Shown one piece after another: positions 1-64,000 of a stretch of 64,000 nucleotides of DNA. The stretch lies in assembly GCF_014859525.1 (NCBI RefSeq), contig NZ_JACUUB010000003.1, positions 39,790-103,789 on the forward strand, in the 5' to 3' direction. Position numbers and translations under genes: made by a program. Each line of letters starts with the position of its first letter. Position 1 is the stretch's first letter. The DNA is from Marinobacter sp. Its GTDB lineage: Bacteria > Pseudomonadota > Gammaproteobacteria > Pseudomonadales > Oleiphilaceae. Under the pieces are notes generated by a model. That model saw nothing but the letters and a program-made list of their open reading frames with translations. It made no database searches and had not been told where the DNA came from.

Positions 1-2135
<2,135 letters not shown>

Positions 2136-2147
2136 GCCCGGGCCGAT

Positions 2148-2190
2148 AAAGAAAAAGCGTGGACGACACCCACTCGGAGCGGGTGCCGTC
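2148..2190 (-). terminator. Probable intrinsic terminator of the DAHP synthase gene
   Basis: Minus strand GACGGCACCCGC/GTGGGTGTCGTC 12-bp stem with two G-U pairs, then TTTTTCTTT after 5 nt; lies between convergent genes. Confidence 0.6.
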
Positions 2191-2208
2191 TGATCTCGTA
2201 AATCGATC

Positions 2209-3282
2209 TTATTTGCCGCGCTTGGGCAGTACGTCCTTCAGCTTTTCACGCATGTCGCGGATGGCTTTCTCGGTTGTTTCCCAGTCAATACAGGCGTCGG
2301 TGACCGATACGCCGTACTTCAGGTTCTCAAGGTTCTCCGGAATGGACTGATTGCCCCAATTAATGTGGCTTTCAACCATCAAGCTCTGAATGGAGGTGTT
2401 GCCTTCGAGAATCTGGTGGGTGACGTCCTGCATAACCAATGGCTGAATCGCCGGGTCTTTGCTGGAGTTGGCGTGGCTGCAGTCAACCATGATGGATTTG
2501 CGCAGCTTGGCTTTGTCCAGTGCCTGTTCACACAAGGCCACGCTCACGGAATCGTAATTGGGCTTGCCACCACCACCACGCAGCACGACATGCCCATAGT
2601 GGTTACCTTTGGTGCGGATAACGGCCACTTTGCCTTGCTGGTCAATACCCAGGAAACTGTGCGGGTGAGAGACGGAGTTCATGGCATTCACTGCAACATC
2701 CAGGCTGCCATCGGTACCATTTTTGAAGCCGATGGCCATCGACAGTCCACTGCTCATTTCACGATGAGTCTGGGACTCCGTGGTTCTTGCGCCAATGGCA
2801 GACCAGGCGATGGTGTCCTGAAGGTATTGAGGCGAGATCGGATCCAGTGCCTCAGTGGCCGCCGGAAGGCCCATCTCGTTGATGTCCAGCAGCAAACGAC
2901 GACCAATATGCAGGCCTTGCTCAATGTCAAAGGTATCGTTCAGGTGCGGGTCGTTAATCAGGCCTTTCCAGCCAACGGTAGTACGGGGCTTTTCGAAGTA
3001 GACTCGCATCACCAGGAACAGGGTGTCACTGACTTCGTCCGCCAGCTTTTTGAGCCGGGTGGCGTAATCTGTTGCGGCTTCGACGTCGTGGATCGAGCAG
3101 GGGCCCAACACCACAAACAGACGATGGTCCTTGCCATCCATAATATCGTAAATGGCCTGGCGGCCCGAGGCGACAGTGTCTGCTGCTTTATCGCTGAGTG
3201 GCAATTCCTGCTTCAGTGCTTCAGGAGTGATCAGCGGTTCCTGGCTGGCCACGTTCAGGTTTTCAAGTTTCTTGCCCGACAT
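2209..3282 (-). CDS. aroG: 3-deoxy-7-phosphoheptulonate (DAHP) synthase, class I
   Basis: GPCSIHD, MRVYFEKPRTTVGWKG, IGARTTESQTHR, DCSHANS, TDACI; start set at ATG 3282 (MSGKK); the aroF/G/H isoform cannot be resolved. Confidence 0.93.
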   Translation of the reverse strand: MSGKKLENLNVASQEPLITPEALKQELPLSDKAADTVASGRQAIYDIMDGKDHRLFVVLGPCSIHDVEAATDYATRLKKLADEVSDTLFLVMRVYFEKPRTTVGWKGLINDPHLNDTFDIEQGLHIGRRLLLDINEMGLPAATEALDPISPQYLQDTIAWSAIGARTTESQTHREMSSGLSMAIGFKNGTDGSLDVAVNAMNSVSHPHSFLGIDQQGKVAVIRTKGNHYGHVVLRGGGGKPNYDSVSVALCEQALDKAKLRKSIMVDCSHANSSKDPAIQPLVMQDVTHQILEGNTSIQSLMVESHINWGNQSIPENLENLKYGVSVTDACIDWETTEKAIRDMREKLKDVLPKRGK

Positions 3283-3459
3283 CTTGTTGTGCTTCCCCGA
3301 ATCAGATCGTTGCATCACCGGGTAACGCGGTCATGGTTCGCCCGGTGTTAAAGGATGAATGCGAATGGCGCCGGCATGCAGTTGCGATAAACCCCGGCGA
3401 GTTGGTTATACTGCGTTATTTGAAGACCCTTTTCAACGCTTCCAGACAACAGGTACCGG

Positions 3460-5286
3460 ATGTCGCCCACACCCAGGAAACCACAGGCTGTCGCTTCCTC
3501 CAGAAAGGTGGTTTCAGAAAACATCACACAGGTTTTGACCGGCATTCGGGTTCCGGATTTGCCGTATCCGGTTGGCAAATTGTCACCCGATGCTGTACCT
3601 GACTGGCGCCCTCTGCTTTTATCGTGCTGGGGCGAGCAGCGTGATGAGCGTGTTACTCGGGTTTTACGCTCTGTTGAAATCGAATGGACGGTGCGTCAGG
3701 TCAACGCCGCGTATCTCTCTGATCGCATCATGGACGTGTTTCTGAAAACCAGCGGGCTACATGACACCTTGGTGAATCGCATTGCCCGGCTTCGTTTCTG
3801 GCTTGCCTGGCAATTGGATGCCAATGGAGCCGAGGCATTTGGCCCGGTTATTCTGGATTGGCTCGACAATCTTCAGGAGTGGCGCGGTTGGAGCGATACC
3901 GGCGGACGATCGGCCAGAGTACTGCTGGATCAGCTCGACAGCCTGATCATTGCGGTGTCTGCGAGCTTCGAGTCCGGCCGCACCGGACCGGTTGAGGCTT
4001 ATTGCCAGCAATGGCTGGTTGATAAAGAGAAGAGAGAAACCCAGGTCGGCAGGCTGAGGGAGCGATTGCTTGAGACAGAACAGGGCGCCTCTCGCCAACG
4101 TTTTGCCGACCAGATGAGTCGTGCGCTGATTGGTCGCGCGCTGACCGGGCGCAACCTGCCTGTGCCGATCAGCCGGTTTATCCTGAGTGATTGGCACAAA
4201 GTTCTTAAACAGAGCATTTGGCTTGAGGGTGTTGAGGGAGAGCTGTATCGACACGCCAATAAGTTGCTGGAATGGCTGGTCTGGCTGGGAGATCCGGCGC
4301 TTTCGGATCGTGACCGAAATCGTATGTACCATGTTGGTGAACAAATCGGTGATCGTATCCAGGATGTCTGGTCGCGGGCGCTTGGTCAGGAGCCTCCCCG
4401 GGCCGTCATGGATGAAATCCAGACGGTCATCGTGGACAGAATTCGCGGTGAGGCTCTCGAGTTAACGCCTGGCCTTAAGGTTGATGGCAGTTTTAGCTGG
4501 GAGTCCCGCTGGCTTACGGCCGCGTCTGTGCCAGCCGATGCGGCTTCTGAGTATTGTGGTTGCTGGTTTGTAGAGGGCGAGGGTGCTGGTGAGCAGCGCC
4601 GGTTCTTCTTTACGTTGCTGGAAGACAGTGGCGAAGTGCTTTGGACCAATGGTGCAGGCGTTAAGCTGGGACTCCAGCCTTGGTCTGCCTTTTTAACCAA
4701 TCTTGAATCCGGCTTGGTGCGTCCTTTGCCGTCACCGACACCATTCGGGGATGTTTTGGCAGAGTCCGTCGAGTTGCTTGCGAGGGTGTGCGCAAAACAG
4801 CAAAAACAGCGCGAGAACGCGGCTAAGGAGGCTCGGGCAAAGGCTGAGGGTTTGCGTCGAGAAAAGGAAGAGGCTGAGCGAGTGCAGGCCGAACAGGAGG
4901 CTGCCCGGCAAGCCGAGCTTGATCGTCAGCATGCAGAGGCAGAAAGCCAAAGGCGGAAAGACGCAAAGGCAGAGCAGGAAAGGTTGCGGCGGGAGCTTGA
5001 GGTTGCGGCTATTCGGCAAATCGAGGGTATTGGTCTTGGTGGCTGGATCGTTTGTACGCCAGCGACGGACGGTGGTGATCCGGTTCGCTTGAAGCTTGCG
5101 GTGAAAATTTCAGCATCGCGCAAATATGTGTTTGTTGACCGGCTGGGCTTGAATCGCAAAGAGTTTTTACACGACGATCTGGTGGCTGGCATTGTCAATG
5201 GCAGCATCCGGGTACTTGGAAGTGCCGCAGAATTCGATGACACCCTCAGTCGGGTGGTCGGCCGGATTCGGGTAGGGCGGAACTGA
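3460..5286 (+). CDS. DUF1631-family protein
   Basis: 608 aa; C-terminal RLKLAVKI...YVFVDRLG...FDDTLSRVV pattern typical of DUF1631; long charged coiled coil. Confidence 0.7.
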   Translation: MSPTPRKPQAVASSRKVVSENITQVLTGIRVPDLPYPVGKLSPDAVPDWRPLLLSCWGEQRDERVTRVLRSVEIEWTVRQVNAAYLSDRIMDVFLKTSGLHDTLVNRIARLRFWLAWQLDANGAEAFGPVILDWLDNLQEWRGWSDTGGRSARVLLDQLDSLIIAVSASFESGRTGPVEAYCQQWLVDKEKRETQVGRLRERLLETEQGASRQRFADQMSRALIGRALTGRNLPVPISRFILSDWHKVLKQSIWLEGVEGELYRHANKLLEWLVWLGDPALSDRDRNRMYHVGEQIGDRIQDVWSRALGQEPPRAVMDEIQTVIVDRIRGEALELTPGLKVDGSFSWESRWLTAASVPADAASEYCGCWFVEGEGAGEQRRFFFTLLEDSGEVLWTNGAGVKLGLQPWSAFLTNLESGLVRPLPSPTPFGDVLAESVELLARVCAKQQKQRENAAKEARAKAEGLRREKEEAERVQAEQEAARQAELDRQHAEAESQRRKDAKAEQERLRRELEVAAIRQIEGIGLGGWIVCTPATDGGDPVRLKLAVKISASRKYVFVDRLGLNRKEFLHDDLVAGIVNGSIRVLGSAAEFDDTLSRVVGRIRVGRN

Positions 5287-5298
5287 GGACTTGACATA

Positions 5299-5709
5299 AT
5301 GGACGACGATTATCAGTTCGGCACGTCTCAGACATTGCCACTTGGCAGAGATAAGCGGGAAGACTACAGACTGACCGCGAGGGCCAGGGCCTGGATTCAG
5401 CGTGAGACGCCAGAACCGGGCACCTGCAGCGCTGATCGGGCGGCCGAGAAGACGGTCGAATGCCAGATTCGAGATATCTCCGCCCGGGGGCTAAGCCTTG
5501 CGAGTACAGAGGCTTTTAATCTGAGTTCGCTACTAATGGCAGAAGTCAGTTTGGGCCACCGGTCAGAGCGGTATAAACTGATGGTCGAGGTGATGTGGTG
5601 CCGGCAAACGGATGAGGGTTACCAGGTGGGAATCCGGGTGCAGGAATCTGATGAGACCGACTACCTGGACTGGATAGACGCGGTCGCGACTGCGTTAGCC
5701 GATGGCTGA
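5299..5709 (+). CDS. PilZ-domain c-di-GMP receptor
   Basis: RxxxR (REDYR) and DxSxxG (DISARG) motifs; EVMWCR...YQVGI. Confidence 0.85.
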   Translation: MDDDYQFGTSQTLPLGRDKREDYRLTARARAWIQRETPEPGTCSADRAAEKTVECQIRDISARGLSLASTEAFNLSSLLMAEVSLGHRSERYKLMVEVMWCRQTDEGYQVGIRVQESDETDYLDWIDAVATALADG

Positions 5710-5711
5710 AG

Positions 5712-5742
5712 CTAAAGAGCCGGCGCAAGGCCGGCTCTTTAG
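5712..5742. terminator. Bidirectional intrinsic terminator
   Basis: CTAAAGAGCCGG-loop-CCGGCTCTTTAG perfect 12-bp stem between convergent PilZ and fabI. Confidence 0.8.
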
Positions 5743-5765
5743 GACGATGAGGGCAACCAGGCGAC

Positions 5766-6551
5766 TCAGTCTTCCAGTTCACCCATGCCGGTGATGTTAA
5801 AGCCACCATCAACATACAGGATTTCGCCAGTGATACCGGAGGCCATGTCTGAAGACAGGAACGCAGCGGCATTGCCAACCTCATCGGTGGTCACATTACG
5901 GCGTAACGGAGCCCGTTTGGCGTTTTCGGCCAGCATCCGGCGAAAGCTCTTGATACCGGAGGCCGCCAGGGTCTTGATCGGGCCTGCCGAAATGCCATTT
6001 ACCCGGATGCCTTCTTTGCCAAGGCTGGCAGCCATATAGCGAACGTTGGCTTCCAGAGAGGCCTTGGCCAGACCCATCACGTTATAGTTTTGCAGCACTT
6101 TTTCAGCGCCCAGGTAACTCAATGTCAGCAGGCTGCTGCCTTCGTGCATCATCTTGCGAGCACCCTTGGCCAGAGCGACAAAGCTGTAGGAGCTGATGTC
6201 ATGAGCAATACGGAAGCCATCCCGGGTTGTGACATCCACATAGTTACCATCCAGCTCATGGCCCGGCGCAAAGCCCACTGCATGAATGATGATGTCGATG
6301 TTGTCCCAGTGTTTGTTCAACTCTGTGAACACATTCTCGATCTCTTGATCGCTGGCAACATCGCAGGGGTAGGTCAGCTGACTGCCCCATTGCTCGGCGA
6401 ACTTTTCTACCCGCGATTGAAGCTTTTCGTTTTGATAGGTGAAGGCCATTTCGGCACCTTCACGAGCGAACGCCTCGGCAATGCCGTAGGCGATGGAATA
6501 CTTGCTGGCGACGCCAACAATCAGCGCTTTCTTGCCACTGAGAATTCCCAT
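5766..6551 (-). CDS. fabI: Enoyl-ACP reductase (NADH)
   Basis: [45 protein letters not shown]. Confidence 0.97.
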
Positions 6552-6619
6552 GGGTATCTGCTCCCTGTGTTCCTTGGTTTTGGCGCATTATCCCCGACAT
6601 GCTTCAGTCGGAGTAACGC

Positions 6620-8218
6620 TCAATTGGTCGTAGACTGGTAAAAAAACGCCGCGCTCAGCAATTCTCGGGTGTAGTCCTGTTGCGGGTTCCGGAAAATTGC
6701 TTCAGCGGGGCCATACTCCACAATCCTGCCATTCCTGAGCACCAGCAATTGGTGGCTGAGCGCGCGAACGACGGCCAGATCGTGGCTAATAAAGATATAG
6801 CTTAACTTATATCGGGCCTGAATTTCTCTCAAAAGCTCAATCACTTGCTTCTGAACCGTGCGGTCCAGGGCGGATGTGGGCTCATCCAGAATAATCAGTT
6901 CCGGTTGTAGAACGAGTGCTCGGGCAATGGCAATGCGCTGCCGTTGCCCGCCAGAGAATTCATGGGGGTACCGGTGCCGCGCGTCAGGATCAAGGCCGAC
7001 GTCTTTCAGCGCTTGAATGACCATCGCTTCGTGTTGCTGCGCACGACCACTATCGTGAATCTCAAGTCCTTCCCGGACAATCTCCGCTACCGACATTCTT
7101 GGGCTCAGACTACCAAACGGGTCCTGAAAAACGATCTGAATCCGTTTGCGCCAGGGCCTGAAATTTTTCTGTGAAAGCGGCCCCAGATCCGTGCCTGAAA
7201 GGCGGATGGTACCCGTACTGCCAGTCAGCTTAAGGAGCGCATGGCCAATGGTGGTCTTGCCACTGCCACTCTCACCAACAATGCCCAGAGTCTCACCGGC
7301 CTGCAGTTGGAAACCGACATCCTGTACGGCGTGAAAGCTTTCTGTGACCCGCCCCAGCAGGTTTTTTCGGATAGGAAAGTGAACGTTGAGGTTGTCCACC
7401 GCCATCAGCGTGTTTGTGGTGTGGGTGAGCGGCTGAGGGTGTTCCGGTGGTTCGGCATCGATCAGCTTGCGGGTGTATGGGTGTTCCGGCTGGGAAAACA
7501 GCTGCTCGGTCGGGGCTTCTTCTACCTGCTTGCCGTGTTCCATCACAACCACACGATCGGCATAGCGGCGAACGATACTGAGATCGTGGGTAATCAGAAG
7601 AATCGCCATGCCTAATTTTTGCTGCAAGGATTTCAGCAGTTCAAGGACCTGTTTCTGCACGGTAACGTCGAGCGCGGTGGTGGGCTCATCGGCAATCAGC
7701 AGCTCCGGCTCGTTGGCAAGTGCCATCGCGATCATGACACGCTGCTTCTGTCCGCCCGACAACTGGTGAGGGTAGCTCTTGAGCCGACGCTCCGGTTCAG
7801 GGATGCCAACAAGATCCAGCAACTCGATACATCGTTTTTGAGCTTGCGGTCCGCGCATGCCCTTGTGCAGCTCCAGGGTTTCGCAGATCTGCTTCTCTAC
7901 CGTGTGCAACGGGTTCAGCGAGGTCATGGGCTCCTGGAAAATCATACTGATTTCGCGCCCCCGGATTTGACGAAGTCGCTTTTCCGAGGTGCTCAGCAGG
8001 TTCTCACCCCGGTACAGGATCTGTCCGGAGGGGTAACTGACGTGGCGCGCATCGAGCAGTTGTAACACAGACAACGCTGAGACCGATTTACCCGAGCCAC
8101 TTTCACCCACCAGCGCCAGGGTTTCACCTGCGCCGATGCTCAGCGACAGTTTGTTCACCACCGGTGCGCCGTGATCAAAACAGATGGACAGGTCTGAGAT
8201 ACTTAAAAGGTCAGTCAT
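6620..8218 (-). CDS. yejF: Peptide ABC transporter, dual ATP-binding protein
   Basis: Two Walker A motifs (GESGSGKS/T) and two signatures ([16 protein letters not shown]); start set at ATG 8218. Confidence 0.9.
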
Positions 8219-8219
8219 G

Positions 8220-9242
8220 TCAGTTCTTTCTCGGGTCAAAGGCATCACGCACGGCTTCGCCGACAAACACCAGCAGGGTCAGCATGACCGACAGAGAGAC
8301 AAATGCTGAAATCCCAAGCCAGGGAGCGTGCAGGTTGGCCTTGCCCTGGGCAATCAGCTCACCCAGTGACGGGGATCCGGACGGCAGACCAAAGCCCAGA
8401 AAATCCAGGGAAGTCAGACCCGTGATGGCACCGGTCAGGATAAACGGCAAAAAGGTGAGGGTAGCGACCATGGCATTTGGTAAAATATGACGGAACATGA
8501 TGTGGCGATTATCCAGCCCCAGCGCCCTGGCGGCCTTTACATACTCAAAATTACGAGCTCTTAGAAACTCAGCCCGGACCACGTCCACCAGCCCCATCCA
8601 GCTGAACAACAGCATAATGCCGAGCAACCACCAGAAGTTTGGCTGAACCAGTGCTGAGAGAATGATCAGCAGGTACAGCATCGGCAGGCCGGACCAGATT
8701 TCAATGAATCGTTGACCGAACAGGTCAACTTTGCCGCCATAAAAGCCCTGAATCGCGCCAACGATAACGCCCACTATGCAGCTGGCGATGGTAAGCGTAA
8801 GGCCGAACACGACCGAGATGCGGAAGCCGTAGATCACCCGGGCAGCGACATCTCGGCCCTGATCGTCGGTACCCAGCCAGTTTTCAAGGCTGGGCGGGGC
8901 CGGTGAGGGCACCTCCAGCTCGTAATTGATGGTGTTGTAGCTAAACCGAATGGGCGGCCAGAGCATCCAGCCGTTGGCTGCAATCTCATCCCGGATGAAA
9001 TGGTCACGATAGTCTGTTTCGGTCGGCAGGAATCCCCCGAAGGTTTCCTCCGGCACTGATTGAAACACCGGAACGTACAGATCGCCCTGGTACGACACCA
9101 GGAGGGGTTTGTCGTTGGCAATGAGCTCAGCCACCAACGATAGACCGAATAGCAAAAGGAAGAGCCAGAGCGACCAGTAACCACGGCGATTGTTGCGAAA
9201 GTTCCGGAGCCGACGGCGCTGAATGGGCGTCAGTTGGGGCAT
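8220..9242 (-). CDS. yejE: Peptide ABC transporter permease
   Basis: WLGTDDQGRDV, RAEFLRARNFEYVKAARALG, DAFDPR. Confidence 0.92.
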   Translation of the reverse strand: MPQLTPIQRRRLRNFRNNRRGYWSLWLFLLLFGLSLVAELIANDKPLLVSYQGDLYVPVFQSVPEETFGGFLPTETDYRDHFIRDEIAANGWMLWPPIRFSYNTINYELEVPSPAPPSLENWLGTDDQGRDVAARVIYGFRISVVFGLTLTIASCIVGVIVGAIQGFYGGKVDLFGQRFIEIWSGLPMLYLLIILSALVQPNFWWLLGIMLLFSWMGLVDVVRAEFLRARNFEYVKAARALGLDNRHIMFRHILPNAMVATLTFLPFILTGAITGLTSLDFLGFGLPSGSPSLGELIAQGKANLHAPWLGISAFVSLSVMLTLLVFVGEAVRDAFDPRKN

Positions 9243-9244
9243 GA

Positions 9245-10330
9245 TTACGCACCCTCCCGGCTTTCAAAGTCGATGCGCGGATCCACCAACACATAAGTGA
9301 TGTCGCTTACCAGTTTGAGCACCAGACCCATCAGGGTAAAGATAAAGAGGGTCCCGAAGATGACCGGATAGTCCCGGTTAAGCGCGGCTTCAAACCCAAG
9401 CAAGCCAAGACCGTCTAACGAAAAGATTACCTCGATCAGCAACGATCCGGTAAAGAACAACGACACCAGTACGCCCGGCATGCTGGCGATCACGATCAGC
9501 ATGGCGTTGCGAAAGACATGGCCATACAGCACCTGCTTTTCTTCCAGGCCCTTTGCCCTTGCAGTTACCACGTACTGTTTACCAATTTCATCGAGAAATG
9601 AGTTTTTGGTGAGCAGGGTCAGAGTGGCAAACCCTCCGATCACATTGGCTGTGACCGGCAACGCCAAGTGCCAGAAATAATCGCCAATCTTTTGATACCA
9701 GTTCAATTCATCAAAATTCGGAGAGGTCAGGCCCCGTAGAGGGAACCAGTCAAAATAGCTGCCACCTGCGAACAAGACAATCAGCAGGATTGCAAACAGA
9801 AAGCCCGGAATGGCATAGCCCACAACAATGGCAGAGCTGGTCCAGACATCAAAACGGGAGCCATCGCTGATGCCCTTACGGATACCCAGGGGAATGGAAA
9901 CCAGATAGATGATCAAGGTGGACCAGAGACCCAGCGAAATGGACACCGGCATTTTGTCGATGATCAGCTCTACCACCGTGCGATCTCGGAAGAACGATTC
10001 GCCAAAATCAAACGTGGCGTAGTCCTTGAGCATTTTCAGAAAGCGTTCGTGGGCAGGTTTGTCGAAACCGTACATTACTTCGATTTCTTTGAGAAGCTCT
10101 GGGGGCAAGCCGCGCGAGCCCCGACTGTCACCCGAACTGGTTACCACTTCGCCGCCCATGTCGCCGCCACCGGCCCGGGCCAGGGCACTGCTGCCGTGGC
10201 CCTCCATTTGGGCGATCAGCTGTTCAACCGGTCCACCGGGTGCGGCTTGAACAATCAGAAAATTGAGTAACATAATCCCTACAAGCGTAGGGATGATCAG
10301 TGCAAGCCGCCGGAGAATGTAGATGCCCAT
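9245..10330 (-). CDS. yejB: Peptide ABC transporter permease
   Basis: [41 protein letters not shown]. Confidence 0.92.
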
Positions 10331-10376
10331 TTACGGGAGAAGTCCTTTCATGACAGCGTTAGGGTTTGTCGATTGA

Positions 10377-12209
10377 TCAGGGAGTGATCCACCAGTTGTT
10401 CAGATCAATGCCATTCTTCGGTGTGACCTCAGGCCTTTGTAAATGGTTCCAGTAGGCTATGCGGTCTTTGGTCAGGTGCCAGTGCGGAATCACATAATGA
10501 TTATGCAGCAGCACCCGATCGAGCGCCCGAACACGGTGCACCAGCTGGTCACGGTCCGGCGCCTGAATCACCAGATCTACCAGTTGATCAATGACCGGAT
10601 CGGTGACCCCCATAAAATTCCTGGAGCCAGAGATCTCAGCGGTACCAGAGTGCCAGTATTCCCGTTGTTCGTTACCGGGTGAGTCCGATTGGGGAAGCAC
10701 TTGCGTGATCATGTCAAAGTCAAAGCTGCGAACCCGCTGAATGTACTGGTTGCTATCAACCAGTCGAACGGTGACATCAATGCCCAGTCTTTCAAGGTTG
10801 CGGGTAAAGGGCAGAACCACGCGCTCAAAACTCTTCTGAAACAAAAGAACCTCAAATGTGAGCGGATTGCCAGTTTTTTCATCCACCATCTTGCCATTCT
10901 GGATACTGTAGCCGGCTTCTTTCAGTAACCCCATAGCCGCACGAAGGTTATCGCGCATGGTCTGATCGCCTGCGGTATCAGGCGGGGTATATTCGGTGGT
11001 GAATACATCCGGGTTTAGCTGGTCGCGGAACGATTCCAGAATTTTCAGCTCCGGGCCTTCAGGCAAGCCGGAGGAGGCCAGTTCGCTGTTCTCAAAATAG
11101 CTGTTGGTCCGGGTATACTGGTCGAAAAACAGGTTGCGGTTGGCCCATTGGAAATCAAAACCGTAGGCCAGGGCCTGTCTGACTTTGGGGTGGCTGAAGA
11201 CGGCTTTACGGGTATTGAAAACGAAACCCTGCATGCCACTGGGTCGCTGGTGAGCGATGGCTTCGCGCAGGATGCTGCCATCTTCGAAGCGTCGCCCGGT
11301 GTAGGCCGTTGCCCAGTTCTTGGCGGAGGATTCCTGGCGGAAGTCGAAGTTGCCGGCTTTGAAGGCTTCCAGCGCAACGGTATCATCGTTGTAGTATTCG
11401 TATTCGATGCGGTCGTAGTTAAATCGACCTTTACGAACCGGTAGATCTTTAGCCCAATAATCCTCGACACGTTCGTATCTGACCGAGCGCCCGGCATCAT
11501 AAGAAGCTATTCGATACGGGCCGCTGCCGACCGGCGTGGCGAGCCCGCTACGGCCAAACTCCCGGTCTTCCCAGTAGTGGGCAGGCAGAATTGGCATCTG
11601 CCCGAGAATTAACGGAAGTTCCCGATTGTCTGTGTCGCCGAAGTCGAATCGGACCCGGTGGCTGTTCTCAACGGTGACTTTACTGACATCGGAGTAGTAG
11701 TTGCGGTAGAACGGGTGCCCTTCGGTGGTCAGAATGCGATAAGAAAATTCTACGTCTTGCGCCGTAATAGGCTTGCCATCCTGAAACCGCGCCTGTTCGC
11801 GCAGGTTGAAAATCACGTAGCGACGATCATCTGGAATCTCGGCGCTTTCGGCAATCAGTCCATATTCTGAAAATGGCTCATCAGCGGAAGATTCCATCAG
11901 GGTGTCGTAAACATAGGTGCTGACACCTGCGGCGGCAACTCCACGGATCACGAAGGGATTAAAGCTGTCGAAACCGTTAGAAACGACCGACAGCTTCAGG
12001 GTGCCGCCTTTCGGAGCGTCCGGGTTAACGTAATCGAAATGACTGAAACCCGGCGGATACTTTAGCTCGCCGTGCATGGCGATGCCGTGGACGGGCTGTA
12101 GCCGGTCACCCTGGTGGTCGTCAGCATAACTTGCCGGGGCGGCCACCAGAGCCAGAGATGTAATCAGTCCACACAGGGACAGGCGACATGCTTTCCGTGT
12201 TTTTGTCAT
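10377..12209 (-). CDS. yejA: Peptide ABC transporter substrate-binding protein
   Basis: Signal peptide; H.IAMHGE.KYP..F.HFDYVNPDAPKGG; family 5 SBP. Confidence 0.9.
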   Translation of the reverse strand: MTKTRKACRLSLCGLITSLALVAAPASYADDHQGDRLQPVHGIAMHGELKYPPGFSHFDYVNPDAPKGGTLKLSVVSNGFDSFNPFVIRGVAAAGVSTYVYDTLMESSADEPFSEYGLIAESAEIPDDRRYVIFNLREQARFQDGKPITAQDVEFSYRILTTEGHPFYRNYYSDVSKVTVENSHRVRFDFGDTDNRELPLILGQMPILPAHYWEDREFGRSGLATPVGSGPYRIASYDAGRSVRYERVEDYWAKDLPVRKGRFNYDRIEYEYYNDDTVALEAFKAGNFDFRQESSAKNWATAYTGRRFEDGSILREAIAHQRPSGMQGFVFNTRKAVFSHPKVRQALAYGFDFQWANRNLFFDQYTRTNSYFENSELASSGLPEGPELKILESFRDQLNPDVFTTEYTPPDTAGDQTMRDNLRAAMGLLKEAGYSIQNGKMVDEKTGNPLTFEVLLFQKSFERVVLPFTRNLERLGIDVTVRLVDSNQYIQRVRSFDFDMITQVLPQSDSPGNEQREYWHSGTAEISGSRNFMGVTDPVIDQLVDLVIQAPDRDQLVHRVRALDRVLLHNHYVIPHWHLTKDRIAYWNHLQRPEVTPKNGIDLNNWWITP

Positions 12210-12221
12210 GATTCTCGCACG

Positions 12222-13961
12222 TTATGGGCTGTTTCTTATGTCAACGTAGAGTACCAGACTTTGACCGGGTTGCAGATAACGGTTGGTATTAAGATCGTTC
12301 CATGATGCGATATCCCGCACATTCACCGAAAACCGGCTGGCAATGGCAGACAGGGAGTCGCCCTGGCGTACACGGTATCCGACTCTGCGAACCATGGCGT
12401 CGTTGCGTTGATTGCTCGCCACCCTGGTGGGTTGCGCCGTTTTTGACCAGATCACCAATTGTTTGCCCGGAATCAGTGGGTCTCCCGGGGCCATGCCATT
12501 CCAGGCCGCCACTTCACGAACGGACACCCGGTGCTCCCGGGCGATGTCCCAGAAAGTATCGCCCCGGCGAACGGTGTAGTCCACTTTGTTGCCGTCCCGT
12601 TGTCGTTCCTGAGTGCGTTGCAGCCGTTGTGACTGACTGAGTGCGTAGGTAGCGGAGCCTTTGGTGGCAGATGGAATCAGCAATTGCTGCCCAATCCGGA
12701 TCAGGTCGGTGTCGAGTTTATTGACTTGCTGGATCACCGCCGGGGTTGTAGAGAACTTCCGGGCGATGGTGTTGAGGCTATCGCCGCTTTGCACTCGGTA
12801 GTCTTGCCACGACACCCGTTGCTCAGCCGGGAATTGTGCCAGCGCCGAACGGAACCCTTCGGCTTTCTCGATTGGTACGAGCAAACGGTGAGGCCCGTCC
12901 GGGTTGGTGGCCCAGCGGTTGTAGGAGGGGTTGAGCAGGTAGATTTCGTTAATTTCGATGTCGGCCAGTTCAGCTGCCTGAGCGAGATCAAGCTGTGAGC
13001 CGGTGTCGACAACGTCAAAAAACGGTTCGTCCTTCAGGGCTGGAAGCTCAATGCCATACGCTTTGGGATCGTCAAAAATCTTGGCCAGGGCGATCAGCTT
13101 TGGTACGTAATGGCGAGTTTCCGTTGGCAGGCCCAACGACCAGTAATCCGTCGGCTTGCCGGCATTACGGTTCCGGCGCATGGCGCTGGATACCGTGCCA
13201 CCGCCCGCGTTGTAGGCAGCCAGAGCAAGGGTGTAATCGCCGTCAAAACGGTTGGCCAAGCGGTCAAGGTAGGTGAGTGCTGCATCGGTGGCTGCGATGA
13301 CGTCTCGGCGGTCGTCGTGCCACCAGCTTTGGGTAAGCCCAAAGTACTTTCCGGTCGACGGAATAAACTGCCACAGACCGGCAGCGCGGCCGTGGGAGTA
13401 AGCGAACGGGTCAAACGCGCTTTCGACAATAGGCAGCAGGGCAAGCTCGTTGGGCAGGCCGCGTTTTTCGGTTTCTTCTAATATATGGTGAAGATAGCGG
13501 GAACCTCTCTCTACTACCCGGTCAATGTAACGGGGGTTACGGGTATACCAGTCAAGCTGAGCCTGAACTCGGGAGTTGCTGATCGAGTGGTCCATTTGAA
13601 AACCAGCCCGCAATCGAACCCACAGATCTTCTCCGGTCTCCGCAAGATCCTGATCCGCCCGTGGTTTATCAAGTTTCTCTCGGGCTTCGCGGGCTTGCTC
13701 CCTCAGCTCAGGGGCAATGGCGTGGTCCAGAGGTGCATCACCGGATCGTTTGCCATTTCCCGCTGCGATCGATTTTTTCAGATCTTCATCGCCTCGGGCG
13801 ACCACGAGTTCATCGGAATCCAATGGGTTATGAGCGTTACTGGCATCGTCATCACTGAACCACGCCGACGGCGTATGCCAGTTTTCCATCACCTGACTGG
13901 TGCTGCAGCCTGCAAGCAGAGTGCTGGCAACCAGCACATAAGAAAATCGTTTGACCGACAT
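12222..13961 (-). CDS. mltD: Membrane-bound lytic murein transglycosylase D with LysM repeats
   Basis: Lipobox LLAGC; LPIVES, AGLWQFIP, LAAYNAG; three LysM repeats (GDSL/GDTF). Confidence 0.95.
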   Translation of the reverse strand: MSVKRFSYVLVASTLLAGCSTSQVMENWHTPSAWFSDDDASNAHNPLDSDELVVARGDEDLKKSIAAGNGKRSGDAPLDHAIAPELREQAREAREKLDKPRADQDLAETGEDLWVRLRAGFQMDHSISNSRVQAQLDWYTRNPRYIDRVVERGSRYLHHILEETEKRGLPNELALLPIVESAFDPFAYSHGRAAGLWQFIPSTGKYFGLTQSWWHDDRRDVIAATDAALTYLDRLANRFDGDYTLALAAYNAGGGTVSSAMRRNRNAGKPTDYWSLGLPTETRHYVPKLIALAKIFDDPKAYGIELPALKDEPFFDVVDTGSQLDLAQAAELADIEINEIYLLNPSYNRWATNPDGPHRLLVPIEKAEGFRSALAQFPAEQRVSWQDYRVQSGDSLNTIARKFSTTPAVIQQVNKLDTDLIRIGQQLLIPSATKGSATYALSQSQRLQRTQERQRDGNKVDYTVRRGDTFWDIAREHRVSVREVAAWNGMAPGDPLIPGKQLVIWSKTAQPTRVASNQRNDAMVRRVGYRVRQGDSLSAIASRFSVNVRDIASWNDLNTNRYLQPGQSLVLYVDIRNSP

Positions 13962-14124
13962 AAAGGCAATTTCCGGGTTAGGGCCGAGTCTGTCTTGAAT
14001 CCCGGCACATTTAACAGTTTACGGTCGTTATAGAAACCGGATTCTATGGGTGCCCTTTTCCATGGGTCAATACAGCTGATGTTACGGCTGTGACAAGAAA
14101 TGTTAAAAACACCCTTATGCCGAC

Positions 14125-14919
14125 TCAGAAGTGGTCTTTGCCATGGCGGATCGCTGCAAAGATGGCAGTGTCGGAATCGTGAGGTAAGCCTGCGCTGACG
14201 GCGTAGCGACTGGCCGCGTCGATCACCGCTGGATCATCCCACTTCATAAAGGGATTCAGTGCCTTTTCAACCCCAATGGTTGACGGCACCGTGGCTTCAC
14301 CGCGGTTGCGCCGAGCCATGCAGTTTTGTTCAAAGTCAGACAGGTCCGTGTTGTCTGGTAACCAGCTGCGCGCAAATCGTATATTGGCGAGAGTGTACTC
14401 ATGGGCACAGTAGACGGCGGTCTGATCAGGCAGACTGCGAAGCGATGCCAGCGACTGCCGCATTTGTTCCGGTTTGCCTTCAAACAGCCGGCCACAGCCG
14501 CAGACAAACAAGGTGTCACCGCAAAACAGAATCGGACGATCGTTCACTGGTGTATCGCAGAAATAGGCGAGATGATCCAGGGTATGGCCGGGCACGCCGA
14601 TAACCTGAAAGGTCAAATCTCGCCAGATAACTTCATCGCCAGGGTTAATCTGATTCGTTGTGCCTTTAAAGGGTGAGTCTGCCGGACCGGTCACCCGGGC
14701 ATTCGGAAAGGTTTTGATCAGAGCGGCAACCCCCCCGGTGTGATCGGGGTGGTGGTGAGTAATCAGAATGGTGTCGAGGGTTAACTGATTTTGCTCCAGG
14801 TACTCCTGAACGGGCTGGGCCTGGCCGGGGTCAACGATCAGCGCTGCACCGGAGGCCTGGTCGGACAGGCACCAGATGTAGTTGTCAGAGAAAGCGGGAA
14901 TAGCGCTGATATTGAACAT
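14125..14919 (-). CDS. gloB: Hydroxyacylglutathione hydrolase (glyoxalase II)
   Basis: [36 protein letters not shown]. Confidence 0.96.
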
Positions 14920-15045
14920 GATGACCCCATGTGCTCAATGAATGTGCCTGTTATGATAGAGCAACGCCGTGTTTATCCCAAGGTTCGTCCGGAGCCAGGG
15001 GTCTACGCCGGTTCAGGGAACACGCAACCGATGGAGAATGACAGG

Positions 15046-15834
15046 GTGAAAGCCTCAGGAACTGTAAAGTATTCAGAGCGACACGAAAGCTTTGAACGTT
15101 GGTTCCAGACTCCGTTGGGCCGATCATTGTTAGCCAGTCAGCGACGGGTTCTGGATCACTCATTTGAGGGGTTGGCGGGTGCTCGCCAGTTACAGGTAGG
15201 ATTGAGTCATCGGCTGCCGTTGGCAAGCAGTGCCGATTTTATGCAAAAAATCATCACCTCGCCGGTGTGGCAGCCGCACATGCCGGATGGTGTCGCTGTG
15301 TGCGATGCCGATGAGCTGCCGTTCCCCGGTGAGTCCATGGATCTGGTCATTCTGCACCATGCTGCAGATTTCTCCCCAGACCCGCACCAGGTGTTGCGGG
15401 AGTCTGCCAGAGTACTCAGGGGTGAGGGCCGAATCGCTCTTGTTGGTTTTAATCCCCTGAGCTTGTGGGGTATTCGCCGACTGGTGTCGAGGCAAAGGCA
15501 AGGGCCTTGGGGTGGTCGGTTCCTGATGAGATCCCGCATGGAAGACTGGCTTAGGCTTCTGGGTTTCCAGCTGGAGAGTTCGTGCACTCACTTCTGTACG
15601 TTGCCGGTTCAGAGAAAAGAAGGCTACACCACCAGAAACCATCGGTTGCTGAATCAAAACGGTCACTTCCTGCCCGTTGGCGCTTATTACTGTATCCTTG
15701 CGCGCAAACGCATTTATGCACCGATTCGAACGAGAGCCTCCTGGCGCAAGACTAAAGTCATGTCCTTGCCCGGTGCTGTAGGCGCGTCCAGAGGTTGCAC
15801 GAGCCGTTTACCCGAAACTATAGATGAGCTTTGA
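15046..15834 (+). CDS. Class I SAM-dependent methyltransferase (YafS-like)
   Basis: WFQTPLG, LPFPGESMDLVILHH, LRESARVLRGEG, GFNPLSLWG; conserved position between gloB and rnhA; start uncertain (GTG 15046 with GGAG upstream, or ATG 15031). Confidence 0.82.
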   Translation: MKASGTVKYSERHESFERWFQTPLGRSLLASQRRVLDHSFEGLAGARQLQVGLSHRLPLASSADFMQKIITSPVWQPHMPDGVAVCDADELPFPGESMDLVILHHAADFSPDPHQVLRESARVLRGEGRIALVGFNPLSLWGIRRLVSRQRQGPWGGRFLMRSRMEDWLRLLGFQLESSCTHFCTLPVQRKEGYTTRNHRLLNQNGHFLPVGAYYCILARKRIYAPIRTRASWRKTKVMSLPGAVGASRGCTSRLPETIDEL

Positions 15835-15851
15835 CTAAAACAGGATAGCGG

Positions 15852-16295
15852 ATGGCTGACAAGGTAGTGATGTACACCGATGGCGCCTGCAAAGGCAACC
15901 CGGGCCGGGGTGGATGGGGCGTGGTGTTGAGGTATGGTGGTGCCTGCAAGACACTGCATGGCGGTGAACAGCACACCACCAATAATCGCATGGAGCTGAT
16001 GGCGGCAATCCGTGGCTTGAGAGCTCTGACTCGACCGTGCCAGATAGAGCTATACACGGATTCCCAGTATGTCCGCAAAGGCATCACCGAATGGCTGGCG
16101 GGCTGGAAGCGAAATGGCTGGAAAAATTCGGCTAAAAAACCGGTCAAAAATGCGGACTTGTGGCAAGAGCTGGATACCGAAACCGCTCGCCACAAGGTGA
16201 ACTGGCACTGGGTAAAAGGCCATTCCGGTAACCCGGACAACGAACTCGCAGATGAACTGGCAAACCAGGGTGTCGCGGAACTCTCCGGCAGCTGA
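15852..16295 (+). CDS. rnhA: Ribonuclease HI
   Basis: [43 protein letters not shown]. Confidence 0.98.
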
Positions 16296-16342
16296 TTGCG
16301 ATCACTGTTTTGACACCCGCCTGAAATTGAGAGCATGCGGCA

Positions 16343-17044
16343 ATGAGACAAATTGTACTGGACACGGAAACCACGGGCATCGATCCGAAAGAGGGTCACC
16401 GAATCATTGAAATCGGCTGTGTAGAAGTGATTGAGCGGGAGCTCACGGGTCGCAATTACCATGTTTACATTAATCCTGAACGCGAGGTTGAAGCCGAGGC
16501 CATTACGGTTCACGGGATTACCAATGAGTTCCTGACAGACAAGCCCAAGTTTGCACAGGTTGCCGACGAGTTCTTTGCATTCATTAAAGGCGCAGAGCTG
16601 GTTATCCATAATGCGGCCTTCGACGTGGGCTTTATGGATTCTGAGTTCGCTCGCTTGAAGCCGGAGCGAAAAACCGCAGAACACTGCGGTATAGTCGATA
16701 CGCTGGCCATAGCGCGAGCCAAGCATCCGGGCCAGAAGAATAATCTGGATGCCCTGTGCAAACGCTATGGCGTTGATAACAGTAACCGTGATTTGCACGG
16801 CGCGTTACTGGATGCCGAGATACTGGCCGATGTCTACTTGCTGATGACCGGTGGCCAAACGGCGTTGTCGCTGGACGCCAGTGCGGGCGACGATGGTCGT
16901 TCGGGCGGAATCCGGCGGATAGACTCTCAACGATCTGCCTTGACGGTTGTTCGGGCAAGCGAATCGGAAGCCAAAGCTCATGAGGAATTTCTGGCGTTAA
17001 TGGAGAAGCGGGCAGGATCAACGCTGTGGGGCAAATTGCAGTAA
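16343..17044 (+). CDS. dnaQ: DNA polymerase III epsilon subunit
   Basis: LDTETTG, HNAAFD, NNLDALC, HGALLDAE. Confidence 0.98.
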   Translation: MRQIVLDTETTGIDPKEGHRIIEIGCVEVIERELTGRNYHVYINPEREVEAEAITVHGITNEFLTDKPKFAQVADEFFAFIKGAELVIHNAAFDVGFMDSEFARLKPERKTAEHCGIVDTLAIARAKHPGQKNNLDALCKRYGVDNSNRDLHGALLDAEILADVYLLMTGGQTALSLDASAGDDGRSGGIRRIDSQRSALTVVRASESEAKAHEEFLALMEKRAGSTLWGKLQ

Positions 17045-17264
17045 CCGGAATGAGAACCACGTCAGGATGTACTATTTGTTACAGTCGGGCTTTCTTGAGG
17101 TACTTGAGTTTTGTGTTATAAGTAAAGGTAAGTTCGCCAGTTTTACGTGAACAAAAAGTCGGCCGGCAACGGAGCTTGGTCCTTGCCAAGCGAGCTGGCC
17201 GACGAACTCATGGTCACCTTCAACACAGGATGCGGTAGTCTCCGCAAAGTAACAGGAAGCGTTT

Positions 17265-18971
17265 ATGGTGCAGTCGTCTCTTGCGACGAAATCGCAGTCG
17301 TTTGATCTGGTCAAAAGTGAAATCGAACAGACCATCAAGCAGGCAGAGTCCAGCCTTGAGCGCTTTCAGGAAAACCGTGAGAGTGGGGAAGACCTGCAAA
17401 ACTGTGTCGATTACATCAACCAGTTGAGAGGTATCTTCACTCTGGTTGAACTTCGCGGCGGCACCCTGCTGTGCCAGGAAGCGGTGAGCCTGGCTAACGA
17501 TGTCCCGGTTGGTGCCAACGATGACAAAAACATCCTGCTGACCACGTTGAACAGTGCCCTCTTTATATTGCGACGCTATGTCGAGTACTACCATCAGCAA
17601 AGAGAAGATCATCCGGAGTTGTTGTTACCGGTGATCAACGATTTACGGGAAGCTCGCCGTGAAAAACCTTATCCTGAATCCTGCTTCTTTGAAGTCGATG
17701 TTAAAGAGCGCCCGGACTTCTGCTGTGATCTGCGCCTGCAGCCACTTGAGGGCGGTGACGCGGAATATGACATTCTTGCCCGGCGCATGCGCCTGACCTT
17801 CCAGGTTGCCCTGTTGGGTATACTCCGTGAGCGCAATGACGTTGTCAGCAAAAAACTCGTGGCAAGATCTGCCCGTGGTTTCGCCCGGCTCTGTCAGGGT
17901 GCTCCAATGGGCCAGATGTGGTGTTTGCTGGCGATTGTTGCGGATGCCATGCTGGATCGGACCATGGGCTTCAACAAAGCTCGTAAACGTTTATTGATGC
18001 GCATCGAGAAGTATGCCCGTGAACTCGTCTACGTCGGCAAGGTTGCGACCACCAAGGATGCACCTGATTCGTTGATCAAAGATCTGGTGCACCTTCTGTT
18101 CGCCAGTGGCTCCGGTAATCCGGAAGTGTCAAAAGTGTTGGCTGCGTATCGCCTGGCACCGTCAGAGTTTCCGGACGCACTGCTGGATGCCCATGCCAGG
18201 CGCCTTTATGGCCCGGGTACCGATGTATTGAAGTCGCTGGCGGAAGCGTTGCAGGAAGAGCTCAATCAACTTAAAGACAAGCTCGACATTATCGAGCGGG
18301 GGATTGAGCCTGACCTGGCTGAATTGGCCTCTATTGCTGACACGCTGGAACGGTTGGCGAATACGCTGGTGATGCTTGACCTGAACCGATTGGCTGGAAT
18401 AGCCCGGGAAGAAGCCGCAAGGCTGCGGCAGTGGGAAGAAGAAAAACGCCTGCCCGCCGAAGAAGAGTTGTATCGCCTGGCCGATTCCGTGCTGGGTGTT
18501 GAAGACGCCGTTATGCAGATTGTCACTCGCGGTATCACCTCAGAAACCGACGCGCTGGCGGGTAGCGATCGAAATCGTAGCGAATCGGTCTATCTTCAGG
18601 AAGCAGTTTGGGTGGTTGCCGAAGAAGCAAGAAGTGCCTTAACCCTGGCTAAACGCGCTATCACCGCGTTTATCGAATCAGATTTCGACAAGCTTCACCT
18701 CGCAAACCTGCCGGGCACTCTCAGAAGTATCTGGGGCGGGCTGCAGATGGTAAACGACCCTCAGGCGGCCAGTGTTATTGCGCGTGTTGCAACGTCCATC
18801 CAAGACAAGCTGCTGGACGCCAACGAGGCACCAGAATCGCAAGTCCTTGAGGCGTTGGCGGACGCCCTGACATCGCTGGAATATTACATTGAAAGCATCG
18901 GTCGACGTGAAGATCGCAATAGCGATCTGTTGAATCTGGCTGAATCATCCCTGAGTGATGTAGGCCTTTAA
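17265..18971 (+). CDS. fimL: FimL-like protein (ChpA N-terminal-like, no kinase domain)
   Basis: 568-aa helical protein; SFDLVKSEIEQTI..AE, QLRGIF.LVEL.G; resembles the ChpA N-terminus; position after dnaQ matches Pseudomonas gene order as I recall it. Confidence 0.65.
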   Translation: MVQSSLATKSQSFDLVKSEIEQTIKQAESSLERFQENRESGEDLQNCVDYINQLRGIFTLVELRGGTLLCQEAVSLANDVPVGANDDKNILLTTLNSALFILRRYVEYYHQQREDHPELLLPVINDLREARREKPYPESCFFEVDVKERPDFCCDLRLQPLEGGDAEYDILARRMRLTFQVALLGILRERNDVVSKKLVARSARGFARLCQGAPMGQMWCLLAIVADAMLDRTMGFNKARKRLLMRIEKYARELVYVGKVATTKDAPDSLIKDLVHLLFASGSGNPEVSKVLAAYRLAPSEFPDALLDAHARRLYGPGTDVLKSLAEALQEELNQLKDKLDIIERGIEPDLAELASIADTLERLANTLVMLDLNRLAGIAREEAARLRQWEEEKRLPAEEELYRLADSVLGVEDAVMQIVTRGITSETDALAGSDRNRSESVYLQEAVWVVAEEARSALTLAKRAITAFIESDFDKLHLANLPGTLRSIWGGLQMVNDPQAASVIARVATSIQDKLLDANEAPESQVLEALADALTSLEYYIESIGRREDRNSDLLNLAESSLSDVGL

Positions 18972-18991
18972 GATCTGACGCGTTTCAACGT

Positions 18992-19028
18992 CATAAAAAA
19001 ACCTGCGGCATGCGCAGGTTTTTTTATG
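18992..19028. terminator. Bidirectional intrinsic terminator
   Basis: CATAAAAAAACCTGCG-gcatg-CGCAGGTTTTTTTATG perfect 16-bp inverted repeat. Confidence 0.9.
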
Positions 19029-19040
19029 TTCAGCAGGGGG

Positions 19041-19355
19041 TTAGCCCATCTTGAACAGTTCGCCCAGCTTGGTAGCCAGCATCATGTCGCCTTCAGCGCG
19101 CAGCTGACCAGCCATGAAAGCCTGCATGCCGTCGGTTTCACCTGATACGATGCCCTGCAGGGTTTCAGAGTTCATGATCAGGGTAACAGAAGGATCGTCG
19201 TTGGCACCTTCGTGCAGTTTGCAAGCGCCATCCTTGATCACGAGGTGGTAGGTTGAGTCATCCTCGATGTCGAACTGGAACACCAGATCCAGGCCTTGAG
19301 CCGCATCTGCGTTAAAATTCTGTTCGAGCTTTTCAAATACCTGAGCTACTGACAT
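19041..19355 (-). CDS. SCP2 sterol/lipid-binding domain protein
   Basis: FQFDI, G...DPSVTL, GETDGMQAFMAGQLRAEGDMMLATKL. Confidence 0.92.
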   Translation of the reverse strand: MSVAQVFEKLEQNFNADAAQGLDLVFQFDIEDDSTYHLVIKDGACKLHEGANDDPSVTLIMNSETLQGIVSGETDGMQAFMAGQLRAEGDMMLATKLGELFKMG

Positions 19356-19492
19356 TAGTTTACCCTTTATGATGGTTGTCTTGTCATGGTGACGGCTTCA
19401 GAACCCTGGCTTCAGCAGCCTGTGTAAAAGCCCGGGAAGCGCCAACCTCGCAATTCGACTTTATGGTCAGAACCTTGCCCTGTCAAGCTTGA

Positions 19493-19508
19493 TCGAACGC
19501 TTGTTTTA
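19493..19508. promoter_or_regulatory. Candidate PsrA operator
   Basis: TCGAAC-GCTT-GTTTTA, two mismatches to TCAAAC-N4-GTTTGA, between divergent SCP2 and sohB. Confidence 0.45.
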
Positions 19509-19583
19509 ATTTCTTTTTGACTTATCACACCCCTTGCAAGGGGTTACACTCTTGTCTTTGCAAAGACGTCTGGAGACTGCATT

Positions 19584-20645
19584 TTGGAATTTCTTATTGA
19601 ATACGGACTTTTCCTCGCCAAAGTGGTGACCTTCGTGGTGGCTGCCATCGTCCTGGCCTCGGTGATTTTCTCCGCAACCCAACGTGAGCGGGAAGATCAC
19701 GAAGGTGAAGGGGAGCTGAAAATCCGAAAACTTAACGACCAATACCGAAAACTCAAAGAGTCTATCCAATCCAAACTCATGTCGGACGCTGAGCATAAGG
19801 CCTGGTTAAAGCAAAAGAAGAAAGAAGCGAAGGCTGAGAAGAAGACGGCCAAAAGTGAAAAACACGGTGAAAGTGACCAGGAACCAAAATCCCGCATCTA
19901 CGTCATCGATTTTGACGGCGACATTAAAGCGAGTGATACCGACACCCTGCGCCGATCAGTGTCGGCTGTACTCAGCGTGGCCAATCCGGCCAAAGATGAA
20001 ATTGTTGTTCGGCTTGAAAGCGGTGGCGGGCTGGTGCACGCCTATGGCCTGGCGTCTGCTCAGTTAGACCGCATTCGCAGCAAGGGTATTCCACTGACCG
20101 CTTGTGTTGATAAAGTGGCTGCCAGCGGCGGTTACATGATGGCCTGCGTTGCCGACAAGATCATTGCGTCACCCTTCGCGGTTCTGGGCTCCATCGGTGT
20201 GGTGGCTCAACTCCCCAACTTCCATCGGTTTCTTCAAAAGAACAGCGTCGATTTTGAAGTACTCACCGCCGGCGAACACAAGCGTACACTGACGGTGTTT
20301 GGTGAGAACACCGACAAAGGCCGCCAGAAATTCCTCGAAGACCTTGAGGACACGCATGGTCTGTTCAAGGAGTACGTCAGCGAACGGCGTCCGGGCCTTG
20401 ATATTCAGGCTGTTGCCAACGGAGATATCTGGTTTGGCAAGCGGGCATTGGATGTCAATCTGATTGATGAGATCAAAACCTCCGACGAATATCTGATTGA
20501 AGCCTGCGAGCGCGGTGAGGTAGTGTCAGTGTCGTTCCAGCGCAAACGTACCTTGCCCGAGAAGCTTGGCCTGGCGACCAGCGCAGCGTTTGAGCACACG
20601 TTATGGAAGCTGCTGAGTGCGTTCCGTAACCAAAAAATCCAGTAG
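19584..20645 (+). CDS. sohB: Protease SohB (S49 family)
   Basis: TTG start after GGAGA; N-terminal TM; RLESGGG.VH.YGLA, DKVAASGGYMMAC, TAGEHKRT. Confidence 0.94.
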   Translation: MEFLIEYGLFLAKVVTFVVAAIVLASVIFSATQREREDHEGEGELKIRKLNDQYRKLKESIQSKLMSDAEHKAWLKQKKKEAKAEKKTAKSEKHGESDQEPKSRIYVIDFDGDIKASDTDTLRRSVSAVLSVANPAKDEIVVRLESGGGLVHAYGLASAQLDRIRSKGIPLTACVDKVAASGGYMMACVADKIIASPFAVLGSIGVVAQLPNFHRFLQKNSVDFEVLTAGEHKRTLTVFGENTDKGRQKFLEDLEDTHGLFKEYVSERRPGLDIQAVANGDIWFGKRALDVNLIDEIKTSDEYLIEACERGEVVSVSFQRKRTLPEKLGLATSAAFEHTLWKLLSAFRNQKIQ

Positions 20646-20666
20646 CCGACAGAAACGGGAATAATC

Positions 20667-21668
20667 ATGACAACTAACACCGAATTTAAAGCCTGGCGTG
20701 TCGAAGACCATAACGGTGACTACCACGGTTCGGAGCAGACCCTTAGCACTGCAGATTTGCCCGAGGGCGACGTTCTGATCAGAGTCGGTTATTCGTCACT
20801 GAACTATAAAGACGCCCTGTCGGCCTCCGGCAACAAAGGGGTTACCCGCTCTTTTCCCCACACCCCAGGCATTGACGCCGCCGGTGAAGTGGTCGAATCT
20901 ACCCCGGGAAGCCCGGCTCCAGGCAGTCAGGTTATTGTCACCGGGTACGATTTGGGTATGAATACCGCGGGCGGCTTTGGTGAATACATCCGGGTACCGG
21001 CGGCCTGGTGCGTGCCCATGCCCCACGGCTGGGACAGCCGAACCGCCATGATCTATGGCACCGCCGGCCTCACCGCCGGCCTGTGTGTGCAGAAACTGCT
21101 CACCATGGGAGCAACACCGGAGCAGGGCAAGGTCGCCGTCACCGGCGCCAGCGGCGCTGTTGGTAGCGTTGCCGTTGAAATTCTGGCTAACCTGGGTTTC
21201 GACGTTGTCGCTGTCAGCGGAAAGGCCGACCACACAGAGTCGCTGAAAGCCCTCGGGGCCAAAGAAGTCGTGGGCCGTGACGCCCTGGCGGAAGACAAAA
21301 AGCCCATGCTCAAGCCGACCTTTGCCAACGCCATCGACACCGTCGGCGGCGCCCCCCTGGCCGAACTCCTGAAACAGATCCAGCCCGGCGGCTCCGTGTC
21401 CATCTGTGGTCTGGTTGCGGGTGTACCCCTGAACACCACGGTACTGCCGTTCATCCTTCGAGGCATTAACTTACTGGGTGTCGACTCGGTGGAAATCCCG
21501 CTGGCGGACAAAGAGGCCGTCTGGGAAAAGCTGTCCGGCGAGTGGAAGTGCCCGACCACGGAAGCGTCGGCAAAAGATATCAGCCGCAGCGAACTGGACA
21601 GTGCCCTTAAGGCATTTCTGAAGGGGAAGTCGTCAGGAAAAATCGTACTGGATCACGCGAAGAGCTGA
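20667..21668 (+). CDS. yhdH: YhdH/YhfP quinone oxidoreductase / acryloyl-CoA reductase
   Basis: YSSLNYKDAL, GTAGLTA, VTGASGAVGS, PFILRGINLLGVDSV. Confidence 0.9.
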   Translation: MTTNTEFKAWRVEDHNGDYHGSEQTLSTADLPEGDVLIRVGYSSLNYKDALSASGNKGVTRSFPHTPGIDAAGEVVESTPGSPAPGSQVIVTGYDLGMNTAGGFGEYIRVPAAWCVPMPHGWDSRTAMIYGTAGLTAGLCVQKLLTMGATPEQGKVAVTGASGAVGSVAVEILANLGFDVVAVSGKADHTESLKALGAKEVVGRDALAEDKKPMLKPTFANAIDTVGGAPLAELLKQIQPGGSVSICGLVAGVPLNTTVLPFILRGINLLGVDSVEIPLADKEAVWEKLSGEWKCPTTEASAKDISRSELDSALKAFLKGKSSGKIVLDHAKS

Positions 21669-21702
21669 TACTTCAGGAGCATCAACAATCCAATAAAGAA
21701 GT

Positions 21703-21751
21703 CCTCACCCTTCGTACACCAGGCAGTGAAGCCTGGCGAACACGGGTGAGG
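21703..21751 (-). terminator. Long imperfect hairpin, probable terminator of cysI-DUF934
   Basis: CCTCACCC/GGGTGAGG outer stem and CCAGGC/GCCTGG inner stem, followed on the minus strand by ACTTCTTT. Confidence 0.5.
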
Positions 21752-21757
21752 CTCAGA

Positions 21758-22264
21758 TCAAGAAGCCCGACGACGAAATAAAGGCTGGTCCGTATCCGTC
21801 GCCGCCTGATAGCCCTGACTGAAGAAGTTCAGACACTGGGCCGCTTTGGAACTATCCTTGTCAGCTCGAAGCACATAAGAATCAAACCCGCAGCGCTTCA
21901 TAAACTGCAGTTGATCCAACAGCACATCACCCACCGCACGTAGCTCACCGGTATAGCCAAACCGCTCTCGCAACAGCCGGGCAATACTGTAACCCCGACC
22001 ATCCACAAAGCGTGGAAAGTTCACGGCAATCAACGGTAACTGGTCCACCTTGCCGGCCAGCAACTCAGGCTCATTGTGGCTATCAAACCAAACCCCGATA
22101 TCCTCTCGACCCGCAAAGTGCTCATAGCCTGCCAGCCACAAGTCTGCTGGAATCAACGCCGGCTGGTCTGCCGGAATATCCAGAGAATCCCCCTCAGCCG
22201 GGCGCGCAACCAGTACCCAACTATCATTACGAACAGTGCCGTTAGCGGCAATAACATCAGGCAT
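21758..22264 (-). CDS. DUF934 family protein (partner of single-chain sulfite reductase)
   Basis: FPRFVDGRGYSIARLLRERFGYTGELRAVGDVLLDQL.FMKRCGFD; start ATG 22264 overlaps the cysI stop. Confidence 0.92.
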   Translation of the reverse strand: MPDVIAANGTVRNDSWVLVARPAEGDSLDIPADQPALIPADLWLAGYEHFAGREDIGVWFDSHNEPELLAGKVDQLPLIAVNFPRFVDGRGYSIARLLRERFGYTGELRAVGDVLLDQLQFMKRCGFDSYVLRADKDSSKAAQCLNFFSQGYQAATDTDQPLFRRRAS

Positions 22265-23909
22265 AAACCCGCTCCTTGAATGGCTGAAGACCGATCCGAC
22301 GATACGTGTCCAGGAACGTCTCTTCCTCAGTACGCTTATCGACATAGACATCAATGAGCTTTGCGATCACATCCGGCATCTGATCCCGGGCGAACGAAGG
22401 ACCAAGAATCTTGCCAATAGTGGCATTGTGGTGCGAATCGCCACCCAGGCTGACTTGGTAGAACTCTTCGCCCTTCTTGTCGACACCGAGCACTCCGATG
22501 GTACCAACGTGGTGATGACCACAGGCATTCATGCAACCGGAAATGTTCAGATCAATCGGGCCCAGATCATACAGGTAGTCCAGATTGTCGAACCGGCGCT
22601 GAATGGCCTCTGCGACTGGAATGGATTTGGCATTCGCCAAGGCGCAGAAATCACCACCCGGACAGCAAATGATATCGGTCAGTGTGTTCAGGTTGGCGGT
22701 ACCAAAGCCTAACGGAACAATGCGTTGCCAAAGCTCGAACAACTGATCCTGACGCACGTCCGCAAGCACAACATTTTGCTCATGAGTGGCGCGAGCTTCA
22801 CCAAAGCTGAACTGATCGGCCAGCTCGGCAATCTGTTCCAGCTGATAATCGGTGACATCGCCCGGCGGAGTGCCGGTTTTCTTGAGCGTGAGCGTGACGC
22901 AGGCATAGCCGGATTTCTTGTGTGCGCTAACGTTCTGAGACAACCATTTGTCGAACTCCCGGTTCTCAAATCGTTGCTTGCCCAGCACGTCTGTGGCGTC
23001 TGCCAGGTTGTCATAGGCTGGCTCACTGAAGTAGCCCTGGAATTTTTTGATTGATTCAGGTGTCAACCGCGTTGGAGAGTTGCGAATGTGAGCCCACTCG
23101 GCTTCGACTTTCTCGGCAAAGCCCTCCGGCGTTAGCGCCTTCACCAGAATCTTGATGCGGGCCTTGTACTTGTTGTCACGGCGACCATAACGGTTATAGA
23201 CCCGCAAGACGGCTTCAAGGTAGGTGAGAAGGTCCAGTTCTGGCAAAAACTCCCGAATGACCGGACCCACCACCGGTGTGCGGCCAAGACCGCCGCCCAC
23301 ATGAACTCGAAAGCCAAGTTCGCCTTGCTCATTGCGAACCAGCTGCAAACCAATGTCGTGCACCTGAATAGCCGCCCGGTCTGTTTGTTCCGAGGCATTA
23401 ACCGCCACTTTGAACTTGCGCGGTAAAAACGCAAATTCCGGATGGAAGGTAGACCACTGGCGTATGATTTCGCAGTAGGGGCGTGGATCGGCGATTTCGT
23501 CAGCCTGAACGCCGGAGAACTGGTCAGTGGTGGTGTTCCTGATGCAGTTGCCGCTGGTCTGGTTGGCGTGCATTTCGACTTCTGCCAGTTCTGCCAGAAT
23601 ATCTGGCACATCTTCCAGATTGGGCCAGTTCAGCTGGATGTTGGTACGGGTAGTGAAGTGAGCATAGCCCTTATCGTAATCCCGGGTAATTCGGGCCAGG
23701 CGTCTGAGCTGGTCTGAACGCAACATGCCATAGGGCACACAGATTCGCAGCATAGGTGCAAGTCGCTGAACATAGAGCCCGTTTTGCAGGCGGAGTGGAA
23801 GAAATTCTTCTTCCGAGAGCTCGCCAGAGAGTGCGCGTTCGGTTTGATCACGAAACTGGGCAACACGCTCTTCGGCAATTTGCCGGTCGTGTTCATCATA
23901 AACGTACAT
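22257..23909 (-). CDS. cysI: Sulfite/nitrite reductase hemoprotein (siroheme, 4Fe-4S)
   Basis: RLQNGLY, TTRTNIQLNW, FLPRKFK, CPGGDFCALANA, ISGCMNACGHH. Confidence 0.93.
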   Translation of the reverse strand: MYVYDEHDRQIAEERVAQFRDQTERALSGELSEEEFLPLRLQNGLYVQRLAPMLRICVPYGMLRSDQLRRLARITRDYDKGYAHFTTRTNIQLNWPNLEDVPDILAELAEVEMHANQTSGNCIRNTTTDQFSGVQADEIADPRPYCEIIRQWSTFHPEFAFLPRKFKVAVNASEQTDRAAIQVHDIGLQLVRNEQGELGFRVHVGGGLGRTPVVGPVIREFLPELDLLTYLEAVLRVYNRYGRRDNKYKARIKILVKALTPEGFAEKVEAEWAHIRNSPTRLTPESIKKFQGYFSEPAYDNLADATDVLGKQRFENREFDKWLSQNVSAHKKSGYACVTLTLKKTGTPPGDVTDYQLEQIAELADQFSFGEARATHEQNVVLADVRQDQLFELWQRIVPLGFGTANLNTLTDIICCPGGDFCALANAKSIPVAEAIQRRFDNLDYLYDLGPIDLNISGCMNACGHHHVGTIGVLGVDKKGEEFYQVSLGGDSHHNATIGKILGPSFARDQMPDVIAKLIDVYVDKRTEEETFLDTYRRIGLQPFKERVYA

Positions 23910-24164
23910 AGGATAACGTCCTGCCTGCTGACTTCAGAAGTGCCTGTTGATTGGTGGCCTCAGATACCATGGGCCTTATTCCTGTTATGAAGGATAACAC
24001 CGGCTTTTTATTCGTAAAATGATTATTTCAAAATATCATTATCGATTCAGGTGATAAGTACAGACGGTGGGCGGATCGAGCGTGGACTGGACGAAAATCA
24101 ATTTCCTGCTTTAATTAAGACGGAGTATTCAACAATAAAAACCAGCCATAAACGAGGGTAAGCT

Positions 24165-24269
24165 ATGAAGAAGACAGCCAAATCAGACAGCCAGGCCGAT
24201 GCCGTTGCTGCCGTACTGCTTGTAGTGCTGGCGGTTGCCTTTGCCGTGGTATGGGTTGCTGGCCAGTAG
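24165..24269 (+). CDS. 34-aa single-TM small protein (not in the ORF track)
   Basis: MKKTAKSDSQADAVAAVLLVVLAVAFAVVWVAGQ; GAGGG ribosome-binding site 6 nt before ATG; hydrophobic stretch of about 20 aa; fills the intergenic gap. Confidence 0.7.
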   Translation: MKKTAKSDSQADAVAAVLLVVLAVAFAVVWVAGQ

Positions 24270-24270
24270 G

Positions 24271-24510
24271 CTAGTGACCAGAAAGCACAATCTGCACAAC
24301 CAGGATGAGCCCTCCAACAAAGACGGCACCGAACAGTAGTCCGGCGACAATGTAGGGTAGGGGGCTGTGGTTTGAAAAGTCTTCCTGACGGCGCTTCTCG
24401 GACTGCACGCCGAGAGCGCCGGCAAGAATACTTTGCATGATCTTCAATACGCCCGGGGAGCCGGGCTTGTTACGCTTTTCGTTATTCTTGTTCTCTGAAA
24501 GACCATTCAT
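24271..24510 (-). CDS. DUF2970 family small membrane protein
   Basis: SILAGALGVQSEKRRQEDF...PLPYIVAGLLF. Confidence 0.85.
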   Translation of the reverse strand: MNGLSENKNNEKRNKPGSPGVLKIMQSILAGALGVQSEKRRQEDFSNHSPLPYIVAGLLFGAVFVGGLILVVQIVLSGH

Positions 24511-24525
24511 GCGCTACGCCTTTAT

Positions 24526-27500
24526 CTATTCTGCTGGATCGTAAGCCAAACTTGGCATCAGCCACCGCTCTGCTTCGGCTTTGGAAATACCCTTTCGCTC
24601 AGCATAGTCCTCAACCTGATCAACGCCAATCATTCCAACCGCAAAATACTTGGATTCCGGGTGGGCGAAATACCAGCCTGAAACCGCCGCCGTCGGATAC
24701 ATGGCGAAGCTTTCAGTAAGCTCCAGGCCGATGTTACCGGTGGCTTCAAGCAGCTTGAACAGTGTTGCCTTTTCAGTGTGATCGGGGCAGGCGGGGTAGC
24801 CAGGTGCCGGACGGATACCCTGATAGCGTTCTTTAATCAGATCTTCATTGGCCATTTGCTCTTCCGTGGCATAACCCCAGAATTCCTTCCGGACCCGCTC
24901 GTGCATGCGCTCCGCAAACGCTTCTGCCAGACGATCCGCGAGGGCTTTGACCATGATGGCATTATAGTCGTCGTGCTTGTCTTTGAACTCCAGTGAAAAT
25001 TCCTCGGCGCCAATACCAGCGGTGACCGCAAAGCCGCCAACGTAATCGATTTTGTCTGAATTCTCGGGCGCGACAAAATCCGACAGTGCCATCATCCGTT
25101 TGCCAGGGGCTTTTTCATCCTGCTGGCGCAGGCTATGCAGGGTGGTTAGCTCTGATGTACGGGTATCGTCGGTGTAAACCACAATGTCATCGCCCCGGCG
25201 GTTGGCAGGCCAGAACCCGATGACACCACGCGCGGTGATGCGTTTTTCTTCGATCATTTGTTTGAGCAGTTTCTGGCCATCCTCAAACAGAGTGCGGGCG
25301 GCGTCTCCACGTTTCGGATCGTCGAAAATGCCCGGATACTTGCCGGAAATATCCCAGGAAATGAAGAACGGCGTCCAGTCAATGTAATCGACCAGTTCGT
25401 TCAGGTCATACTCTTCAAACACCCGAACACCGGTAAATTGCGGCCGGGGTGGGTTGTAGCCTTCAAAATTGATCTCCGGTGCGCGTTCTCGGGCTTCTTT
25501 CAGCGACACCAGCTTGGTTCGCACACCACGGTTTTTGCGGCGCTCGCGAATTTCTTCGTATTCCGTGCGAGCCGCCTCGACGAGGGCCGGTTTGGCGGTT
25601 TTACTGAGCAACTGAGAAGCGACGTTGACGCACCGGGACGCATCCGATACGTACAGCGCCATGTCGTTCTTGTAGTGGGGCTCAATCTTCACCGCCGTGT
25701 GAGCTTTAGAGGTGGTGGCACCGCCAATCATCAACGGAATATTGAAGTCCAGTCGCTGCATTTCCCGGGCGACGTGGACCATCTCGTCAAGGGAGGGAGT
25801 AATCAGCCCGCTTAAACCGATAATATCGACGTTTTCTTTCCTGGCGGTTTCCAGGATTTTGTCGCAGGGCACCATAACGCCCAGGTCGATCACTTCGTAG
25901 TTGTTGCACTGCAACACCACGCCCACGATGTTTTTACCAATGTCGTGGACATCGCCTTTTACCGTGGCCATCAGGATCTTGCCCTTGGCTTGTTGCTCGC
26001 CGGTCTTTTCGGCCTCGATGTAGGGGATCAGGTAAGCGACAGCCTGTTTCATGACCCGGGCACTTTTGACCACCTGGGGAAGGAACATTTTGCCATCGCC
26101 GAACAGGTCTCCGACCACGTTCATACCGTCCATCAATGGCCCTTCGATAACCTCGATCGGCCGGCTGGCGTTTTGACGGCAGGCTTCGGTGTCCTCAATG
26201 ATGTAGTTGGTGATGCCCTTTACCAAAGCGTGTTGCAGGCGCTTTTCAACAGGCCACTCGCGCCAGGCCAGGTCTTCTTCCTGAGTCTTGCCACCTTTAC
26301 CTTTGAACTTCTCAGCGGCTTCGAGCAGGCGGTCAGTGCCATCGTCGCGACGATTCAGAACAACATCTTCGACCAACTCTTTGAGGTCTGGCTCGATTTC
26401 ATCGTAAATCACCAGCTGACCGGGATTCACGATACCCATGTTCATGCCCGCTTTGATGGCGTGGTACAGGAACACCGAGTGAATGGCTTCGCGCACGGCG
26501 TCGTTACCCCGGAAGGAGAACGAAACGTTGCTGACGCCGCCGGAAATAGACGCGTGAGGGAGGTTTTCCTTGATCCAGCGAGTAGCGTTGATGAAATCCA
26601 CGGCGTAGTTGTTGTGTTCTTCAATACCCGTTGCGATCGCAAATATGTTGGGATCGAAAATGATGTCGCCCGGATTGAAACCGATGCTGATGAGCACATC
26701 ATAAGAGCGTTTGCAGATCTCGGTTTTGCGCGCGTAGGTGTCGGCCTGACCGTCTTCATCGAAAGCCATAACCACCACGGCGGCGCCGTAGCGCATGCAG
26801 GATTTCGCCCGCTTGATGAACTCTTCCTCGCCTTCTTTCAGGCTGATGGAATTCACCACGGCCTTGCCCTGAATGCAGCGCAAGCCGGCTTCGATGACCT
26901 CCCACTTGGAGGAATCGATCATGATCGGAACCCGGGAGATATCCGGCTCTGAGCCGACCAGATTGAGGAACGTCACCATAACGTCCTTCGAATCCAGCAT
27001 GCCCTCATCCATGTTGATGTCGATAATCTGCGCGCCATTCTCTACCTGGTCCCGAGCCACGCTCAGGGCTTCTTCATACTGTTCTTCTTTAATCAGACGC
27101 AGGAACCGTTTTGATCCAGTAACGTTGGTGCGTTCACCCACGTTGATGAACAGCATGTTTTCATCACCGGTAAAGGGTTCCAGACCCGACAATCGCAATG
27201 CTTCAGGGCGTTCAGGAATCTGCCGTGGCGGGTATTTGGCGACAGCGTTGGCAATGGCTTCAATATGATCGGGGCGAGAGCCACAGCAACCGCCGATGAT
27301 GTTGAGAAAGCCGTCTTTGGCGAAGCCCTCGATGATGTCGGCCATTTCTTCCGGGGTTTGATCGTATTCCCCGAATTCATTCGGCAGGCCCGCGTTGGGA
27401 TGCGCAGAAACGTAGGTTTCAGCTTTGTTTGACAGCTCCTCAACATACGGGCGCAGCGCGTCGGCACCCAGTGCGCAGTTCAGGCCTACGGATATAGGTT

Positions 27501-28224
27501 TGGCGTGGGCGATGGAATTGTAGAATGCCTCGGTGGTCTGGCCAGACAGGGTTCGCCCGGAGGCGTCGGTAATGGTGCCGGAAATCATGATCGGCAATTC
27601 GATTCCGCTGTCCTCAAAATACTGCTGGGTGGCGTAGATGGCCGCTTTGGCGTTCAGGGTATCGAAAATGGTTTCGATCAAGATGAGGTCAGAGCCACCC
27701 TCTACCAGGCCAGACACGGCCTCGTAGTAGTTATCCACCAGAGTCTGAAAGTCGACGTTACGATAACCGGGGTTGTTGACATCCGGTGAGATGGACGCCG
27801 TTCTTGAGGTGGGCCCGACTGCGCCCGCAACAAACCTGGGCTTGTCCGGATTCTTGGCCGTGAATTCGTCGGCAATTTCCCTTGCCAGGCGGGCGGCGGC
27901 AACGTTCAACTCCCGGGCAAGTTCCTCCAGACCGTAATCCGCTTGCGAAACACGTGTCGAGTTGAAGGTGTTGGTTTCAATGATGTCGGCGCCGGCATCC
28001 AGGTAGTCTGCATGGATGTTGCGAAGCAAGGCTGGCTGGGTAAGGTTGAGCAGGTCGTTGTTACCTTGCACCTCCCGTTCAAAGTCTTTGAAGCGATCGC
28101 CCCGGAAAGCGGTTTCGTCCAGTTGCAGGTTCTGGATCATGGTACCCATACCGCCATCAAGAATAATGATGCGCTCTTTCAGGGCTTTATTCAGCTGTTC
28201 CAGGCGGGTAGTGCGATCGATCAT
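24526..28224 (-). CDS. metH: Cobalamin-dependent methionine synthase
   Basis: [33 protein letters not shown]12 motif, [14 protein letters not shown]. Confidence 0.99.
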
Positions 28225-28383
28225 AGGGGTTTCTTCCGGATGTCATTAAAAACGTCGTGTTTACTGTGGCGGCGCAGGATCATAGCAAAATTGTACGAGC
28301 ACGTCTTAATACGGATGATCGATATCAATCGATGATCGCTGCGCCGGTGCAGCCGACCATACGTGCAAATCATTATCCGATTA

Positions 28384-28408
28384 ATGCCCGACTATTTTAC
28401 TTGGTCTT
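28384..28408 (+). promoter_or_regulatory. IscR type-1 operator upstream of nfuA
   Basis: ATGCCCGACTATTTTACTTGGTCTT matches 19/25 of ATASYYGACTRWWWYAGTCRRSTAT; -10 TAAAAT at 28430-28435. Confidence 0.65.
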
Positions 28409-28465
28409 TCAAGTTCACGCGAACTCTCCTAAAATAGAGATCACATTCGATAACAGGTGGGAAGC

Positions 28466-29053
28466 ATGGCTTTGGTAACTGTCACTGATTCCGCAAGGGA
28501 TTATCTTGCGCAACTGATTGAAAAGCAGGATGTCGAAGGTATGGGCGTACGGATTTTTGTAACCCAGCCCGGCACGCGTAATGCGGAAACGTGCCTGGCA
28601 TACTGCCCTCCCAATGAAGTGGTTCCGACGGATGAGCAAGTGAATCTTGAAAAGTTCACCCTGTTTCTGGACCACAGTTCGGTACCGTTTCTGGAAGATG
28701 CCTATGTCGACTACTCGAAGGATCAGATGGGCGGCCAGCTTACGATCAAAGCACCGAACGCCAAGGTTCCTCAGGTTGCCGATGACGCGCCCCTGCCGGA
28801 ACGCGTCAAGTACGTTCTGGCTTCTGAGATCAACCCAAATCTGGCTTCACACGGTGGTGATGTGTCGCTGGTTGAGATAATTGAAGAGTCGGTCGCCGTG
28901 CTGAGGTTTGGCGGTGGCTGTCAGGGTTGTTCGGCGGTGAGTCTAACCTTGAAGCAGGGCGTTGAGAAAACATTGATGGAACGCGTACCAGAAATTACAG
29001 CGGTGCGGGACGTGACCGATCACTCCAACACAGAGAACGCTTATTACCAATAA
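28466..29053 (+). CDS. nfuA: Fe-S biogenesis protein NfuA
   Basis: [37 protein letters not shown]; start ATG 28466. Confidence 0.96.
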
Positions 29054-29268
29054 TTGCCTGACGTTCTGTTAAGCCGTTGCCGCCGTTACAGGCTGGCAGC
29101 GGCTGCCGCAGATGCCTTTCGGCCGTGGCTGCGCGGCCAATGTCCCGTTTCTCGGAATCCCCCATTATTCATGGCATTAACCTTGCCGATGCGCGACCTG
29201 TTCGTCGCGTCATAAACACAGTGACTTCAGCGGCACTGACGTCACCTGGACTGAATTCGGGGTAACAC

Positions 29269-30483
29269 TTGCTGGACTTTACTCTCTTGTCTGTACCGGT
29301 TATGGCAGCCGTTGTCGGTTGGTTTACCAACTGGCTGGCGATACAGATGTCGTTTCACCCGGTGCGATTCGTCGGTATTGGTGTGATCGGCTGGCAGGGT
29401 GTGATTCCGCGAAAAGCGGAGAAGATGGCCCATATCTGTATTGACCGGACCCTGCAGCAGTTCGGTGATCTTAATTCGGTTTACCAGAGGCTCGAGCCGC
29501 AGCGCATTGTGGAGCAAGTGCTGGCTCAGGTTTCGCCTCGCATGGACGAGTACATCGATGAGGTAATGTACGAAGTCCAGCCGGTGCTTTGGGATAATCT
29601 GCCGTTGTTTGTCCGGGCGCGCATATACCAGTGGGCACGTCAGCAGCTGCCGTCTCGAATTGAAGAGCTGGTAGAAGACTTCGGTGACGATCTTGACGAG
29701 CTGGTGGACCTAAAGGCGCTATTGAGCCGAGAGCTCCAGAACCACCCGGATTTAATGAACCGGATATTCCGTGAGGCGGGCTCTGTTGAACTGCAGTCGG
29801 TTATTAATCGTGGTGCCATTATCGGTGGTGTGCTGGGCGCGATCCTGGCGCCGCTTTGGCTGATCTATCCGCAGCCCTGGGTGTTACCGGTTGGCGGCTT
29901 TGCGATCGGTTTTATTACCAACTGGGTTGCCATTAACCTTATTTTTGCGCCCTTGCGGCCCAGAAGAATTCTGTTCTGGCGGGTTCAGGGCTTGTTTCTG
30001 CGCCGCCAGGAACAGATCAGCGACACCTGGGCCCGACTGGTCGCAGGCGAGCTGATCACCGTTGAAAAGGTTGCGGACGCCATGATCAACGGGCAGCAGG
30101 GCTCAAGAACACGGGCGATTATTCAAAAGCATCTGCGCCCGATGCTGGATAACTCAATTGTTATGAAGCTGGCAGCTCAGGTTTCCGTCGGCATGACCGG
30201 CTATACCGATCTAAAGCGAGTGATGAACCAGAAAGCCGTGCTTGCAACTCGGGATGTCTTTAGTGACCCCGAGTTTAATCGGGAGCGTGCGCCGGTGGTG
30301 GCCAGCGTGCTGGCGGGGCAAATGAAATCGCTCCGACCGGAGGAGTTTCAGGACATTCTAAGGCCGGCGTTTCGTGAAGAAGAACTGCAGCTTATGTTTG
30401 TGGGCGGGCTGTTTGGTGCTGTTGCAGGTTTGATCCAGTTTGTCGCCGTGAACCAACTGGCGTTGCCGCTGGTGGGTGGTTAA
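29269..30483 (+). CDS. DUF445 family membrane protein
   Basis: AAVVGWFTNWLAI.M.F.P, repeated as IGFITNW.AI.LIF.P; C-terminal LM.VGGLFG; TTG start. Confidence 0.8.
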   Translation: MLDFTLLSVPVMAAVVGWFTNWLAIQMSFHPVRFVGIGVIGWQGVIPRKAEKMAHICIDRTLQQFGDLNSVYQRLEPQRIVEQVLAQVSPRMDEYIDEVMYEVQPVLWDNLPLFVRARIYQWARQQLPSRIEELVEDFGDDLDELVDLKALLSRELQNHPDLMNRIFREAGSVELQSVINRGAIIGGVLGAILAPLWLIYPQPWVLPVGGFAIGFITNWVAINLIFAPLRPRRILFWRVQGLFLRRQEQISDTWARLVAGELITVEKVADAMINGQQGSRTRAIIQKHLRPMLDNSIVMKLAAQVSVGMTGYTDLKRVMNQKAVLATRDVFSDPEFNRERAPVVASVLAGQMKSLRPEEFQDILRPAFREEELQLMFVGGLFGAVAGLIQFVAVNQLALPLVGG

Positions 30484-30496
30484 CGAGAGAGGTTAA

Positions 30497-30868
30497 GTGA
30501 TGCCGGTATGGGCTTTGATGATCATTCAGGTTGTGTTGACGGTTGTCTCTGTGGCGGCCGTTTTGTTTGCGTTCTGGTATCTGGTGGTTCGGCCGTGGCT
30601 AGCGGCCAAAGTCCAGGAGTTGATTGAGGCGGCCGGCGAAGTTGAGCCGAAAATTGCCCAGGGTGTTCAGAAAGGGGTGGCCGATGCGGTGCGGCAACTG
30701 CCTCAAAACGCCTGGGATGGTGCCACCAAAGAGTCTACCAAGCAGTTTATAAAGTTTGGCTCCAACTTGTTTGAAAATGGCCTCAGCAGCTTTCTGGGCG
30801 CCGCTGCTGAGCCTCACAAATCCAAACCCGAAACCCGCGATAAACCGCGCAATCGCGAAAATACCTGA
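30497..30868 (+). CDS. Hypothetical protein, N-terminal TM anchor plus amphipathic helices
   Basis: GAGAGG ribosome-binding site; hydrophobic aa 5-31; 13 nt after DUF445. Confidence 0.7.
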   Translation: MMPVWALMIIQVVLTVVSVAAVLFAFWYLVVRPWLAAKVQELIEAAGEVEPKIAQGVQKGVADAVRQLPQNAWDGATKESTKQFIKFGSNLFENGLSSFLGAAAEPHKSKPETRDKPRNRENT

Positions 30869-31189
30869 TCAGAGGCAGTTGGTCGGTCGGGGCAACCCTG
30901 CAATCCGGCAGGCGGTCTTGGCCGGCGTGCCCGGGAATAATTGCATCAGGTAGATGCTGTTACCTTTCTCTTCGCCCATGGCTTCTCTGATGGCTTTTAC
31001 AAACAGCCGGTTAGAGGGTGGCGACATCTCATGCTCTGCATAAAAATCCCTCAGGAACCATAGGATTTCCCAGTGTTTTTCAGATAGAGATATCTCATCG
31101 TCCTGGGCGATGAGGTTGGCAATCTCTGGGGTCCAGCGGCCAGCATCCTCCAGAAAGCCTTCATTGTTGCGGGCAGGGGTGTTTGTCAT
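30869..31189 (-). CDS. tusE: TusE/DsrC sulfur relay protein
   Basis: EGFL....W, HWEIL.FLRDFY, LFPG.PAK.ACRIAGLPRPTNCL C-terminus. Confidence 0.93.
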   Translation of the reverse strand: MTNTPARNNEGFLEDAGRWTPEIANLIAQDDEISLSEKHWEILWFLRDFYAEHEMSPPSNRLFVKAIREAMGEEKGNSIYLMQLFPGTPAKTACRIAGLPRPTNCL

Positions 31190-31193
31190 GGCG

Positions 31194-31484
31194 TTACCAA
31201 CTGATGATCCGTGCGTATTGCTCAGTGAGTCTTACCAACTGCTGATGATCAATCTGTTTTTCAACGGGCATGGCATCTGAGAGCCCTCTGGCTTCAATGT
31301 CTGCACCAAGGGCGACGGTGCCTTCGGGAAGCTTTGTATCGGCGTCAGATGCGGCCAGAACGGCGTTCTCGGTTAGCACAAGAGTATCTTGGTTGGTCAA
31401 GTTGGCCAGGCAGGTGATAAATCGGGAGTGCCCGGGTGCTTTGTTGAGGATGTGAAGAGTGCCAGGGTGCAGTGCAGGGCTCAT
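31194..31484 (-). CDS. tusB: TusB/DsrH sulfurtransferase complex subunit
   Basis: LHILNK, D.LVLTENAV, DIEARGL, LTEQY..IISW; operon position. Confidence 0.85.
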   Translation of the reverse strand: MSPALHPGTLHILNKAPGHSRFITCLANLTNQDTLVLTENAVLAASDADTKLPEGTVALGADIEARGLSDAMPVEKQIDHQQLVRLTEQYARIISW

Positions 31485-31496
31485 AATCTCGATATC

Positions 31497-31847
31497 CTAT
31501 CCGGCAAAAACAACATGGTCGTATTGTTCAAGAAGGTGATTGACGGACCCGGCCATTGTTATCCCCTTAACTCGGCTGTCGGGGTCTGGTAAAAACCGCT
31601 CGCAAGCCGTTTGTTCCGCAAAGAGTTGCTCTATGCCAAACAGCGGTGCGGCGGAAAGGTTTTTTTCCAGGGTCTTTTGGCCTATACCTGCCGCATTCTG
31701 CGCTCTGCGTAGCCAGGCCACTCCCGCCCCGATAAACAACAACGCGGCGGGTTGATCGAACGCCGCCAGAGAAAACGCCATGTCGAGGGCCTCGCGGCCT
31801 ACCCAGGTGCCATAGGGTGCCTGGTCGATCACGATCAGTGTGGTCAT
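31497..31847 (-). CDS. tusC: TusC/DsrF sulfurtransferase complex subunit
   Basis: QAPYGT...REALD.A...AAFD, LFIG.GV; start ATG 31847. Confidence 0.87.
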   Translation of the reverse strand: MTTLIVIDQAPYGTWVGREALDMAFSLAAFDQPAALLFIGAGVAWLRRAQNAAGIGQKTLEKNLSAAPLFGIEQLFAEQTACERFLPDPDSRVKGITMAGSVNHLLEQYDHVVFAG

Positions 31848-31848
31848 T

Positions 31849-32259
31849 TCAGGCGCTCCCATGAAAGTACAGTACCCGGTCGGACGTCAGGGTGCTGTCT
31901 ACCCATTCACCAAGACCCGCAATCTGAAACGGTGCTCGCAAATTGTGGGCAGACAACTCGTAGCGCGCCTGCTCGCGCTCATCAACCAGGCCGCGCCGCA
32001 GGGCGGAAGCAATGCAGGCTATGCCAGGAATCTGGTGTTCGGACAGAAATTCGGACCACTGCTGTGGCCAGTGTGGTTCGTCTGAAGGCGGTGCGCTCAG
32101 GGCAGAGGCGAGATGAACGCCGTCACCGTAAAGAAATACCCGATCCAGCCGGTGGCCGGCGGTAATGACGGCGCGGGCAAAAGCCAGACTGGTCTGGGCA
32201 GCCTGGGATGACCAGGGTGCTCCGGTGATCACCAGAGTGTAGGAAAGCGATGTTGACAT
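31849..32259 (-). CDS. tusD: TusD/DsrE sulfurtransferase complex subunit
   Basis: VFLYGDGV, CIASALRRG (catalytic Cys), IAGLGE. Confidence 0.92.
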   Translation of the reverse strand: MSTSLSYTLVITGAPWSSQAAQTSLAFARAVITAGHRLDRVFLYGDGVHLASALSAPPSDEPHWPQQWSEFLSEHQIPGIACIASALRRGLVDEREQARYELSAHNLRAPFQIAGLGEWVDSTLTSDRVLYFHGSA

Positions 32260-32310
32260 AATTCCAGAGCCGGATACGCAAGTGGAGTAAGAACCAGAGT
32301 GTACCTAAAG

Positions 32311-32340
32311 CAGAAACCCCGACCAAGGCCGGGGTTTCTG
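32311..32340. terminator. Intrinsic terminator after yccA
   Basis: CAGAAACCCCG-loop-CGGGGTTTCTG 11-bp stem. Confidence 0.7.
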
Positions 32341-32362
32341 AAGGCGTGAAAACCTGTGTTGA

Positions 32363-33085
32363 TCAGTCGTTGCCGGTAAAGGCACCAATCAAATGCATCA
32401 GGCTGACAAACAGGTTGTAAATGCTCAGGTACAGACCGGTCGTTGCCATCAGGTAGTTGGTTTCACCACCGTTTACGATACGGCTGGTATCGTAAAGGAT
32501 GAAGCCAGACATCAGGAACACCACCGCCGCGCTCAGCGCCAGGCTGAATGCGGTGACTTCTACACCGAACAGGCTCGCAACCAACGCGCCAATCATGCCG
32601 ACGATAACAACCATCAGGCCTGCAACCAGCATGCCGCGCATGAAGCTGAAGTCTTTCTTGGTGGTCAATACGTAGCCGGACAGGCCCAGAAACACAACGG
32701 CTGTTCCGCCGAGTGCCTGGGTAACGATCTGGCCACCGTTAGAGAACTGCAGGTAGTGCATCATGATCGGGCCGAGCGACAGCCCCAGAAGGCCAGTGAA
32801 GGCGAAGACAACAGCGATCCCGGCACTGCTGTTAGCGGTACGTGGCAACACAAACCAAATCAATGCCAAGGCACCGAGACTGCACACCAGGCTTGCGCCA
32901 CGGCTCATGCCGATGCTCATGGATACTGCTGCCATTACGGCACTGAACAGCAGGGTCATGGCCAGCAGCATGTAGGTGCTTCTCAGCACTTTCATCGCTT
33001 CCGCACTGATTTCGGCGGTCGCTGAACCCTTGGCAATCTGGATGCCACCTCGATTTTGCTGGACGTTATACTGTCTGTTTTGCAT
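32363..33085 (-). CDS. yccA: Bax inhibitor-1/YccA family membrane protein
   Basis: KVLRSTYMLL, LTTKKDFSFM, SGFILYDTSRIVNGGETNY; start ATG 33085 with GGAG 6 nt upstream. Confidence 0.93.
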   Translation of the reverse strand: MQNRQYNVQQNRGGIQIAKGSATAEISAEAMKVLRSTYMLLAMTLLFSAVMAAVSMSIGMSRGASLVCSLGALALIWFVLPRTANSSAGIAVVFAFTGLLGLSLGPIMMHYLQFSNGGQIVTQALGGTAVVFLGLSGYVLTTKKDFSFMRGMLVAGLMVVIVGMIGALVASLFGVEVTAFSLALSAAVVFLMSGFILYDTSRIVNGGETNYLMATTGLYLSIYNLFVSLMHLIGAFTGND

Positions 33086-33304
33086 TCTCATCTCCGGAGT
33101 TAGTCGAACGTCTGGGTAAAGAAACACCTTAATTTTAGCGTTTCCTTCCTTCCCTTTAAAACCTGAGGTCCATAATAGTGTTGTATACGCAACTTTCAAT
33201 CAATTACGACAGTTAATCACCGATTCGATTCCATTAAACCCCCGTAATATTGCTCGCGCCTCCACCAGAACCATCGGAATTTACGATGTTTTTTGTTCAG
33301 GGCG

Positions 33305-33332
33305 TTGACAGTATAAGCAAATCCGGTATTAT
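33305..33332 (+). promoter_or_regulatory. Sigma70 promoter of tRNA-Ser
   Basis: TTGACA-N16-TATTAT followed by the GC-rich discriminator TTGCCCCGC. Confidence 0.8.
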
Positions 33333-33393
33333 TTGCCCCGCTGTCGCAACGGCAGCAGTGGATAGGCGCTATCGCAGCTTCTATCAACAAGAC

Positions 33394-33484
33394 GGTGGGC
33401 TGGCAGAGTGGCTTAATGCAGCGGTCTTGAAAACCGCCGACGGTTAATAGCCGTCCCGGGGTTCGAATCCCTGGCCCACCGCCA
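33394..33484 (+). tRNA. serT: tRNA-Ser (anticodon UGA)
   Basis: Acceptor GGTGGGC/GCCCACC, anticodon arm GCGGT-CTTGAAA-ACCGC, long variable arm, GTTCGAATCC T-loop, encoded CCA; divergent from yccA as in other gammaproteobacteria. Confidence 0.98.
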
Positions 33485-33602
33485 CTTTTTATCATTCTGC
33501 AAGACGCCTGCTACGCACAAGTACCACCTCTCTCCGTAGAAACTACCTAACGGCATCCCGTACACTAGCGTTTGAACCGTTTCTTTATCTGCAGGTGGGG
33601 GT

Positions 33603-33872
33603 ATGGACCAGAATCAAAAGTCAAAAACCGATCTCGACCGCGAAAGTCGCCGTTTTGCTGTCTCAGCTAACCGTGGCAACGCCAGCCATCGGGTGCGTTA
33701 TGTCGAATCCGGAGGTGCCGCGGTGGATAACGAAGAGTGCACATTCTGCCAAGCTGTGCCTGACCTGTCGGATGAGCAAAAAGTTAAAGCCACTCGAGTA
33801 AGTGGCCGCACGAACGCCAGCGAGTGCACTGATAGTGACGCTCAAACAAACGACGCTCATTTTGAGCGGTAG
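33603..33872 (+). CDS. Hypothetical small protein with CxxC
   Basis: AGGTGG upstream of ATG; CTFC motif; 3' end overlaps pxpC by 89 nt, so it is uncertain. Confidence 0.4.
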   Translation: MDQNQKSKTDLDRESRRFAVSANRGNASHRVRYVESGGAAVDNEECTFCQAVPDLSDEQKVKATRVSGRTNASECTDSDAQTNDAHFER

Positions 33873-34737
33873 CAAGATCCGTGATCTCAAAACGAACTCG
33901 GGTGCCGGGTAGCTGTTGGGCCAGAGCGCTGCAATCCAGGCTCGGAACAACTCCTGGCTTGGGGTACCCGCCAATCGTTTGACCGTCATTAAGCAGAACA
34001 ATCGGTTGTCCGTCGCCGGGAACCTGCACTGCGCCTTGCGCAATCCCCTCTGAGAGTATTCCCGGTGGTGGTGAATCCATTGCCGGCCCCTGCAAACGAA
34101 AGCCCATCCGGTCGGATTGATGACTGACGGTATAAGCGCTGTGAGTGAGCCGCAATATGTCGGAACGCGCAAACTGGTGGTACTGATAGCCGGGAATAAT
34201 CCGCAAACGGATGTCAGCAGACAACGCGGGACGGCACGCGATCGGCACCACGCGATCCGGCCGTGTATCATTTGATTTTAAAGCGGCGAGTTTGTCACCG
34301 GCCCTGATCGGGTCGAGTCCGGCGATGCGCTCCCTGATTACTACGGATCGACTGCCAAAGTGTAAGGGTGCGTCCAGTCCACCTGGTAGCGCAAGATAGA
34401 TCAATCGATGACTTGCTGAATGGCCGATGGTCAATTCATCGGCGTCGTTCAGGTTCAGGGTTTGCCACATCGATACCGGTTGACCATTAACGGCAACCGG
34501 TGCTTCAGCGCCGGTCAGTGCGATCTGCAACTTGCCCCTGGTAACCGCGTGAAAGCCCCCCAGTACGATTTCCAGACAGGCGGCGTTTCTTGGGTTGTCG
34601 AGTAATTTGTTAGCCCAGCTAAAGCTGCGTACATCGAGGGCACCGCCGCAAGCCAGGCCATGATGTCGGTAGCCCTGTCGCCCAGAATCCTGGACACTGC
34701 TGAGCACGCCTGGCCTGATGACCTCCAGCCAGCTCAT
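33784..34737 (-). CDS. pxpC: 5-oxoprolinase subunit C (biotin-dependent carboxyltransferase-like)
   Basis: SSVQDSGR.GYRHHG...GGALD, SDRMGFRL, GAVQVPGDGQPIVLL.D.QTIGGYPK. Confidence 0.88.
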   Translation of the reverse strand: MSWLEVIRPGVLSSVQDSGRQGYRHHGLACGGALDVRSFSWANKLLDNPRNAACLEIVLGGFHAVTRGKLQIALTGAEAPVAVNGQPVSMWQTLNLNDADELTIGHSASHRLIYLALPGGLDAPLHFGSRSVVIRERIAGLDPIRAGDKLAALKSNDTRPDRVVPIACRPALSADIRLRIIPGYQYHQFARSDILRLTHSAYTVSHQSDRMGFRLQGPAMDSPPPGILSEGIAQGAVQVPGDGQPIVLLNDGQTIGGYPKPGVVPSLDCSALAQQLPGTRVRFEITDLATAQNERRLFERHYQCTRWRSCGHLLEWL

Positions 34738-35432
34738 GGTAATCGTGTCTCGGTCAGCTTGCCCCCGGCGGCCAGAAAATCTTGCCGGCTAATGGCACAA
34801 AAGCGGACCCGATCGCCAACCCTGAGAAGCGATAGCGTGTCTGGATCAAACAGAGTGGTGGGGCAACAACCAATAATTTGCCAGCCGCCGGGAGATGCTT
34901 GCGGATAGACCGCCGTTTGTCGGTTTGCAATCCCGACACTGCCGGCGGGTACCTGTTTGCGCGGTGTTTGCTTGCGAGGTTTTGCAATCGCAGGGTCCAC
35001 TTCGCCCATAAAGGCAAAGCCGGGCGCAAATCCCAGGGCGTGAACCCGATACTCGATCGCGGTATGACGACGAATAATATCCAGCATATCCAGGCCAGTC
35101 TCTGCGGCTAACCACGCAAGATCTGGCCCTGATTCGATGCTGTAATAGACCGGAAGTTCAACAAGCTTGCCAGTTGGCGGCTGCTTGATGTCGGTTTGGA
35201 AGTCTTCAGTGCTCATGATGGTTTTGAGCCTGGAGGTTACGTCTCGAAAATCCGCTAACATGGGATCGTAGACCACGAGCAAGGTGGCGTAAGAGGGGAT
35301 GAGGTCTTGTAACCAGGGAAGCTTTGCGTCACGAAGGGATTGGCTGAGCCTGGCAATCCGGGCGGGCAAGGTGTCGTCGATGGCTTCCGCCAGAGTGATC
35401 AGTACTGCATCTTCCGACACCGGTTCGATCAT
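34734..35432 (-). CDS. pxpB: 5-oxoprolinase subunit B
   Basis: DLIPSYATLLV, GPDL, ALGFAPGFAF, VPAGSVGIA..QTAVYP..SPGGWQIIG. Confidence 0.9.
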   Translation of the reverse strand: MIEPVSEDAVLITLAEAIDDTLPARIARLSQSLRDAKLPWLQDLIPSYATLLVVYDPMLADFRDVTSRLKTIMSTEDFQTDIKQPPTGKLVELPVYYSIESGPDLAWLAAETGLDMLDIIRRHTAIEYRVHALGFAPGFAFMGEVDPAIAKPRKQTPRKQVPAGSVGIANRQTAVYPQASPGGWQIIGCCPTTLFDPDTLSLLRVGDRVRFCAISRQDFLAAGGKLTETRLP

Positions 35433-36169
35433 TATCCAGCGTTACCAAAGGCCCGACGGATTGCTTTAATGGCCGCTAGTGCTGCGGCGTTGTCGCCATG
35501 AACACACAGGCTGTCTGCGGGTAGCTCAAGCCAGTTACCGGTGGCACTGTATATGCCCCCTTGTTCAGCAAAGGACCGGGCCTGGCGGACAATGATTTCC
35601 GGGTCTTCGTGCACCGCACCGGCCTCGCGCCTGGAAACCAGCTGGCCATCGTCATCGTAGGCGCGGTCCGCAAAGGCTTCCAGCAGTAGAGGTATTCCAG
35701 CGTCTGCAGCCAACTGCTGATGGTCTCTGTAATGCCGTGTAACCGGGATCATCAAGGGCAGGTCCGACCGGAAGGTTCGGGTTGCGACCATCACGGCGCG
35801 CAGCAGATCTTTGTCCCGCATCATGTCGTTATTCAGGGCACCATGGGGTTTCACGTAGCGCAGGGTTAACCCTTCTTTCCGGCACATACCCTCCAGAGCT
35901 CCCAGTTGATAGAGCAGAAGCGCTTCAATTTCCTCTGGTGTGTGGGTAATAGAGCGACGACCGAACCCTGGAAGGTCGTGGTAGGAGGGGTGAGCGCCGA
36001 CCTCTACGTGGTGTTGGGCCGCCAAAGCAAGCGTCTGGCGTATAACCATAGGGTCTGCGGCGTGAAAGCCGCAGGCCACATTGGCCATATCAATCAGCGG
36101 CATGACCTGATCGTCCTGGCCCATCTGCCAGGCGCCGTAACTTTCACCCAGATCGCAGTTCAGTTTCAT
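35432..36169 (-). CDS. pxpA: 5-oxoprolinase subunit A (LamB/YcsF)
   Basis: LNCDLGESYG, NVACGFHAADP, GAHPSY.D..GFGRR, YVKPHGAL.N, EAFADRAY, CVHGDN. Confidence 0.93.
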   Translation of the reverse strand: MKLNCDLGESYGAWQMGQDDQVMPLIDMANVACGFHAADPMVIRQTLALAAQHHVEVGAHPSYHDLPGFGRRSITHTPEEIEALLLYQLGALEGMCRKEGLTLRYVKPHGALNNDMMRDKDLLRAVMVATRTFRSDLPLMIPVTRHYRDHQQLAADAGIPLLLEAFADRAYDDDGQLVSRREAGAVHEDPEIIVRQARSFAEQGGIYSATGNWLELPADSLCVHGDNAAALAAIKAIRRAFGNAG

Positions 36170-36184
36170 GCCGCCTAAAGCCCC

Positions 36185-37297
36185 TCAGATGTCGGTCCGG
36201 CCAGGGAAAGTTGCCTTTTTTCGTGCTTCGGCGCACTGCGCTCTGGCTGTAAGCTCGTCCGCGTCGTTCTTCGGTATCGCCCAGCCTTGCAGGTTGTCTT
36301 CAACCAGCTGCACCAAGGCTTCGATGTGACCGGGTGTTGCATTCAGGCATGGAATATAGCCAAAGGCTTCGCCTCCGGATTCGATAAAGTATTCCCGGTT
36401 TTCTTCGTTGATTTCCTCAATGGTTTCAAGGCAGTCTGAAGAAAAACCAGGGCAGAACACATCGATGGACTTTACGCCGTCACCGGGCAAAGACTTCAAG
36501 GTTTTGTCCGTGTAGGGCTGCAACCATTCCTCTCGGCCAAAGCGAGACTGGAAGGTGGTCATATAGTCGTCTGGTCCAAGCCCGAGGCGTTCTGCCAGGA
36601 GCCTTGATGTCTTGTGGCACTCGCAATGGTAGGGGTCACCTTTCAACAGATATTTTAGTGGGACACCGTGATAGGAAAGCACCAGTTTTTCATGACGACC
36701 GTGGTTGGCCCAGTGTGCTTCGATGTGCTGCGCCATAGCCTCGATGTAAGCCGGATAGTCATGGTAATGGGAGATAAACCGAAAATCAGGCAGCCAGCGG
36801 CGCTGGGCAAAGTCGTTTGAGATGGCGTCGAAGGTGGATGCGGTTGTGGAGGCGGAATAATGAGGGTACAAGGGCAAAACCAGTAACTTGCGAACGCCTT
36901 GATCCTGCATTTCATCCAGCACCCTTGCAATCGAGGGATTGCCGTAGCGCATGGCAAAGCCAACCACCACATTGCTTCCGTATTTGGCTTTGAGAGCCTC
37001 GCGAATGCCCTCCGCCTGTTTAGCGGTGTGAATGAGCAGTGGTGAGCCTTCGGGCTGCCAGACGCTGGCGTAGGCGGCAGCGCTCTTTTTGGGGCGAATT
37101 CTAAGAATAACGCCGTGCAGGATCAGCCACCAGATTGGGCGAGGCACTTCTACTACCCGTGGATCCCACAAAAATTCAGCCAGGTAGCGGCGCAGTGCCG
37201 ATGGGGTTGGCGCATCGGGTGTGCCCAAGTTGGTGACCAGAATGCCCAGGCGTTCGGGCTGGCTATGGCTGAAGTTATCGGTTCCGTTGTAGGGCAT
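36185..37297 (-). CDS. hemH: Ferrochelatase
   Basis: NLGTPDAP, AMRYGNPSI, LPLYPHYS, SYHGVP, FQSRFG..EWLQPYT, PGFSSDCLETIEE. Confidence 0.97.
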   Translation of the reverse strand: MPYNGTDNFSHSQPERLGILVTNLGTPDAPTPSALRRYLAEFLWDPRVVEVPRPIWWLILHGVILRIRPKKSAAAYASVWQPEGSPLLIHTAKQAEGIREALKAKYGSNVVVGFAMRYGNPSIARVLDEMQDQGVRKLLVLPLYPHYSASTTASTFDAISNDFAQRRWLPDFRFISHYHDYPAYIEAMAQHIEAHWANHGRHEKLVLSYHGVPLKYLLKGDPYHCECHKTSRLLAERLGLGPDDYMTTFQSRFGREEWLQPYTDKTLKSLPGDGVKSIDVFCPGFSSDCLETIEEINEENREYFIESGGEAFGYIPCLNATPGHIEALVQLVEDNLQGWAIPKNDADELTARAQCAEARKKATFPGRTDI

Positions 37298-37321
37298 GAA
37301 AACAATCCGGTGGTTGAGAGA

Positions 37322-37750
37322 TTAGCGCTTGCTGGCTTGTTGCATAAGGCGCGGTATGAGCCCAGTGATGTCATAACCCGCCTGCTGGGCTTTAGACAGT
37401 ATCTGTTGTGGTTCTTGCTCGCGGGCGCTGCTCAAGGACCATAATACGGTGCAGCGGGTACCTGAGCGGCAGAAGGCGAATACGGGCTTGGCGGCGTCGT
37501 GGATCATTGCACTAAAGTCGTCAACGTCAGCGTCGGTGATGTTGCCGGATTCTACGGGCAGGTATACCCAGGTCAGACCGTGCTCTGTTGCAGCGGCCTC
37601 GATATCGGCCATGGAGGGCTGCCCTGGTTCTTCCCGGTCTGGCCGGTTGGCAACCAGGGTTTTGAAACCCAGGCGCGCGATGTCTGCCACATCCTCGATA
37701 CTGATCTGCGGGGCGACGGAAATACTGTCATCGATCTTTCTGATATCCAC
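37322..37750 (-). CDS. TIGR01244-family sulfurtransferase (DUF442, phosphatase-like fold)
   Basis: SPQI-like VAPQI, ANRPDREEPGQP, PV.AFCRSGTRC; GTG start after GGAG. Confidence 0.88.
   Translation of the reverse strand: MDIRKIDDSISVAPQISIEDVADIARLGFKTLVANRPDREEPGQPSMADIEAAATEHGLTWVYLPVESGNITDADVDDFSAMIHDAAKPVFAFCRSGTRCTVLWSLSSAREQEPQQILSKAQQAGYDITGLIPRLMQQASKR
37479..37506 (-). promoter_or_regulatory. ECF11 (RpoE-ChrR)-type promoter inside the sulfurtransferase gene, directed at hemH
   Basis: TGATCC-acgacgccgccaagcc-CGTATT, i.e. TGATCC-N16-CGTAwT. Confidence 0.6.
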
Positions 37751-37838
37751 TGAGTGACTCCGATTAATTCAGGTGCCGGGCCCGCAGGCCCGGGCAAAGT
37801 GTAACCGCGACGTGTTAAACATGACGGCGTTTAGAGGC

Positions 37839-38270
37839 TCACGCGGCGGAAGCGGCCTTTTTGCGCTCGATGGCTTCAAAAAGAATCATACCCGCAACCA
37901 TGGAGCCAACAAACACCACCGCCTTGAATTCTCCGGCGCCCAACGCGACCAGTCCCGGTCCTGGGCAGAACCCTGCGATGCCCCAGCCGATACCAAACAT
38001 CAAACTACCAATCACCAGGCGCTTTTCAATCCGGTTATTGGTGGGCAGTTTCATCTCGAAACCAAGAAACGACAAGGTTCGCTTGCGAGCCAGCGCAAAC
38101 GCAAACACGCCAACCAGGATGGCACCGCCCATGACAAAGGCAAGGGACGGGTCCCACAGGCCGGCGATGTCCAGAAAACCAAGCACTTTCTCGGGATTGG
38201 CCATGCCAGAAACGATCAGGCCAAAGCCAAACAGCAGGCCGGCGAATAAGGATGCAAGGGAATATTTCAT
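37839..38270 (-). CDS. YeeE/YedE family sulfur-compound transporter subunit (PmpA/B-like)
   Basis: SGMANPEKVLGFLD..G.WDPSLAFVM, FGIGWGIAGFCPGP. Confidence 0.9.
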   Translation of the reverse strand: MKYSLASLFAGLLFGFGLIVSGMANPEKVLGFLDIAGLWDPSLAFVMGGAILVGVFAFALARKRTLSFLGFEMKLPTNNRIEKRLVIGSLMFGIGWGIAGFCPGPGLVALGAGEFKAVVFVGSMVAGMILFEAIERKKAASAA

Positions 38271-38274
38271 GGTA

Positions 38275-38712
38275 TCAGGCTCCGATCAGGTGGCGGATAA
38301 CGAAGACGGAAACAAAGCCCGCCGCCATAAAACTCAATGTAGCGACCAAAGAGCGTAAAGACAGGCGAGATAAACCACAGACACCGTGGCCACTGGTGCA
38401 GCCCGAGGCATAGCGTGTGCCGATGCCCACCAGCAAACCGGCGATGATCAGGGCAGGGTAGCCAGCATTAATTTCAATAGGCGGCAGCTCTGCCATTAGC
38501 ATCCATATTGCTGGAGCACCAATCAAACCCGCGAGGAAGGCCACGCGCCAGATGATATCGTGTTTTGTTGGGGTGAGCAGGCCGCCAAGAATGCCGCTTA
38601 TCCCGGCTATACGACCGTTCAGTAAGAGAAAACTGGCGGCAGCCAGGCCAATGAGAATGCCGCCGGCCAAGGCGGTACCGGGAGTGAACTGACTCCATGC
38701 GATATCAATCAT
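38275..38712 (-). CDS. YeeE/YedE family sulfur-compound transporter subunit (PmpA/B-like)
   Basis: GRIAGISG, GTRYASGCTSGHGVCGLSRLS.RS. Confidence 0.92.
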   Translation of the reverse strand: MIDIAWSQFTPGTALAGGILIGLAAASFLLLNGRIAGISGILGGLLTPTKHDIIWRVAFLAGLIGAPAIWMLMAELPPIEINAGYPALIIAGLLVGIGTRYASGCTSGHGVCGLSRLSLRSLVATLSFMAAGFVSVFVIRHLIGA

Positions 38713-38745
38713 TTGCAGTCTCCATAGGATGTAACACGAGGAATA

Positions 38746-38773
38746 AGCTTATAAGCAGGTGTGATAATATCAA
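38746..38773 (-). promoter_or_regulatory. Candidate sigma70 promoter of the YeeE pair
   Basis: TTGATA-N16-TAAGCT; the -10 overlaps the palindrome ATAAGCTTAT (38743-38752). Confidence 0.4.
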
Positions 38774-38880
38774 AAAAAGCCCGGCAAGGGATGCCGGGCA
38801 GAGGCGTGCGAGTAGTATCCATGAAAGACTTCCAGACAAACCGACATCAACGGGGATGCCGGTATCAGGAAGTATTGCCC
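38772..38880 (-). ncRNA. Candidate small RNA or attenuator leader (5' hairpin, single-stranded linker, terminator)
   Basis: Hairpin ACUUCC-GAU-ACCGGCAUC/GAUGUCGGU-GUC-GGAAGU (38873-38828), 28-nt linker, GCCCGGCA/UGCCGGGC stem plus U7; no upstream CDS on this strand for the terminator to serve; 5' end uncertain. Confidence 0.6.
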
Positions 38881-38996
38881 ATAATTTGGACAGTTCAAGT
38901 GAGAGCGGCTTTCGTTTGAAAACATTTTTTCATATACCATCAGCGTTTATACTGCGCCCTTTCCCTATGCGGTTTTCAGCGGGGTGATCAGGGGCA

Positions 38997-39025
38997 CTGA
39001 AATCCCGGTGTGGCTGTAATATAAT
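38997..39025 (+). promoter_or_regulatory. Candidate sigma70 promoter of the phasin gene
   Basis: CTGAAA-N17-TATAAT. Confidence 0.5.
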
Positions 39026-39064
39026 GGGAATCGAAGTTTCCCGCTTTGTTGCCAAGAGGTGTTC

Positions 39065-39484
39065 ATGTCTGACAGCGACGATAAACAACCAGAGAATGAT
39101 CCGCAATTGGCGGGTAAGATTAAAGACTCTGCCCGACAAATCTGGTTGGCCGGTCTTGGCGCTTTTACCAAGGCTGAGGAAGACACAGGCAAACTGTTTG
39201 ATCGACTGGTTCAGGAAGGAGAGCAACTCGAATCCCGCACCCGCGGTGTGGTAGAGAAGCAGATTCGAACGGTTGAAGACCGGGTTGGCGAGGTTAAGGA
39301 ACGGGCCACGGGAACCTGGGACCGGCTTGAACATATGTTCGACCAGCGTGTGTCTGGCGCCTTGAGGCGGTTGGGCATTCACCGGCGTGAAGAAATCGAA
39401 TCCCTGGAGCATCGCATTGAAGCGCTTGAGAGTGAACTTGTTCGCTTGCGGGGTGATGCACCGATCCATGATGAAGAAGAGTAG
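39065..39484 (+). CDS. Phasin-family (PhaF/PhaI-like) granule-associated protein
   Basis: SARQIWLAGLGAF.KA.E...KLF..LV.EGE, WDRLEHMFDQRV..AL.RLG; start ATG 39065 after AAGAGGT. Confidence 0.88.
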   Translation: MSDSDDKQPENDPQLAGKIKDSARQIWLAGLGAFTKAEEDTGKLFDRLVQEGEQLESRTRGVVEKQIRTVEDRVGEVKERATGTWDRLEHMFDQRVSGALRRLGIHRREEIESLEHRIEALESELVRLRGDAPIHDEEE

Positions 39485-39487
39485 CGT

Positions 39488-40117
39488 TTATAAATAGCTG
39501 CGACTGGTTAAGCGGATCTCTTGCTGCTCTTCTTCCGCCAGGTAAGGCAGAATCAAGTGCAACATCTGGTACACGCCCTTTCCCGGATCGACCGAATTCC
39601 GGTCATCGAGATGGGATAACGTATCAAAGCTGCTCCAGTAACACGCGGTGAGGGTGAGCTGTTCGCACAGTGATCGCAGTTCGTCTTCGCTGATGGCCAT
39701 CAGACCCTGATGCCTGAAACTTTCACATAAAACCATGAACGCCGTTTTCTTCTTTTTCAGAAGACGACGGAAGCGCACTTGCAATTGACTGTGCCGGGAG
39801 AGCACGTTAACCAAATCCTGGTACATAAAGCGGTAGCGCGCTACCGCTTCAAACAACAGATGGAGAAAAAAGCTGAACTGGTCCAGTGAAATCTCTGCAT
39901 CTTCGGGTACCGCCAACAAGTCCAGAAGTTCTGCTTCATAGCTTTCAAAAAGCTCGTCAACGATGTCGCTTTTGCTTTTGAAATGGTAGTAGAGGTTGCC
40001 CGGGCTGATGTCGAGTTCATCGGATATCAGCAGAGTGGTCACGTTGGGCTCGCCCAGACTGTTAAAAAGCTGAAGGCTGGTGCCGAGAATCCTGTCCCTG
40101 GTTTTAATTTTTTTCAT
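39488..40117 (-). CDS. TetR/AcrR regulator, PhaD-like
   Basis: KTRDRIL..SL.LFN..GEPNVTTL.I.DEL.ISPGNLYYHF. Confidence 0.85.
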   Translation of the reverse strand: MKKIKTRDRILGTSLQLFNSLGEPNVTTLLISDELDISPGNLYYHFKSKSDIVDELFESYEAELLDLLAVPEDAEISLDQFSFFLHLLFEAVARYRFMYQDLVNVLSRHSQLQVRFRRLLKKKKTAFMVLCESFRHQGLMAISEDELRSLCEQLTLTACYWSSFDTLSHLDDRNSVDPGKGVYQMLHLILPYLAEEEQQEIRLTSRSYL

Positions 40118-40135
40118 CGTTGCCCGGCCAGTTGG

Positions 40136-40948
40136 TCAAAGATTAAAGCGAGCCCATACCGGGCAATGATCGGATGGCCTTTCCATGGCTCGGATATCGT
40201 AGCTCACCCCCGCCTCAGACGCGTTAGCCAGTAAACCTTCACTCGCCATGATGAGATCGATGCGCAAACCACGTTTTGGTTCACGCTCAAAGCCTTTGCT
40301 ACGGTAGTCAAACCAACTGTAGGTGTTGTCGTCGTCCGGATAGAGGTGGCGAAAAACATCGGTGTAGCCGCGTTGCTCTACCTGAGCAAGCCATTCCCGC
40401 TCTTCCGGCAAAAAACTGCACTTACCGCTGCGCAGCCATCGTTTGGCATTATCAGCTCCGATGCCAATGTCCTTATCGGTGGGGGAGATGTTCATGTCTC
40501 CCATAAGCACGACGTGACCTGGCTGTTCGGACAGCTCGTCCAGGTAGCTGATAAGGTCTTGATAGAATTTCTGTTTGGCCGGAAACTTCACTGGGTGGTC
40601 TCGGCTTTCGCCTTGAGGAAAGTAGCCATTGATCACGGTCAGGGGTTCACCATTGACTGTAAACTGCCCGGTGATCAGGCGCCGCTGGGCGTTTTCATCA
40701 TCCGTTGCGTAGCCTTTGCAAACGTAGTCCGGCTTGGCTCTGGATAGCAGGGCAACGCCGTAGTGGGTTTTCTGGCCATGGAAATGCACGTGGTAGCCGA
40801 GCTCTCGTATGGCGTCTACAGGGAAGTCTTCGTCAGTGACTTTGGTTTCCTGGAGCCCGATGATATCCGGATTCAGTTGATCGATAACGGCTTCAAGCTG
40901 GTGCAGTCGGGTGCGAATACTGTTGACGTTAAACGACACGAACATCAT
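40136..40948 (-). CDS. xthA: Exodeoxyribonuclease III
   Basis: SFNVNSIR, LQETKV, GDMNI, YSWFDYRS, GLRID, SDHCP. Confidence 0.96.
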   Translation of the reverse strand: MMFVSFNVNSIRTRLHQLEAVIDQLNPDIIGLQETKVTDEDFPVDAIRELGYHVHFHGQKTHYGVALLSRAKPDYVCKGYATDDENAQRRLITGQFTVNGEPLTVINGYFPQGESRDHPVKFPAKQKFYQDLISYLDELSEQPGHVVLMGDMNISPTDKDIGIGADNAKRWLRSGKCSFLPEEREWLAQVEQRGYTDVFRHLYPDDDNTYSWFDYRSKGFEREPKRGLRIDLIMASEGLLANASEAGVSYDIRAMERPSDHCPVWARFNL

Positions 40949-41027
40949 GGGGGCAGGGTCTCCGGATCAATGTGTTCCGGAGTTTAACACACAGTAGCGA
41001 AGGTACGGTTTGGCAGCTTTGCCAAAT

Positions 41028-41771
41028 TTACGGTGTCAGCACACAATCTGGGTAGCGGGATACATCATAGCGAATGTGAGCGATGTAGTTGTCATCGGCG
41101 TTTTTGCGAATGTTGGTCAGGCCCAGGTACTCGGTTAGCGCACCTTCCCGGTTATAACCAAGCACAATCGGATCTACCAGAAATCTCAGAACCAGGCTCG
41201 TAGGACGTATCCGGACCACCACATCGGAACCGATCTGACTATTTGATGTTGGCTCCAACACAAACCCATAGTGTTCGCCTCTTGTCGGGGCAAGAAAACG
41301 GAATTCTACAGATTCGCCCTGTTTTACCTTGTTCCAGTTGGCCCTCACGAGGTGGTCAAAGCCGGCGTCTACAACGAGGCGGTCATCGAAAGAAACCTTG
41401 TGAGACTCCGTTTTACCCGCTGGGCTTTGCCATTGAACCTTGAGCTGCTCTGGCCCTTGATAAGAGATGTTCAGGTGTTCATCGTAATCCGGTTGGCTGA
41501 AATCAACGGTGGGGCGCAAAGCGCCATCTTCATAGCGCAGGGCTTTGCTCGCAAAAGTGCTGCTATCCTGGTTTGCTCGGTAGTCTACGCTGTGTGTAAT
41601 GGGCTGGAACACACCCTCAGCACAATGGCCTTCCACCCTGTGAGATTCCAGGTACAGCAGGTTGCCTCTGTCGTCCTTGGCGGTACCGGTGAACTCAAAC
41701 GGACTTCCGAATACCATCGGAGCACTCAAGAGGACCAGTAATGCGCTCAGGGAGACTGACGGTCGAATCAT
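41028..41771 (-). CDS. Hypothetical secreted protein (last gene of the lipid-modification operon)
   Basis: Signal peptide-like N-terminus; beta-rich; VVDAGFD motif; ATGA coupling with DUF2878. Confidence 0.8.
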   Translation of the reverse strand: MIRPSVSLSALLVLLSAPMVFGSPFEFTGTAKDDRGNLLYLESHRVEGHCAEGVFQPITHSVDYRANQDSSTFASKALRYEDGALRPTVDFSQPDYDEHLNISYQGPEQLKVQWQSPAGKTESHKVSFDDRLVVDAGFDHLVRANWNKVKQGESVEFRFLAPTRGEHYGFVLEPTSNSQIGSDVVVRIRPTSLVLRFLVDPIVLGYNREGALTEYLGLTNIRKNADDNYIAHIRYDVSRYPDCVLTP

Positions 41772-42292
41772 GACTGTAACTCCGAGTACAGGCTATTGCG
41801 GATGAATAGCAGCAGAGGAAAAAGTACCAGCCATCCCACGGCCATGGCCGCTAGAGACACGCTGAGATTGGGTAAGGTGACGATGCCGAGCTTGCTGGCG
41901 GACCAGTATGCAAAAGGGCCGGCTATTGGTGCAAAGACATAGGGCAGCCATTTACGCTGCCCCATCCACCCCAGAGAGTGACAAATGGTGGTCATGAAGA
42001 TCGCCCAGATCGCAACCAGCCACGGCGGTGCAACGAGGACGCTATCAACACCGGAAATGCCAAGCACGCCTGTCTGAAACCAGAGGGTGTCCATAAGGCT
42101 ACCGAGCACGACGCCAAAGCCGATAAACTGCAGCTCTACAAAGCGCTTTTGGCTTACCAGCGCAAAATGAAGTGCTAAAAACACCAACACCAACCCTGCC
42201 GCCGCCAAACCGGGGGCTAGCACGCAAGTCAGCCAGCCGATCTGGAACAGAACAAAATTGATGACGTTGCGGCCGGTCTCTGAGGCGATCAT
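41768..42292 (-). CDS. DUF2878 family membrane protein
   Basis: NFVLFQIGWL.CV, PPWLVAIW..F, GPFAYW. Confidence 0.85.
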   Translation of the reverse strand: MIASETGRNVINFVLFQIGWLTCVLAPGLAAAGLVLVFLALHFALVSQKRFVELQFIGFGVVLGSLMDTLWFQTGVLGISGVDSVLVAPPWLVAIWAIFMTTICHSLGWMGQRKWLPYVFAPIAGPFAYWSASKLGIVTLPNLSVSLAAMAVGWLVLFPLLLFIRNSLYSELQS

Positions 42293-43563
42293 AGGCTGAG
42301 GATATTGGTACGTTTGTTAGCGGGTTTGGCCATCACAAGATGGGCCACACCGATGGCACGCTCGCTGAAGCCCGCCTCGCAATAGGCAAAGTAGAAATGC
42401 CACAGGCGCTGGAAAGCGTCGTCGTAGCCTTGCTTGGCCAAGGTGTCGCGGTTTGCCATGAACCGATCGCACCAGTCTCTGAGCGTTCGAGCATAATGGA
42501 AGCCGAAATCTTCTGCGTGCGTCAGAACTAGGTCGGATTCCCGACGCATTGAGGTGAGTATGGCACCAAAGGAGGGAATAAAACTCCCCGGGAAAATAAA
42601 GCGCTGAATGAAATCTACGTTCTTCAAAGCACGGTCATAACGCTGTTCTGGCATATTGATGGCCTGGATCAGCGCCAGTCCATCGGGTTTGAGAAGTTTA
42701 CTGATCTGTGACAGATAGCTGTCCAGAAACTGAGGCCCGACCGCTTCGATCATTTCGATGGAAACCAACTTGTCGAACTGCCCCTCAAGATCGCGGTAGT
42801 CATCAAATAACAGTGTAATCTGATCCTCAAGACCTTCCGACTGGACTCGTGCTCTGGCCAGTTCCAGTTGCTCTTTAGAGATGGTGGTGGTGGTTACATG
42901 GCAACCGTAGTATTTCGCAGCATGAATGGCAAAGCCGCCCCAGCCCGTGCCGATTTCGACCACCCGATCTTCGGGTTTCAGATCCAACTTCTTGCAAATG
43001 GTGTCGAGCTTGTGGATGGCAGCTTCGTTAAGATCTGCGTCTTCTCGCGGATAAATCGCAGACGAGTACATCATGGTTGGATCCAGAAACAACTCGAACA
43101 GATCATTGCCCAGATCATAGTGGGCACTGATGTTCTTGCGGGAGCCTTCTGGTGTGTTTCGATTCAGCCAGTGCAGAGCCTTCAGGGCGGGTTTACTGAC
43201 CCAACTGAATTTGTCTTCGAACGCGTTCATTGTCTCGATATTACGGGTAAAAAATCTCAGCAGAGCGGTCAGGTCGGGAGAGCTCCAATCGCCAGCCACG
43301 TAAGATTCTGCTGCGCCAACACTGCCGCCGGTTACCAGATCACGCCAGGTAGTGTGGTCGTGAATAATCAATTCTGCGGCGGGGAAAGCCGGATTGTCAT
43401 CGCCGAAGACCAAATCTTCAAAACCCGCCTCACGAACCACGAGCCTGCCGTGACCCAGCAAGGACAGCTGGTGGCAAACCAGGCGTCGCGACACGCGACT
43501 GAGCGCCGGAATAGTCGAGCCACTGGCGGTTTGGTGGTCAGTGGACGTGTTCAGGTTCTCCAT
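42289..43563 (-). CDS. cfa: Cfa-family fatty-acyl methyltransferase (UfaM-like)
   Basis: NISAHYDLGNDLFELFLDPTMMYS, VEIGTGWGG, SIEMIEAVG, FIQRFIFPG, YCEAGF. Confidence 0.92.
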   Translation of the reverse strand: MENLNTSTDHQTASGSTIPALSRVSRRLVCHQLSLLGHGRLVVREAGFEDLVFGDDNPAFPAAELIIHDHTTWRDLVTGGSVGAAESYVAGDWSSPDLTALLRFFTRNIETMNAFEDKFSWVSKPALKALHWLNRNTPEGSRKNISAHYDLGNDLFELFLDPTMMYSSAIYPREDADLNEAAIHKLDTICKKLDLKPEDRVVEIGTGWGGFAIHAAKYYGCHVTTTTISKEQLELARARVQSEGLEDQITLLFDDYRDLEGQFDKLVSIEMIEAVGPQFLDSYLSQISKLLKPDGLALIQAINMPEQRYDRALKNVDFIQRFIFPGSFIPSFGAILTSMRRESDLVLTHAEDFGFHYARTLRDWCDRFMANRDTLAKQGYDDAFQRLWHFYFAYCEAGFSERAIGVAHLVMAKPANKRTNILSL

Positions 43564-44450
43564 GAGCTTACCCTGCCTTCAAGTTCTGAATGTTCGTGAG
43601 TCGATGCCGGTGATTCGGTAATATCTACACCTTGATCTTCCGCCCCCTTGCGATACCCACGGCTGCTTTCAACGAGTTTGTCCGGGTTGGTATAGAAGGG
43701 CGCGCCTTTAATCTTCAGTTTTAGCGCATTCCAGTAAATGCCGGCTGTACCCTTGATGGTTTCCAGCGGAAACCGTCTCAGGCCTCTATGTAAAGTTTTA
43801 CGGTCAAAGGGTATGCGTTGGACTACCAGAGTGGCATCAAAATGTTTTTGTTGGCCCTGCTCAACATTCATGTGGATTCTCAACTGGGGCCCCCGGAAGC
43901 TGAACAGCCATTGATAGTGCTGATTCATTCCGTTGAAGGGAGAGACATGAAACCGCTTACTGAAGGCAAACCGTTCGGTGTGCCAGTGGTCAGGATCTGT
44001 CACTTTCGATCGACGGGTTTCCAGACAATAGACGTGGCGCTGCTTCCAGGGTGTGTTGGTGATTTGAGCAAGGATAACGCGCGGAACATCGCCATATTGC
44101 GGGCTCTGGCCCGGCTCGTAGCACAGATAGAAACTCACCGGATTAAACACGTAGCCAAGATAACGGGGATGAGTGATCAACTCGATGGGACCTTCCGGCG
44201 CCCAGCCTGTCGCACTTTTTACCCGGTTGTAGACCGCTTGGCGAAGGCTTGGTACTTCTGGATCAAGGTAATCCTTTCGGTACAGAGACATCCAGTTGAA
44301 GCGTTCGAGTGAGAAGAATGGGCTGGACCGGGTAATAGAAGACCACTCATCCAGATCCAGTGCTAACATGCCAATCTTGTAACTAAAGTCATGTAAAACC
44401 GGGATCTTGCGACGATGTCTTATAGTGCCTTCTAACCAGTCAGTTGCCAT
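43551..44450 (-). CDS. DUF1365 family protein (UfaO-like)
   Basis: G.IRHRR..P..H.FSY, LGYVFNPVSFY, ITNTPW, K.FHVSPF. Confidence 0.9.
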   Translation of the reverse strand: MATDWLEGTIRHRRKIPVLHDFSYKIGMLALDLDEWSSITRSSPFFSLERFNWMSLYRKDYLDPEVPSLRQAVYNRVKSATGWAPEGPIELITHPRYLGYVFNPVSFYLCYEPGQSPQYGDVPRVILAQITNTPWKQRHVYCLETRRSKVTDPDHWHTERFAFSKRFHVSPFNGMNQHYQWLFSFRGPQLRIHMNVEQGQQKHFDATLVVQRIPFDRKTLHRGLRRFPLETIKGTAGIYWNALKLKIKGAPFYTNPDKLVESSRGYRKGAEDQGVDITESPASTHEHSELEGRVSSWRT

Positions 44451-44452
44451 GA

Positions 44453-45718
44453 TCAGAGTTCCACACCAAAGGCCTTGGTGACTCGCAACGCACTTCGCAC
44501 GCCATCTTCATGAAATCCGTTAAACCAATACGCGCCGCAGAAGTGGGTCCGGTTACGATTGCCGATCTCGTCGTATCGCCCCTGCGCGGCGACGGCTGCC
44601 AGGGTAAACACCGGGTGATCATATTCAAACCGTTTGATGACTTTGTCGGGGGCAATGTCGTGGCTGCGGTTCAGGGTGACGCAGAAGGTCTCCGGGGCGT
44701 CATGGAAGTTCTGCAGAACGTTCATGTTGTAAGTAACCGATACTGGTTGGGTGCTGTGCTCAGGAATCATGTAGTTCCAGGCTGCCCAGGCCAGTTTGTT
44801 GGAAGGCAGCACGCTGGCGTCGGTGTGCAGTACCACGTCGTTTTTCTGGTATGGAATAGCCCCCAGAATCTGCAGTTCCTGATCAGTCGGGTCACTTAAC
44901 ATGGCAAGCGCCTGGTCGCTGTGACAGGCCAGAATAACCTGATCAAACTGGTGTGTTTGGTCATTGACGGTCAGGCTTACGCCGTCCTTGCTGCGTTTAA
45001 TGCCGGTAACCGGGCTATTCAGGTGCGTACGCTCACCCAGGCGTTCCATCATACGAGTGACGTAACTGGCAGACCCGCCCGAGATCACTCTCCAGGTTGG
45101 GCGGTCATCCACAGACAGCATGCCGTGGTTATTGAAGAACTGAAGGAAAAACCGTATCGGAAATTGCTCAAGGATGATTTCTGGAGCAGACCAGATCGCG
45201 GCGCCCATCGGTACAATGTAATTGTTTCTAAAGTAGCGGCTGTAGCGGTTACGGTTCAAGTATTCGCCCAGGGTTTCACCTTCCGGGATCTGACCACTGG
45301 CCAGATCTGTGCGACTTTCTTTGTTGAAGCGAAGAATCTCACGGATCATTTTCAGAAAACCGACGTTAAGCAGATTCTTGCGCTGGGCAAACAGCGTGTT
45401 AAGGCTGGTTCCATTGTACTGAAGACCAGACGAGTGGCAGTCCACACTGAAACTCATGCTGCTGACTTCAGAAGGCACGCCAAGTCGATCCATCAGCTTG
45501 ATAAAGTTCGGGTAAGTCCAGTCGTTGTAGACTATGAAACCGGTGTTTACCGGCCAGGTGCGGCCTCCAGCATCAACTTTTTCTGTATTGGTATGGCCGC
45601 CCGCGTAATCGCCTGCCTCAAAAACATGCACGTCATGGTGTTCGCTCAACAGCCATGCCGCTGTCAATCCGGAGACGCCGGCGCCAATCACAGCAATACG
45701 CTGACGATTCGGGTTCAT
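44453..45718 (-). CDS. FAD-dependent oxidoreductase, amine-oxidase family (UfaD-like)
   Basis: IAVIGAGVSGL, GGHTNT, VNTGFIVYN..TYPNF, FCGAYW..GFHEDG; start ATG 45718. Confidence 0.9.
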   Translation of the reverse strand: MNPNRQRIAVIGAGVSGLTAAWLLSEHHDVHVFEAGDYAGGHTNTEKVDAGGRTWPVNTGFIVYNDWTYPNFIKLMDRLGVPSEVSSMSFSVDCHSSGLQYNGTSLNTLFAQRKNLLNVGFLKMIREILRFNKESRTDLASGQIPEGETLGEYLNRNRYSRYFRNNYIVPMGAAIWSAPEIILEQFPIRFFLQFFNNHGMLSVDDRPTWRVISGGSASYVTRMMERLGERTHLNSPVTGIKRSKDGVSLTVNDQTHQFDQVILACHSDQALAMLSDPTDQELQILGAIPYQKNDVVLHTDASVLPSNKLAWAAWNYMIPEHSTQPVSVTYNMNVLQNFHDAPETFCVTLNRSHDIAPDKVIKRFEYDHPVFTLAAVAAQGRYDEIGNRNRTHFCGAYWFNGFHEDGVRSALRVTKAFGVEL

Positions 45719-45749
45719 GCAATTCTTTCCTGTATCTGGAGAGTTCGGT

Positions 45750-46532
45750 TTACGAGTTTTCGTTACGTGCCATGGAGGCCGCCATGCGATCAATAAGAGC
45801 TTGGGGCAGTGCCCCCAGGGCCTTTAGCGTCCAGGTAAAACGCCGGGGGAACGCGATTTCAGACTTACCTTTCTCCAGGCCTGTTCGGATTCGTGTTGCT
45901 GCGTCTTCCGAACTGATGATGAACGGCATTGGGAAATCATTGCGGTCGGTCAGAGGGGTTTTTACAAAGCCCGGAGAGACCACTACCACATCAATGCCTT
46001 CAGCGGCCAAGTCTGCTCGTAAGGCCTGGGCAAAATAGGTCAGGGCGGCTTTAGATGCACCGTAGCCCTCAGCCCGTGCAAACGGGAACCACCAGGCGGA
46101 AGAGCTGACGATCACCAGAGTTGCAGGCTTGCCTTTGGCCCGGGTGGCGCGCAGTGCCGGTAACGCAATATCGAGGCTGCGGGCGGTTCCAACCACGTTG
46201 GTGACCATGTTGGCCTCAATAATCTGACTATCATAGTTAGCGACATCAAGGTATTCGCAGGTGCCGGCGTTAAGAATGGCCATATCGAGGTCGCCAAAGT
46301 GATTCAGCGTACCTTTTATGCTTTCAAGATCGGCGTTACTGGTGGTGTCTGCGGCTGCCGACACCATCTTGCCAGGGTAATGAGAGGCCAGAGTTTCCAG
46401 CGCTTCAAGTCTACGGCCAGTAACGATCACGTTGTGACCATGTTTAGCCAGATCATGAGCGACGGCTTCGCCAATGCCCGAAGACGCCCCGGTTAGCCAT
46501 ATGTTGCTACTACGAGAAAGGCGTTTGCTCAT
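45750..46532 (-). CDS. Short-chain dehydrogenase/reductase
   Basis: WLTGASSGIG, LNAGTCEY, YGASKAA, SPGFVKTPLTD.N.F.MP. Confidence 0.92.
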   Translation of the reverse strand: MSKRLSRSSNIWLTGASSGIGEAVAHDLAKHGHNVIVTGRRLEALETLASHYPGKMVSAAADTTSNADLESIKGTLNHFGDLDMAILNAGTCEYLDVANYDSQIIEANMVTNVVGTARSLDIALPALRATRAKGKPATLVIVSSSAWWFPFARAEGYGASKAALTYFAQALRADLAAEGIDVVVVSPGFVKTPLTDRNDFPMPFIISSEDAATRIRTGLEKGKSEIAFPRRFTWTLKALGALPQALIDRMAASMARNENS

Positions 46533-46996
46533 CCAGCCTGCTCCTTAACCCAGCGAATGACACCACCCACCACCGGCAGGTTTTCATACAGAAGCTGGCC
46601 TGCGTCGAAATAGTCGCGGTGATAGCGAACTCGTCCATCACGGATTTCCAGATGGCTAATTCCTTCTACCTCTACTGTTTTACCGCCTTTGATCCGTTTA
46701 TGCTGCAATTCCATTACCCAGGGAATGGTGCACCAACCGCGCTGAACCACGGAAGAACCAAACCGAAACTGGCATCGGATTACATTGCCGTAGGCACCTG
46801 CAAAATAGTGTGTTAGCTCATCCAGCCCATTAACCTCTCCAAATGGATCCCGAAACTGGATGTCTTCTCCATAAACTTCTTGAAGCTTGCTCAGATTGCC
46901 TTTGTCCAATTGATTGAACAGACTGCAGAACCTCTCCAACACCAATGGAAGTGTTGAGTCGGATGTACCGATGTCAATGATAGAGGCGGTTGTCAT
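46529..46996 (-). CDS. Nuclear transport factor 2 / SnoaL-like protein
   Basis: Y..DI.FRDPF..V.G, HRDYFD.G.LLYE.LPVVG; start ATG 46996 overlapping the desaturase stop. Confidence 0.88.
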   Translation of the reverse strand: MTTASIIDIGTSDSTLPLVLERFCSLFNQLDKGNLSKLQEVYGEDIQFRDPFGEVNGLDELTHYFAGAYGNVIRCQFRFGSSVVQRGWCTIPWVMELQHKRIKGGKTVEVEGISHLEIRDGRVRYHRDYFDAGQLLYENLPVVGGVIRWVKEQAG

Positions 46997-47949
46997 TGGC
47001 GCTTCCTCCTCAGGTTGTCCAACTCGCGGGTTTCTTGCTGAATGTGAGCGGGTATCGGGTTCAGATCCCAGACGATGCCCAGTTTTGATAGCACCCAAAG
47101 CCCATACCAGGTGAGGTCTATTTCGTACCATCGAAAGCCTTGTCTAACAGACTGCGGCCAACGATGATGGTTGTTATGCCAGCCTTCGCCGAGCGTAATC
47201 AAGGCCAGCCAAACGTTATTTCGGCTATCATCGTCGGTATCAAAGCGACGTTTGCCCCAAACGTGAGACAGGGAATTGATCGAAACCGTGGCATGGAACA
47301 AAAATACCGTCGAAATGAAGAAGCCCCAGACCAGTAACTGAAAACCATTGGTTTCCAATCCGGGTGCCCATGCGGCCAGAGCTTCGCCGATTGCGTAAAT
47401 GAGTACTGCAAAGGCGGCCGGAACCAGTGAGTCAAACCGGTTGATGAAGCGCAACTCAGGGAATTTCAGCCAGTCACGTATCCGCCGTTGATCCATGGCA
47501 AAGCCTGCATCGCAGGTAAACCATCCTGCGTGAGACCACCAGAAGCCACCTTGATGGGGGGAGTGGAGGTCTTCTGGATCATCCGAGTGTTGGTGATGGT
47601 GCCTGTGATGAGCGGCCCACCAAAGCGGACCTCGCTGAGCCGCGCTTGCGCCAAGAACCGCAAAGAAGAACTGAGCTTTACGGCCGGTTTTAAATGTTTT
47701 ATGGGAGAAGTACCGGTGATAAAACCCGGTTATTGAAAACATCCGGATCACAAAAAAAACGATCGCAAATACGACGGCGAAGGTACTTACGCCGGTAAAG
47801 AAAGCTAACAGACAGGCAAGGTGTAGCGCGATAAACGGCAAAACCCTAACCACGTTGAACGACCTGGAACTGGTGTCCAGGTGATCTGTTCCGGCTTCGG
47901 AATCGAACCATCTCAGAATGTTTGTTAACCAGTAATTCATTTGGGCCAT
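46993..47949 (-). CDS. Acyl-CoA/acyl-lipid desaturase (delta-9 type)
   Basis: Three His boxes HRYFSH, HRHHH, HNNHH; GEGWHNNHH; start could be 47949 or 47940. Confidence 0.92.
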   Translation of the reverse strand: MAQMNYWLTNILRWFDSEAGTDHLDTSSRSFNVVRVLPFIALHLACLLAFFTGVSTFAVVFAIVFFVIRMFSITGFYHRYFSHKTFKTGRKAQFFFAVLGASAAQRGPLWWAAHHRHHHQHSDDPEDLHSPHQGGFWWSHAGWFTCDAGFAMDQRRIRDWLKFPELRFINRFDSLVPAAFAVLIYAIGEALAAWAPGLETNGFQLLVWGFFISTVFLFHATVSINSLSHVWGKRRFDTDDDSRNNVWLALITLGEGWHNNHHRWPQSVRQGFRWYEIDLTWYGLWVLSKLGIVWDLNPIPAHIQQETRELDNLRRKRQ

Positions 47950-47957
47950 ATAAAACC

Positions 47958-48971
47958 ATGCTTAAAGTGACATCAGACATCACATCAATACGCAATGTCG
48001 CGGTTATCGGTTCAGGTCTGGCGGGCCTTTCGTCAGCCATTATTCTTGGCCAGATGGGCCATAATGTCAGGGTGTTTGAAAAAAGTCGCGGTCCTGGCGG
48101 CCGAATGTCGTCGAAACGGGTCAGCGATGGGTCTGCTGACATCGGAGCGCAATATTTCACCGTCCGAAACCCGAACTTTCTCACCTTCTTACACCAGTAC
48201 GCTGGTGCTTCCACGTTTGATACGTGGTCAGCCCGGTTTGGGTTTCAAGATTCGGATAACATCTGGCAGCCGTTCCCGCAAGAGAACCGGTACGTGGGTG
48301 TTCCTCGGATGACCGCAATCACCCGTGCGCTCTCAGCCGGCATAGATTTGGTATCGGAAGTCCGTATCGAACGCCTGGTGCAAGCCGGTGAGCAGTGGCG
48401 GTTGGAATGCACAGAAGGGAAGAGCCACGGGCTGTTCGATCAGGTGGTGATAACTGCGCCACCGGCACAAGCTCAGGACATTTTGATGGGCAGCGGGTTG
48501 GCTGAACTGGCTGCAAAACTGGTATCGCCTGTCGAGCAGATTTTACCGTGCTGGGCGGTTGCTGCCCATTTTGCGCAACCGCCAACCGACCGATTTGACG
48601 CCATGCGACCAAATTCCGACACGCTCTACTGGGTGGCCAACAATTCTTCCAAACCGGGCCGTGACGGTTCTGGTCAGTGGTGGGTGCTGCATGCCACCCC
48701 GGAGTGGACAAAGGCTAATGTTGAAACAGCACCGGATGAGGTGTGCGCCGAATTGTTGAGGGAGTTCCGGTCTTTGACGGACCACACCGGTGACCCGACC
48801 GAAACTGTCGCACACCGTTGGCTGTATGCACGCTCGGCAGACGCTGACAATCCCGGCTACCTGCTGGATCAGAAAAAGCGCATTGGATTGGCCGGGGACT
48901 GGCTGGCGGGTGGTCGGGTTGAGGGCGCTTGGGAGAGCGCCACCAAACTGGCGGCAGCCATGCAGTCTTAA
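47958..48971 (+). CDS. NAD(P)/FAD-dependent oxidoreductase, renalase-like
   Basis: VAVIGSGLAG, FEKSRGPGGRMSSKR, DIGAQYFT, HRWLYA, GDWLAGGRVEGAW; start uncertain. Confidence 0.88.
   Translation: MLKVTSDITSIRNVAVIGSGLAGLSSAIILGQMGHNVRVFEKSRGPGGRMSSKRVSDGSADIGAQYFTVRNPNFLTFLHQYAGASTFDTWSARFGFQDSDNIWQPFPQENRYVGVPRMTAITRALSAGIDLVSEVRIERLVQAGEQWRLECTEGKSHGLFDQVVITAPPAQAQDILMGSGLAELAAKLVSPVEQILPCWAVAAHFAQPPTDRFDAMRPNSDTLYWVANNSSKPGRDGSGQWWVLHATPEWTKANVETAPDEVCAELLREFRSLTDHTGDPTETVAHRWLYARSADADNPGYLLDQKKRIGLAGDWLAGGRVEGAWESATKLAAAMQS
47987..48014 (-). promoter_or_regulatory. ECF11-type promoter inside the renalase gene, directed at the desaturase operon
   Basis: TGAACC-gataaccgcgacattg-CGTATT, one mismatch to TGATCC-N16-CGTAwT. 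Confidence 0.55.
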
Positions 48972-48990
48972 CTGCCTCCCGAATCAGAGT

Positions 48991-50475
48991 CTATTCTGAC
49001 AGGTCTGAGGGCGCCGATTTGGTGTTCTCAGGCCGGCTATAGAAATGCGTAATGGTGCCATCGCCGAATTTTGAGAAAAACGCACTGACCTCGGTGATTT
49101 TTCGCAGAGAGCGTTCCCGGCTAACCGGATTTCTGACCAGTACCTTGATGCCGTTAAAATTATCCTGAATGTTCGAAAAACGCGCACGCATGGAGCAGGT
49201 CACCACATTGTGCGGAATCAGTTTAAGTTGATCGGCAAGCCACTGGCTGTGCTCGTCTATCCTTTGTCGATCGAGGTTTTCTCGGGTATCCAGGTGGTCT
49301 AGTTTAATTCGGTTTACGATGCAGAATGAGTAGCTCTGGGGTTGCCGTCTCGCCACTTTTCGGAAGGCTTCCCAAAAGAAGTTGTCCGTCAACTCAGCAA
49401 AAAACTCCATATTACTCAGACAGGTATCGATCCAGTCGAAACTTTCCGGATCTTCCAGAACCTCATTGATGGCCTCTCGCAAAAGCCAATCAAAGCCGAG
49501 AGCCGTTTTGTGGGCATACACTTTCCGGTACATCTGGTATCGGCTGTACACAAAGTCTTCCAATGCGCCCAGCCCCTTTTGAGTAATGGCGAGGCCCATC
49601 CAGGGCTCAGAAACTTCCCAGCCAAAACGCAGGTTGCTCAGAAGGTGGTCCAGGTTGAAGCCGCCGATGGTCACGGAGCTGTGGAAACCGTCTCGAAGCA
49701 TATAATCGGCCCGATCTGCGTCTATCTCACCGGATACGATGGAGGCGAGCAGCCCCATAACCAGGCCGGGCACATCCTGTTCGGCGATGGTGCCTGCAAC
49801 AGCATCATCACCGGCAATAAATTCCCAGAAGGTCCGGGAGTGACGACAAAAGGTTTCGCTGGGTGTTACCCGAGTGGTTTCCATAATGCCGATAACATCA
49901 ACGGCGTTCAGGCCAGCACTGTCCAGATCGACCGATGACAACACTTCGTGGGCAACCCGCACTGAATAGTGCTCGTGTTCGAGTTCATCGGGCTCTTGAG
50001 AATGGTAGTGACCGTAATCAACGCCGGCCCACAGATCCCGAAAACGCCCCGGCCGCGACATCAGTTCCCGAATGCGCCGGGCCTGAGTGAACTGGTGTGA
50101 AAAGCTGGAGTGACCGCTGTCGTGCAGCAGGCAGCTGAGACGAATGGTCTTAGCCAGGTAATCAATAGCGTCGAGCTGACTCAGACTCAGGTCTGTGCGC
50201 TCGCTAAGTTGCCGTTCGCGCAAATACGCATCGATCATGGAGCGGAACATTCTGGTGCCAACGTGCATCACTCCAATGCTGTGAAGGAAGCGAGAGTGTG
50301 TTGCGCCGGGAAACACCAGGCTCAGAATATCGTTCTGGCAGATGTTCCGAAGCCGCTGGAACAGAGGGTGGTCAATCACCTGGATTTCGTGGCGGTAAAG
50401 TGGAATGCCACCGTGCACGGGGTCCATGATGAGCTTGTCATAAGCACCAAGCAGATCGTTGACGGCACGTCTCAT
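48991..50475 (-). CDS. HD-domain phosphohydrolase, SAMHD1/dNTPase-like
   Basis: DPVHG, HP.FQRLR.I.Q, VFPGATHSRF.HSIG, LLHDSGH..FSH, IDADRADY..RD. Confidence 0.85.
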   Translation of the reverse strand: MRRAVNDLLGAYDKLIMDPVHGGIPLYRHEIQVIDHPLFQRLRNICQNDILSLVFPGATHSRFLHSIGVMHVGTRMFRSMIDAYLRERQLSERTDLSLSQLDAIDYLAKTIRLSCLLHDSGHSSFSHQFTQARRIRELMSRPGRFRDLWAGVDYGHYHSQEPDELEHEHYSVRVAHEVLSSVDLDSAGLNAVDVIGIMETTRVTPSETFCRHSRTFWEFIAGDDAVAGTIAEQDVPGLVMGLLASIVSGEIDADRADYMLRDGFHSSVTIGGFNLDHLLSNLRFGWEVSEPWMGLAITQKGLGALEDFVYSRYQMYRKVYAHKTALGFDWLLREAINEVLEDPESFDWIDTCLSNMEFFAELTDNFFWEAFRKVARRQPQSYSFCIVNRIKLDHLDTRENLDRQRIDEHSQWLADQLKLIPHNVVTCSMRARFSNIQDNFNGIKVLVRNPVSRERSLRKITEVSAFFSKFGDGTITHFYSRPENTKSAPSDLSE

Positions 50476-50589
50476 GGTTACAAATCTCCGAATTTGGTGA
50501 TACTGGCCTTGTTATATCACAGCGGCATGCCAGAATAGGCTTTATGAAGCCAATTTCTCTTTTATCGCTGGTAGGTTAAGGCAATCAAC

Positions 50590-51798
50590 ATGACCTCGCG
50601 CACCGAGCGCATACTGATTATCGATGCCAACGAACAGGCTCGTACCGAGTTGTCTCGCTACCTCGAAGCGAGAGGCTTCTATGTGACCGGTTTTCCGGAC
50701 GTGAGCTCCGCTCGCGGTCTGTTTGATGGGAACACCCCAGACGTCATCTTTGCAGATCTCCCTCCCGATGCCATTGGTGAATTATCCAGGCGGTTGGATG
50801 AGACGGAAAACTTTACGCCGATTGTCTTCTGCACCAACAGTGAATCCAGCTTGGAGATTGTACGGGCGCTCAGGGCAGGTGCTGCGGACGTAGTGCTAAA
50901 GCCCTGCAACGATGACAAAGGGGCTTTGGACGACGTTATCGGCAAATTGTTTGACCGGGTCAGGGTCAGCCGTTTGAACCAGTTGTACCGCCAGGAGCTG
51001 GAAGATGCCAACAGGGATCTCAGAGCAGGTATTACTGAACTCAGGGCAGACCAGAACGCCGGCCGTAAGGTGCAGTTGAAAATGCTGCCCGACCATGAGC
51101 TGCATCTGTCCGGGTTGCAGGTGGATCATCTGATCAAACCGTCTCTGTACCTCAGTGGTGATTTTCTCGATTACTTCCGCATTACGGAAGACAAAGTACT
51201 GGTCTATATCGCCGATGTGTCCGGGCATGGGGCGAGTTCAGCGTTTGTGACGGTGTTGCTGAAAAACCTGACTAATCGTCTGCAGCGAAACATGCGGCGG
51301 CAGTCCAGCGATGACATTTTGCACCCGGAGCGGTTTCTGGAGCGGATCAATTCTGAGCTACTGGATACCGGTCTGGGCAAACACGTCACGGTGTTTGTTG
51401 GCATTTTTTCGATTTCAACACGCGTGCTCAGTTACGCCGTTGGGGCGCATTTTCCGATGCCTATCCTGTCGTTTGAGGGCGGAGAAACACGATTTTTGGA
51501 GGGCAGCGGGCTGCCCGTGGGGCTTTTTGAGACCCCTGAATGGGAGGTTTACCAGGTTCCACTGGACCGGCCCTTCCGGCTTTTGCTGTTCTCTGACGGC
51601 ATATTGGAAGTGATTCCGGCCAAATCTCTGGACGAAAAGGAGAAGACACTACTTGAACTCGTTTCAGGAGGTAGTCACACTATCGCATCGCTGAGTGACG
51701 CCTTGGGTCTTGGTAAGATCTCGGAGCTCCCGGACGATATCGCGATAGTATCGGTAACTGATACCATTATTGGTACAGACAACACGTCGTCGACGTAG
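50590..51798 (+). CDS. rssB: Response regulator with PP2C/SpoIIE phosphatase domain (RssB-like)
   Basis: REC domain, then LSGDFLDY, IADVSGHGASSA, LFSDGILE, DDIA. Confidence 0.82.
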   Translation: MTSRTERILIIDANEQARTELSRYLEARGFYVTGFPDVSSARGLFDGNTPDVIFADLPPDAIGELSRRLDETENFTPIVFCTNSESSLEIVRALRAGAADVVLKPCNDDKGALDDVIGKLFDRVRVSRLNQLYRQELEDANRDLRAGITELRADQNAGRKVQLKMLPDHELHLSGLQVDHLIKPSLYLSGDFLDYFRITEDKVLVYIADVSGHGASSAFVTVLLKNLTNRLQRNMRRQSSDDILHPERFLERINSELLDTGLGKHVTVFVGIFSISTRVLSYAVGAHFPMPILSFEGGETRFLEGSGLPVGLFETPEWEVYQVPLDRPFRLLLFSDGILEVIPAKSLDEKEKTLLELVSGGSHTIASLSDALGLGKISELPDDIAIVSVTDTIIGTDNTSST

Positions 51799-51811
51799 TG
51801 GCAGTGTGAAA

Positions 51812-52303
51812 ATGGCTGGTTATAAAATCCTGCAAGCTGATCAGCAGGGAATCTATGTCCTGAAGTTTATTGGAGAGATCCGGCTGAACTTATGTTCGAC
51901 GCTGGACAATCTGGTTGAGTCCATTACCCAGGACCCTCAGTTCAAAACTGTGGTTATTGACCTGACAGAGACTGAAATCATCGATAGCACGACTCTGGGG
52001 CTGTTGGCCAAGATTGCCCTGGCGGCAGAGAAGCAGGCTCGGTTCCTGCCCACTCTGATTTCCACCAATCCTGATGTGACCCGCATTATTACATCTATGG
52101 GCTTCGACAAAATCTTTATCATTGTCCGGGAGCCCGCTTCCCGAATTGAAGAACTCGAAGAAATTCCTGTTTTGAAAGCCAGCGAGCAGCAGGTCAGAGA
52201 CAAAGTGCTGGATGCTCATAAAGTATTAATGGGCATGAACAGCAGAAACAGGGAAGAATTCAAGAATCTGGTGCGAGCTCTGGAGTGCGAAGAACCGAGC
52301 TGA
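51812..52303 (+). CDS. rssC: STAS-domain anti-sigma antagonist (RssC-like)
   Basis: DLTETE.IDSTTLGLLA, MGFD.IF, VL.AHK.LM.M...NR.EF..LV; start ATG 51812. Confidence 0.8.
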   Translation: MAGYKILQADQQGIYVLKFIGEIRLNLCSTLDNLVESITQDPQFKTVVIDLTETEIIDSTTLGLLAKIALAAEKQARFLPTLISTNPDVTRIITSMGFDKIFIIVREPASRIEELEEIPVLKASEQQVRDKVLDAHKVLMGMNSRNREEFKNLVRALECEEPS

Positions 52304-52350
52304 CATGCCAGAGTCCTCGCCCCGGGTGATGACCCAAGCAACAAAACGGA

Positions 52351-53418
52351 ATGGATATGCCTGATAACGCAGCGCCCTTCAACGAAAGGGCGAATTCTAG
52401 GGATGTGGCCGTTCTTGGTGGCGGCAGCTTTGGGACCGCCATGGCTAAAGTGCTGGGCGAAAATGGTCACACCGTTCACTTCTGGATGCGCGACCAGGAA
52501 CAGGCGGAACAGATTCGGCAGAACCGTGTTAATGAACGGTATATGCCCGGCATCATCCTGGAAGGCGATATTCAGCCGACCACAGATCTTGCGGAGGCCA
52601 TCCACAAAGCCGAAGTGGTGTTGGTCGCCATTCCCTCCAAGGCTTTTCGTGCCGTCATTCGTGATAACAGTCAGATCTTCCGCGACGGGCAGATTGTTGT
52701 CAGCCTGACCAAGGGCATAGAGGAATGCGGTTTCAAGCTGATGAGCGAAATTCTGCAGGAAGAAATTCCCAGATGTCGCTCCGGCGTGCTTAGTGGTCCC
52801 AACCTGGCGGGTGAAATCGTTAACCGGGAACTTACGGCGACCGTAATTGCCGCCAAAGACCCCGAAGTGCGAAGAGCCATTCAGGAGTTGCTCGGCTGTG
52901 AATATTTTCGGGTATACGCAAATGTTGACGTATATGGCGTTGAGCTTGCCGGCGCACTCAAAAATATTTATGCCATCGTTGCGGGACTGGCCTCCGCACT
53001 GGATATGGGCGAGAACGCGAAGGCCATGTTGATTACTCGAGGTCTAGCGGAAATGAGCCGCTTTGCCGTAAGCCTTGGTGCCAATCCGATGACGTTTATG
53101 GGGCTGGCCGGGGTGGGCGATCTGATCGCAACCTGTACGTCTAGCAAAAGCCGGAACTTCCGCGTGGGTTACGCCGTTGGCAAGGGCAAGAAACTGGACG
53201 AGGCCGCCAAAGAACTTGGCCAGGTTGCGGAGGGCATCTACACGTTGAAACTCGTTCGAGAAAAGTCTGAGTCCATCGGCATCTACATGCCGTTGGTTCG
53301 TGGTTTGTATGAAATACTCTACAACGATGCCTCGATCAGCGCGGTCATTAACAGCTTGATGATGGCCGTTCAGAACTCAGATGTAGAATTTATTCTGCCA
53401 CGGACCATCGTTCAGTAG
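52351..53418 (+). CDS. gpsA: NAD(P)H-dependent glycerol-3-phosphate dehydrogenase
   Basis: GGGSFGTA, SLTKGIE, SGPNLA, ELAGALKN, GVGDL.ATC.S..SRN. Confidence 0.96.
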   Translation: MDMPDNAAPFNERANSRDVAVLGGGSFGTAMAKVLGENGHTVHFWMRDQEQAEQIRQNRVNERYMPGIILEGDIQPTTDLAEAIHKAEVVLVAIPSKAFRAVIRDNSQIFRDGQIVVSLTKGIEECGFKLMSEILQEEIPRCRSGVLSGPNLAGEIVNRELTATVIAAKDPEVRRAIQELLGCEYFRVYANVDVYGVELAGALKNIYAIVAGLASALDMGENAKAMLITRGLAEMSRFAVSLGANPMTFMGLAGVGDLIATCTSSKSRNFRVGYAVGKGKKLDEAAKELGQVAEGIYTLKLVREKSESIGIYMPLVRGLYEILYNDASISAVINSLMMAVQNSDVEFILPRTIVQ

Positions 53419-53449
53419 GTCCGGCCGAATCAAACAGGGGGCGAGCACT

Positions 53450-53899
53450 GTGCATCTGATCATCATGCGCCACGGCGAAGCCGGCTGGCATACCCTCGAT
53501 CAGGATCGGGAGTTGACAGAAGCTGGCCGTGTCGGCGTTGCATCGGTAGCCGCCCAGATCGCCAAATCGCCCTGGCGCCCTGAGCGAATCTGGTCGAGCC
53601 CTTACACCCGTGCTCGCCAGACCGCGGCGATTGTGTCTGAGGTGCTTAATTGTCCGATCGAGCACTGTGACTTTATTACCCCTGATGACGATCCTGGCCG
53701 TTGCCTCGATGCACTTCTTGAGTCGCAGTTGTCGCCACTGATGATGGTTTCTCATATGCCTTTGGTGGGTAGCCTGTCGACCCTTCTGGTTGATAGTCAC
53801 CGCAGAGGTATACCGTTTATGACCTCGCAAGCGGTTCTGCTGGACATGCCGGTGGTGGGCCCCGGATGCGCCGACTTGAAAGCGCAGTTTTTACCCTGA
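53450..53899 (+). CDS. sixA: Phosphohistidine phosphatase SixA
   Basis: IMRHGEA, R.LT..G, SSPY.RARQTA, VSHMP. Confidence 0.9.
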   Translation: MHLIIMRHGEAGWHTLDQDRELTEAGRVGVASVAAQIAKSPWRPERIWSSPYTRARQTAAIVSEVLNCPIEHCDFITPDDDPGRCLDALLESQLSPLMMVSHMPLVGSLSTLLVDSHRRGIPFMTSQAVLLDMPVVGPGCADLKAQFLP

Positions 53900-53941
53900 T
53901 CTATTGTTTATACCACCCATTGATATGGCTTAACTGACGCT

Positions 53942-54838
53942 ATGCACAGCTTCCCGATTGACTACGTTGAACCGGTTTTTCGCCCGCCGAGTGAGGCAAA
54001 ATCACTGATCCTGCCGGTCACCAACGGCTGTTCCTGGAATAATTGCACCTTTTGCGAGATGTACACTCAGCCCCAGAAAAAATTCCGGGCCCGAAAGCCT
54101 GACGATGTTCGCCGCGATATCGCTCGTGCTGCGGAAGCGTTTGAAAGTGTTCCCAGAGTATTTCTTGCAGATGGCGACGCCATGGTGCTGCCGACCCGGC
54201 GGTTGCTTGAAATTCTGGCTGAGCTGAAGCAGGCATTCCCGGACCTGCGCCGCGTGTCCAGTTATTGCTTGCCCCGCAATCTGGCGAAAAAAACGGTTGA
54301 AGAGCTGGCGGAGTTGCGAGATGCCGGTCTTGGCATCTTGTATGTTGGTATGGAGTCGGGAGATGACGAAGTCTTGCGCCGTATCAACAAAGGCGAAACC
54401 TGGGAATCTACCCGTTCTGCGCTAACCAAGATCCGGCAAGCTGGCCTGACCAGTTCGGTGATGGTGCTCAATGGGCTGGGCGGAGAGACCCTTTCTCGCC
54501 AACACGCGATTAGCACCGCCACGTTGTGCAACGAAACCCAGCCTGACTATCTGTCTACGCTGGTCGTGAGTTTCCCTCAAGGCGAAGAGCGTTTTCGTGC
54601 TGGCTTTGGCGAGGATTTTGTACCCCTCACTCAACAGGGTTTGTTTGAGGAGATTCGGCTTTTTCTGGAGCACCTTGAGTTAGAACAGACGATCTTCCGA
54701 AGCGATCATGCCTCAAATTACCTGGTCCTCAAGGGAACTCTCGGTCGCGACAAGTCGCGTTTGCTTGAACAGGTTAATCTTGCCATCGACAAGCCCGGTG
54801 CCGTGCCTTTGCGGGCTGAGTGGATGCGCGGCCTTTAA
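53942..54838 (+). CDS. Radical SAM protein, function unknown
   Basis: RPPSEA.S.IL.VT.GCSWNNCTFC (CxxxCxxC), FLADGD, ESGDD, FRSDHASNYL. Confidence 0.9.
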   Translation: MHSFPIDYVEPVFRPPSEAKSLILPVTNGCSWNNCTFCEMYTQPQKKFRARKPDDVRRDIARAAEAFESVPRVFLADGDAMVLPTRRLLEILAELKQAFPDLRRVSSYCLPRNLAKKTVEELAELRDAGLGILYVGMESGDDEVLRRINKGETWESTRSALTKIRQAGLTSSVMVLNGLGGETLSRQHAISTATLCNETQPDYLSTLVVSFPQGEERFRAGFGEDFVPLTQQGLFEEIRLFLEHLELEQTIFRSDHASNYLVLKGTLGRDKSRLLEQVNLAIDKPGAVPLRAEWMRGL

Positions 54839-54855
54839 TAAGGGAGCAGACGTTT

Positions 54856-55410
54856 GTGAGTAGAAAACCTGACGACATCGCTAAAACCGTTCAACAAGTC
54901 CATGCCTCAAGAGGTCTGCCGCCGCTGGAGACCTGGCACCCGGAATTGTCAGGAGACATGGATCTGATCATCACCCGCAATGGAGAGTGGCTGTACCAGG
55001 GTGCGCCGATTGCCAGAGAAGCAACCGTAAAACTTTTCGCCACCATTCTGCGCCGTGAAGACGACGGTGAATACTATCTGCTGACACCCGTGGAGAAATG
55101 GCGGATCAAGGTAGAAGATACGCCGTTGTTGGCGCATTCTTTAGTGCGCAATGGTGAGGGAACGGAGCGTGTGTTGTCGATTACCACCAACGTGGGAGAG
55201 ACGTTGGAGATTGGTCCCGAGCACCCCTTGGTGGTGGGCCAGTACTCGAATACCGACGAGCCCAGACCCATTGTGTCAGTTCGCCATGGTGTTGAAGCGC
55301 GCCTGGTGACATCAGCGTTTTACGACCTCGTTGATCTGGCTGAAGAACGCGACGGCCAGTTGGGCGTGCTTAGTCACGGAAAATTCTGGAAAATCGGGCA
55401 GGGCGGTTGA
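54856..55410 (+). CDS. DUF1285 family protein
   Basis: WHP...GDMDL.I.RNG.WLY.G.PI, Y.L.TPVEK.RI.VED.P; GTG start 54856. Confidence 0.85.
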   Translation: MSRKPDDIAKTVQQVHASRGLPPLETWHPELSGDMDLIITRNGEWLYQGAPIAREATVKLFATILRREDDGEYYLLTPVEKWRIKVEDTPLLAHSLVRNGEGTERVLSITTNVGETLEIGPEHPLVVGQYSNTDEPRPIVSVRHGVEARLVTSAFYDLVDLAEERDGQLGVLSHGKFWKIGQGG

Positions 55411-55611
55411 AAACTCTCGATCCGTCTCAATAAACAAGGTAGAAAACACAGTCTGTCACTTGTTAAACTGTGTTTTCCGACTTGTTACCGAGCCTGGCTC
55501 TCTAACGAGGCCCGGTGGTCGTTAGTTCCTCTGTGCAGTCTGGCTGTTCACGATCACTTTCGATTGCCTACATTCTAAATACACAGTCATTGCGACACGC
55601 AAGGAGATCAC

Positions 55612-56073
55612 ATGGCCCAACCTCGTGTTGTCACCATCCATTACACGCTCACTAACGACCAGGGAGAGCAACTCGATTCCTCCCGTGTAGAAGGCCGCGA
55701 GCCTCTGGCGTATCTGGAAGGTGCTCAGAACATCATCGGCGGACTGGAAAGTGCGCTGAACGAAAAGAACGCGGGCGATCAGGTTAAGGTATCTGTTGCT
55801 CCTGCTGAAGGTTACGGCGAAGTGAACGAAGAGCTGATCCAGCCAGTTCCACGCTCGGCCTTTGAAGGCGTAGACACCATTGAGCCGGGCATGCAGTTTC
55901 AGGCCCAGACTCCGGGCGGCCCTCAGGTCGTTCGTGTGGTTGAAGTCAGTGACGAGACGGTCACCATTGATGCCAACCACCCTCTGGCAGGTGAGACTCT
56001 GCACTTCGATGTTGAAGTAGTGGAAGCGCGCGAAGCAACCGACGAAGAGCAAGAGCACGGTCACGTGCACTGA
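55612..56073 (+). CDS. slyD: FKBP-type peptidyl-prolyl isomerase SlyD (short His tail)
   Basis: VTIHYTL, YLEG..NII.GLE.AL, P.EGYG, IDANHPLAGETLHFDVEV, EHGHVH; AAGGAG ribosome-binding site. Confidence 0.93.
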   Translation: MAQPRVVTIHYTLTNDQGEQLDSSRVEGREPLAYLEGAQNIIGGLESALNEKNAGDQVKVSVAPAEGYGEVNEELIQPVPRSAFEGVDTIEPGMQFQAQTPGGPQVVRVVEVSDETVTIDANHPLAGETLHFDVEVVEAREATDEEQEHGHVH

Positions 56074-56093
56074 TCTCTTCCGAAAGGTTGATC

Positions 56094-56123
56094 AAAAGCG
56101 GCTCCTGCGGGAGCCGTTTTTTT
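56094..56123 (+). terminator. Intrinsic terminator of slyD
   Basis: GCGGCTCC-tgcg-GGAGCCGT plus T7. Confidence 0.85.
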
Positions 56124-56152
56124 GTCTTGCGAAACGCTATTGTGGCAGAGAC

Positions 56153-56187
56153 AAAAAAGGGGACAGATCTAAATCTGGCCCCTTTTT
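56153..56187 (-). terminator. Intrinsic terminator of ETF-QO
   Basis: AAAAAAGGGG.CAGAT-ctaa-ATCTG.CCCCTTTTT. Confidence 0.75.
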
Positions 56188-56202
56188 CTATCGCAACACG
56201 AA

Positions 56203-57855
56203 TTACATGTTCGGGTAATTCGGGCCGCCGCCACCTTCCGGCGTGACCCAGGTGATGTTCTGCGAAGGGTCCTTGATGTCACAAGTCTTGCAGTGCACAC
56301 AGTTCTGGGCGTTGATCTGGAACTTCTGACCACTGCCGTCGTCTGCGTCAATCACCTCGTACACGCCAGCCGGGCAGTAGCGCTGGGCAGGCTCATTGTA
56401 CTTGGGCAGGTTTTCCTTCAGCGGGATATCGGCATCTTTCAGCTGAAGATGAACCGGCTGATCTTCCTCGTGGTTGGTGTTGGAGATAAACACCGAGGAC
56501 AGGCGATCAAACGTCAGCTTGTTATCCGGTTTCGGATAATTGATCTTCTTGCACTCCGACGCCGGCTTCATGGTGGCGTAGTCAGGTGTGGTGTCGTGGA
56601 AGGTAAAGGGCAGGCTGCCGCGCAAAATGTTCTGCTCGAAGAACGCGATGGCACCACCTACGATGTTGCCGAACTTGTGCATAGCGGGGCCAAAGTTGCG
56701 CTCGGCGTAGAGCTCTTTGTACAGCCAGCTGTCTTCAAAACGCTTGGCGAAGCTGGTGATTTCTTCACCGGTCTTGCCGTCTTTCAGGGCTTCAAAGACC
56801 GCTTCGGCGCCCAGCAGGCCAGACTTCATGGCCGTGTGGGAGCCTTTGATCTTGGAGCTGTTCAGTGTGCCTGCATCACAACCCAGCAGCAGGCCGCCCG
56901 GGAAGCTCATCTTCGGCAATGTGTTGTAGCCACCTTTGGTGATGGCGCGGGCGCCGTAGGCAACGCGCTTGCCGCCTTCCAGATATTTTTTCACTTCCGG
57001 ATGGTGCTTGAGCCGCTGGAATTCTTCGAACGGGCTCAGATGCGGATTGCTGTAAGACAGATCCGTGATCAGACCTACATACACCTGACCACCTTCCAGG
57101 TGATACAGGAAGGAGCCGCCGGTGGAGCCGGATTCGCTCAGCGGCCAGCCGGTGGTGTGCACTACCAGGCCTGGCTCGTGTTTGGCTGGGTCAATGTCCC
57201 ACAGCTCTTTGATGCCGATGCCGTAGTGCTGCGGATCCTTGCCTTCATCCAGTTTGAAATCGTTGATCAGGCGCTTGCCCAGGTGACCACGACAACCTTC
57301 GGTGAACAAGGTGTACTTGGCGCGCAGTTCCATGCCCGGCATGTAGCCGTCTTTTTGGGAGCCGTCTCGGGCCACACCCATGTCGCCGGTGATGATGCCC
57401 TTGACCTGGCCATCTTCAATGATGGTTTCCGAAGCTGCAAAGCCCGGGTAGACCTCAACACCCAGGCCTTCAGCCTGCTCAGCCAGCCAGCGGCAAAGGT
57501 TGCCAAGGCTGATGATGTAGTTGCCGTGATTGTGCATGTTCTTCGGCACAAAGGCGTTGGGGATCTTGGTGGATTTTTCCTGGTCTTTCAGCAGGAAGAT
57601 GTCATCCCGGGTTACGGGCGTATTCAGCGGTGCGCCTTTCTCTTTCCAGTCCGGGAAAAGTTCGTTCAGGGCTGTGGGCTCGAACACTGTGCCGGCAAGG
57701 ATGTGCGCGCCAACTTCTGAGCCTTTCTCAACGACACATACGGTCAGTTCTTCGCCAGCTTCCTGCGCCAGTTGCATGACGCGGCAGGCAGCCGACAGGC
57801 CAGCAGGGCCGCCGCCGACGATCAGAACATCAAATTCCATCGATTCGCGTTCCAC
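56203..57855 (-). CDS. Electron transfer flavoprotein-ubiquinone oxidoreductase
   Basis: VGGGPAGL, EKGSEVGAHI, CPAGVYE, NCVHCKTCDIKDP, GGGPNYPNM. Confidence 0.97.
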   Translation of the reverse strand: MERESMEFDVLIVGGGPAGLSAACRVMQLAQEAGEELTVCVVEKGSEVGAHILAGTVFEPTALNELFPDWKEKGAPLNTPVTRDDIFLLKDQEKSTKIPNAFVPKNMHNHGNYIISLGNLCRWLAEQAEGLGVEVYPGFAASETIIEDGQVKGIITGDMGVARDGSQKDGYMPGMELRAKYTLFTEGCRGHLGKRLINDFKLDEGKDPQHYGIGIKELWDIDPAKHEPGLVVHTTGWPLSESGSTGGSFLYHLEGGQVYVGLITDLSYSNPHLSPFEEFQRLKHHPEVKKYLEGGKRVAYGARAITKGGYNTLPKMSFPGGLLLGCDAGTLNSSKIKGSHTAMKSGLLGAEAVFEALKDGKTGEEITSFAKRFEDSWLYKELYAERNFGPAMHKFGNIVGGAIAFFEQNILRGSLPFTFHDTTPDYATMKPASECKKINYPKPDNKLTFDRLSSVFISNTNHEEDQPVHLQLKDADIPLKENLPKYNEPAQRYCPAGVYEVIDADDGSGQKFQINAQNCVHCKTCDIKDPSQNITWVTPEGGGGPNYPNM

Positions 57856-58019
57856 GTTGGTCTCCTCAAACAGCTTCTTTATAGTGGATGTTGTTTGCCC
57901 GCAGGCCTATCTGTGTAACTCATCAGGGGCGCCATCATACCGGTAAAAATGCCTATAGACGACAGCCTCGAGCCCTGTGAAAGGGCCATTTCTTCTCAAA
58001 GGATAACGCATTTGAGAAA

Positions 58020-58039
58020 TCAAACAAACGTTTGTTTGA
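58020..58039. promoter_or_regulatory. PsrA-type operator
   Basis: Perfect 20-bp palindrome TCAAACAAACGTTTGTTTGA between divergent ETF-QO and etfBA. Confidence 0.75.
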
Positions 58040-58286
58040 AATTTGCGTCCACCTTTGGCATTGTAGCTGTACACCGAAATTTCGTGTGTTTTGAGTCGGT
58101 TTTTAGTATCGTCTCATTGCGAGGTCGGGTCAACCCGGCCTATTGGCTGTGAATGTGGTTCTGGTGCGTCGAACAGGGCAATTGACCTCAATGGCCTTAG
58201 TCTGCAGTATAGTTTCGCTTTATATAGCAGGCACTCCGCTCAGGATTGCGAGTCATTAAACCCATTTGTAGAAGAACGAGGAATCT

Positions 58287-59036
58287 ATGAAGGTTCTGGT
58301 CGCTGTAAAACGAGTTATCGACTACAACGTAAAGGTGCGCGTTAAGCCGGACAACACCGGTGTAGACCTCGCCAACGTCAAGATGGCAATGAACCCGTTC
58401 TGCGAAATCGCTGTTGAAGAAGCGGTTCGTCTGAAAGAGAAGGGTGTTGCCAGTGAAATCGTTGTTGTATCCATTGGCCCAAAAGCCTGCCAGGAGCAAA
58501 TTCGTACTGCTTTGGCCCTGGGTGCTGACCGTGGTATTCACATCGAGACTGACGAAGAAGTTCAGTCCCTCGAAGCGGCCAAGCTGCTTAAGGCTGTTGT
58601 AGAGAAAGAAGAGCCAAAGCTGGTCATTCTTGGCAAACAGTCCATCGATTCCGACAACAACCAGACTGGCCAGATGCTGGCTGCACTGACCGGTATGGGC
58701 CAGGGCACGTTTGCCTCTGAAGTGGTTGTTGATGGCGAAAAGGTTAATGTAACCCGCGAAGTAGACGGCGGTCTGATGACTGTTGCACTGAATTTGCCCG
58801 CGGTTGTAACCACAGACCTGCGCCTGAACGAGCCGCGTTATGCTTCTCTGCCGAACATCATGAAGGCCAAGAAGAAGCCACTGGACGCCATGAGCCCCGC
58901 CGACCTGGGTGTTGAAATCACCCCACGCCTGTCCACCCTGAAAGTAGAAGCCCCGGCTTCGCGCCAGGCTGGTATTAAGGTGGCTGACGTTGCTGAGCTG
59001 GTGGATAAACTGAAGAACGAAGCGAAGGTGATCTAA
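58287..59036 (+). CDS. etfB: Electron transfer flavoprotein beta subunit
   Basis: [60 protein letters not shown]. Confidence 0.98.
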
Positions 59037-59978
59037 ATGAGCATCCTGGTAATTGCTGAACACGACAACAGCAGCCTGAAGCAGGCTACTCTGAACGTTG
59101 TAGCGGCAGCCAAGGCCATCGGTGGTGACATCGACGTGCTGGTTGCTGGCGAGAACGTAGGCGCCATCGCTGAAGCCGCTGCAAAAGCAGAGGGCGTGAA
59201 CAAGGTTTTGGTAGCAGATAACGCTGTCTACGGTCACTTCCTGGCTGAAAACCTGGGCGAGCTGGTGGCTGAAGTAGGTAAAGGCTACAGCCATATCCTG
59301 ACCTCTGCCGGTACCACCGGTAAAGACTTCATGCCGCGCGTTGCTGCGCTGCTGGACGTTGCTCAGGTATCTGACATTATCCGCGTTGAATCTGCCGACA
59401 CTTTTGTTCGCCCGATCTACGCCGGTAACGCCATCGCCACGGTCAAGGCCAACGATAGCATCAAGGTAATCACTGTGCGCCCGACCGGTTTTGATCCGGT
59501 TGCTGCCGAAGGTGGTGCTGCGGCGATTGAACAGCTGGACGTTGTTAAAGACGCTGGCCTGTCCTCTTTCGTTGGTGAAGAGAAAGCCAAGTCAGATCGT
59601 CCGGACCTGGCCTCTGCAGGCGTCGTTATCTCCGGTGGTCGTGGCATGCAGAATGGCGACAACTTCAAAATGCTGGAGCAGGTTGCTGATCTGATGGGCG
59701 CGGCTGTTGGTGCATCCCGTGCCGCCGTTGATGCCGGCTTTGTGCCGAACGATATGCAGGTTGGCCAGACCGGTAAGATTGTTGCCCCTCAGCTTTATGT
59801 TGCTGTTGGTATCTCCGGTGCTATCCAGCACTTGGCGGGTATGTCTGACTCCAAAGTGATCGTTGCGATCAACAAGGACGAAGAAGCGCCAATCTTCCAG
59901 GTTGCTGATTACGGCCTGGTAGCGGACCTGTTTGAAGCCGTTCCGCAGTTTGAAGAAGAGCTGAAGAAGGTTCTGTAA
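59037..59978 (+). CDS. etfA: Electron transfer flavoprotein alpha subunit
   Basis: [45 protein letters not shown]. Confidence 0.98.
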
Positions 59979-59993
59979 CTTTCTGATCTCGCA

Positions 59994-60027
59994 ATCAAAA
60001 AAGGCACCTTAGGGTGCCTTTTTTGAT
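59994..60027. terminator. Bidirectional intrinsic terminator
   Basis: ATCAAAAAAGGCACC-ttag-GGTGCCTTTTTTGAT perfect 15-bp stem. Confidence 0.9.
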
Positions 60028-60464
60028 CTGGATACGATGCGCTTTTCCGCTTTACCGATGATCATTGTGTCAGCCAGAATGTGTAAGGCGCGATTGGTTG
60101 TTTTTACGGCTTTGTAGATCTGCTCACTCTTTTGTTCGTGGCTCTGTTGTGCTTTTCGGGCGCTGTCCCGGAAGTCTTCGTCTTTCGAAAACATATCGAT
60201 AAGACCGAAGGTCGTATTGGCGATGGCCTTATGAACACGCTCAACGGCAGAGGCACCGCCAGACACTGTGTCTTCCAGCAGGCGAGCGCGATTACGCACT
60301 TCCGCCAGATCCATTCGGCTTTTCTGAATGGCACTGCGCGCTGCAATACGATGAGCGTTGAGTATCCGCAGCTGTCGTCTGGATTCTCCAGAAAGCCGAT
60401 AACCGGCAACCAAAATCGTACCGGTGCCGGCAAGACATAAGGTGGTCAGTACCAGTGTCATCAT
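60009..60464 (-). CDS. Hypothetical protein, N-terminal TM plus coiled coil
   Basis: GAGGGAG ribosome-binding site; hydrophobic first 21 aa; helical, charged remainder. Confidence 0.7.
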   Translation of the reverse strand: MMTLVLTTLCLAGTGTILVAGYRLSGESRRQLRILNAHRIAARSAIQKSRMDLAEVRNRARLLEDTVSGGASAVERVHKAIANTTFGLIDMFSKDEDFRDSARKAQQSHEQKSEQIYKAVKTTNRALHILADTMIIGKAEKRIVSRSKKAP

Positions 60465-60476
60465 GACTGGGCTCCC

Positions 60477-60806
60477 TCAGCGGTATTCAATGTGCATTTC
60501 GACATCAATATCACGCTCCAGAAGCTCGGATTCGAGTTCTTTCATCACTTCCTGATAGACCATTTTACGCGCCATAACCGGCAACCGGTCCGCCAGCGCT
60601 CGTCCGGTTCGGGACTCGCGCTTTGCCAGAGCAATCGGATCGAGAACTCTCAACGTAAGCACCAGTTCCGGATTACGGTGGGCATCACTGATACCCTCGT
60701 TTTCCAGCATTTGGCCGATCATTTTGCGTTGCTCAATCAGGTGCCATAAGAGTAAGCAACTGAATGACAGCAGGATCAAGCTGGTAATGGTTAATAAAAT
60801 AGTCAA
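60477..60806 (-). CDS. Hypothetical protein, N-terminal TM anchor
   Basis: TTG 60806 with GGAGG 7 nt upstream; LTILLTITSLILLSFSCLLLW TM; the upstream part of the ORF-track frame is judged non-coding. Confidence 0.7.
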   Translation of the reverse strand: MTILLTITSLILLSFSCLLLWHLIEQRKMIGQMLENEGISDAHRNPELVLTLRVLDPIALAKRESRTGRALADRLPVMARKMVYQEVMKELESELLERDIDVEMHIEYR

Positions 60807-60992
60807 CGGCGCGCCTCCACGGTCTCTTTTACGCTCTGATACAGTGTGCAGTATCCTGTCGTGTAAACGATTGGCCGGATGGACACCTGCTCGTCTGAAC
60901 TGAGGGAAATCCGGTTCGATGGCAAAACCTGTTACCATCGTTGGAGGCTTAACATGCTGCCGTTGGTGACAAATTACGACAAGGATTGAGAT

Positions 60993-61406
60993 ATGGTCTG
61001 GATAAAAGCATTCATTGCGGGATTCCTCGCAACGTTGATTTTTCATCAGGGGCTTTTTGCGGTTTTCTATCTGCTGGGTGCGGCACCGGTCCCGCCCTAT
61101 AATTTCACGCCGACTCCACCCCTGGGTGTTCCGGCGGTACTGTCACTGGCATTCTTTGGCGGTTTATGGGGCGTTGCTTTGTGGGCCATTGCCGGCCGTC
61201 TGATCGGCGCGAAGTATTGGCTTGCCAACATCGGCATTGGCGCATTGGCTCCAACAGCGGTTGCCATGCTCGTCGTCTTTCCCATGAAGGGCCTGGCGGT
61301 TTCGGCTCAGACCTGGATTGGCGGACTGGTGCTGAACGGATTCTGGGGGCTCGGTGTTGGGTTGCTGATGGTGTGGATGGCCGCAAAAGCCAAACGGCAA
61401 CCCTGA
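60993..61406 (+). CDS. Conserved hypothetical membrane protein (about 4 TM)
   Basis: GFLATLIFHQG, FFGGLWG, LNGFWG; hydrophobic throughout. Confidence 0.75.
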   Translation: MVWIKAFIAGFLATLIFHQGLFAVFYLLGAAPVPPYNFTPTPPLGVPAVLSLAFFGGLWGVALWAIAGRLIGAKYWLANIGIGALAPTAVAMLVVFPMKGLAVSAQTWIGGLVLNGFWGLGVGLLMVWMAAKAKRQP

Positions 61407-61448
61407 AAATAACAGCTCACTCACACACGTTCGAACTAAGGATAAACA

Positions 61449-62690
61449 ATGACCACTTCCAAGCAGGCGGATTTTGATCTCGTCGTATTTGGTGCAACCA
61501 GCTTTGTTGGTCAGATACTGACACGGTATCTGGTTGAAAATTACGGTACGAGCAGTGACGTAAAATGGGCCATTGCTGGCCGATCTGAAGCCAAACTCAA
61601 GGCACTGAAAGACGGTTTGGGAGCTGCTGCGTCGAATGTACCGGTGCTTCTGGCCGATGCGTCCGATGAAGGCGCGATCGCTGCCATGTGTCGGCAAACT
61701 CGCGTTGTCATCTCGACAGTTGGGCCATACGCACTCTTTGGCGAGCCTCTGGTCAAAGCCTGCGTTGAAACCGGAACCGATTACTGCGACCTGACCGGTG
61801 AAGTGCAGTGGATTCGCCGCATGGTCGAGCGCTATGAGGGTCAAGCCAAGAAGTCCGGAGCGCGGATTGTCCACTGTTGCGGGTTCGATTCGATCCCTTC
61901 AGATATGGGGGTGTGGTATCTGCAACAGCAAGCCCTGGAAACCTTCGGTCAAACCTGCCAAGACGTGCGTATGCGAGTGAAGGTTGCCAAAGGCGGACTG
62001 TCTGGCGGAACCGTTGCCTCAATGATCAACGTTGCCAAAGAAGCTGGCGCAGACCCCAAGCTTCGAAAGGAGTTGGCCAACCCGTTCTCGATCTGCCCGG
62101 AAGGACACCGTTCTAAAGCGCGTCAGCCCAGTCTGAAAACAGCTGAATACGACAAGGATTTTGGTGTCTGGCTTGCCCCCTTTGTTATGGGCGCTATCAA
62201 CACTCGTGTTGTGCATCGGTCCAATGCCATGCAAAACGCTCGATATGGCACAGAGTTTACCTATGACGAAGCCATGATGACGGGCAAAGGTGCTAAAGGG
62301 CGACTGACGGCTTATGGTATCACCGCAGCGTTAGGGGCGTTCTTTACAGCGTCTGCTATCAAGCCTACGCGCTGGGTTGTTGAAAAACTCGTTCCCAAGC
62401 CCGGTGAAGGCCCAAGCCCGGAAGATCAGGAAAACGGGTTTTACGATTTGCGTTTTATCGGTCGCACGCCGGATGGCAAGACCATTCTTACCAAGGTAAC
62501 GGGTGACCGGGATCCTGGCTACGGTTCGACGGCCAAGATGCTGGGTGAGGCGGGGCTGTGCCTGGCCTTTGACGTTCAGGAAACTACCAAGGGCGGTTTC
62601 TGGACTCCCGCCTCAGCGTTGGATGGCAAGTTACTGGACCGGCTTACCGGTAAAGCCGGCCTGACCTTTGAGGTGCTTGAGACCCGCTGA
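61449..62690 (+). CDS. Saccharopine dehydrogenase-like / trans-acting enoyl reductase family protein
   Basis: FGATSFVG, AIAGRS, TVGPY..FG, YCDLTGE, CGFDSIPSD.G, GDRDPGY.STAKML. Confidence 0.88.
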   Translation: MTTSKQADFDLVVFGATSFVGQILTRYLVENYGTSSDVKWAIAGRSEAKLKALKDGLGAAASNVPVLLADASDEGAIAAMCRQTRVVISTVGPYALFGEPLVKACVETGTDYCDLTGEVQWIRRMVERYEGQAKKSGARIVHCCGFDSIPSDMGVWYLQQQALETFGQTCQDVRMRVKVAKGGLSGGTVASMINVAKEAGADPKLRKELANPFSICPEGHRSKARQPSLKTAEYDKDFGVWLAPFVMGAINTRVVHRSNAMQNARYGTEFTYDEAMMTGKGAKGRLTAYGITAALGAFFTASAIKPTRWVVEKLVPKPGEGPSPEDQENGFYDLRFIGRTPDGKTILTKVTGDRDPGYGSTAKMLGEAGLCLAFDVQETTKGGFWTPASALDGKLLDRLTGKAGLTFEVLETR

Positions 62691-62693
62691 CCG

Positions 62694-64000
62694 TCAGGTC
62701 AGGTGCAAAGTGTGACCGGAGGGCAACAGGGCCTCCGGTCCATGGCCCAGACAAATAACGGCCCGCCCCTCCAGCCAATGGTTGAGTTGGGGGGTAATGC
62801 GTTCACGGGTTTGCTTATCAACTCCGGTAAAGGGTTCGTCCAGTACAACCAATGCCGCTGGAGTCAGTAGCACGCGCGCCAGCACCAGGCGACGGGCCTC
62901 GCCTCCTGACAACCGGTTACCGGCACTGCCTAACCAGGTATCCAGCCCATCTGCCTCTCGCGCAAACCGCTCTGCAAGTTCAACCAGTTCCAGAATCCGC
63001 CAGAGATCGCCATCTGTGGCCGAGGAATTGCCCATCAGTAAGTTAGCTTTTACCGTATCTTCGAAGATGACTGTTCGTTGCGTGAGGTAGGCGCAGGGCA
63101 GGGTTGTGATGGTTCCGCTTTGGGAGCTGATCAGCCCGGCAATGGCGTCTGCCAGAGTTGACTTGCCAGCACCGGATGCGCCAACAATACCCAACCGCTC
63201 GCCTTGGGCGACGGTCAGGGAATAGTGGGAGAAGATCGGTGCATGGCCTGAATAGCCAACCGATATATCCCTGACGACCAGAGCATTGCCAGCCATCGAA
63301 TCCGGGCCTGCAAGCTGCCGGTTGTTATGGTCAGGATTGGGTGAAATCTCTTCATTCAACCGCCCGGCGGCGGCAACGGTTGCACCCAGTTTGGCAAAGG
63401 CGTCTGGCAGCGTGGAATACACTTCGATCAGGCCAAGTAACGCGACGGGCAGCAATACCATTAACGGGCCGGTCAATTGTCCTTGGTGAAACAGTTCTGC
63501 ACCCGACCACAGCGCAAGGACTACGGCCAGATTAACCAGCAGGTGCGATACCGACTGGTGCCAGCCGGCATGACTATCTACCCGTGCCTGAGTACGCGAT
63601 ATGGCACGGGCCTGGCGCATTAGCCGGCCCGCATGCTTGCCCGTGCGCCCTGCAGCGCTTAGCTCGGCGTACCCCTCAAGGTGTTCGATGACATCACCCC
63701 GGAGTGCCTCGTACTGATCGCTCAGCTGACCTGACATAGCTTGAGTCTGCAAATAAACACGTCGGCTTGCCACGTATATTGCAAGCGTTAGCAGGGACAG
63801 AAGGAACAGCGCCACGGTGCCACTGAATACTATCCAGGTGGCCACTACCAGTATCAGGCTCACCACAGCCGCCAGTGCCGTTGGGGCAATTACTCTGAGG
63901 TAAAGGGTGTCCAGGGCATCGACGTCGGCCGTGAGTCTGGATAGCCATTGGGCTCCGGTTTTGCCGCCCCGTTCGCGCTGACCGGCGACGGCCATTCGGT
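62694..64000 (-). CDS. cydC: Thiol reductant ABC exporter CydC (5' part outside the window)
   Basis: RL.ADVDALD.LYLR.IAP, G.SGAGKST, LSGGEARR, LDEPF.GVD; the frame runs to the window edge. Confidence 0.85.
   Translation of the reverse strand, partial: RMAVAGQRERGGKTGAQWLSRLTADVDALDTLYLRVIAPTALAAVVSLILVVATWIVFSGTVALFLLSLLTLAIYVASRRVYLQTQAMSGQLSDQYEALRGDVIEHLEGYAELSAAGRTGKHAGRLMRQARAISRTQARVDSHAGWHQSVSHLLVNLAVVLALWSGAELFHQGQLTGPLMVLLPVALLGLIEVYSTLPDAFAKLGATVAAAGRLNEEISPNPDHNNRQLAGPDSMAGNALVVRDISVGYSGHAPIFSHYSLTVAQGERLGIVGASGAGKSTLADAIAGLISSQSGTITTLPCAYLTQRTVIFEDTVKANLLMGNSSATDGDLWRILELVELAERFAREADGLDTWLGSAGNRLSGGEARRLVLARVLLTPAALVVLDEPFTGVDKQTRERITPQLNHWLEGRAVICLGHGPEALLPSGHTLHLT

Follow-up and report, generated by a model that had tools for sequence, protein, structure and literature searches.

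Predicted ECF11-type promoters inside coding sequence upstream of hemH and of a furan-fatty-acid operon in Marinobacter

Introduction

The core regulon of the ECF11 sigma factor sigma-E and ChrR in Rhodobacter sphaeroides consists of rpoE-chrR, phrA, cfaS/ufaM and RSP1091-1087 (PMC6852236, PMC7380195), and hemH is not a reported target there (PMC4336711). The zinc ligands of ChrR are H6, H31, C35 and C38 in the anti-sigma domain and H141, H143, E147 and H177 in the cupin domain (PMC6852236), and the roles of the Ufa families are described in PMC7380195. The RpoE2-ChrR regulon of Shewanella oneidensis contains pgpD-hemH2, ybgA-phrB-...-cfa, phr and rpoE2-chrR (PMC4336711, PMC6664582). Its promoters, for which start sites were mapped, have the consensus TGATCC-N16-CGTATT/CGTAAT (PMC4336711). 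In Pseudomonas syringae the motif of the PSPTO_1043/1042 regulon was found by ChIP-seq to be TGATCC-N16-CGTA. There the phrB operon has its promoter within the neighbouring upstream gene PSPTO_1122, and of 87 peaks that bear the motif 54 fall in coding regions (PMC5507510). That this sigma factor uses intragenic promoters is therefore already established.

Here we analyzed a window of 64,000 nucleotides (the whole stretch of DNA) from a Marinobacter genome that was assembled from a metagenome. An initial annotation of the window had proposed that a singlet-oxygen regulon is served by promoters hidden in neighbouring genes, naming cfa/ufa genes and a Shewanella hemH as known RpoE-ChrR targets, which is in agreement with the literature (PMC4336711, PMC7380195). 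The system is similar to that of S. oneidensis with respect to promoter consensus, target classes (a ferrochelatase, photolyases and an operon that includes cfa, besides autoregulation) and rationale, protoporphyrin IX being a photosensitiser. It differs in that Marinobacter has a single hemH, with the predicted promoter embedded in the upstream sulfurtransferase coding sequence and with pxpABC next in some lineages. The predicted Marinobacter targets include an operon with UfaD-like, UfaO-like (DUF1365) and SDR/SnoaL-type genes, in which they resemble the targets of R. sphaeroides, whereas in Marinobacter a UfaM-like methylase is encoded in the same operon, with a membrane desaturase before and DUF2878 after, and the predicted ufa promoter lies within a divergent gene. 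Neither hemH nor pxp is among the targets reported for P. syringae (PMC5507510), while for the embedded Marinobacter sites conservation at synonymous positions was measured across the genus.

Results

The sigma factor and anti-sigma factor

The sigma and anti-sigma genes were said in the initial annotation to be absent from the window. This was correct, and an ECF11-ChrR pair was found elsewhere in the genome, on contig C77, where the sigma gene (C77:45423..44764) overlaps the ChrR gene (C77:44767..44129) by 4 nt. ChrR scored 151.5 bits with TIGR02451 (cut-off 124.5) and 43.7 bits with the cupin model PF12973 (27). It aligned over its full length with R. sphaeroides ChrR (2Z2S_B, 109 bits, residues 3-200), the zinc ligands being identical at eight of eight positions (rhH, Hld, CphC, aHtHrgnE, dEHkP). 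The best solved-structure match of the adjoining sigma factor was RpoE of the sigma-E/ChrR complex (2Q1Z_A, 120 bits), and the next-best ECF sigma structure scored 56 bits. Both proteins are clear homologues of the R. sphaeroides pair.

The upstream regions of rpoE from seven Marinobacter had an invariant ATCC-N16-CGTA (as TGATCC, AGATCC or CAATCC), which agrees with the Shewanella RpoE2 consensus (PMC4336711) and is in line with autoregulation of an ECF sigma factor. In the genome studied the rpoE promoter reads CAATCC-N16-CGTACA, not TGATCC, and its end is 26 nt from the start of the longest rpoE ORF.

Two embedded motifs and their distribution in the genome

Two predicted promoters were located in the window, each within a host gene:

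37479..37506, minus strand: M1, predicted ECF11-type promoter, TGATCC-N16-CGTATT (-35 37506..37501, -10 37484..37479)
37322..37750, minus strand: host gene of M1, TIGR01244-family sulfurtransferase (PF04273, DUF442, CX5R loop; TIGR01244 160.8 bits, cut-off 85.85)
47987..48014, minus strand: M2, predicted ECF11-type promoter, TGAACC-N16-CGTATT (-35 48014..48009, -10 47992..47987)
47958..48971, plus strand: host gene of M2, divergent FAD-dependent amine-oxidase-family oxidoreductase ('renalase-like'), ATG 47958

On the minus strand M1 (37506..37479) reads TGATCC-ACGACGCCGCCAAGCC-CGTATT and M2 (48014..47987) reads TGAACC-GATAACCGCGACATTG-CGTATT. The positions, the N16 spacing and the shared CGTATT first described for the two motifs were all recovered, as was their location in coding sequence, M2 being antisense in its host; the second -35 is TGAACC and not TGATCC. 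M1 precedes the ATG of hemH by 181 nt and has a predicted start site near 37473, and M2 precedes that of the desaturase gene (47949) by 37 nt and has a predicted start site near 47980.

The genome-wide scan proposed at the outset gave five matches to the 12-base pattern TGAWCC-N16-CGTATT, where base composition predicts about 0.5. When the two hexamers were placed at 34 other spacings the mean was 0.53 matches, and the pattern was enriched at spacing 16 only. The third match, TGAACC-N16-CGTATT on C153, precedes a photolyase-related gene (DPRP, 297 bits) by 43 nt. Two matches, C43:6164 and C80:2126, lie deep within genes unrelated to the regulon and seem to be fortuitous or non-productive. Relaxed matches were found ahead of a DNA photolyase gene on C96 (CGATCC-N16-CGTATG) and ahead of rpoE. 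The core-regulon genes preceded by the motif are the DPRP gene, the DNA photolyase gene and the ufa operon (M2). There was no support for the renalase-like gene, xthA and the sulfurtransferase gene, listed in the initial annotation as other damage-control genes, as further regulon members; the first and the last serve as promoter hosts only.

Conservation of M1 upstream of hemH

In alignments with 32-34 congeners the codons of M1 and M2 were found to be the most synonymously conserved of their host genes, although the codons fixed there (GTA, ATA and TCA) are disfavoured; the look at orthologues that the initial annotation had called for was thus positive for both sites. The congener species are related and their counts not independent, and the rank test within each alignment controls for this kinship. 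We propose from these alignments that selection on promoter and protein may act on the same bases and so fix codons that are otherwise disfavoured.

M1 was found at the same place in 27 of 34 congeners with its synonymous positions invariant, and codons ATC83, CCC89 and GTA90 ranked 1, 4 and 2 in synonymous conservation among 55 degenerate codons (P ~1.5e-4). Seven congeners lacked M1, and each one without the -35 was also without the -10. Six of these seven had a new NNATCY-N16-CGTA nearer to hemH, so that a sense-strand motif was present in 33 of 34 congeners, G030 being the sole exception. Among 80 named loci there were 51 sense matches upstream, none antisense and four within the hemH coding sequence. 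Outside Marinobacter about eleven loci, including those of Tamilnaduibacter, Halomonas, Mangrovitalea and Oceanospirillaceae, had an intergenic motif 30-96 nt upstream of hemH.

M1 covers the codons M-I-H...P-V-F directly before the CX5R loop of the sulfurtransferase, and it could be a chance match held by coding constraint at this active site, with hemH-pxpABC transcribed by read-through or from another promoter and only M2 being real. The residues concerned (M-I...K-P-V before CX5R) are indeed conserved, and the -10 lies on a P-V pair possibly favoured by the protein family, so part of the conservation may be protein-driven. A chance origin would also fit with the 10-base core TGAWCC-N16-CGTA, which was not enriched genome-wide (eight observed, about 11 expected), and with the two exact 12-mers that are intragenic and without obvious target. 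The sequencing runs that contain sequence of this organism are DNA metagenomes only. The RNA contigs of a relative run unbroken from the sulfurtransferase gene into hemH and show no 5' end near the predicted M1 start, being assembled contigs that carry no 5'-end information. However, ATC, CCC and GTA never vary at their third positions, while each of four other Val codons of the gene occurs in all four synonymous forms. The residue following Ile is H, R or Q across congeners, and the first base of its codon is always C. Furthermore, the -35 and -10 disappear jointly, replacements with the same N16 spacing have arisen at three other positions, the non-Marinobacter loci have a different upstream gene, and there was not one antisense match at any locus. 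A chance match is therefore highly improbable, and M1 is very probably a promoter.

Conservation of M2 and the furan-fatty-acid operon

The genes downstream of M2 were assigned as follows:

46993..47949, minus strand: membrane fatty-acid desaturase (PF00487), first gene of the M2 target operon
41028..47131, minus strand: rest of the M2 target operon (SnoaL-like, SDR, UfaD-like, UfaO-like, UfaM-like, DUF2878 and a 247-aa protein)
44453-45793, minus strand: UfaD-like, amine-oxidase-family flavoprotein, adjoining the DUF1365 gene
43551-44450, minus strand: UfaO-like (DUF1365), 245 bits
42289-43563, minus strand: UfaM-like methylase of the CFA synthase family (PF02353 CMAS, 270 bits), a family-level assignment

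UfaM is a SAM-dependent fatty-acyl methylase and UfaD a flavin desaturase. The DUF1365 protein and the amine-oxidase-family flavoprotein form a candidate UfaO-UfaD pair that fits the description of RSP1090/RSP1091 (PMC7380195).

M2 is antisense to codons 10-19 of the oxidase and covers G-S of the GxGxxG motif. Each of the 34 Marinobacter sequences examined had M2, in one case with CGAA for CGTA, and M. halophilus is an example of a cultured species with both M1 and M2. The codons TCA19 (32 of 32), GGT18 (30 of 32) and xTA11 (32 of 32) hold ranks 1-3 in synonymous conservation among 29 (P ~2.7e-4). In two congeners (G007 and G018) the change from GGT to GGA yields the canonical TGATCC. A third (G016) has lost the oxidase ORF, of which about 60 nt remain, and these still contain TGAACC-N16-CGTAAG.

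The motifs could be functional DNA or RNA signals that are read by another ECF sigma factor or respond to another stimulus, such as general oxidative stress or heat. The phrB gene of P. fluorescens bears such motifs without an ECF11 homologue (PMC5507510), ChrR was not found in two congeners that have M1 (G021 and G024), and two others (G053 and G056) have ChrR and no hemH motif. The assemblies of G021 and G024 are however incomplete (84 and 91%), so the absence of ChrR there is weak evidence, and in G030, which has no hemH motif, neither ChrR nor the ufa desaturase was found. As ATCC-N16-CGTA precedes rpoE-chrR throughout the genus and the targets (photolyases, ufa/cfa operon and hemH) make up the published ECF11 set, we find a different reader or stimulus very unlikely. 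M1 and M2 are very probably working promoters of the ChrR-paired ECF11 sigma-E, driving hemH (with pxpABC) and the ufa operon; the comparison of genomes speaks strongly for this reading.

The hemH-pxpABC locus

The genes downstream of M1 are:

36185..37297, minus strand: hemH, ferrochelatase (TIGR00109, 320.7 bits), single copy in the genome
35432..36169, minus strand: pxpA (LamB/YcsF; NF003816, 340 bits versus 213)
34734..35432, minus strand: pxpB (TIGR00370, 160.9 bits versus 145.55), start overlapping the pxpA stop
33784..34737, minus strand: pxpC-like carboxyltransferase subunit (TIGR00724, 230.6 bits versus 230.2), start overlapping the pxpB stop
33788..33807, minus strand: terminator-like hairpin at the pxpC stop, likely the end of the hemH-pxpABC transcript

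By family models pxpABC encodes a putative ATP-dependent 5-oxoprolinase; the pxpC-like protein passes the broad TIGR00724 only and is below the cut-off of the PxpC equivalog model (192.9 versus 500).

In one count pxpA was found behind hemH in nine of 36 Marinobacter, and in another in 15 of about 46. The hemH-linked pxpA genes form a distinct group with 60-87% identity to the copy studied here, while most Marinobacter have pxpA elsewhere in the genome, about 55% identical to this copy. Since the linkage is seen in about a quarter to a third of the species, pxpABC are lineage-specific passengers and not conserved targets. The initial proposal of the two promoters is supported by the present results, with this caveat for pxpABC.

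M1 might accordingly drive hemH alone, with pxpABC having its own signal or being attenuated, not meaningfully stress-induced, and placed there by a neutral accident of gene order. The patchy linkage and the diverged pxpA elsewhere in most Marinobacter point in this direction, and in the literature we found no paper that ties oxoprolinase to ChrR or singlet oxygen. Against it, only 15 nt separate the hemH stop from the pxpA ATG, a gap that contains no hairpin and is too short for a promoter, the pxp starts and stops overlap, and a strong hairpin is seen at the pxpC stop only. The motif is moreover retained at 13 of 15 hemH-pxpA loci, and the hemH-linked pxpA is the sole pxpA of this genome. 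We consider transcription of hemH alone unlikely, and a common transcript with pxpABC would be expected.

Discussion

According to the proposed mechanism, ChrR would keep sigma-E inactive until the cell is stressed by singlet oxygen or organic peroxides. RNA polymerase with the freed sigma-E would then initiate within a few bases after each CGTATT. The transcript from M2 would cover the desaturase, SnoaL, SDR, UfaD-like, UfaO-like (DUF1365), UfaM-like and DUF2878 genes, the conserved furan-fatty-acid arm of the regulon. From M1 it would begin within the sulfurtransferase gene and cover hemH and, in this lineage, pxpABC. Extra ferrochelatase would drain protoporphyrin IX, the photosensitiser. 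As the genome has no ferrochelatase gene besides hemH, basal expression of hemH must have another source, most likely read-through from the upstream genes, and M1 would add a stress-inducible boost. The same bases would serve as promoter and encode protein, P-V before the catalytic Cys for M1 and G-S of the FAD-binding motif for M2.

These findings extend a stress system that is already known and do not define a system of a new kind, since the motif, Shewanella hemH2, sigma-E-controlled ufa genes and the intragenic phrB promoter of P. syringae are already published. The newer points are a single hemH with an embedded stress promoter and pxpABC behind hemH in about a third of Marinobacter. A fuller reading is that the sole, essential hemH is wired to the singlet-oxygen response through a promoter embedded in a sulfurtransferase active site, under dual selection across most Marinobacter and rebuilt when lost, and that a distinct PxpABC paralogue was recruited behind it in one lineage; for this reading we see the chances as evenly balanced. 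If it is true, repair of 5-oxoproline (the gamma-glutamyl/glutathione cycle) would be an arm of the ECF11 response to photo-oxidative stress that has not been recognised before.

Altogether, reading of raw sequence can reveal real intragenic regulatory sites that annotation pipelines and most intergenic-only regulon predictions would miss. M1 and M2 make up a clean natural case of double-coded DNA, the codons GTA, ATA and TCA apparently being frozen by promoter function. Such sites are subject to turnover from lineage to lineage, and in one case the promoter has persisted after loss of the gene that contained it. A testable lead from the linkage with pxpABC is that removal of 5-oxoproline may be coupled to photo-oxidative stress in some lineages. 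With this analysis the known range of the ECF11 singlet-oxygen regulon grows to include Marinobacter and neighbouring marine gammaproteobacteria, where hemH is a recurrent target, and this supports draining of protoporphyrin IX as a general defence of light-exposed non-phototrophs.

Two ECF11-type motifs and their gene settings

The initial annotation proposed a singlet-oxygen regulon with promoters inside the coding sequence of neighbouring genes. It would be controlled by sigma-E (RpoE, an ECF11 sigma factor) and its anti-sigma factor ChrR. Two ECF11-type motifs were read from the sequence, M1 upstream of hemH-pxpABC and M2 upstream of a desaturase/furan-fatty-acid (ufa) operon:

37506..37479, minus strand: M1, TGATCC-N16-CGTATT
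48014..47987, minus strand: M2, TGAACC-N16-CGTATT
36185-37297, minus strand: hemH, downstream of M1

The motifs share their spacing (N16) and -10 (CGTATT) as proposed, but not the -35, which in M2 is TGAACC instead of TGATCC. M1 lies in frame in a gene for a 142-aa TIGR01244/PF04273 sulfurtransferase (37750..37322), where it spans the codons ATG-ATC-CAC ... CCC-GTA-TTC that immediately precede the CX5R loop AFCRSGTRC. The hemH ATG (37297) follows 181 nt downstream of M1. pxpA begins 15 nt past hemH and the starts of pxpB and pxpC overlap the preceding stops. M2 runs antisense to a divergent gene for an FAD-dependent oxidase (ATG 47958), over its codons 10-19 (S-I-R-N-V-A-V-I-G-S), and precedes the ATG of a membrane desaturase (47949) by 37 nt. 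The gene order from M2 is desaturase, SnoaL-like, SDR, amine-oxidase-family flavoprotein, DUF1365, CFA-synthase-family methylase, DUF2878 and an unassigned 247-aa protein. In the furan-fatty-acid pathway of Rhodobacter, DUF1365 is UfaO, the flavin desaturase UfaD and the methylase UfaM (PMC7380195), and the pathway genes are sigma-E targets (PMC7380195; PMC6852236). The window proteins are labelled Ufa-like from family models. From the desaturase to pxpC about 19 genes are co-directional (33784-47949, minus strand), and this strand of the interval has just two strong terminator-like hairpins, one at 38799..38779, the other at the pxpC stop.

The proposed regulator is encoded in the genome

The assembly containing the window (3.23 Mb, 165 contigs) has Marinobacter halophilus as its closest named relative, and it appears to be metagenome-assembled, because DNA metagenomes are the only sequencing runs containing the window. 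The ECF11-ChrR pair expected for such a regulon is present on contig C77, where the ECF sigma gene overlaps the ChrR gene. With TIGR02451, ChrR reaches 151.5 bits (cut-off 124.5). Its alignment to R. sphaeroides ChrR (2Z2S_B) spans residues 3-200 and shows 8/8 zinc ligands retained. Among solved structures, the sigma factor is closest to the RpoE chain of the complex with ChrR (2Q1Z_A; 120 bits), with the next ECF sigma at 56 bits. ChrR was detected in 32 of 36 congeners.

Upstream of rpoE, ATCC-N16-CGTA is invariant in seven Marinobacter species, the version in this genome being CAATCC-N16-CGTACA; such a pattern is the hallmark of autoregulated ECF promoters. The motif matches the experimentally mapped promoters of Shewanella RpoE2, TGATCC-N16-CGTATT/CGTAAT (PMC4336711). 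A TGATCC located 9 nt upstream of CAATCC was rejected as the -35, since it has no CGTA at N16 (spacing 25); conservation follows the register CAATCC-N16-CGTACA. The rpoE leader, downstream of the sigma-E promoter, contains a strongly conserved CTGACAA-N16-TAGAAT followed by ATGATGA...CTGTCAAGGAGCG (C77:45440..45380, minus strand; congener loci L083-L088, columns ~425-500 of the rpoE upstream alignment), which looks like a sigma-70-type promoter and, ahead of the GTG start, either a conserved leader or a short upstream ORF. The genome also encodes a 226-aa protein with two ChrR-type cupin domains (PF12973, 121 and 105 bits) and without the zinc anti-sigma domain (C100:3829-4449, minus strand), and a relaxed motif, CGAACC-N16-CGTATA, is located at C100:5278..5251.

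Conservation and turnover of M1 upstream of hemH

The genome has a single copy of hemH. The 335-nt regions preceding hemH were aligned for 34 congeners, and 27 of these have TGATCC-N16-CGTA at the same position of the sulfurtransferase gene. The synonymous sites of the motif were conserved in the orthologues. Among sequences with the majority residue, the M1 codons were ATC83 in 27/28, GTA90 in 27/29 and CCC89 in 28/32, ranking 1, 2 and 4 among 55 degenerate conserved codons with a median top-codon share of 0.56 (P ~1.5e-4 for all three within the top four). GTA is the rarest Val codon in neighbouring genes (19%), and the other four Val codons of the sulfurtransferase gene each occur as all four synonymous codons across congeners. 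The codon after the M1 Ile encodes H, R or Q, and its first base is always the C that completes TGATCC.

The -10 was missing in all seven species without the -35, and in six of these a new copy of the motif with the same spacing was found. In G007 and G018 the replacement is TGATCT-N16-CGTATG, which lies at -53 and still within the sulfurtransferase gene, near its 3' end; in G027 and G028 it is TGATCC/TGATCT-N16-CGTAT in the spacer; and in G029, G008 and G032, which have a different upstream gene, it is TCATCC/CAATCT-N16-CGTA. Altogether, a sense-strand motif upstream of hemH was found in 33 of 34 congeners and an antisense motif in none. The sole exception, G030, reads ATCATTC...CCCATA at the M1 position, and neither ChrR nor the ufa desaturase was found in its genome (95% complete, 390 contigs), which would fit a lineage that lost the entire regulon and in which the embedded site then decayed.

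Across 80 named loci, a relaxed form of the motif was counted 51 times in sense in the 500 nt upstream of hemH, never in antisense, and four times within hemH itself (1,000 nt of coding sequence). In about 11 non-Marinobacter loci, including Tamilnaduibacter, Halomonas (a metagenome genome), Mangrovitalea and Oceanospirillaceae, the motif is intergenic, 30-96 nt upstream of hemH. The overall pattern cannot be put down to constraint on the protein. The species counts are phylogenetically non-independent, a problem lessened by the within-alignment ranks, the independent turnover events and the other genera. Roughly 100 motif sites were compiled in the whole analysis.

A sigma-70-like sequence in the sulfurtransferase gene (CTGACC-N16-TAGAAT, 37576..37549) was also considered as a constitutive promoter for hemH. 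Because the other sequences of the alignment do not share its -10 (they have GTGGAG/GTGGAA), it was dismissed as chance.

Conservation of M2 upstream of the desaturase

TGA(A/T)CC-N16-CG(T/A)A was found at the M2 position in 34/34 Marinobacter sequences. In the oxidase gene Ser19 is TCA in 32/32, one of six possible codons with 10% local use, and Gly18 is GGT in 30/32, while five other nearby Gly codons show all four synonyms. Codon 11 is xTA in 32/32 despite encoding I, V or L. The M2 codons rank 1-3 of 29 (P ~2.7e-4). GGA at Gly18 in G007 and G018 turns TGAACC into the canonical TGATCC. G016 has no oxidase ORF; a remnant of ~60 nt ('...TSLRNIEGIGSE') stops at the -35, and TGAACC-N16-CGTAAG is retained upstream of the desaturase (L060, ~318-431). 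In G022 the oxidase gene is seemingly disrupted and the -10 mutated (CGAATA).

In most congeners the oxidase and desaturase genes are ~130 nt apart, and this spacer carries another conserved element on the desaturase strand, GCATCC-N17-CGTA(A/C) (L053, L059, L063, L066 and others; columns ~195-226 of the alignment), which may act as an additional promoter in tandem, with 17 nt between its two halves. In this genome and seven relatives the spacer is a compact 8 nt and the embedded site is the only one; the additional element is deleted in this clade. Cultured Marinobacter with both M1 and M2 include M. halophilus JCM 30472 and M. vinifirmus, the latter in the compact form.

Genome-wide occurrence of the motif

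The 10-base core TGAWCC-N16-CGTA was found 8 times in the whole genome against ~11 expected, i.e., at chance level, which rules it out as a regulon predictor on its own. The 12-base motif TGAWCC-N16-CGTATT was enriched, with five matches against ~0.5 expected; both hexamers at 34 other spacings (6-40) gave a mean of 0.53 and a maximum of 3. Besides M1 and M2, a third match precedes a photolyase-related gene (PF04244, 297 bits) by 43 nt. The remaining two (TGAACC-N16-CGTATT) lie deep within unrelated genes, for a 672-aa acidic secreted-looking protein (C43:6164-6191) and a 530-aa transporter-like protein (C80:2126-2153), and the nearest gene start is more than 300 nt away. They could be due to chance, mark antisense-free internal starts, or be bound without productive outcome, as in the P. 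syringae ChIP data; being probably chance or non-productive, they were not counted as regulon promoters.

A relaxed scan added a DNA photolyase gene (CGATCC-N16-CGTATG), rpoE itself and candidates 9-39 nt upstream of further ORFs. One is GCATCC-N16-CGTAAT (C96:13609-13636), ahead of a DJ-1/PfpI gene that lies 2 kb from the photolyase; the others are CAATCC-N16-CGTAT(T/G), ahead of DUF4864 and SDR genes (C115:5771-5798 and 7161-7188). All may belong to an extended regulon.

Linkage of pxpABC to hemH

PxpA and PxpB score above curated-model cut-offs, and PxpC passes a broad family model only. pxpA immediately follows hemH in 9 of 36 congeners and in 15 of ~46 named Marinobacter loci, 13 of which carry the motif. 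The hemH-linked copies are 60-87% identical to that of the window, whereas in other species pxpA is ~55% identical and located elsewhere. Two species (G004, G005) have both copies; this genome has the hemH-linked copy only. By sequence, linked and unlinked pxpA are distinct paralogues, and the hemH-linked set might act on a substrate other than 5-oxoproline. Since the linkage is patchy across species, hemH stands out as the target kept across the genus, with pxpABC as a passenger in some lineages.

In M. flavimaris, ~680 nt without a convincing ORF separate hemH from a gene for a BAX-inhibitor-like membrane protein (L095:2611-3292). RNA contigs reach ~490 nt beyond the hemH stop, and a long 3' UTR or non-coding RNA may be present here.

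Transcription and other proposed targets

Membership of the renalase-like, xthA and sulfurtransferase genes in the sigma-E regulon was not supported, as all three lack their own motif. The TGATCC directly ahead of the xthA ATG (40968..40963) was dismissed because there is no CGTA at N16. No terminator was found on the minus strand between the last ufa-operon gene (ends 41028) and xthA (40948) or the TetR gene, and sigma-E transcripts might read through from the ufa operon into both; for xthA this could be the only possible sigma-E route.

RNA contigs from a relative of M. flavimaris cover the sulfurtransferase gene through hemH without a break; being assembled contigs without 5' ends, they are uninformative on M1. 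Because of this continuous coverage, basal hemH expression is most likely due to read-through.

ChrR holds sigma-E until singlet oxygen or organic peroxide frees it (PMC6852236). Freed sigma-E would direct RNA polymerase to start just downstream of CGTATT. From M2 the predicted transcript would have a leader of ~30 nt followed by the desaturase and furan-fatty-acid genes; from M1 it would have a leader of ~175 nt, made up of the sulfurtransferase gene's final third, followed by hemH-pxpABC. The physiological rationale could be removal of protoporphyrin IX and, for pxpABC, of 5-oxoproline from gamma-glutamyl turnover.

The motif, its regulator, the ufa/cfa and photolyase targets and an RpoE2-dependent ferrochelatase have been published. 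An intragenic promoter of the same sigma factor is known from P. syringae (phrB inside PSPTO_1122), where 54 of 87 motif-bearing ChIP peaks are in coding DNA (PMC5507510). The present finding is therefore a well-supported extension of a known kind of system. A literature search found no publication linking oxoprolinase to ChrR or singlet oxygen. What is new, modestly, is pxpABC as a candidate passenger of a sigma-E promoter and a lone housekeeping hemH whose double-coded stress promoter is embedded in another gene and turns over across the genus.

Follow-up and report, generated by a model that had tools for sequence, protein, structure and literature searches.

When an exact match to a known promoter consensus lies within the coding sequence of an unrelated gene, is it a promoter and, if so, which protein reads it and which gene does it serve? 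This question is raised by a site in a Marinobacter genome, where the sequence TGATCC-N16-CGTATT is present on the minus strand within a gene for a sulfurtransferase-like protein and points toward hemH, the gene for ferrochelatase. The genome is a metagenome-assembled one of 3.23 Mb in 165 contigs, whose nearest named relative is M. halophilus (91% identity between the HemH proteins), and the stretch of it that was analysed, here called the window, is 64,000 nt long. As judged from sequence comparisons, the site is very probably a functional promoter of the ECF11 (RpoE-ChrR) type that drives hemH under photo-oxidative stress.

The putative promoter comprises a -35 element, TGATCC (37506-37501), a 16-nt spacer (37500-37485), and a -10 element, CGTATT (37484-37479), all of which lie on the same strand as hemH. 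It is contained within an open reading frame (ORF; 37322..37750, minus strand) for a 142-residue protein of the TIGR01244/BLH_phosphatase (DUF442) family of sulfurtransferase-like proteins (Pfam PF04273, 8e-35; NCBIfam TIGR01244, 160.8 bits with a cut-off of 85.85). The site spans the codons for Met82 Ile83 His84 ... Pro89 Val90 Phe91 of this host ORF, such that the -35 element is made up of A-TG ATC C-xx, that is, Met82, Ile83, and the first base of codon 84, and the CGTA core of the -10 element is made up of the third base of the Pro89 CCC codon and the GTA codon of Val90. Directly after it, at a distance of 2-10 codons, comes the CX5R loop of the host protein, AFCRSGTRC. When re-read, the motif, its strand, and its positions proved to be as given in the original prediction, as did the codons ATG ATC CAC ... 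CCC GTA TTC, with their GTA valine, of the sulfurtransferase gene. The distance to hemH, put there at about 180 nt, is 182 nt when counted from the -10 element to the hemH ATG. Transcription usually begins 5-8 nt downstream of a -10 element; by this distance, the predicted start would lie at 37471..37474 (minus strand), near 37473. A scan of positions 35300-39200 for sigma-70 promoters yielded no match at 37479-37506, so that housekeeping hexamers are absent from the site itself. A second sequence in the host gene, CTGACC-16-TAGAAT (37576-37549), was considered as a basal promoter for hemH and was rejected, as it is not conserved in the alignment of relatives.

The gene toward which the site points, hemH (36185..37297, minus strand; Pfam Ferrochelatase, 3.5e-117; TIGR00109, 320.7 bits), starts with an ATG at 37297, 24 nt after the stop codon of the host ORF, and is the sole ferrochelatase gene of the genome (one match in a whole-genome search). 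Two genes for YeeE/YedE-like half-transporters precede the sulfurtransferase gene on the same strand. A GC-rich hairpin, GCCCGGGCC-TGC-GGGCCCGGC, which is not followed by a U tract, is present at about 37775-37795 (minus strand), in the space that separates the sulfurtransferase gene from its yedE-like neighbour; the closest relatives (L007-L010) have a similar hairpin of different sequence at this place, and the structure may act as a partial terminator or as an element of RNA stability and so set sulfurtransferase-hemH apart from the transporter genes. Downstream of hemH, after 15 nt, lie pxpA, pxpB, and pxpC (33784..36169, minus strand; LamB_YcsF for pxpA), which encode the subunits of 5-oxoprolinase and which are probably co-transcribed with hemH in this genome. 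Throughout the genus, the DUF442 gene and hemH form a constant unit. Since pxpA follows hemH in just 20 of 65 loci, the idea that pxpABC is the conserved cargo of the promoter was rejected; hemH is the only gene that is constantly downstream of the site.

For a wider comparison, the hemH locus was taken from 36 congeners and from about 45 further Marinobacter genomes (with named records), giving an alignment of 30 sequences and a maximum-likelihood hemH tree of 65 distinct loci, on which changes were counted by parsimony. Within the alignment, ATGATCC and CCCGTA are kept in 26-27 of the 30 sequences, and the spacer and the flanking codons are variable. Codons 84-88, which make up the spacer, vary both in sequence and in the amino acid that they specify without a single insertion or deletion, and thus the spacer is fixed in length and free in sequence. 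The original prediction had named, as evidence against itself, the disappearance of the motif through synonymous changes in close relatives; when this was looked for, ATC, CCC, and GTA were found to be kept in 26-27 of the 30.

The genome encodes one pair of an ECF sigma and a ChrR-family anti-sigma. The anti-sigma (C77:44132-44758; TIGR02451, 151.5 bits with a cut-off of 124.5) has the ZAS motif HLDQCPHC and a ChrR cupin domain (Cupin_7), and its gene is overlapped by 4 nt by the sigma gene, whose product contains Sigma70_r2 and r4. A motif at the sigma's own operon is the usual sign of ECF autoregulation. Upstream of rpoE-chrR, GATCC-N16-CGTA followed by [A/C/T/G]A is present in 14 of 16 other Marinobacter genomes, 12 of these 14 having the full TGATCC, and the remaining 2 of the 16 have TGATCT. 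In the genome under study, the aligned rpoE-chrR promoter reads CAATCC-N16-CGTACA (L001:2821-2855, minus strand, on contig C77); a TGATCC is present 9 nt farther upstream of it, at a spacing of 25 nt that makes it non-functional. This deviation from the genus consensus is a caveat, leaving the exact preference of the sigma in this genome unproven. Between the ECF promoter and the start codon of the sigma gene, all 17 of 17 Marinobacter rpoE loci also have a strongly conserved block, ACTGACAA-N17-TAGAATGATGA (L001:2780-2815, minus strand, in this genome), which looks like a sigma-70 promoter (TGACAA/TAGAAT) for basal expression of the sigma and anti-sigma.

The distribution of ChrR within the genus is only weakly informative as a test of the site, because almost all members of the genus have it. 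One genome (G030, locus L029; 95% complete) has neither ChrR nor an ECF11 motif upstream of hemH, and is the sole member of the genus, among those complete enough to judge, that has neither, which accords with control of the site by the ChrR-linked sigma. Another (G024, locus L017; 91% complete) keeps the motif at hemH, with no ChrR found and with the desaturase operon described below absent, a point against such control; these absences reflect either recent loss or gaps in the assembly. Two further genomes (G007 and G018) have ChrR and have lost the site within the ORF, with a new site at -81.

The window also contains a second ECF11-type site, TGAACC-N16-CGTATT (47987..48014, minus strand), which differs from the first by one mismatch. 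It is present inside a divergent ORF for an FAD-oxidoreductase (47922-48971, plus strand) and is 38 nt upstream of an eight-gene operon (41028-47949, minus strand) that includes genes for a desaturase, SnoaL, SDR, an amine oxidase, DUF1365, a cyclopropane-fatty-acid-synthase-like methyltransferase (CMAS), DUF2878, and one further product. The set of SDR, amine oxidase, DUF1365, and cyclopropane-fatty-acid-synthase-like genes is the classical core of ChrR regulons. In 8 Marinobacter genomes, this one included, TGA[A/T]CC-N16-CGTA lies at -65 of the desaturase operon; in 14 of 16 other genomes, GCATCC/ACATCC-N17-CGTA is instead present farther upstream of it. The hemH gene and the desaturase-Cfa operon are about 10 kb apart on one contig both here (C91) and in many other genomes of the genus (G003, G013, G014, G022, and others), as would be expected if the genes for coping with photo-oxidative stress form a conserved neighbourhood. 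In other parts of the genome, motifs with one mismatch are found 34-201 nt upstream of genes at C96:15704 (+), C122:4854 (-), C158:21562 (+), C65:34887 (+), and C27:45110 (+). The candidate members of the regulon are a DASH cryptochrome (TIGR02765, 494 bits), whose gene has CGATCC-N16-CGTATG 34 nt upstream of it, a small lipoprotein, a DCC-type thiol-disulfide protein, a 720-residue OvoA-like sulfoxide synthase/methyltransferase, and a WrbA quinone oxidoreductase, of which the lipoprotein, DCC-type, and OvoA-like names are our own presumptive reading of the sequences.

Conservation of a sequence is selection on the DNA and by itself does not name the protein that reads it. The conserved bipartite DNA might then be read by another ECF sigma of similar specificity, by a dimeric DNA-binding regulator, or at the level of the sulfurtransferase-hemH RNA, and in favour of such a reader are the CAATCC, rather than TGATCC, of this genome's own rpoE promoter, the presence elsewhere in the genome of weak ChrR-like cupin paralogues, and the fact that the site has been tied to a particular protein by deduction. 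However, two short blocks held at a fixed distance of 16 nt, with a spacer that is free to vary, are characteristic of recognition by a sigma factor, and the identical motif precedes rpoE-chrR across the genus as well as the classical ChrR-regulon operon. As for an element in the RNA, the two halves are not complementary, so that no helix is implied, and the predicted fold of the leader is no better than those of shuffled sequences (z = +1.16), for which reason a structured regulatory leader was dropped. A reader other than the ECF11 sigma is therefore unlikely.

Could the site instead be a functionless 12-nt pattern that has arisen by chance in the coding sequence near a plausible gene? It was found during a search for known motifs, and there is one exact copy of it in the 3.23-Mb genome, for which a hand calculation from the base composition gives about 0.26 expected copies (both strands), or about 0.005 per window; the value of 0.008 per 128 kb in the original prediction was thus of the right order of magnitude. 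Of 100 shuffles of the window, 12 contain one or more copies of the looser core, TGATCC-N16/17-CGTA. When up to one mismatch in the 12-nt pattern is allowed, the window contains 2 matches versus 0.19 expected, and none of 100 shuffles contained 2. For the single site, then, the count from one genome is suggestive and not decisive, since chance alone could produce it, and because of this, the case rests on the comparative evidence.

This evidence is of three kinds. First, the synonymous bases of the motif have changed far less than others. On the tree of 65 loci, the third positions of Pro89 and Val90 have undergone 4 and 6 changes, respectively, versus a median of about 22 for 47 comparable columns; the other 45 conserved columns that are at least four-fold degenerate have undergone 14-32 changes, except for R4 (6) and L91 (9). 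In the alignment, likewise, the lowest variability among 82 conserved degenerate codon columns, at those of at least three-fold degeneracy, is found at Val90 (GTA in 26 of 27; entropy 0.23), Ile83 (ATC in 26 of 27; 0.23), and Pro89 (CCC in 27 of 30; 0.56), the next four-fold site having an entropy of 1.05. Second, the two halves are lost jointly: the -35 element is kept in 55 of the 65 Marinobacter loci; 54 loci have the two halves intact, 10 have lost the two, 1 has an altered -10 element alone (a change of CGTA to CGTG), and none has lost the -35 element alone.

Third, equivalent sites are found upstream of hemH where the site within the ORF is missing. The tree indicates that the in-ORF site is absent from the Tamilnaduibacter outgroup and from a basal Marinobacter clade (M. 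daqiaonensis, L032, L112). At L032, L112, L120, and the Tamilnaduibacter locus L123, the intergenic spacer is longer and contains TGATCC-N16-CGTA at -66 to -85 of hemH, and at L070, TGATCT-N16-CGTATT is present at -66. Where a different gene is upstream of hemH (L066, L068, L069), CAATCT or TCATCC-N16-CGTA still precedes it. Among loci from other gammaproteobacterial genera, 5 of 33 have the motif with at most one mismatch no more than 150 nt upstream of hemH, versus an expectation of 0.15 drawn from the rest of the same 33 loci. Taken against these three lines of evidence, an origin of the site by chance is highly improbable.

The same data bear on whether the conservation merely reflects what the host protein needs, as in a constraint on the residues beside the CX5R loop or a preference for particular codons in translation, rather than a signal in the DNA. 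The motif is indeed only a few codons from the invariant loop sequence, and Met82, Ile83, Pro89, and Val90 are conserved residues. However, it is the synonymous bases that are constrained. Among the 65 loci, codon 89 is CCC in 59 and codon 90 is GTA in 56 of the 60 that specify valine there, although GTA is a minority codon that accounts for 18% of valine codons elsewhere in the host gene; the invariant neighbours A92 F93 C94 R95 S96 G97 T98 R99, by contrast, vary freely at their third positions. At codon 84, where the residue alternates among R, Q, and H, the first base, the C that completes TGATCC, is retained: on the tree, the first, second, and third bases of this codon have changed 3, 12, and 19 times. 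In loci without the -35 element, codon 84 specifies A, K, or E; there, codons 89-90 have drifted and read CCG/CCT/CCC followed by GTG, GTA, GCT, GCA, ATC, or ATA, but never CCC-GTA. From the sequence comparisons, then, the bases of the motif are under selection beyond the coding requirement, and there is very little likelihood that coding or translational constraint accounts for them.

The reading of the site as an ECF promoter, which was that of the original prediction, is thus supported by the sigma/ChrR pair, the motif at rpoE-chrR in other members of the genus, the synonymous conservation, and the precedent in Shewanella that is described below. Under this reading we infer that transcription starts near 37473 and depends on the sigma, and also which signal induces it and what purpose it serves in the cell, and the following scheme may be proposed. 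In the dark, or in unstressed cells, the sigma would be held by ChrR. Basal transcription of hemH would presumably come by read-through from the yeeE-yedE-sulfurtransferase genes, because the gap between the sulfurtransferase gene and hemH is 24 nt and there is no terminator-like site between the genes. Singlet oxygen or organic peroxide would inactivate ChrR, and the freed sigma would take RNA polymerase to TGATCC-N16-CGTATT. The resulting mRNA, begun at about 37473, would have the 3' third of the sulfurtransferase ORF as a leader of about 176 nt and would continue into hemH and probably, in this genome, into pxpABC. The added ferrochelatase would then turn protoporphyrin IX, a photosensitiser, into haem. 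The length of the leader counts against this reading, the intergenic versions of the promoter being 60-85 nt from the hemH ATG. That a genuine ECF11 promoter here should mainly yield something other than hemH mRNA, either a short RNA derived from the 3' end of the ORF, the leader being long enough to be processed, or a pxpABC transcript, given the 15 nt between hemH and pxpA, is scarcely credible in view of the lack of any terminator-like site between the in-ORF promoter and hemH in the scan of 35300-39200, the presence of pxpA downstream in a minority of the loci, and the relocated versions of the promoter that directly precede hemH.

The public sequencing runs that contain the window are all of metagenomic DNA. 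Those that cover the locus of a relative, L023, consist of two metatranscriptomes, which yielded three low-depth contigs and are too thin to count as evidence, and four unlabelled runs from 2025, which yielded deep contigs that span the region and are uninformative about 5' ends. One of the low-depth metatranscriptome contigs (L023:1343-1647, run X6) extends from the 3' end of the sulfurtransferase gene through the start of hemH. Its upstream end lies at an adapter, 37 nt past the predicted start, and is read as the end of a fragment and not as a start site.

How did the promoter come to lie within the coding sequence? On the tree, the in-ORF site appears a single time, at the base of the crown clade, and it was later lost at L115, in the M. 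litoralis group, and at L029. Two loci of the M. litoralis group, L009 and L010, have a new TGATCT-N16-CGTATG at -81, within the 3' end of the ORF. These observations can be accounted for by a history, in which we place moderate confidence, whereby the promoter of hemH has moved. An ancestral ECF11 promoter in the intergenic region, which would persist in Tamilnaduibacter and in the basal Marinobacter clade, would have given way, a single time and at the base of the crown clade, to a copy within the ORF, two codons from the catalytic loop. After this replacement, the spacer between the sulfurtransferase gene and hemH would have shrunk from about 85-100 nt to about 25-55 nt. The DNA would since have served a dual purpose, with residue 84 limited to R/Q/H and a rare valine codon fixed, until the site was lost in some lineages and re-invented at -81. 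If this history is correct, Marinobacter, in which the operon for fatty-acid modification, 10 kb away, has a similarly buried promoter, would be a natural system for the study of sigma-factor promoter turnover, and would also provide a measure of how far promoters constrain the proteins that they overlap.

If the site functions as proposed, it brings the only ferrochelatase of a widespread marine genus, an essential enzyme, into a photo-oxidative stress regulon controlled by ChrR, and extends a link known so far only for a spare paralogue in Shewanella. It would also support the idea that non-phototrophic bacteria of the surface ocean protect themselves, as singlet oxygen increases, from the protoporphyrin IX that they make. 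As a promoter embedded in coding sequence it would be unusually clean, since its cost to the host protein is visible as a fixed rare codon and a restricted residue, and since gain, loss, and relocation can be read on the species tree. For annotation, the consequence is practical: a prediction of the regulon that considers intergenic regions only would overlook the sequence of this genome that matches the consensus best.

Because the motif, the sigma group, and the class of target have all been published, the finding is a variation on a known theme, a new hemH member of a known regulon. The evidence for it is solid, and it neatly illustrates dual-use DNA and promoter turnover, but it would not surprise a specialist. 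The founding ECF11 system is the singlet-oxygen regulon of Sigma-E/ChrR in Rhodobacter (Cereibacter) sphaeroides (reviewed in PMC6852236). Marinobacter resembles it in having a zinc-binding ChrR with a C-terminal cupin, a sigma operon that in most of the genus appears to be autoregulated, and the core regulon of SDR, amine oxidase, DUF1365, and cyclopropane-fatty-acid-synthase-like genes. It differs in being a non-phototrophic gammaproteobacterium, and ferrochelatase is unmentioned in the review of the R. sphaeroides system (PMC6852236). Ferrochelatase is likewise unmentioned in a study of blue light in Vibrio cholerae, and none of the papers searched links Marinobacter to a ChrR anti-sigma. 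In Pseudomonas syringae pv. tomato DC3000, ChIP-seq of PSPTO_1043 gave the identical consensus, TGATCC-N16-CGTA, and a regulon that includes rpoE-chrR and a phrB/cfa-type cluster (PMC5507510), the counterpart of which in the window is at 41028-47949. However, hemH is absent from the targets listed for P. syringae, and the listed sites are upstream of genes, with none described as embedded in an ORF (PMC5507510).

The closest parallel is found in Shewanella oneidensis MR-1, where pgpD-hemH2 is transcribed in an RpoE2-dependent manner from TGATCC-N16-CGTAAT, with a mapped start (PMC4336711; PMC6664582). The mapped Shewanella starts lie just downstream of CGTAtt/CGTAat (PMC4336711), and the rationale given for hemH2 is the conversion of protoporphyrin IX to haem (PMC4336711; PMC6664582). 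The claim in the original prediction that the site points at a gene class known to be in this regulon is borne out by the RpoE2 dependence of hemH2 (PMC4336711), and this paralogue is the only ferrochelatase that is documented as a target. The two systems share the bipartite motif and its spacing, the rpoE2 promoter, TGATCC-N16-CGTATT, being identical to the Marinobacter site; they also share a ferrochelatase as the target and the logic of an oxidative or photo-oxidative response linked to protoporphyrin IX. The start and the RpoE2 dependence were measured in Shewanella, whereas we infer those of Marinobacter. The Shewanella target, hemH2, is an additional paralogue that the cell can dispense with and that follows a gene for glutathione peroxidase, whereas the target in Marinobacter is the sole hemH; the Shewanella promoter is intergenic, whereas that of Marinobacter is embedded in the coding sequence of an unrelated gene upstream and would give rise to a long leader. 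What is new in Marinobacter is thus a sole hemH as the target, a promoter within an ORF that has left a measurable imprint on it, and the relocation of this promoter within a genus.

Follow-up and report, generated by a model that had tools for sequence, protein, structure and literature searches.

A probable RgsA-lineage small RNA with a replaced seed in Marinobacter and its family

RgsA (P16; Rfam family RF00628) is an RpoS-dependent sRNA of about 120 nt; it has an upstream element (URS), binds Hfq and represses fis and acpP (PMC2375449, PMC3709562, PMC8395346). RpoS dependence of its promoter has been demonstrated only in Pseudomonas (PMC2375449, PMC3709562), and Hfq binding only for P16 of P. 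syringae (PMC3709562). The URS is located upstream of rgsA, and the factor acting on it is unknown (Gonzalez et al. 2008, PMC2375449). In P. fluorescens the RgsA transcript starts (+1) 7 nt after the motif CAATACT (PMC2375449). The Rfam model RF00628 is unusual in that it also covers the promoter, up to 87 nt before the start (Park et al. 2013, PMC3709562), the +1 position being located near model position 88 (PMC3709562).

The locus described here was identified in a 64,000-nt stretch of Marinobacter DNA, which is referred to as the window. Members of Marinobacter are widespread in the sea, degrade hydrocarbons and form biofilms; described sRNAs for this genus were not found in the searchable literature. 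Between positions 38900 and 38772 of the minus strand, a GC-rich hairpin is followed by an unpaired stretch with CAUGGAUA and then by a terminator. Within the same interval CCGGCAUCCC is present twice; CCGGCATCCC is located at 38862-38853 and 38797-38788 (minus), and CATGGATA at 38822-38815 (minus). The hairpin, 28-nt linker, U7 terminator and 10-nt repeat listed in an earlier sequence-only reading are thus all present in the sequence. On folding of a 141-nt stretch, 6+3+9 = 18 pairs, the 28-nt linker and the terminator were obtained with a minimum free energy of -48.3 kcal/mol (z = -5.5 versus dinucleotide shuffles). No coding gene reads into the terminator, the upstream neighbour being a divergent phasin gene on the plus strand, which upholds the earlier statement that there is no upstream CDS to terminate. 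The features of the locus are as follows:

38911..38936, minus strand: URS of the sRNA promoter, TATATGAAAAAATGTTTTCAAACGAA, nearly invariant in 30 Marinobacter species
38893..38898, minus strand: -35-like hexamer TTGAAC (CTTGAA conserved), with CTTGA invariant in 30 species
38871..38877, minus strand: extended -10 element CAATACT of sigma-S type, invariant in 28 of 28 distinct species (alignment A1)
38772..38864, minus strand: predicted sRNA of about 93 nt, with its 5' end predicted at 38864 +/- 2 and its 3' end within the U tract
38840..38863, minus strand: hairpin 1, ACCGGCAUC / GAUGUCGGU, 9 bp with a 6-nt C-rich loop
38800..38839, minus strand: invariant core UUGUCUGGAAGUCUUUCAUGGAUACUACUCGCACGCCUCU, mostly unpaired, in which a weak hairpin 2 is possible
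38827-38806, minus strand: family-wide seed CUUUCAUGGAUACUACUCGCAC, within the core
38772..38799, minus strand: intrinsic terminator, GCCCGGCA-UCCCU-UGCCGGGC followed by U7 (terminator consensus scan)
38712-38275 and 38270-37839, minus strand: two YeeE/YedE-type half-transporter genes, downstream and on the same strand as the sRNA
past both yeeE genes, minus strand: gene for a BLH-type sulfurtransferase/phosphatase-like protein, then the ferrochelatase gene
39067-39484, plus strand: phasin gene, divergent, the upstream neighbour of the sRNA
39488-40117, minus strand: TetR gene, beyond the phasin gene and upstream of the sRNA

The locus shares with RgsA/P16 a URS, a -35 element and a sigma-S-type -10 element CAATACT at similar spacing, a GC-rich hairpin directly at +1 (the stretch from the -10 element to the hairpin reads CAATACTTacaGATACCGG in an RgsA locus, L035, and CAATACTTcctGATACCGG here), a conserved single-stranded stretch that leads directly into a U-tailed terminator with a CCCGG stem, and its occurrence as a single intergenic copy. 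It differs from RgsA in the seed (ACUCCUAAUGGUCUU in RgsA versus CAUGGAUACUACUCGCACGCCUCU here), in the reduction of the long second hairpin and the resulting sizes (about 93 nt versus about 120 nt), in a score below the Rfam gathering score, and in its neighbours, which are phasin and yeeE here and tatD in Pseudomonas. Two other sRNA families are resembled more loosely. Among the sub-threshold Rfam matches, Yfr1 of cyanobacteria (RF01116; 21-27 bits, gathering score 38) came closest for the RNA body; it likewise has an ultraconserved, unpaired motif rich in C and U between two hairpins (ACUCCUCACAC in Yfr1 versus ACUACUCGCAC here). Yfr1 belongs to an unrelated phylum and has a different promoter, and only a resemblance in layout, not homology, is claimed. 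Copies of the RNA from sister genera gave 23-26 bits with sX13 of Xanthomonadaceae (RF02232), with which C-rich (CCCC) hairpin loops are shared; these scores stay below the gathering score of 50 and the C-rich loops are unconserved in Marinobacter. This, too, is a resemblance only.

The promoter of the sRNA consists of the upstream element, TTGAAC and a sigma-S-like -10 element (TCAATACTT). The URS contains the inverted repeat TGAAAA-N4-TTTTCA, which is perfect in Marinobacter, and aligns to the URS block of RgsA promoters both in the Rfam model and in an order-wide profile; when the own genome was searched for a second copy, no other site within 5 mismatches of 23 was found. The CTTGA of the -35-like hexamer, 16 nt upstream of the -10 hexamer, aligns with the CTGGAC of RgsA promoters. 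The -10 element reads (G/T)CAATACTT in context, compared with the RpoS consensus TCTATACTT, and its CAATACT is identical to that of Pseudomonas and order-wide RgsA promoters. The spacing between URS and -10 element is also similar to that in RgsA promoters (34 and 36 nt). In the Marinobacter alignment, the invariant CAATACT is located about 7 nt before the hairpin, a nearly invariant block ATATGAAAAAATGTTTTCAAACGAAA is also found, and the sequence between the conserved blocks and past the U tract varies freely. The combination characteristic of an rgsA-type promoter, a URS together with the sigma-S -10 element CAATACT, is therefore found at this locus, and from the -10 element we infer RpoS dependence of the Marinobacter promoter.

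When the +1 rule of P. fluorescens RgsA and RF00628 was applied, the start was placed at 38864 +/- 2, corresponding to an RNA of about 93 nt that would run from about 38864 to 38772; the transcript is thus probably shorter than the 110-129 nt proposed earlier, the outer stem belonging to the promoter. The 5' strand of this 6-bp outer stem, ACUUCC, is made up of the last bases of the invariant -10 element and of the variable discriminator and is therefore probably outside the RNA. In the 3-bp middle stem of the 18-bp hairpin, one pair is broken in 23 of 28 species. The 18 pairs of the hairpin described previously do fold in this genome, but only the inner 9 bp are kept across species. A 94-nt RNA was predicted to fold into hairpin 1, a weak hairpin 2, an open stretch and the terminator (-34.2 kcal/mol, z = -3.6).

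Hairpin 1 was paired to 98-99% in 28 BLAST-derived and 68 distinct pattern-scan sequences. Among the 68 distinct sequences, 8 of its 9 pairs vary and three change on both sides (2-3 when both sets are counted), and its covariation score was reached by none of 500 shuffles; in other genera of the family the stem is kept with a different sequence. Covariation across Marinobacter, which had been named as a check, was accordingly obtained for the inner 9-bp hairpin and not for the antiterminator helix that is considered below. Hairpin 2 is weak and predicted, and its columns show no variation, so that no covariation signal is possible there. The core contains the anti-start-codon motif CAU and the anti-Shine-Dalgarno motifs CCUCU/CUC. 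The terminator (GCCCGGCA/TGCCGGGC in the DNA at 38799-38779, with T7 at 38778-38772) has a 7-bp stem that is invariant in the 68 distinct sequences, a loop that varies, and a U tract of 6-9 nt.

On BLAST of the intergenic region, all but one of 36 Marinobacter genomes (35) gave a match, and no match was obtained among 24 other families; the element is strongly conserved across Marinobacter. In the most distant species the shared part shrinks to exactly 38773-38899. Promoter, 9-bp 5' hairpin with compensatory changes, unpaired core and terminator are kept in about 150 genomes of Marinobacter and sister genera. The invariant run across the Marinobacter alignment extends over about 50 nt (GGUUUGUCUGGAAGUCUUUCAUGGAUACUACUCGCACGCCUCUGCCCGGC), and the core shows zero substitutions in 26 of 28 distinct Marinobacter species (BLAST), the flanking protein genes being 70-90% identical. 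In a pattern scan with one genome per species, the exact core was present in at least 119 species; its carriers are Marinobacter or MAGs, with Mangrovitalea sediminis as the sole exception. A covariance model, R1, was built from the RNA stretch 38772..38864. It gave 97-121 bits in every sampled Marinobacter genome that has the RNA, and within the family it matched 107 of 151 genomes and 13 of 21 genera. Seven sister genera gave intermediate scores of 31-41 bits, and the 22-nt core block is kept in seven genera besides Marinobacter. When R1 was run on 300 genomes of the order, nothing real was found outside the family; the matches obtained there were ends of coding genes plus terminators and were rejected.

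No Rfam family reached its gathering score with this RNA. RF00628 nevertheless aligned end to end, with 16.8 bits at 38781-38949 (minus; gathering score 88.4), the URS being aligned, CTGGAC being placed against CTTGAAC, and CAATACT matching exactly. This was the best RgsA hit genome-wide, and in a second Marinobacter genome (G195) the same locus was again the best. For comparison, 200 genomes of the order were scanned with RF00628, and RgsA-like loci were found to grade from 195 down to about 20 bits in many families; most of them, and mostly also the sub-threshold ones, keep the seed ACUCCUAAUGGUCUU. An nhmmer profile was then built from 30 order-wide RgsA loci with Marinobacter excluded. With this profile, the present locus was the sole significant hit in the 3.2-Mb genome (E = 2.9e-4; next hit E = 8.1), and all 30 Marinobacter loci were hit at the same relative place (E < 0.01 in 19). 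The alignment extends from the URS into hairpin 1, of which it takes in the first arm and the loop, and does not cover the RNA body, for which no similarity to canonical RgsA was detectable with the profile, with R1 or in the reciprocal search: reciprocal nhmmer with a narrow Marinobacter profile found no RgsA locus, and R1 gave no match to RgsA loci outside the family.

The two ends of this comparison are bridged by the sister genera. Their loci carry the core (G)GAAGUCUUUCAUGGAUACUACUC(A/G)CAC and the -10 element TCAATACTTA; the URS (AAAATATGATTAAAAA) is nearer to that of Pseudomonas, hairpin 1 differs in sequence, and the terminator loop is CCCC, as in RgsA. They gave 24-43 bits with RF00628 over the full model and are the best RgsA hits of their own genomes (E down to 1.5e-8 per genome); in one genome (G357) the same locus was matched with 95 bits by R1 and with E = 4e-5 by RgsA. 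Because the same loci are matched by R1 and RF00628, homology is transitive from Pseudomonas RgsA via the family variant to the Marinobacter RNA. Homology to RgsA loci is thus statistically supported by the profile together with these bridge genera. The canonical RgsA seed was absent from 61 genomes of the genus, in which near-matches were no commoner than those to a control pattern, and no genome of the family contained an RgsA hit above the Rfam cut-off; the variant therefore appears to replace RgsA rather than to be an addition to it. In place of the seed (C/A)ACUCCUAAUGGUCUU, the family has ACUACUCGCACGCCUCU, with 9 of 16 positions identical in an ungapped count by eye. The replaced seed reads CUUUCAUGGAUACUACUCRCAC family-wide, with the invariant block CUUUCAUGGAUACUACUC(A/G)CAC. 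What is known is the RgsA kind of sRNA; what is new is the seed-replaced variant. The suggestion of RgsA/P16 made from the sequence alone hence pointed in the right direction, in that the RNA is a divergent RgsA relative, though below the gathering score.

Several observations on the wider distribution were made in passing. Many families contain RgsA-like loci (L033-L062, L202-L221) that keep the canonical seed yet score far below the gathering score, and among the sampled genera of the order 51 of 111 had an RgsA hit at E <= 0.5, many of them below 1e-10; given so many significant sub-threshold loci with the seed, the curated RF00628 family understates the true distribution. At one locus (L212, G216:C7:61715-61941) promoter and terminator are kept and ACUCCU is lost, and in genus g153 of the same family a 30.8-bit RgsA hit was obtained without an R1 hit (G375:C11:134992-135165); both may be seed-diverged RgsA descendants.

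With regard to the neighbourhood, phasin, YeeE and BLH were found within 1.5 kb in none of 30 rgsA-like loci of other families; the sole neighbour match at rgsA loci of other families was to TetR genes, and this was short and confined to the DNA-binding helix-turn-helix part. All 30 Marinobacter loci have a TetR gene upstream of the sRNA, and TetR-like genes, matching in the helix-turn-helix part only, are found beside rgsA in two other families (L033-L036, L040, L043, L047, L048, L055). A TetR gene adjoining rgsA was also reported in P. fluorescens (Gonzalez et al., PMC2375449). The TetR genes near the sRNA and rgsA may be a coincidence or may encode a candidate URS-binding factor. The phasin gene (39067-39484, plus) is fast-diverging, with tblastn identities of 41-55% within the genus and no tblastn match at E <= 1e-5 in 12 of 30 loci, the adjacent TetR keeping 70-90%. 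For a 179-aa minus-strand ORF antisense to phasin, a Pfam match was not found. The only Rfam match above a gathering score in the window was a tRNA gene at 33394-33481 (plus).

The locus is likely to be a free-standing gene for a trans-acting sRNA of about 93 nt with an rgsA-type promoter, belonging to the RgsA lineage and carrying a replaced seed. An sRNA had been one of two readings offered earlier, and it is well supported by a conserved promoter of its own, an invariant unpaired core, a strong terminator and conservation in genus and family. As part of this best explanation, the RNA would, with similar likelihood, be the RgsA (P16) version of Marinobacter and its GTDB family, with promoter, hairpin position and terminator inherited. 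That it is instead an sRNA unrelated by descent to RgsA, whose sigma-S-type promoter and layout of hairpin, seed and terminator arose by convergence, is unlikely. Such an origin would be in keeping with an RNA body without significant similarity to canonical RgsA, with seeds that differ and with shared synteny not being found, but the likeness extends beyond the -10 element to the URS at the same spacing, and this URS is unique in the genome and not a general promoter element. Moreover, the sister-genus copies align with RF00628 over the full length (hairpin 1, pre-seed stretch and CCCC-loop terminator, E to 1.5e-8), and the two forms are mutually exclusive across genomes. Action as a protein-binding decoy, which would titrate CsrA/RsmA via the GGA motifs CUGGAAG and CAUGGAU instead of base-pairing, is considered very improbable. 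The invariant core does hold two GGA motifs at a distance of 12 nt, one of which, CAUGGAU, is similar to the A(N)GGA binding motif, and the invariant run of about 50 nt exceeds what a pairing seed usually needs; however, only the GGA of CAUGGAU is kept family-wide, the first being changed to GAAAGAC in two genera, and no GacA box was seen upstream. Known Rsm/Csr decoys have many GGA motifs in loops; neither several loop GGAs nor a GacA-dependent promoter was found here. The single-GGA RgsA of P. fluorescens, for its part, did not relieve RsmA-controlled hcnA (PMC2375449). Least probable of all, with a chance close to negligible, is that the region encodes a small protein (56-aa ORF, 38770-38940, minus). 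In most species the core can be read through in one frame, yet there is no Shine-Dalgarno sequence and the candidate starts are located inside the URS; in 4 of 30 species the ORF is interrupted or out of register with the core, and its C-terminal length ranges from 33 to 214 aa; the core is without third-position (synonymous-type) variation; and there is no Pfam match. The small-protein reading was rejected.

The other reading offered earlier was that of a cis-acting leader (attenuator or riboswitch), in which the terminator and an antiterminator formed from the 10-nt repeat would be mutually exclusive and would control read-through into the yeeE-yeeE-sulfurtransferase operon. In its favour, the element is located about 60 nt upstream of yeeE on the same strand, the pairing of GAUGUCGG with CCGGCAUC exists in this genome, and each of 30 species has some gene of the yeeE operon downstream on that strand; some transcriptome-derived contigs also run past the terminator, for which DNA carry-over is a possible cause. 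The repeat, however, is exact in only 1 of 30 species, the longest shared word in the other 29 being 3-8 nt (median 5). The antiterminator helix shows no covariation, 2 of its 8 pairs fail in 12-13 of 28 species, and what remains of it is the self-complementary CCGG core that is common to any two such stems. Energetically, too, the antiterminator falls short of the terminator fold, by 9.3 kcal/mol in this genome and by 10.9 kcal/mol in a typical species. Of 30 species with the RNA, five (L008, L016, L023, L024, L029) lack both downstream yeeE genes. The spacer that follows the terminator measures between about 60 and 160 nt and has a conserved promoter-like motif of its own, relatives of the element adjoin unrelated genes in other families, and no cis-regulatory Rfam family matches. 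The species-specific repeat, the helix without covariation, its energy cost, the yeeE losses and the variable spacer led to the rejection of both the antiterminator and the attenuator for the YeeE run, which are left with a very slim chance. In the spacer, at 38740-38769 (minus), a motif TATTAT...CTTATAAGCTTATTCC with the direct repeat GCTTAT-AA-GCTTAT is conserved in most Marinobacter with yeeE downstream and probably serves the yeeE operon as a promoter or operator of its own.

For the trans-acting sRNA of the RgsA lineage, the following course of action is proposed. The sigma-S promoter would be induced by RpoS in stationary phase or under stress, and transcription would end at the strong intrinsic terminator, whose U tail may bind Hfq and stabilise the RNA. 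The unpaired core could then pair with ribosome-binding regions of mRNAs and alter their translation or stability. The locus shows the features of the Hfq-type sRNA class, namely a promoter of its own, a conserved unpaired seed and a U-tailed terminator, and an hfq gene is present in the own genome; judged by its descent and layout, the sRNA is probably RpoS- and Hfq-dependent. In 12 public RNA runs (transcriptome and metatranscriptome), the region was present on assembled contigs, some at 369x and 564x; these contigs are unstranded and span the promoter and neighbouring genes.

Since the seed differs from that of RgsA, the targets probably differ as well. The start regions of fis and acpP, known targets of RgsA, showed no special complementarity to the sRNA. 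With RNAduplex, about 5,000 candidate regions around translation starts in the own genome were screened, and the top value was -39.6 with the 40-nt core (shuffled seeds -36 to -42) and -27.7 with the 24-nt seed (shuffled seeds -25 to -30), so that no mRNA target in this genome beats shuffled seeds by duplex energy. Three of the top 20 duplex hits were located in or beside the cbpA-cbpM operon (own contig C65, cbpA at 14047-15021). The cbpA site, GCGAGGAGUUCCAUGGA, covers the Shine-Dalgarno sequence and AUG and gave -25 kcal/mol with the sRNA core; the other two concerned cbpM and the next gene on that strand. As a conserved target cbpA was rejected, its 29 orthologues giving -8 to -19 kcal/mol. 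The motif GYGYGAGG recurs in Marinobacter cbpA leaders.

The sRNA is among the most conserved non-coding elements of Marinobacter. Less variation is seen in its 50-nt core than in the adjacent protein genes, which makes this RNA a natural starting point for the study of sRNAs in the genus. Whether the RgsA gene kept its promoter, the position of its 5' hairpin and its terminator while the target-recognition sequence was swapped and then frozen, so that a stationary-phase input became wired to a different regulon, is in our estimate an evenly balanced question; in this account 22 nt would be frozen in the family as a whole and about 50 nt within Marinobacter. If it is true, the unusual length of the invariant stretch would point to several target sites that overlap or to a further protein partner. 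The locus offers a clean natural example of seed replacement under a conserved promoter, in which regulon rewiring is testable by comparison of Pseudomonas and Marinobacter targets.

Follow-up and report, generated by a model that had tools for sequence, protein, structure and literature searches.

Promoters of the RpoE-ChrR (ECF11) class have been described in Rhodobacter sphaeroides, Pseudomonas syringae (PSPTO_1043) and Shewanella oneidensis (RpoE2). ChIP-seq with qRT-PCR for P. syringae PSPTO_1043 gave the consensus TGATCC-N16-CGTA (PMC5507510), and the Shewanella RpoE2 elements, TGATCC and CGTATT with N16 between them, come with mapped start sites (PMC4336711). Functional ECF11 sites accept variants of the -35 element, namely aGATCC, TGAgCC and gcATCC (PMC5507510), and the conserved core of the RpoE-ChrR regulon consists of Cfa/UfaM-like, SDR, FAD amine-oxidase-like (UfaD-like) and DUF1365 proteins (PMC5507510, PMC7380195, PMC6852236). 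The Marinobacter site analysed here, which we call P1, shares both elements and the N16 spacing with these promoters, and the operon downstream of it is like their regulon in holding genes for a cfa-like methyltransferase, an SDR, an FAD amine-oxidase-like protein and a DUF1365 protein, with the sigma/anti-sigma pair encoded in the genome. Unlike those promoters, P1 is not intergenic: it is written on the antisense strand of a divergent renalase-like gene, within codons 1-20 of that gene and on its GxGxxG FAD-binding motif. Its usual -35 element in Marinobacter is TGAACC, and its dependence on RpoE is predicted.

Two further kinds of system bear comparison. Excludons were first described in Listeria, and their defining behaviour is the inverse expression of the two units. 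The present locus resembles them in its divergent genes and in the predicted overlap of their 5' ends, by which the mRNA of one unit would be antisense to the start of the other; it differs from them in that the overlap is short (at least ~24 nt plus the renalase leader) and is known here from geometry. Intragenic promoters and dual-use codons likewise have a regulatory signal and a protein share the same bases, with constrained synonymous sites. Compared with intragenic promoters generally, the constraint at P1 is unusually clean (TCA in 150/150 genomes and xTA in 150/150), residues of the protein are apparently dictated by it, and P1 comes with a natural series that leads from a two-promoter state to a single-promoter one. 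Neither the promoter class nor the regulon is new. New are a promoter embedded antisense in codons under complete synonymous constraint, the mark that it has apparently left on the protein, and the fact that the intergenic spacer and a second promoter-like site (P2) are missing repeatedly, in different lineages.

The locus lies in a window of 64,000 nucleotides, by which we mean the whole stretch of DNA that was analysed, from a Marinobacter draft genome (3.23 Mb, 165 contigs, 56.7% G+C). According to the list of open reading frames, the genes of the operon are tightly packed, with short overlaps or gaps between neighbours, and the first of them starts back-to-back with the renalase-like gene. 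The features of the locus are as follows.

41028-46996, minus strand: remainder of the operon, encoding SnoaL-like, SDR, FAD amine-oxidase-like, DUF1365, CFA-synthase-like methyltransferase and DUF2878 proteins and an unknown 247-aa protein (ORFs and Pfam)
46993-47949, minus strand: fatty-acid desaturase, gene 1 of the 8-gene operon (Pfam FA_desaturase, E 8e-23; ATG at 47949)
47950-47957, no strand: 8-nt spacer ATAAAACC between the divergent start codons (sequence)
47958-48971, plus strand: renalase-like FAD oxidoreductase, 337 aa (ATG at 47958-47960; Pfam Amino_oxidase and NAD_binding_8)
47979-47983, minus strand: predicted transcription start of the operon, placed by the usual distance from a -10 element to its start
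47987-47992, minus strand: P1 -10 element CGTATT; its core CGTA (47992-47989) is the 'TA' that closes codon 11 and the 'CG' that opens R12
47993-48008, minus strand: 16-nt spacer of P1, from the last base of the R12 codon through codon 17; residue and codon both vary at 13-17
48009-48014, minus strand: P1 -35 element TGAACC, shared with the GSGxxG FAD-binding motif at codons G18 (GGT) and S19 (TCA)
48991-50475, minus strand (that of the operon): HD-domain gene, upstream of the operon

The same motif occurs with the same spacing and the same CGTATT at 37479-37506 in the window, inside a sulfurtransferase ORF. This candidate RpoE-type promoter of hemH is like P1 in motif, spacing, -10 element and coding location, and differs from it in lying on its host gene's own strand, so that no antisense overlap arises.

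A sequence-only reading of this DNA had claimed that the desaturase and renalase-like genes almost touch, and had left the desaturase start at either 47949 or 47940. The triplet CAT at 47947-47949 is a desaturase ATG on the minus strand, and a further in-frame ATG lies at 47940. We compared the start codons in a first set of 32 orthologues from the genus and, for the renalase-like gene, in a larger set of 150. An ATG 12 codons ahead of the RWFDS motif of the desaturase is kept in 32/32 orthologues, and the start is therefore 47949; the ATG at 47940 is not conserved and was ruled out, so that of the two starts on offer only the first stands. The renalase ATG lies 17 codons ahead of the first Gly of GSG in 30/32 orthologues of the first set and in 135/150 of the larger one. 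In 8 of the 32 it is the sole possible start, an in-frame stop lying 2-8 codons upstream, and the stops that several relatives carry at this distance also rule out TTG 47922 as the renalase start. Because both ATGs are conserved across the genus, the 8-nt gap is real and no artefact of start choice: the true starts, rather than lying much further apart, are the conserved codons at 47949 and 47958, close together as had been claimed.

The letters and coordinates also bear out the claim that TGAACC-N16-CGTATT is encoded across the SIRNVAVIGS codons of the renalase-like gene. The motif runs from 48014 to 47987 on the minus strand and spans codons S10 to S19, and its -10 element ends 37 nt ahead of the desaturase ATG. 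With transcription starting at the predicted 47979-47983, the 5'UTR of the operon would measure ~30-34 nt (~31 nt for a start near 47980) and be antisense to renalase codons 1-8. A canonical Shine-Dalgarno sequence is absent from this 5'UTR and likewise for the renalase-like gene, and the 8-nt spacer ATAAAACC provides none to either gene. An Rfam scan matched no known RNA family, and folding of the predicted 5'UTR gave no significant structure.

The genome encodes the factors that such a promoter would call for. ChrR was found at C77:44132-44758 (TIGR02451, 151.5 bits against a cut-off of 124.5), with an ECF sigma ORF directly upstream of chrR and AATCC-N16-CGTACA upstream of the pair. The corresponding site upstream of rpoE-chrR in 26 other Marinobacter genomes reads (C/A)TGATCC-N16-CGTA(A/C)AT. 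The N16 spacing of P1 is that of 27 Marinobacter rpoE-chrR promoters and of published sites, and by Pfam the operon downstream of P1 encodes the core-regulon families (Cfa-like, SDR, amine-oxidase-like and DUF1365). Our literature search found no paper on the ChrR regulon of Marinobacter.

The -35 element of P1 matches the consensus TGATCC at 5/6 positions, and the same TGAACC is present in 143/150 relatives, the exact TGATCC being present in 7. As a bare motif, P1 is unremarkable: TGAACC-N15-18-CGTA is present in 31/100 shuffles of the window, and TGAWCC-N16-CGTA has 8 copies genome-wide against 11 expected from base composition, with no enrichment. This chance-level frequency and the TGAACC that stands here instead of TGATCC both weigh against P1. 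One match in one genome is at or below the chance level, and the case therefore rests on comparison with relatives; as far as the aligned sequences tell, what exceeds chance is the position and conservation of the motif and not the bare motif. With a weight matrix built from 26 orthologous rpoE promoters, P1 fell outside the 40 best sites of the genome. We rejected this matrix as a fair test of P1, since it is over-fitted to a single promoter.

For this comparison, we collected 151 Marinobacter species genomes that carry the operon. The motif TACG-N16-GG(T/A)TCA is kept at renalase codons 11-19 in 150 of the 151. Among these 150, the Ser19 codon is TCA without exception, and the Gly18 codon is GGT in 143 and GGA in 7; GGA, the sole tolerated change, turns TGAACC into a perfect TGATCC. 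All 150 have a codon 11 that ends in TA, although it encodes I, V or L (ATA 132, GTA 12, CTA 3, TTA 3), and Arg12 is CGN in 150/150, never AGR. In these genes ATA, TCA and GGT count among the minority codons, and codons 13-17, between the P1 elements, vary freely.

The same positions stood out when we ranked codon entropy in a codon alignment of 32 orthologues, among 94 columns with a conserved degenerate residue: I11 has the lowest entropy of all, S19 and G18 are second and third, and R12 is sixth. The adjacent invariant residues G20, G23 and L24 reach 1.65-1.90 bits against a median of 1.72, which is near maximal, and the neighbouring invariant glycines use all four codons. Since G20, G23 and L24 use all their codons, synonymous sites are saturated at the depth of 32 orthologues, the promoter elements excepted. 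Renalases of other families, taken as outgroups and not located beside the operon, have GAG or GTG, lack both the motif and the I/V/L-R pair, and begin 4-6 residues ahead of the first beta-strand. The desaturase occurs in just 1/24 genomes from other families, in a different neighbourhood and with the motif absent; therefore, the ancestral state is not polarisable by outgroup.

The protein itself appears to bear the mark of P1. From residue 14 to residue 332, the renalase-like protein matches the solved bacterial renalases PDB 3KKJ (E 1.1e-63) and 4ZCC (E 4.6e-63), a similarity along the full length that would place it in the bacterial renalase family, whose members oxidise the inhibitory 1,2- and 1,6-isomers of NAD(P)H (PMC7660482). 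Residue 14 of the query aligns with chain residue 5, giving a 9-residue N-terminal extension relative to the Pseudomonas renalases, and this extension carries the P1 -10 element and the predicted start site. Arg12 and the Ser of GSG, both absent from the outgroup renalases, were probably imposed by the promoter.

The spacing between the two genes varies within the genus. The exact 8-nt gap, whose conservation the sequence-only reading had proposed to check, is shared by 31/151 Marinobacter genomes, this one included, and most relatives have a longer gap. In 111 genomes the gap exceeds 60 nt; it is mostly 106-118 nt, and the long spacers span 70-146 nt overall. In 110 of these 111 genomes, the spacer holds P2, a second, intergenic ECF11-type site on the minus strand (GTGCATCC-N17-CGTA) that ends 8-9 nt ahead of the renalase ATG. 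The same 110 genomes carry a conserved leader, AAGGGCAATCAGGGT-ATG, which is the source of the Shine-Dalgarno sequence of the desaturase. The 31 genomes with the 8-nt gap lack P2, and the 7 of them that a 32-taxon renalase tree includes group together as one clade (support 100/98). Cultured strains with this gap include M. vinifirmus FB1, M. halophilus JCM 30472 and M. daepoensis DSM 16072, whereas M. similis A3d10 and M. flavimaris LMG 23834 are among those that have P2. The bases before the renalase ATG in long-gap genomes, ATAAACC-ATG, resemble ATAAAACC-ATG; a single deletion of leader and P2 would fit the 8-nt-gap sequence, and we infer that loss by deletion is the likelier direction. Further lineages have gaps of 19, 28 and 40 nt, likewise without P2, so P2 is missing more than once while P1 is constant: in all 39 genomes with a gap of at most 40 nt and no P2, P1 is present. 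In the 8-nt-gap clade, P1 is, to judge by its sequences, the only RpoE-type promoter left for the operon.

In three genomes, the renalase-like gene has been lost or is a pseudogene. In G016, the gene is gone except for a 65-nt 5' stub, which stands 126 nt after the HD-domain gene and is oriented into the operon; neither the ATG nor the hydrophobic first strand has survived in it. The stub nevertheless retains 10/10 of the TACG and GGTTCA bases at the right spacing, whereas 18/55 other positions differ from G003. The two long-gap genomes G022 and G121 carry a renalase pseudogene and an intact P2, and in both P1 is destroyed, by ATA -> ATT in G022 and by TACG -> TGCG plus a deletion of the -35 element in G121. 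P1 is therefore dispensable where P2 is present. No genome that we examined lacks P1 and P2 together, and P1 was lost only in G022 and G121, which keep P2; this never-both-lost pattern is to be expected of two functional promoters that are redundant with each other.

We consider it very probable, from these sequence comparisons, that P1 is a working RpoE promoter of the operon inside the renalase-like gene. The ECF11 motif with its spacing, the synonymous constraint in 150 species and the retention in G016 give this placement strong support. Under photo-oxidative or singlet-oxygen stress, the ECF11 sigma factor RpoE would be freed from its anti-sigma factor ChrR, and RNA polymerase with RpoE would bind over renalase codons 10-19. 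Transcription would begin near 47980, run leftwards, crossing first the start codon of renalase and then the 8-nt spacer, and enter the desaturase-SnoaL-SDR-amine oxidase-DUF1365-Cfa-DUF2878 operon. The 8-nt-gap clade would do so without the ~100-nt spacer that in most Marinobacter holds P2 and the Shine-Dalgarno leader of the desaturase. Since P1 lies in coding DNA, codon choice is fixed to xTA-CGN and GGT/GGA-TCA, and two residues of the renalase-like protein, R12 and S19, are probably fixed with it. What can be read from the sequences directly is the geometry, the motif match, the cognate sigma/anti-sigma pair, the conservation and the natural deletions; the dependence on RpoE, the precise position of the start and any influence of P1 on the expression of renalase are inferred from these.

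The sequence-only reading had also placed each promoter inside the other gene. For the operon promoter this agrees with the motif, its spacing, the constraint across 150 species and G016; for the renalase promoter the claim is one of geometry, and we found no convincing plus-strand promoter. A sigma-70 scan of 47000-49200 gave none upstream of the renalase-like gene, and the 5' codons of the desaturase, compared by hand between 8-nt-gap and long-gap genomes, are equally conserved at the nucleotide level, with no promoter specific to the 8-nt gap. By geometry, the renalase promoter of the 8-nt-gap clade would fall among the desaturase codons or past them. One could imagine a leaderless renalase mRNA from CATAWW-N5-ATG, though the case for it is weak.

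If P1 fires and the renalase-like gene is transcribed, the two transcripts must overlap by at least ~24 nt, since a polymerase at P1 covers the renalase start. Because P1 lies within the gene in every one of the 150 species, the 110 with P2 among them, the overlap appears to be ancestral and no by-product of compaction; on this evidence it would be genus-wide and would predate the 8-nt gap. Whether the overlap also regulates is a more tentative matter. Reciprocal antisense interference, as the sequence-only reading had suggested, follows from the geometry as a hypothesis to which we give rather less than even weight, and a stress-dependent shut-off of the renalase-like gene is plausible speculation.

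Under photo-oxidative stress, an excludon-like arrangement would silence the renalase-like gene: RpoE would drive antisense transcription across its codons 1-25, and polymerase would occupy them. P2 would drive the operon, and P1 would do so only where P2 is missing. The presence of P1 within the gene in all species, those with P2 included, speaks for this reading, as does the position of the renalase start codon, on the opposite strand and ~22-25 nt downstream from where P1 is predicted to start. Further, the sole two P2-bearing genomes with a renalase pseudogene are those in which P1 has decayed next to an intact P2; these cases number just two, however, and in G121 the gene-killing deletion itself took out the -35 element. 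G016, in which no renalase remains to regulate, retains P1 all the same, and the never-both-lost pattern fits simple redundancy equally well. We regard this arrangement as possible but doubtful. It overlaps with P1 as the working operon promoter and does not exclude it, and part of the conservation of P1 could serve renalase control rather than operon expression.

The conserved bases might instead be some other signal of the renalase-like gene, such as the operator of a regulator, an mRNA element or a rare-codon ramp. They do fall within codons 1-20, a part of genes that is often constrained at the mRNA level, they involve the minority codons ATA, TCA and GGT, and they decay upon the death of the gene in G022 and G121. 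Against this, the conserved bases are exactly the two ECF11 elements at exactly the 16-nt spacing, with freely varying codons between them, and the sole tolerated change yields a perfect consensus. The elements also survive in G016, where a renalase mRNA is untranslatable, and an RNA element finds no counterpart in the Rfam and folding results. We therefore consider a signal of this kind improbable. That the motif is inactive, the operon being read through from the HD-domain gene (48991-50475) or transcribed from an unrecognised promoter, is least probable of all: we looked for a minus-strand terminator-like site in the stretch that separates the operon from the HD-domain gene and found none, and the bare motif occurs at chance frequency, but neither the complete conservation of synonymous sites in 150 species nor the retention of the motif in G016 can be explained in this way.

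As the working promoter of the operon, P1 may have a wider role, which we put forward with low confidence: that of a genus-wide dual switch, by which one RpoE polymerase would turn on a membrane-lipid protection operon and, through occupying the renalase start and transcribing over it, turn off an O2-consuming flavin oxidase in photo-oxidative stress. The host protein would have gained a genus-specific extension together with the promoter-dictated Arg12 and Ser of GSGxxG, and the repeated loss of P2 and spacer in separate lineages (gaps of 8, 19, 28 and 40 nt) would mark P1 as indispensable.

In summary, P1 is a very clean natural case of a promoter and a protein on shared bases, in which the promoter has apparently shaped the protein sequence, and it can be used as a test case for methods that seek regulatory signals within genes. 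It also calls for caution in annotation, as an operon with practically no upstream intergenic DNA may own a dedicated stress promoter. For Marinobacter, the comparisons would extend the RpoE-ChrR photo-oxidative regulon to the genus, with a tandem-promoter layout that is missing more than once, the internal promoter then being the sole one. They further raise the possibility that a lipid-protection operon is coupled to a renalase-like oxidase of NAD(P)H isomers, which is open to bench testing.

The first codons of the desaturase gene that leads the operon seem to be conserved beyond what they encode. Codons 9-20 (NILRWFDSEAG; window 47890-47925) are almost invariant in nucleotide sequence when compared with the same place in the relatives' loci L008-L050, and this is common to genomes with the 8-nt desaturase-renalase gap and to those with the long gap alike. 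The arginine in this stretch is encoded by AGR every time (CTGAGRTGGTTCGA); the rest of the genome favours CGN. Together, the near-invariant nucleotides and the exclusive use of AGR suggest a further nucleotide-level constraint on these codons, for instance a signal at the level of the mRNA or of translation.

In the intergenic alignment of the long-gap relatives, the stretch that separates the desaturase leader from P2, the intergenic ECF11-type site, contains a semi-conserved block, (G/T)GAACCTTGATCGCAC (for example in L025, L029 and L149-L156), and after it short palindromes (CAGCC..GGCTG). Block and palindromes, which are absent from the 8-nt-gap genomes, could be a hairpin in the 5'UTR of the operon or a piece of the renalase promoter. 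The 19-nt gap in L213 (G093) and L249 (G106, M. salinexigens) is a separate compaction: the N-terminus of their desaturase (MSGNNVQYLL...) has been remade from sequence that forms the P2 spacer in other species, and the P2 -10 element, now CGTG, therefore lies within desaturase codons.

P1, the predicted promoter inside the renalase gene, is intact in two loci with a broken renalase reading frame, L138 (G134; 275 aa ORF) and L225 (G180; 224 aa ORF). Since both genomes are metagenome-assembled, the broken frames may be assembly artefacts or mark genes that have recently become pseudogenes.

The operon is preceded on its own strand by another gene:

window 48991-50475, minus strand, HD-domain gene

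It is convergent with the renalase gene, whose stop codon is 19 nt from its end (window 48972-48990), and no terminator-like site was found on the minus strand between it and the operon. Read-through from the HD-domain gene, antisense to the entire renalase gene, is therefore possible.

Further RpoE-type sites occur in the same genome, one matching the ECF11 consensus exactly and four of the TGAACC-N16/17-CGTAT type, intergenic and at promoter distance:

window 37481-37506, minus strand, exact TGATCC-N16-CGTA inside a small sulfurtransferase ORF, upstream of hemH
contig C22:8538, minus strand, TGAACC-type site
contig C158:21562, plus strand, TGAACC-type site
contig C65:34887, plus strand, TGAACC-type site
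contig C153:900, minus strand, TGAACC-type site

TGAACC seems to be a frequent -35 form in this genome. Downstream of the four intergenic sites are pdxH (pyridoxamine-phosphate oxidase), a DUF393/DCC gene (thiol-disulfide oxidoreductase) and an OvoA-like gene (sulfoxide synthase/methyltransferase, 720 aa), which are possible additional members of the RpoE-ChrR regulon.
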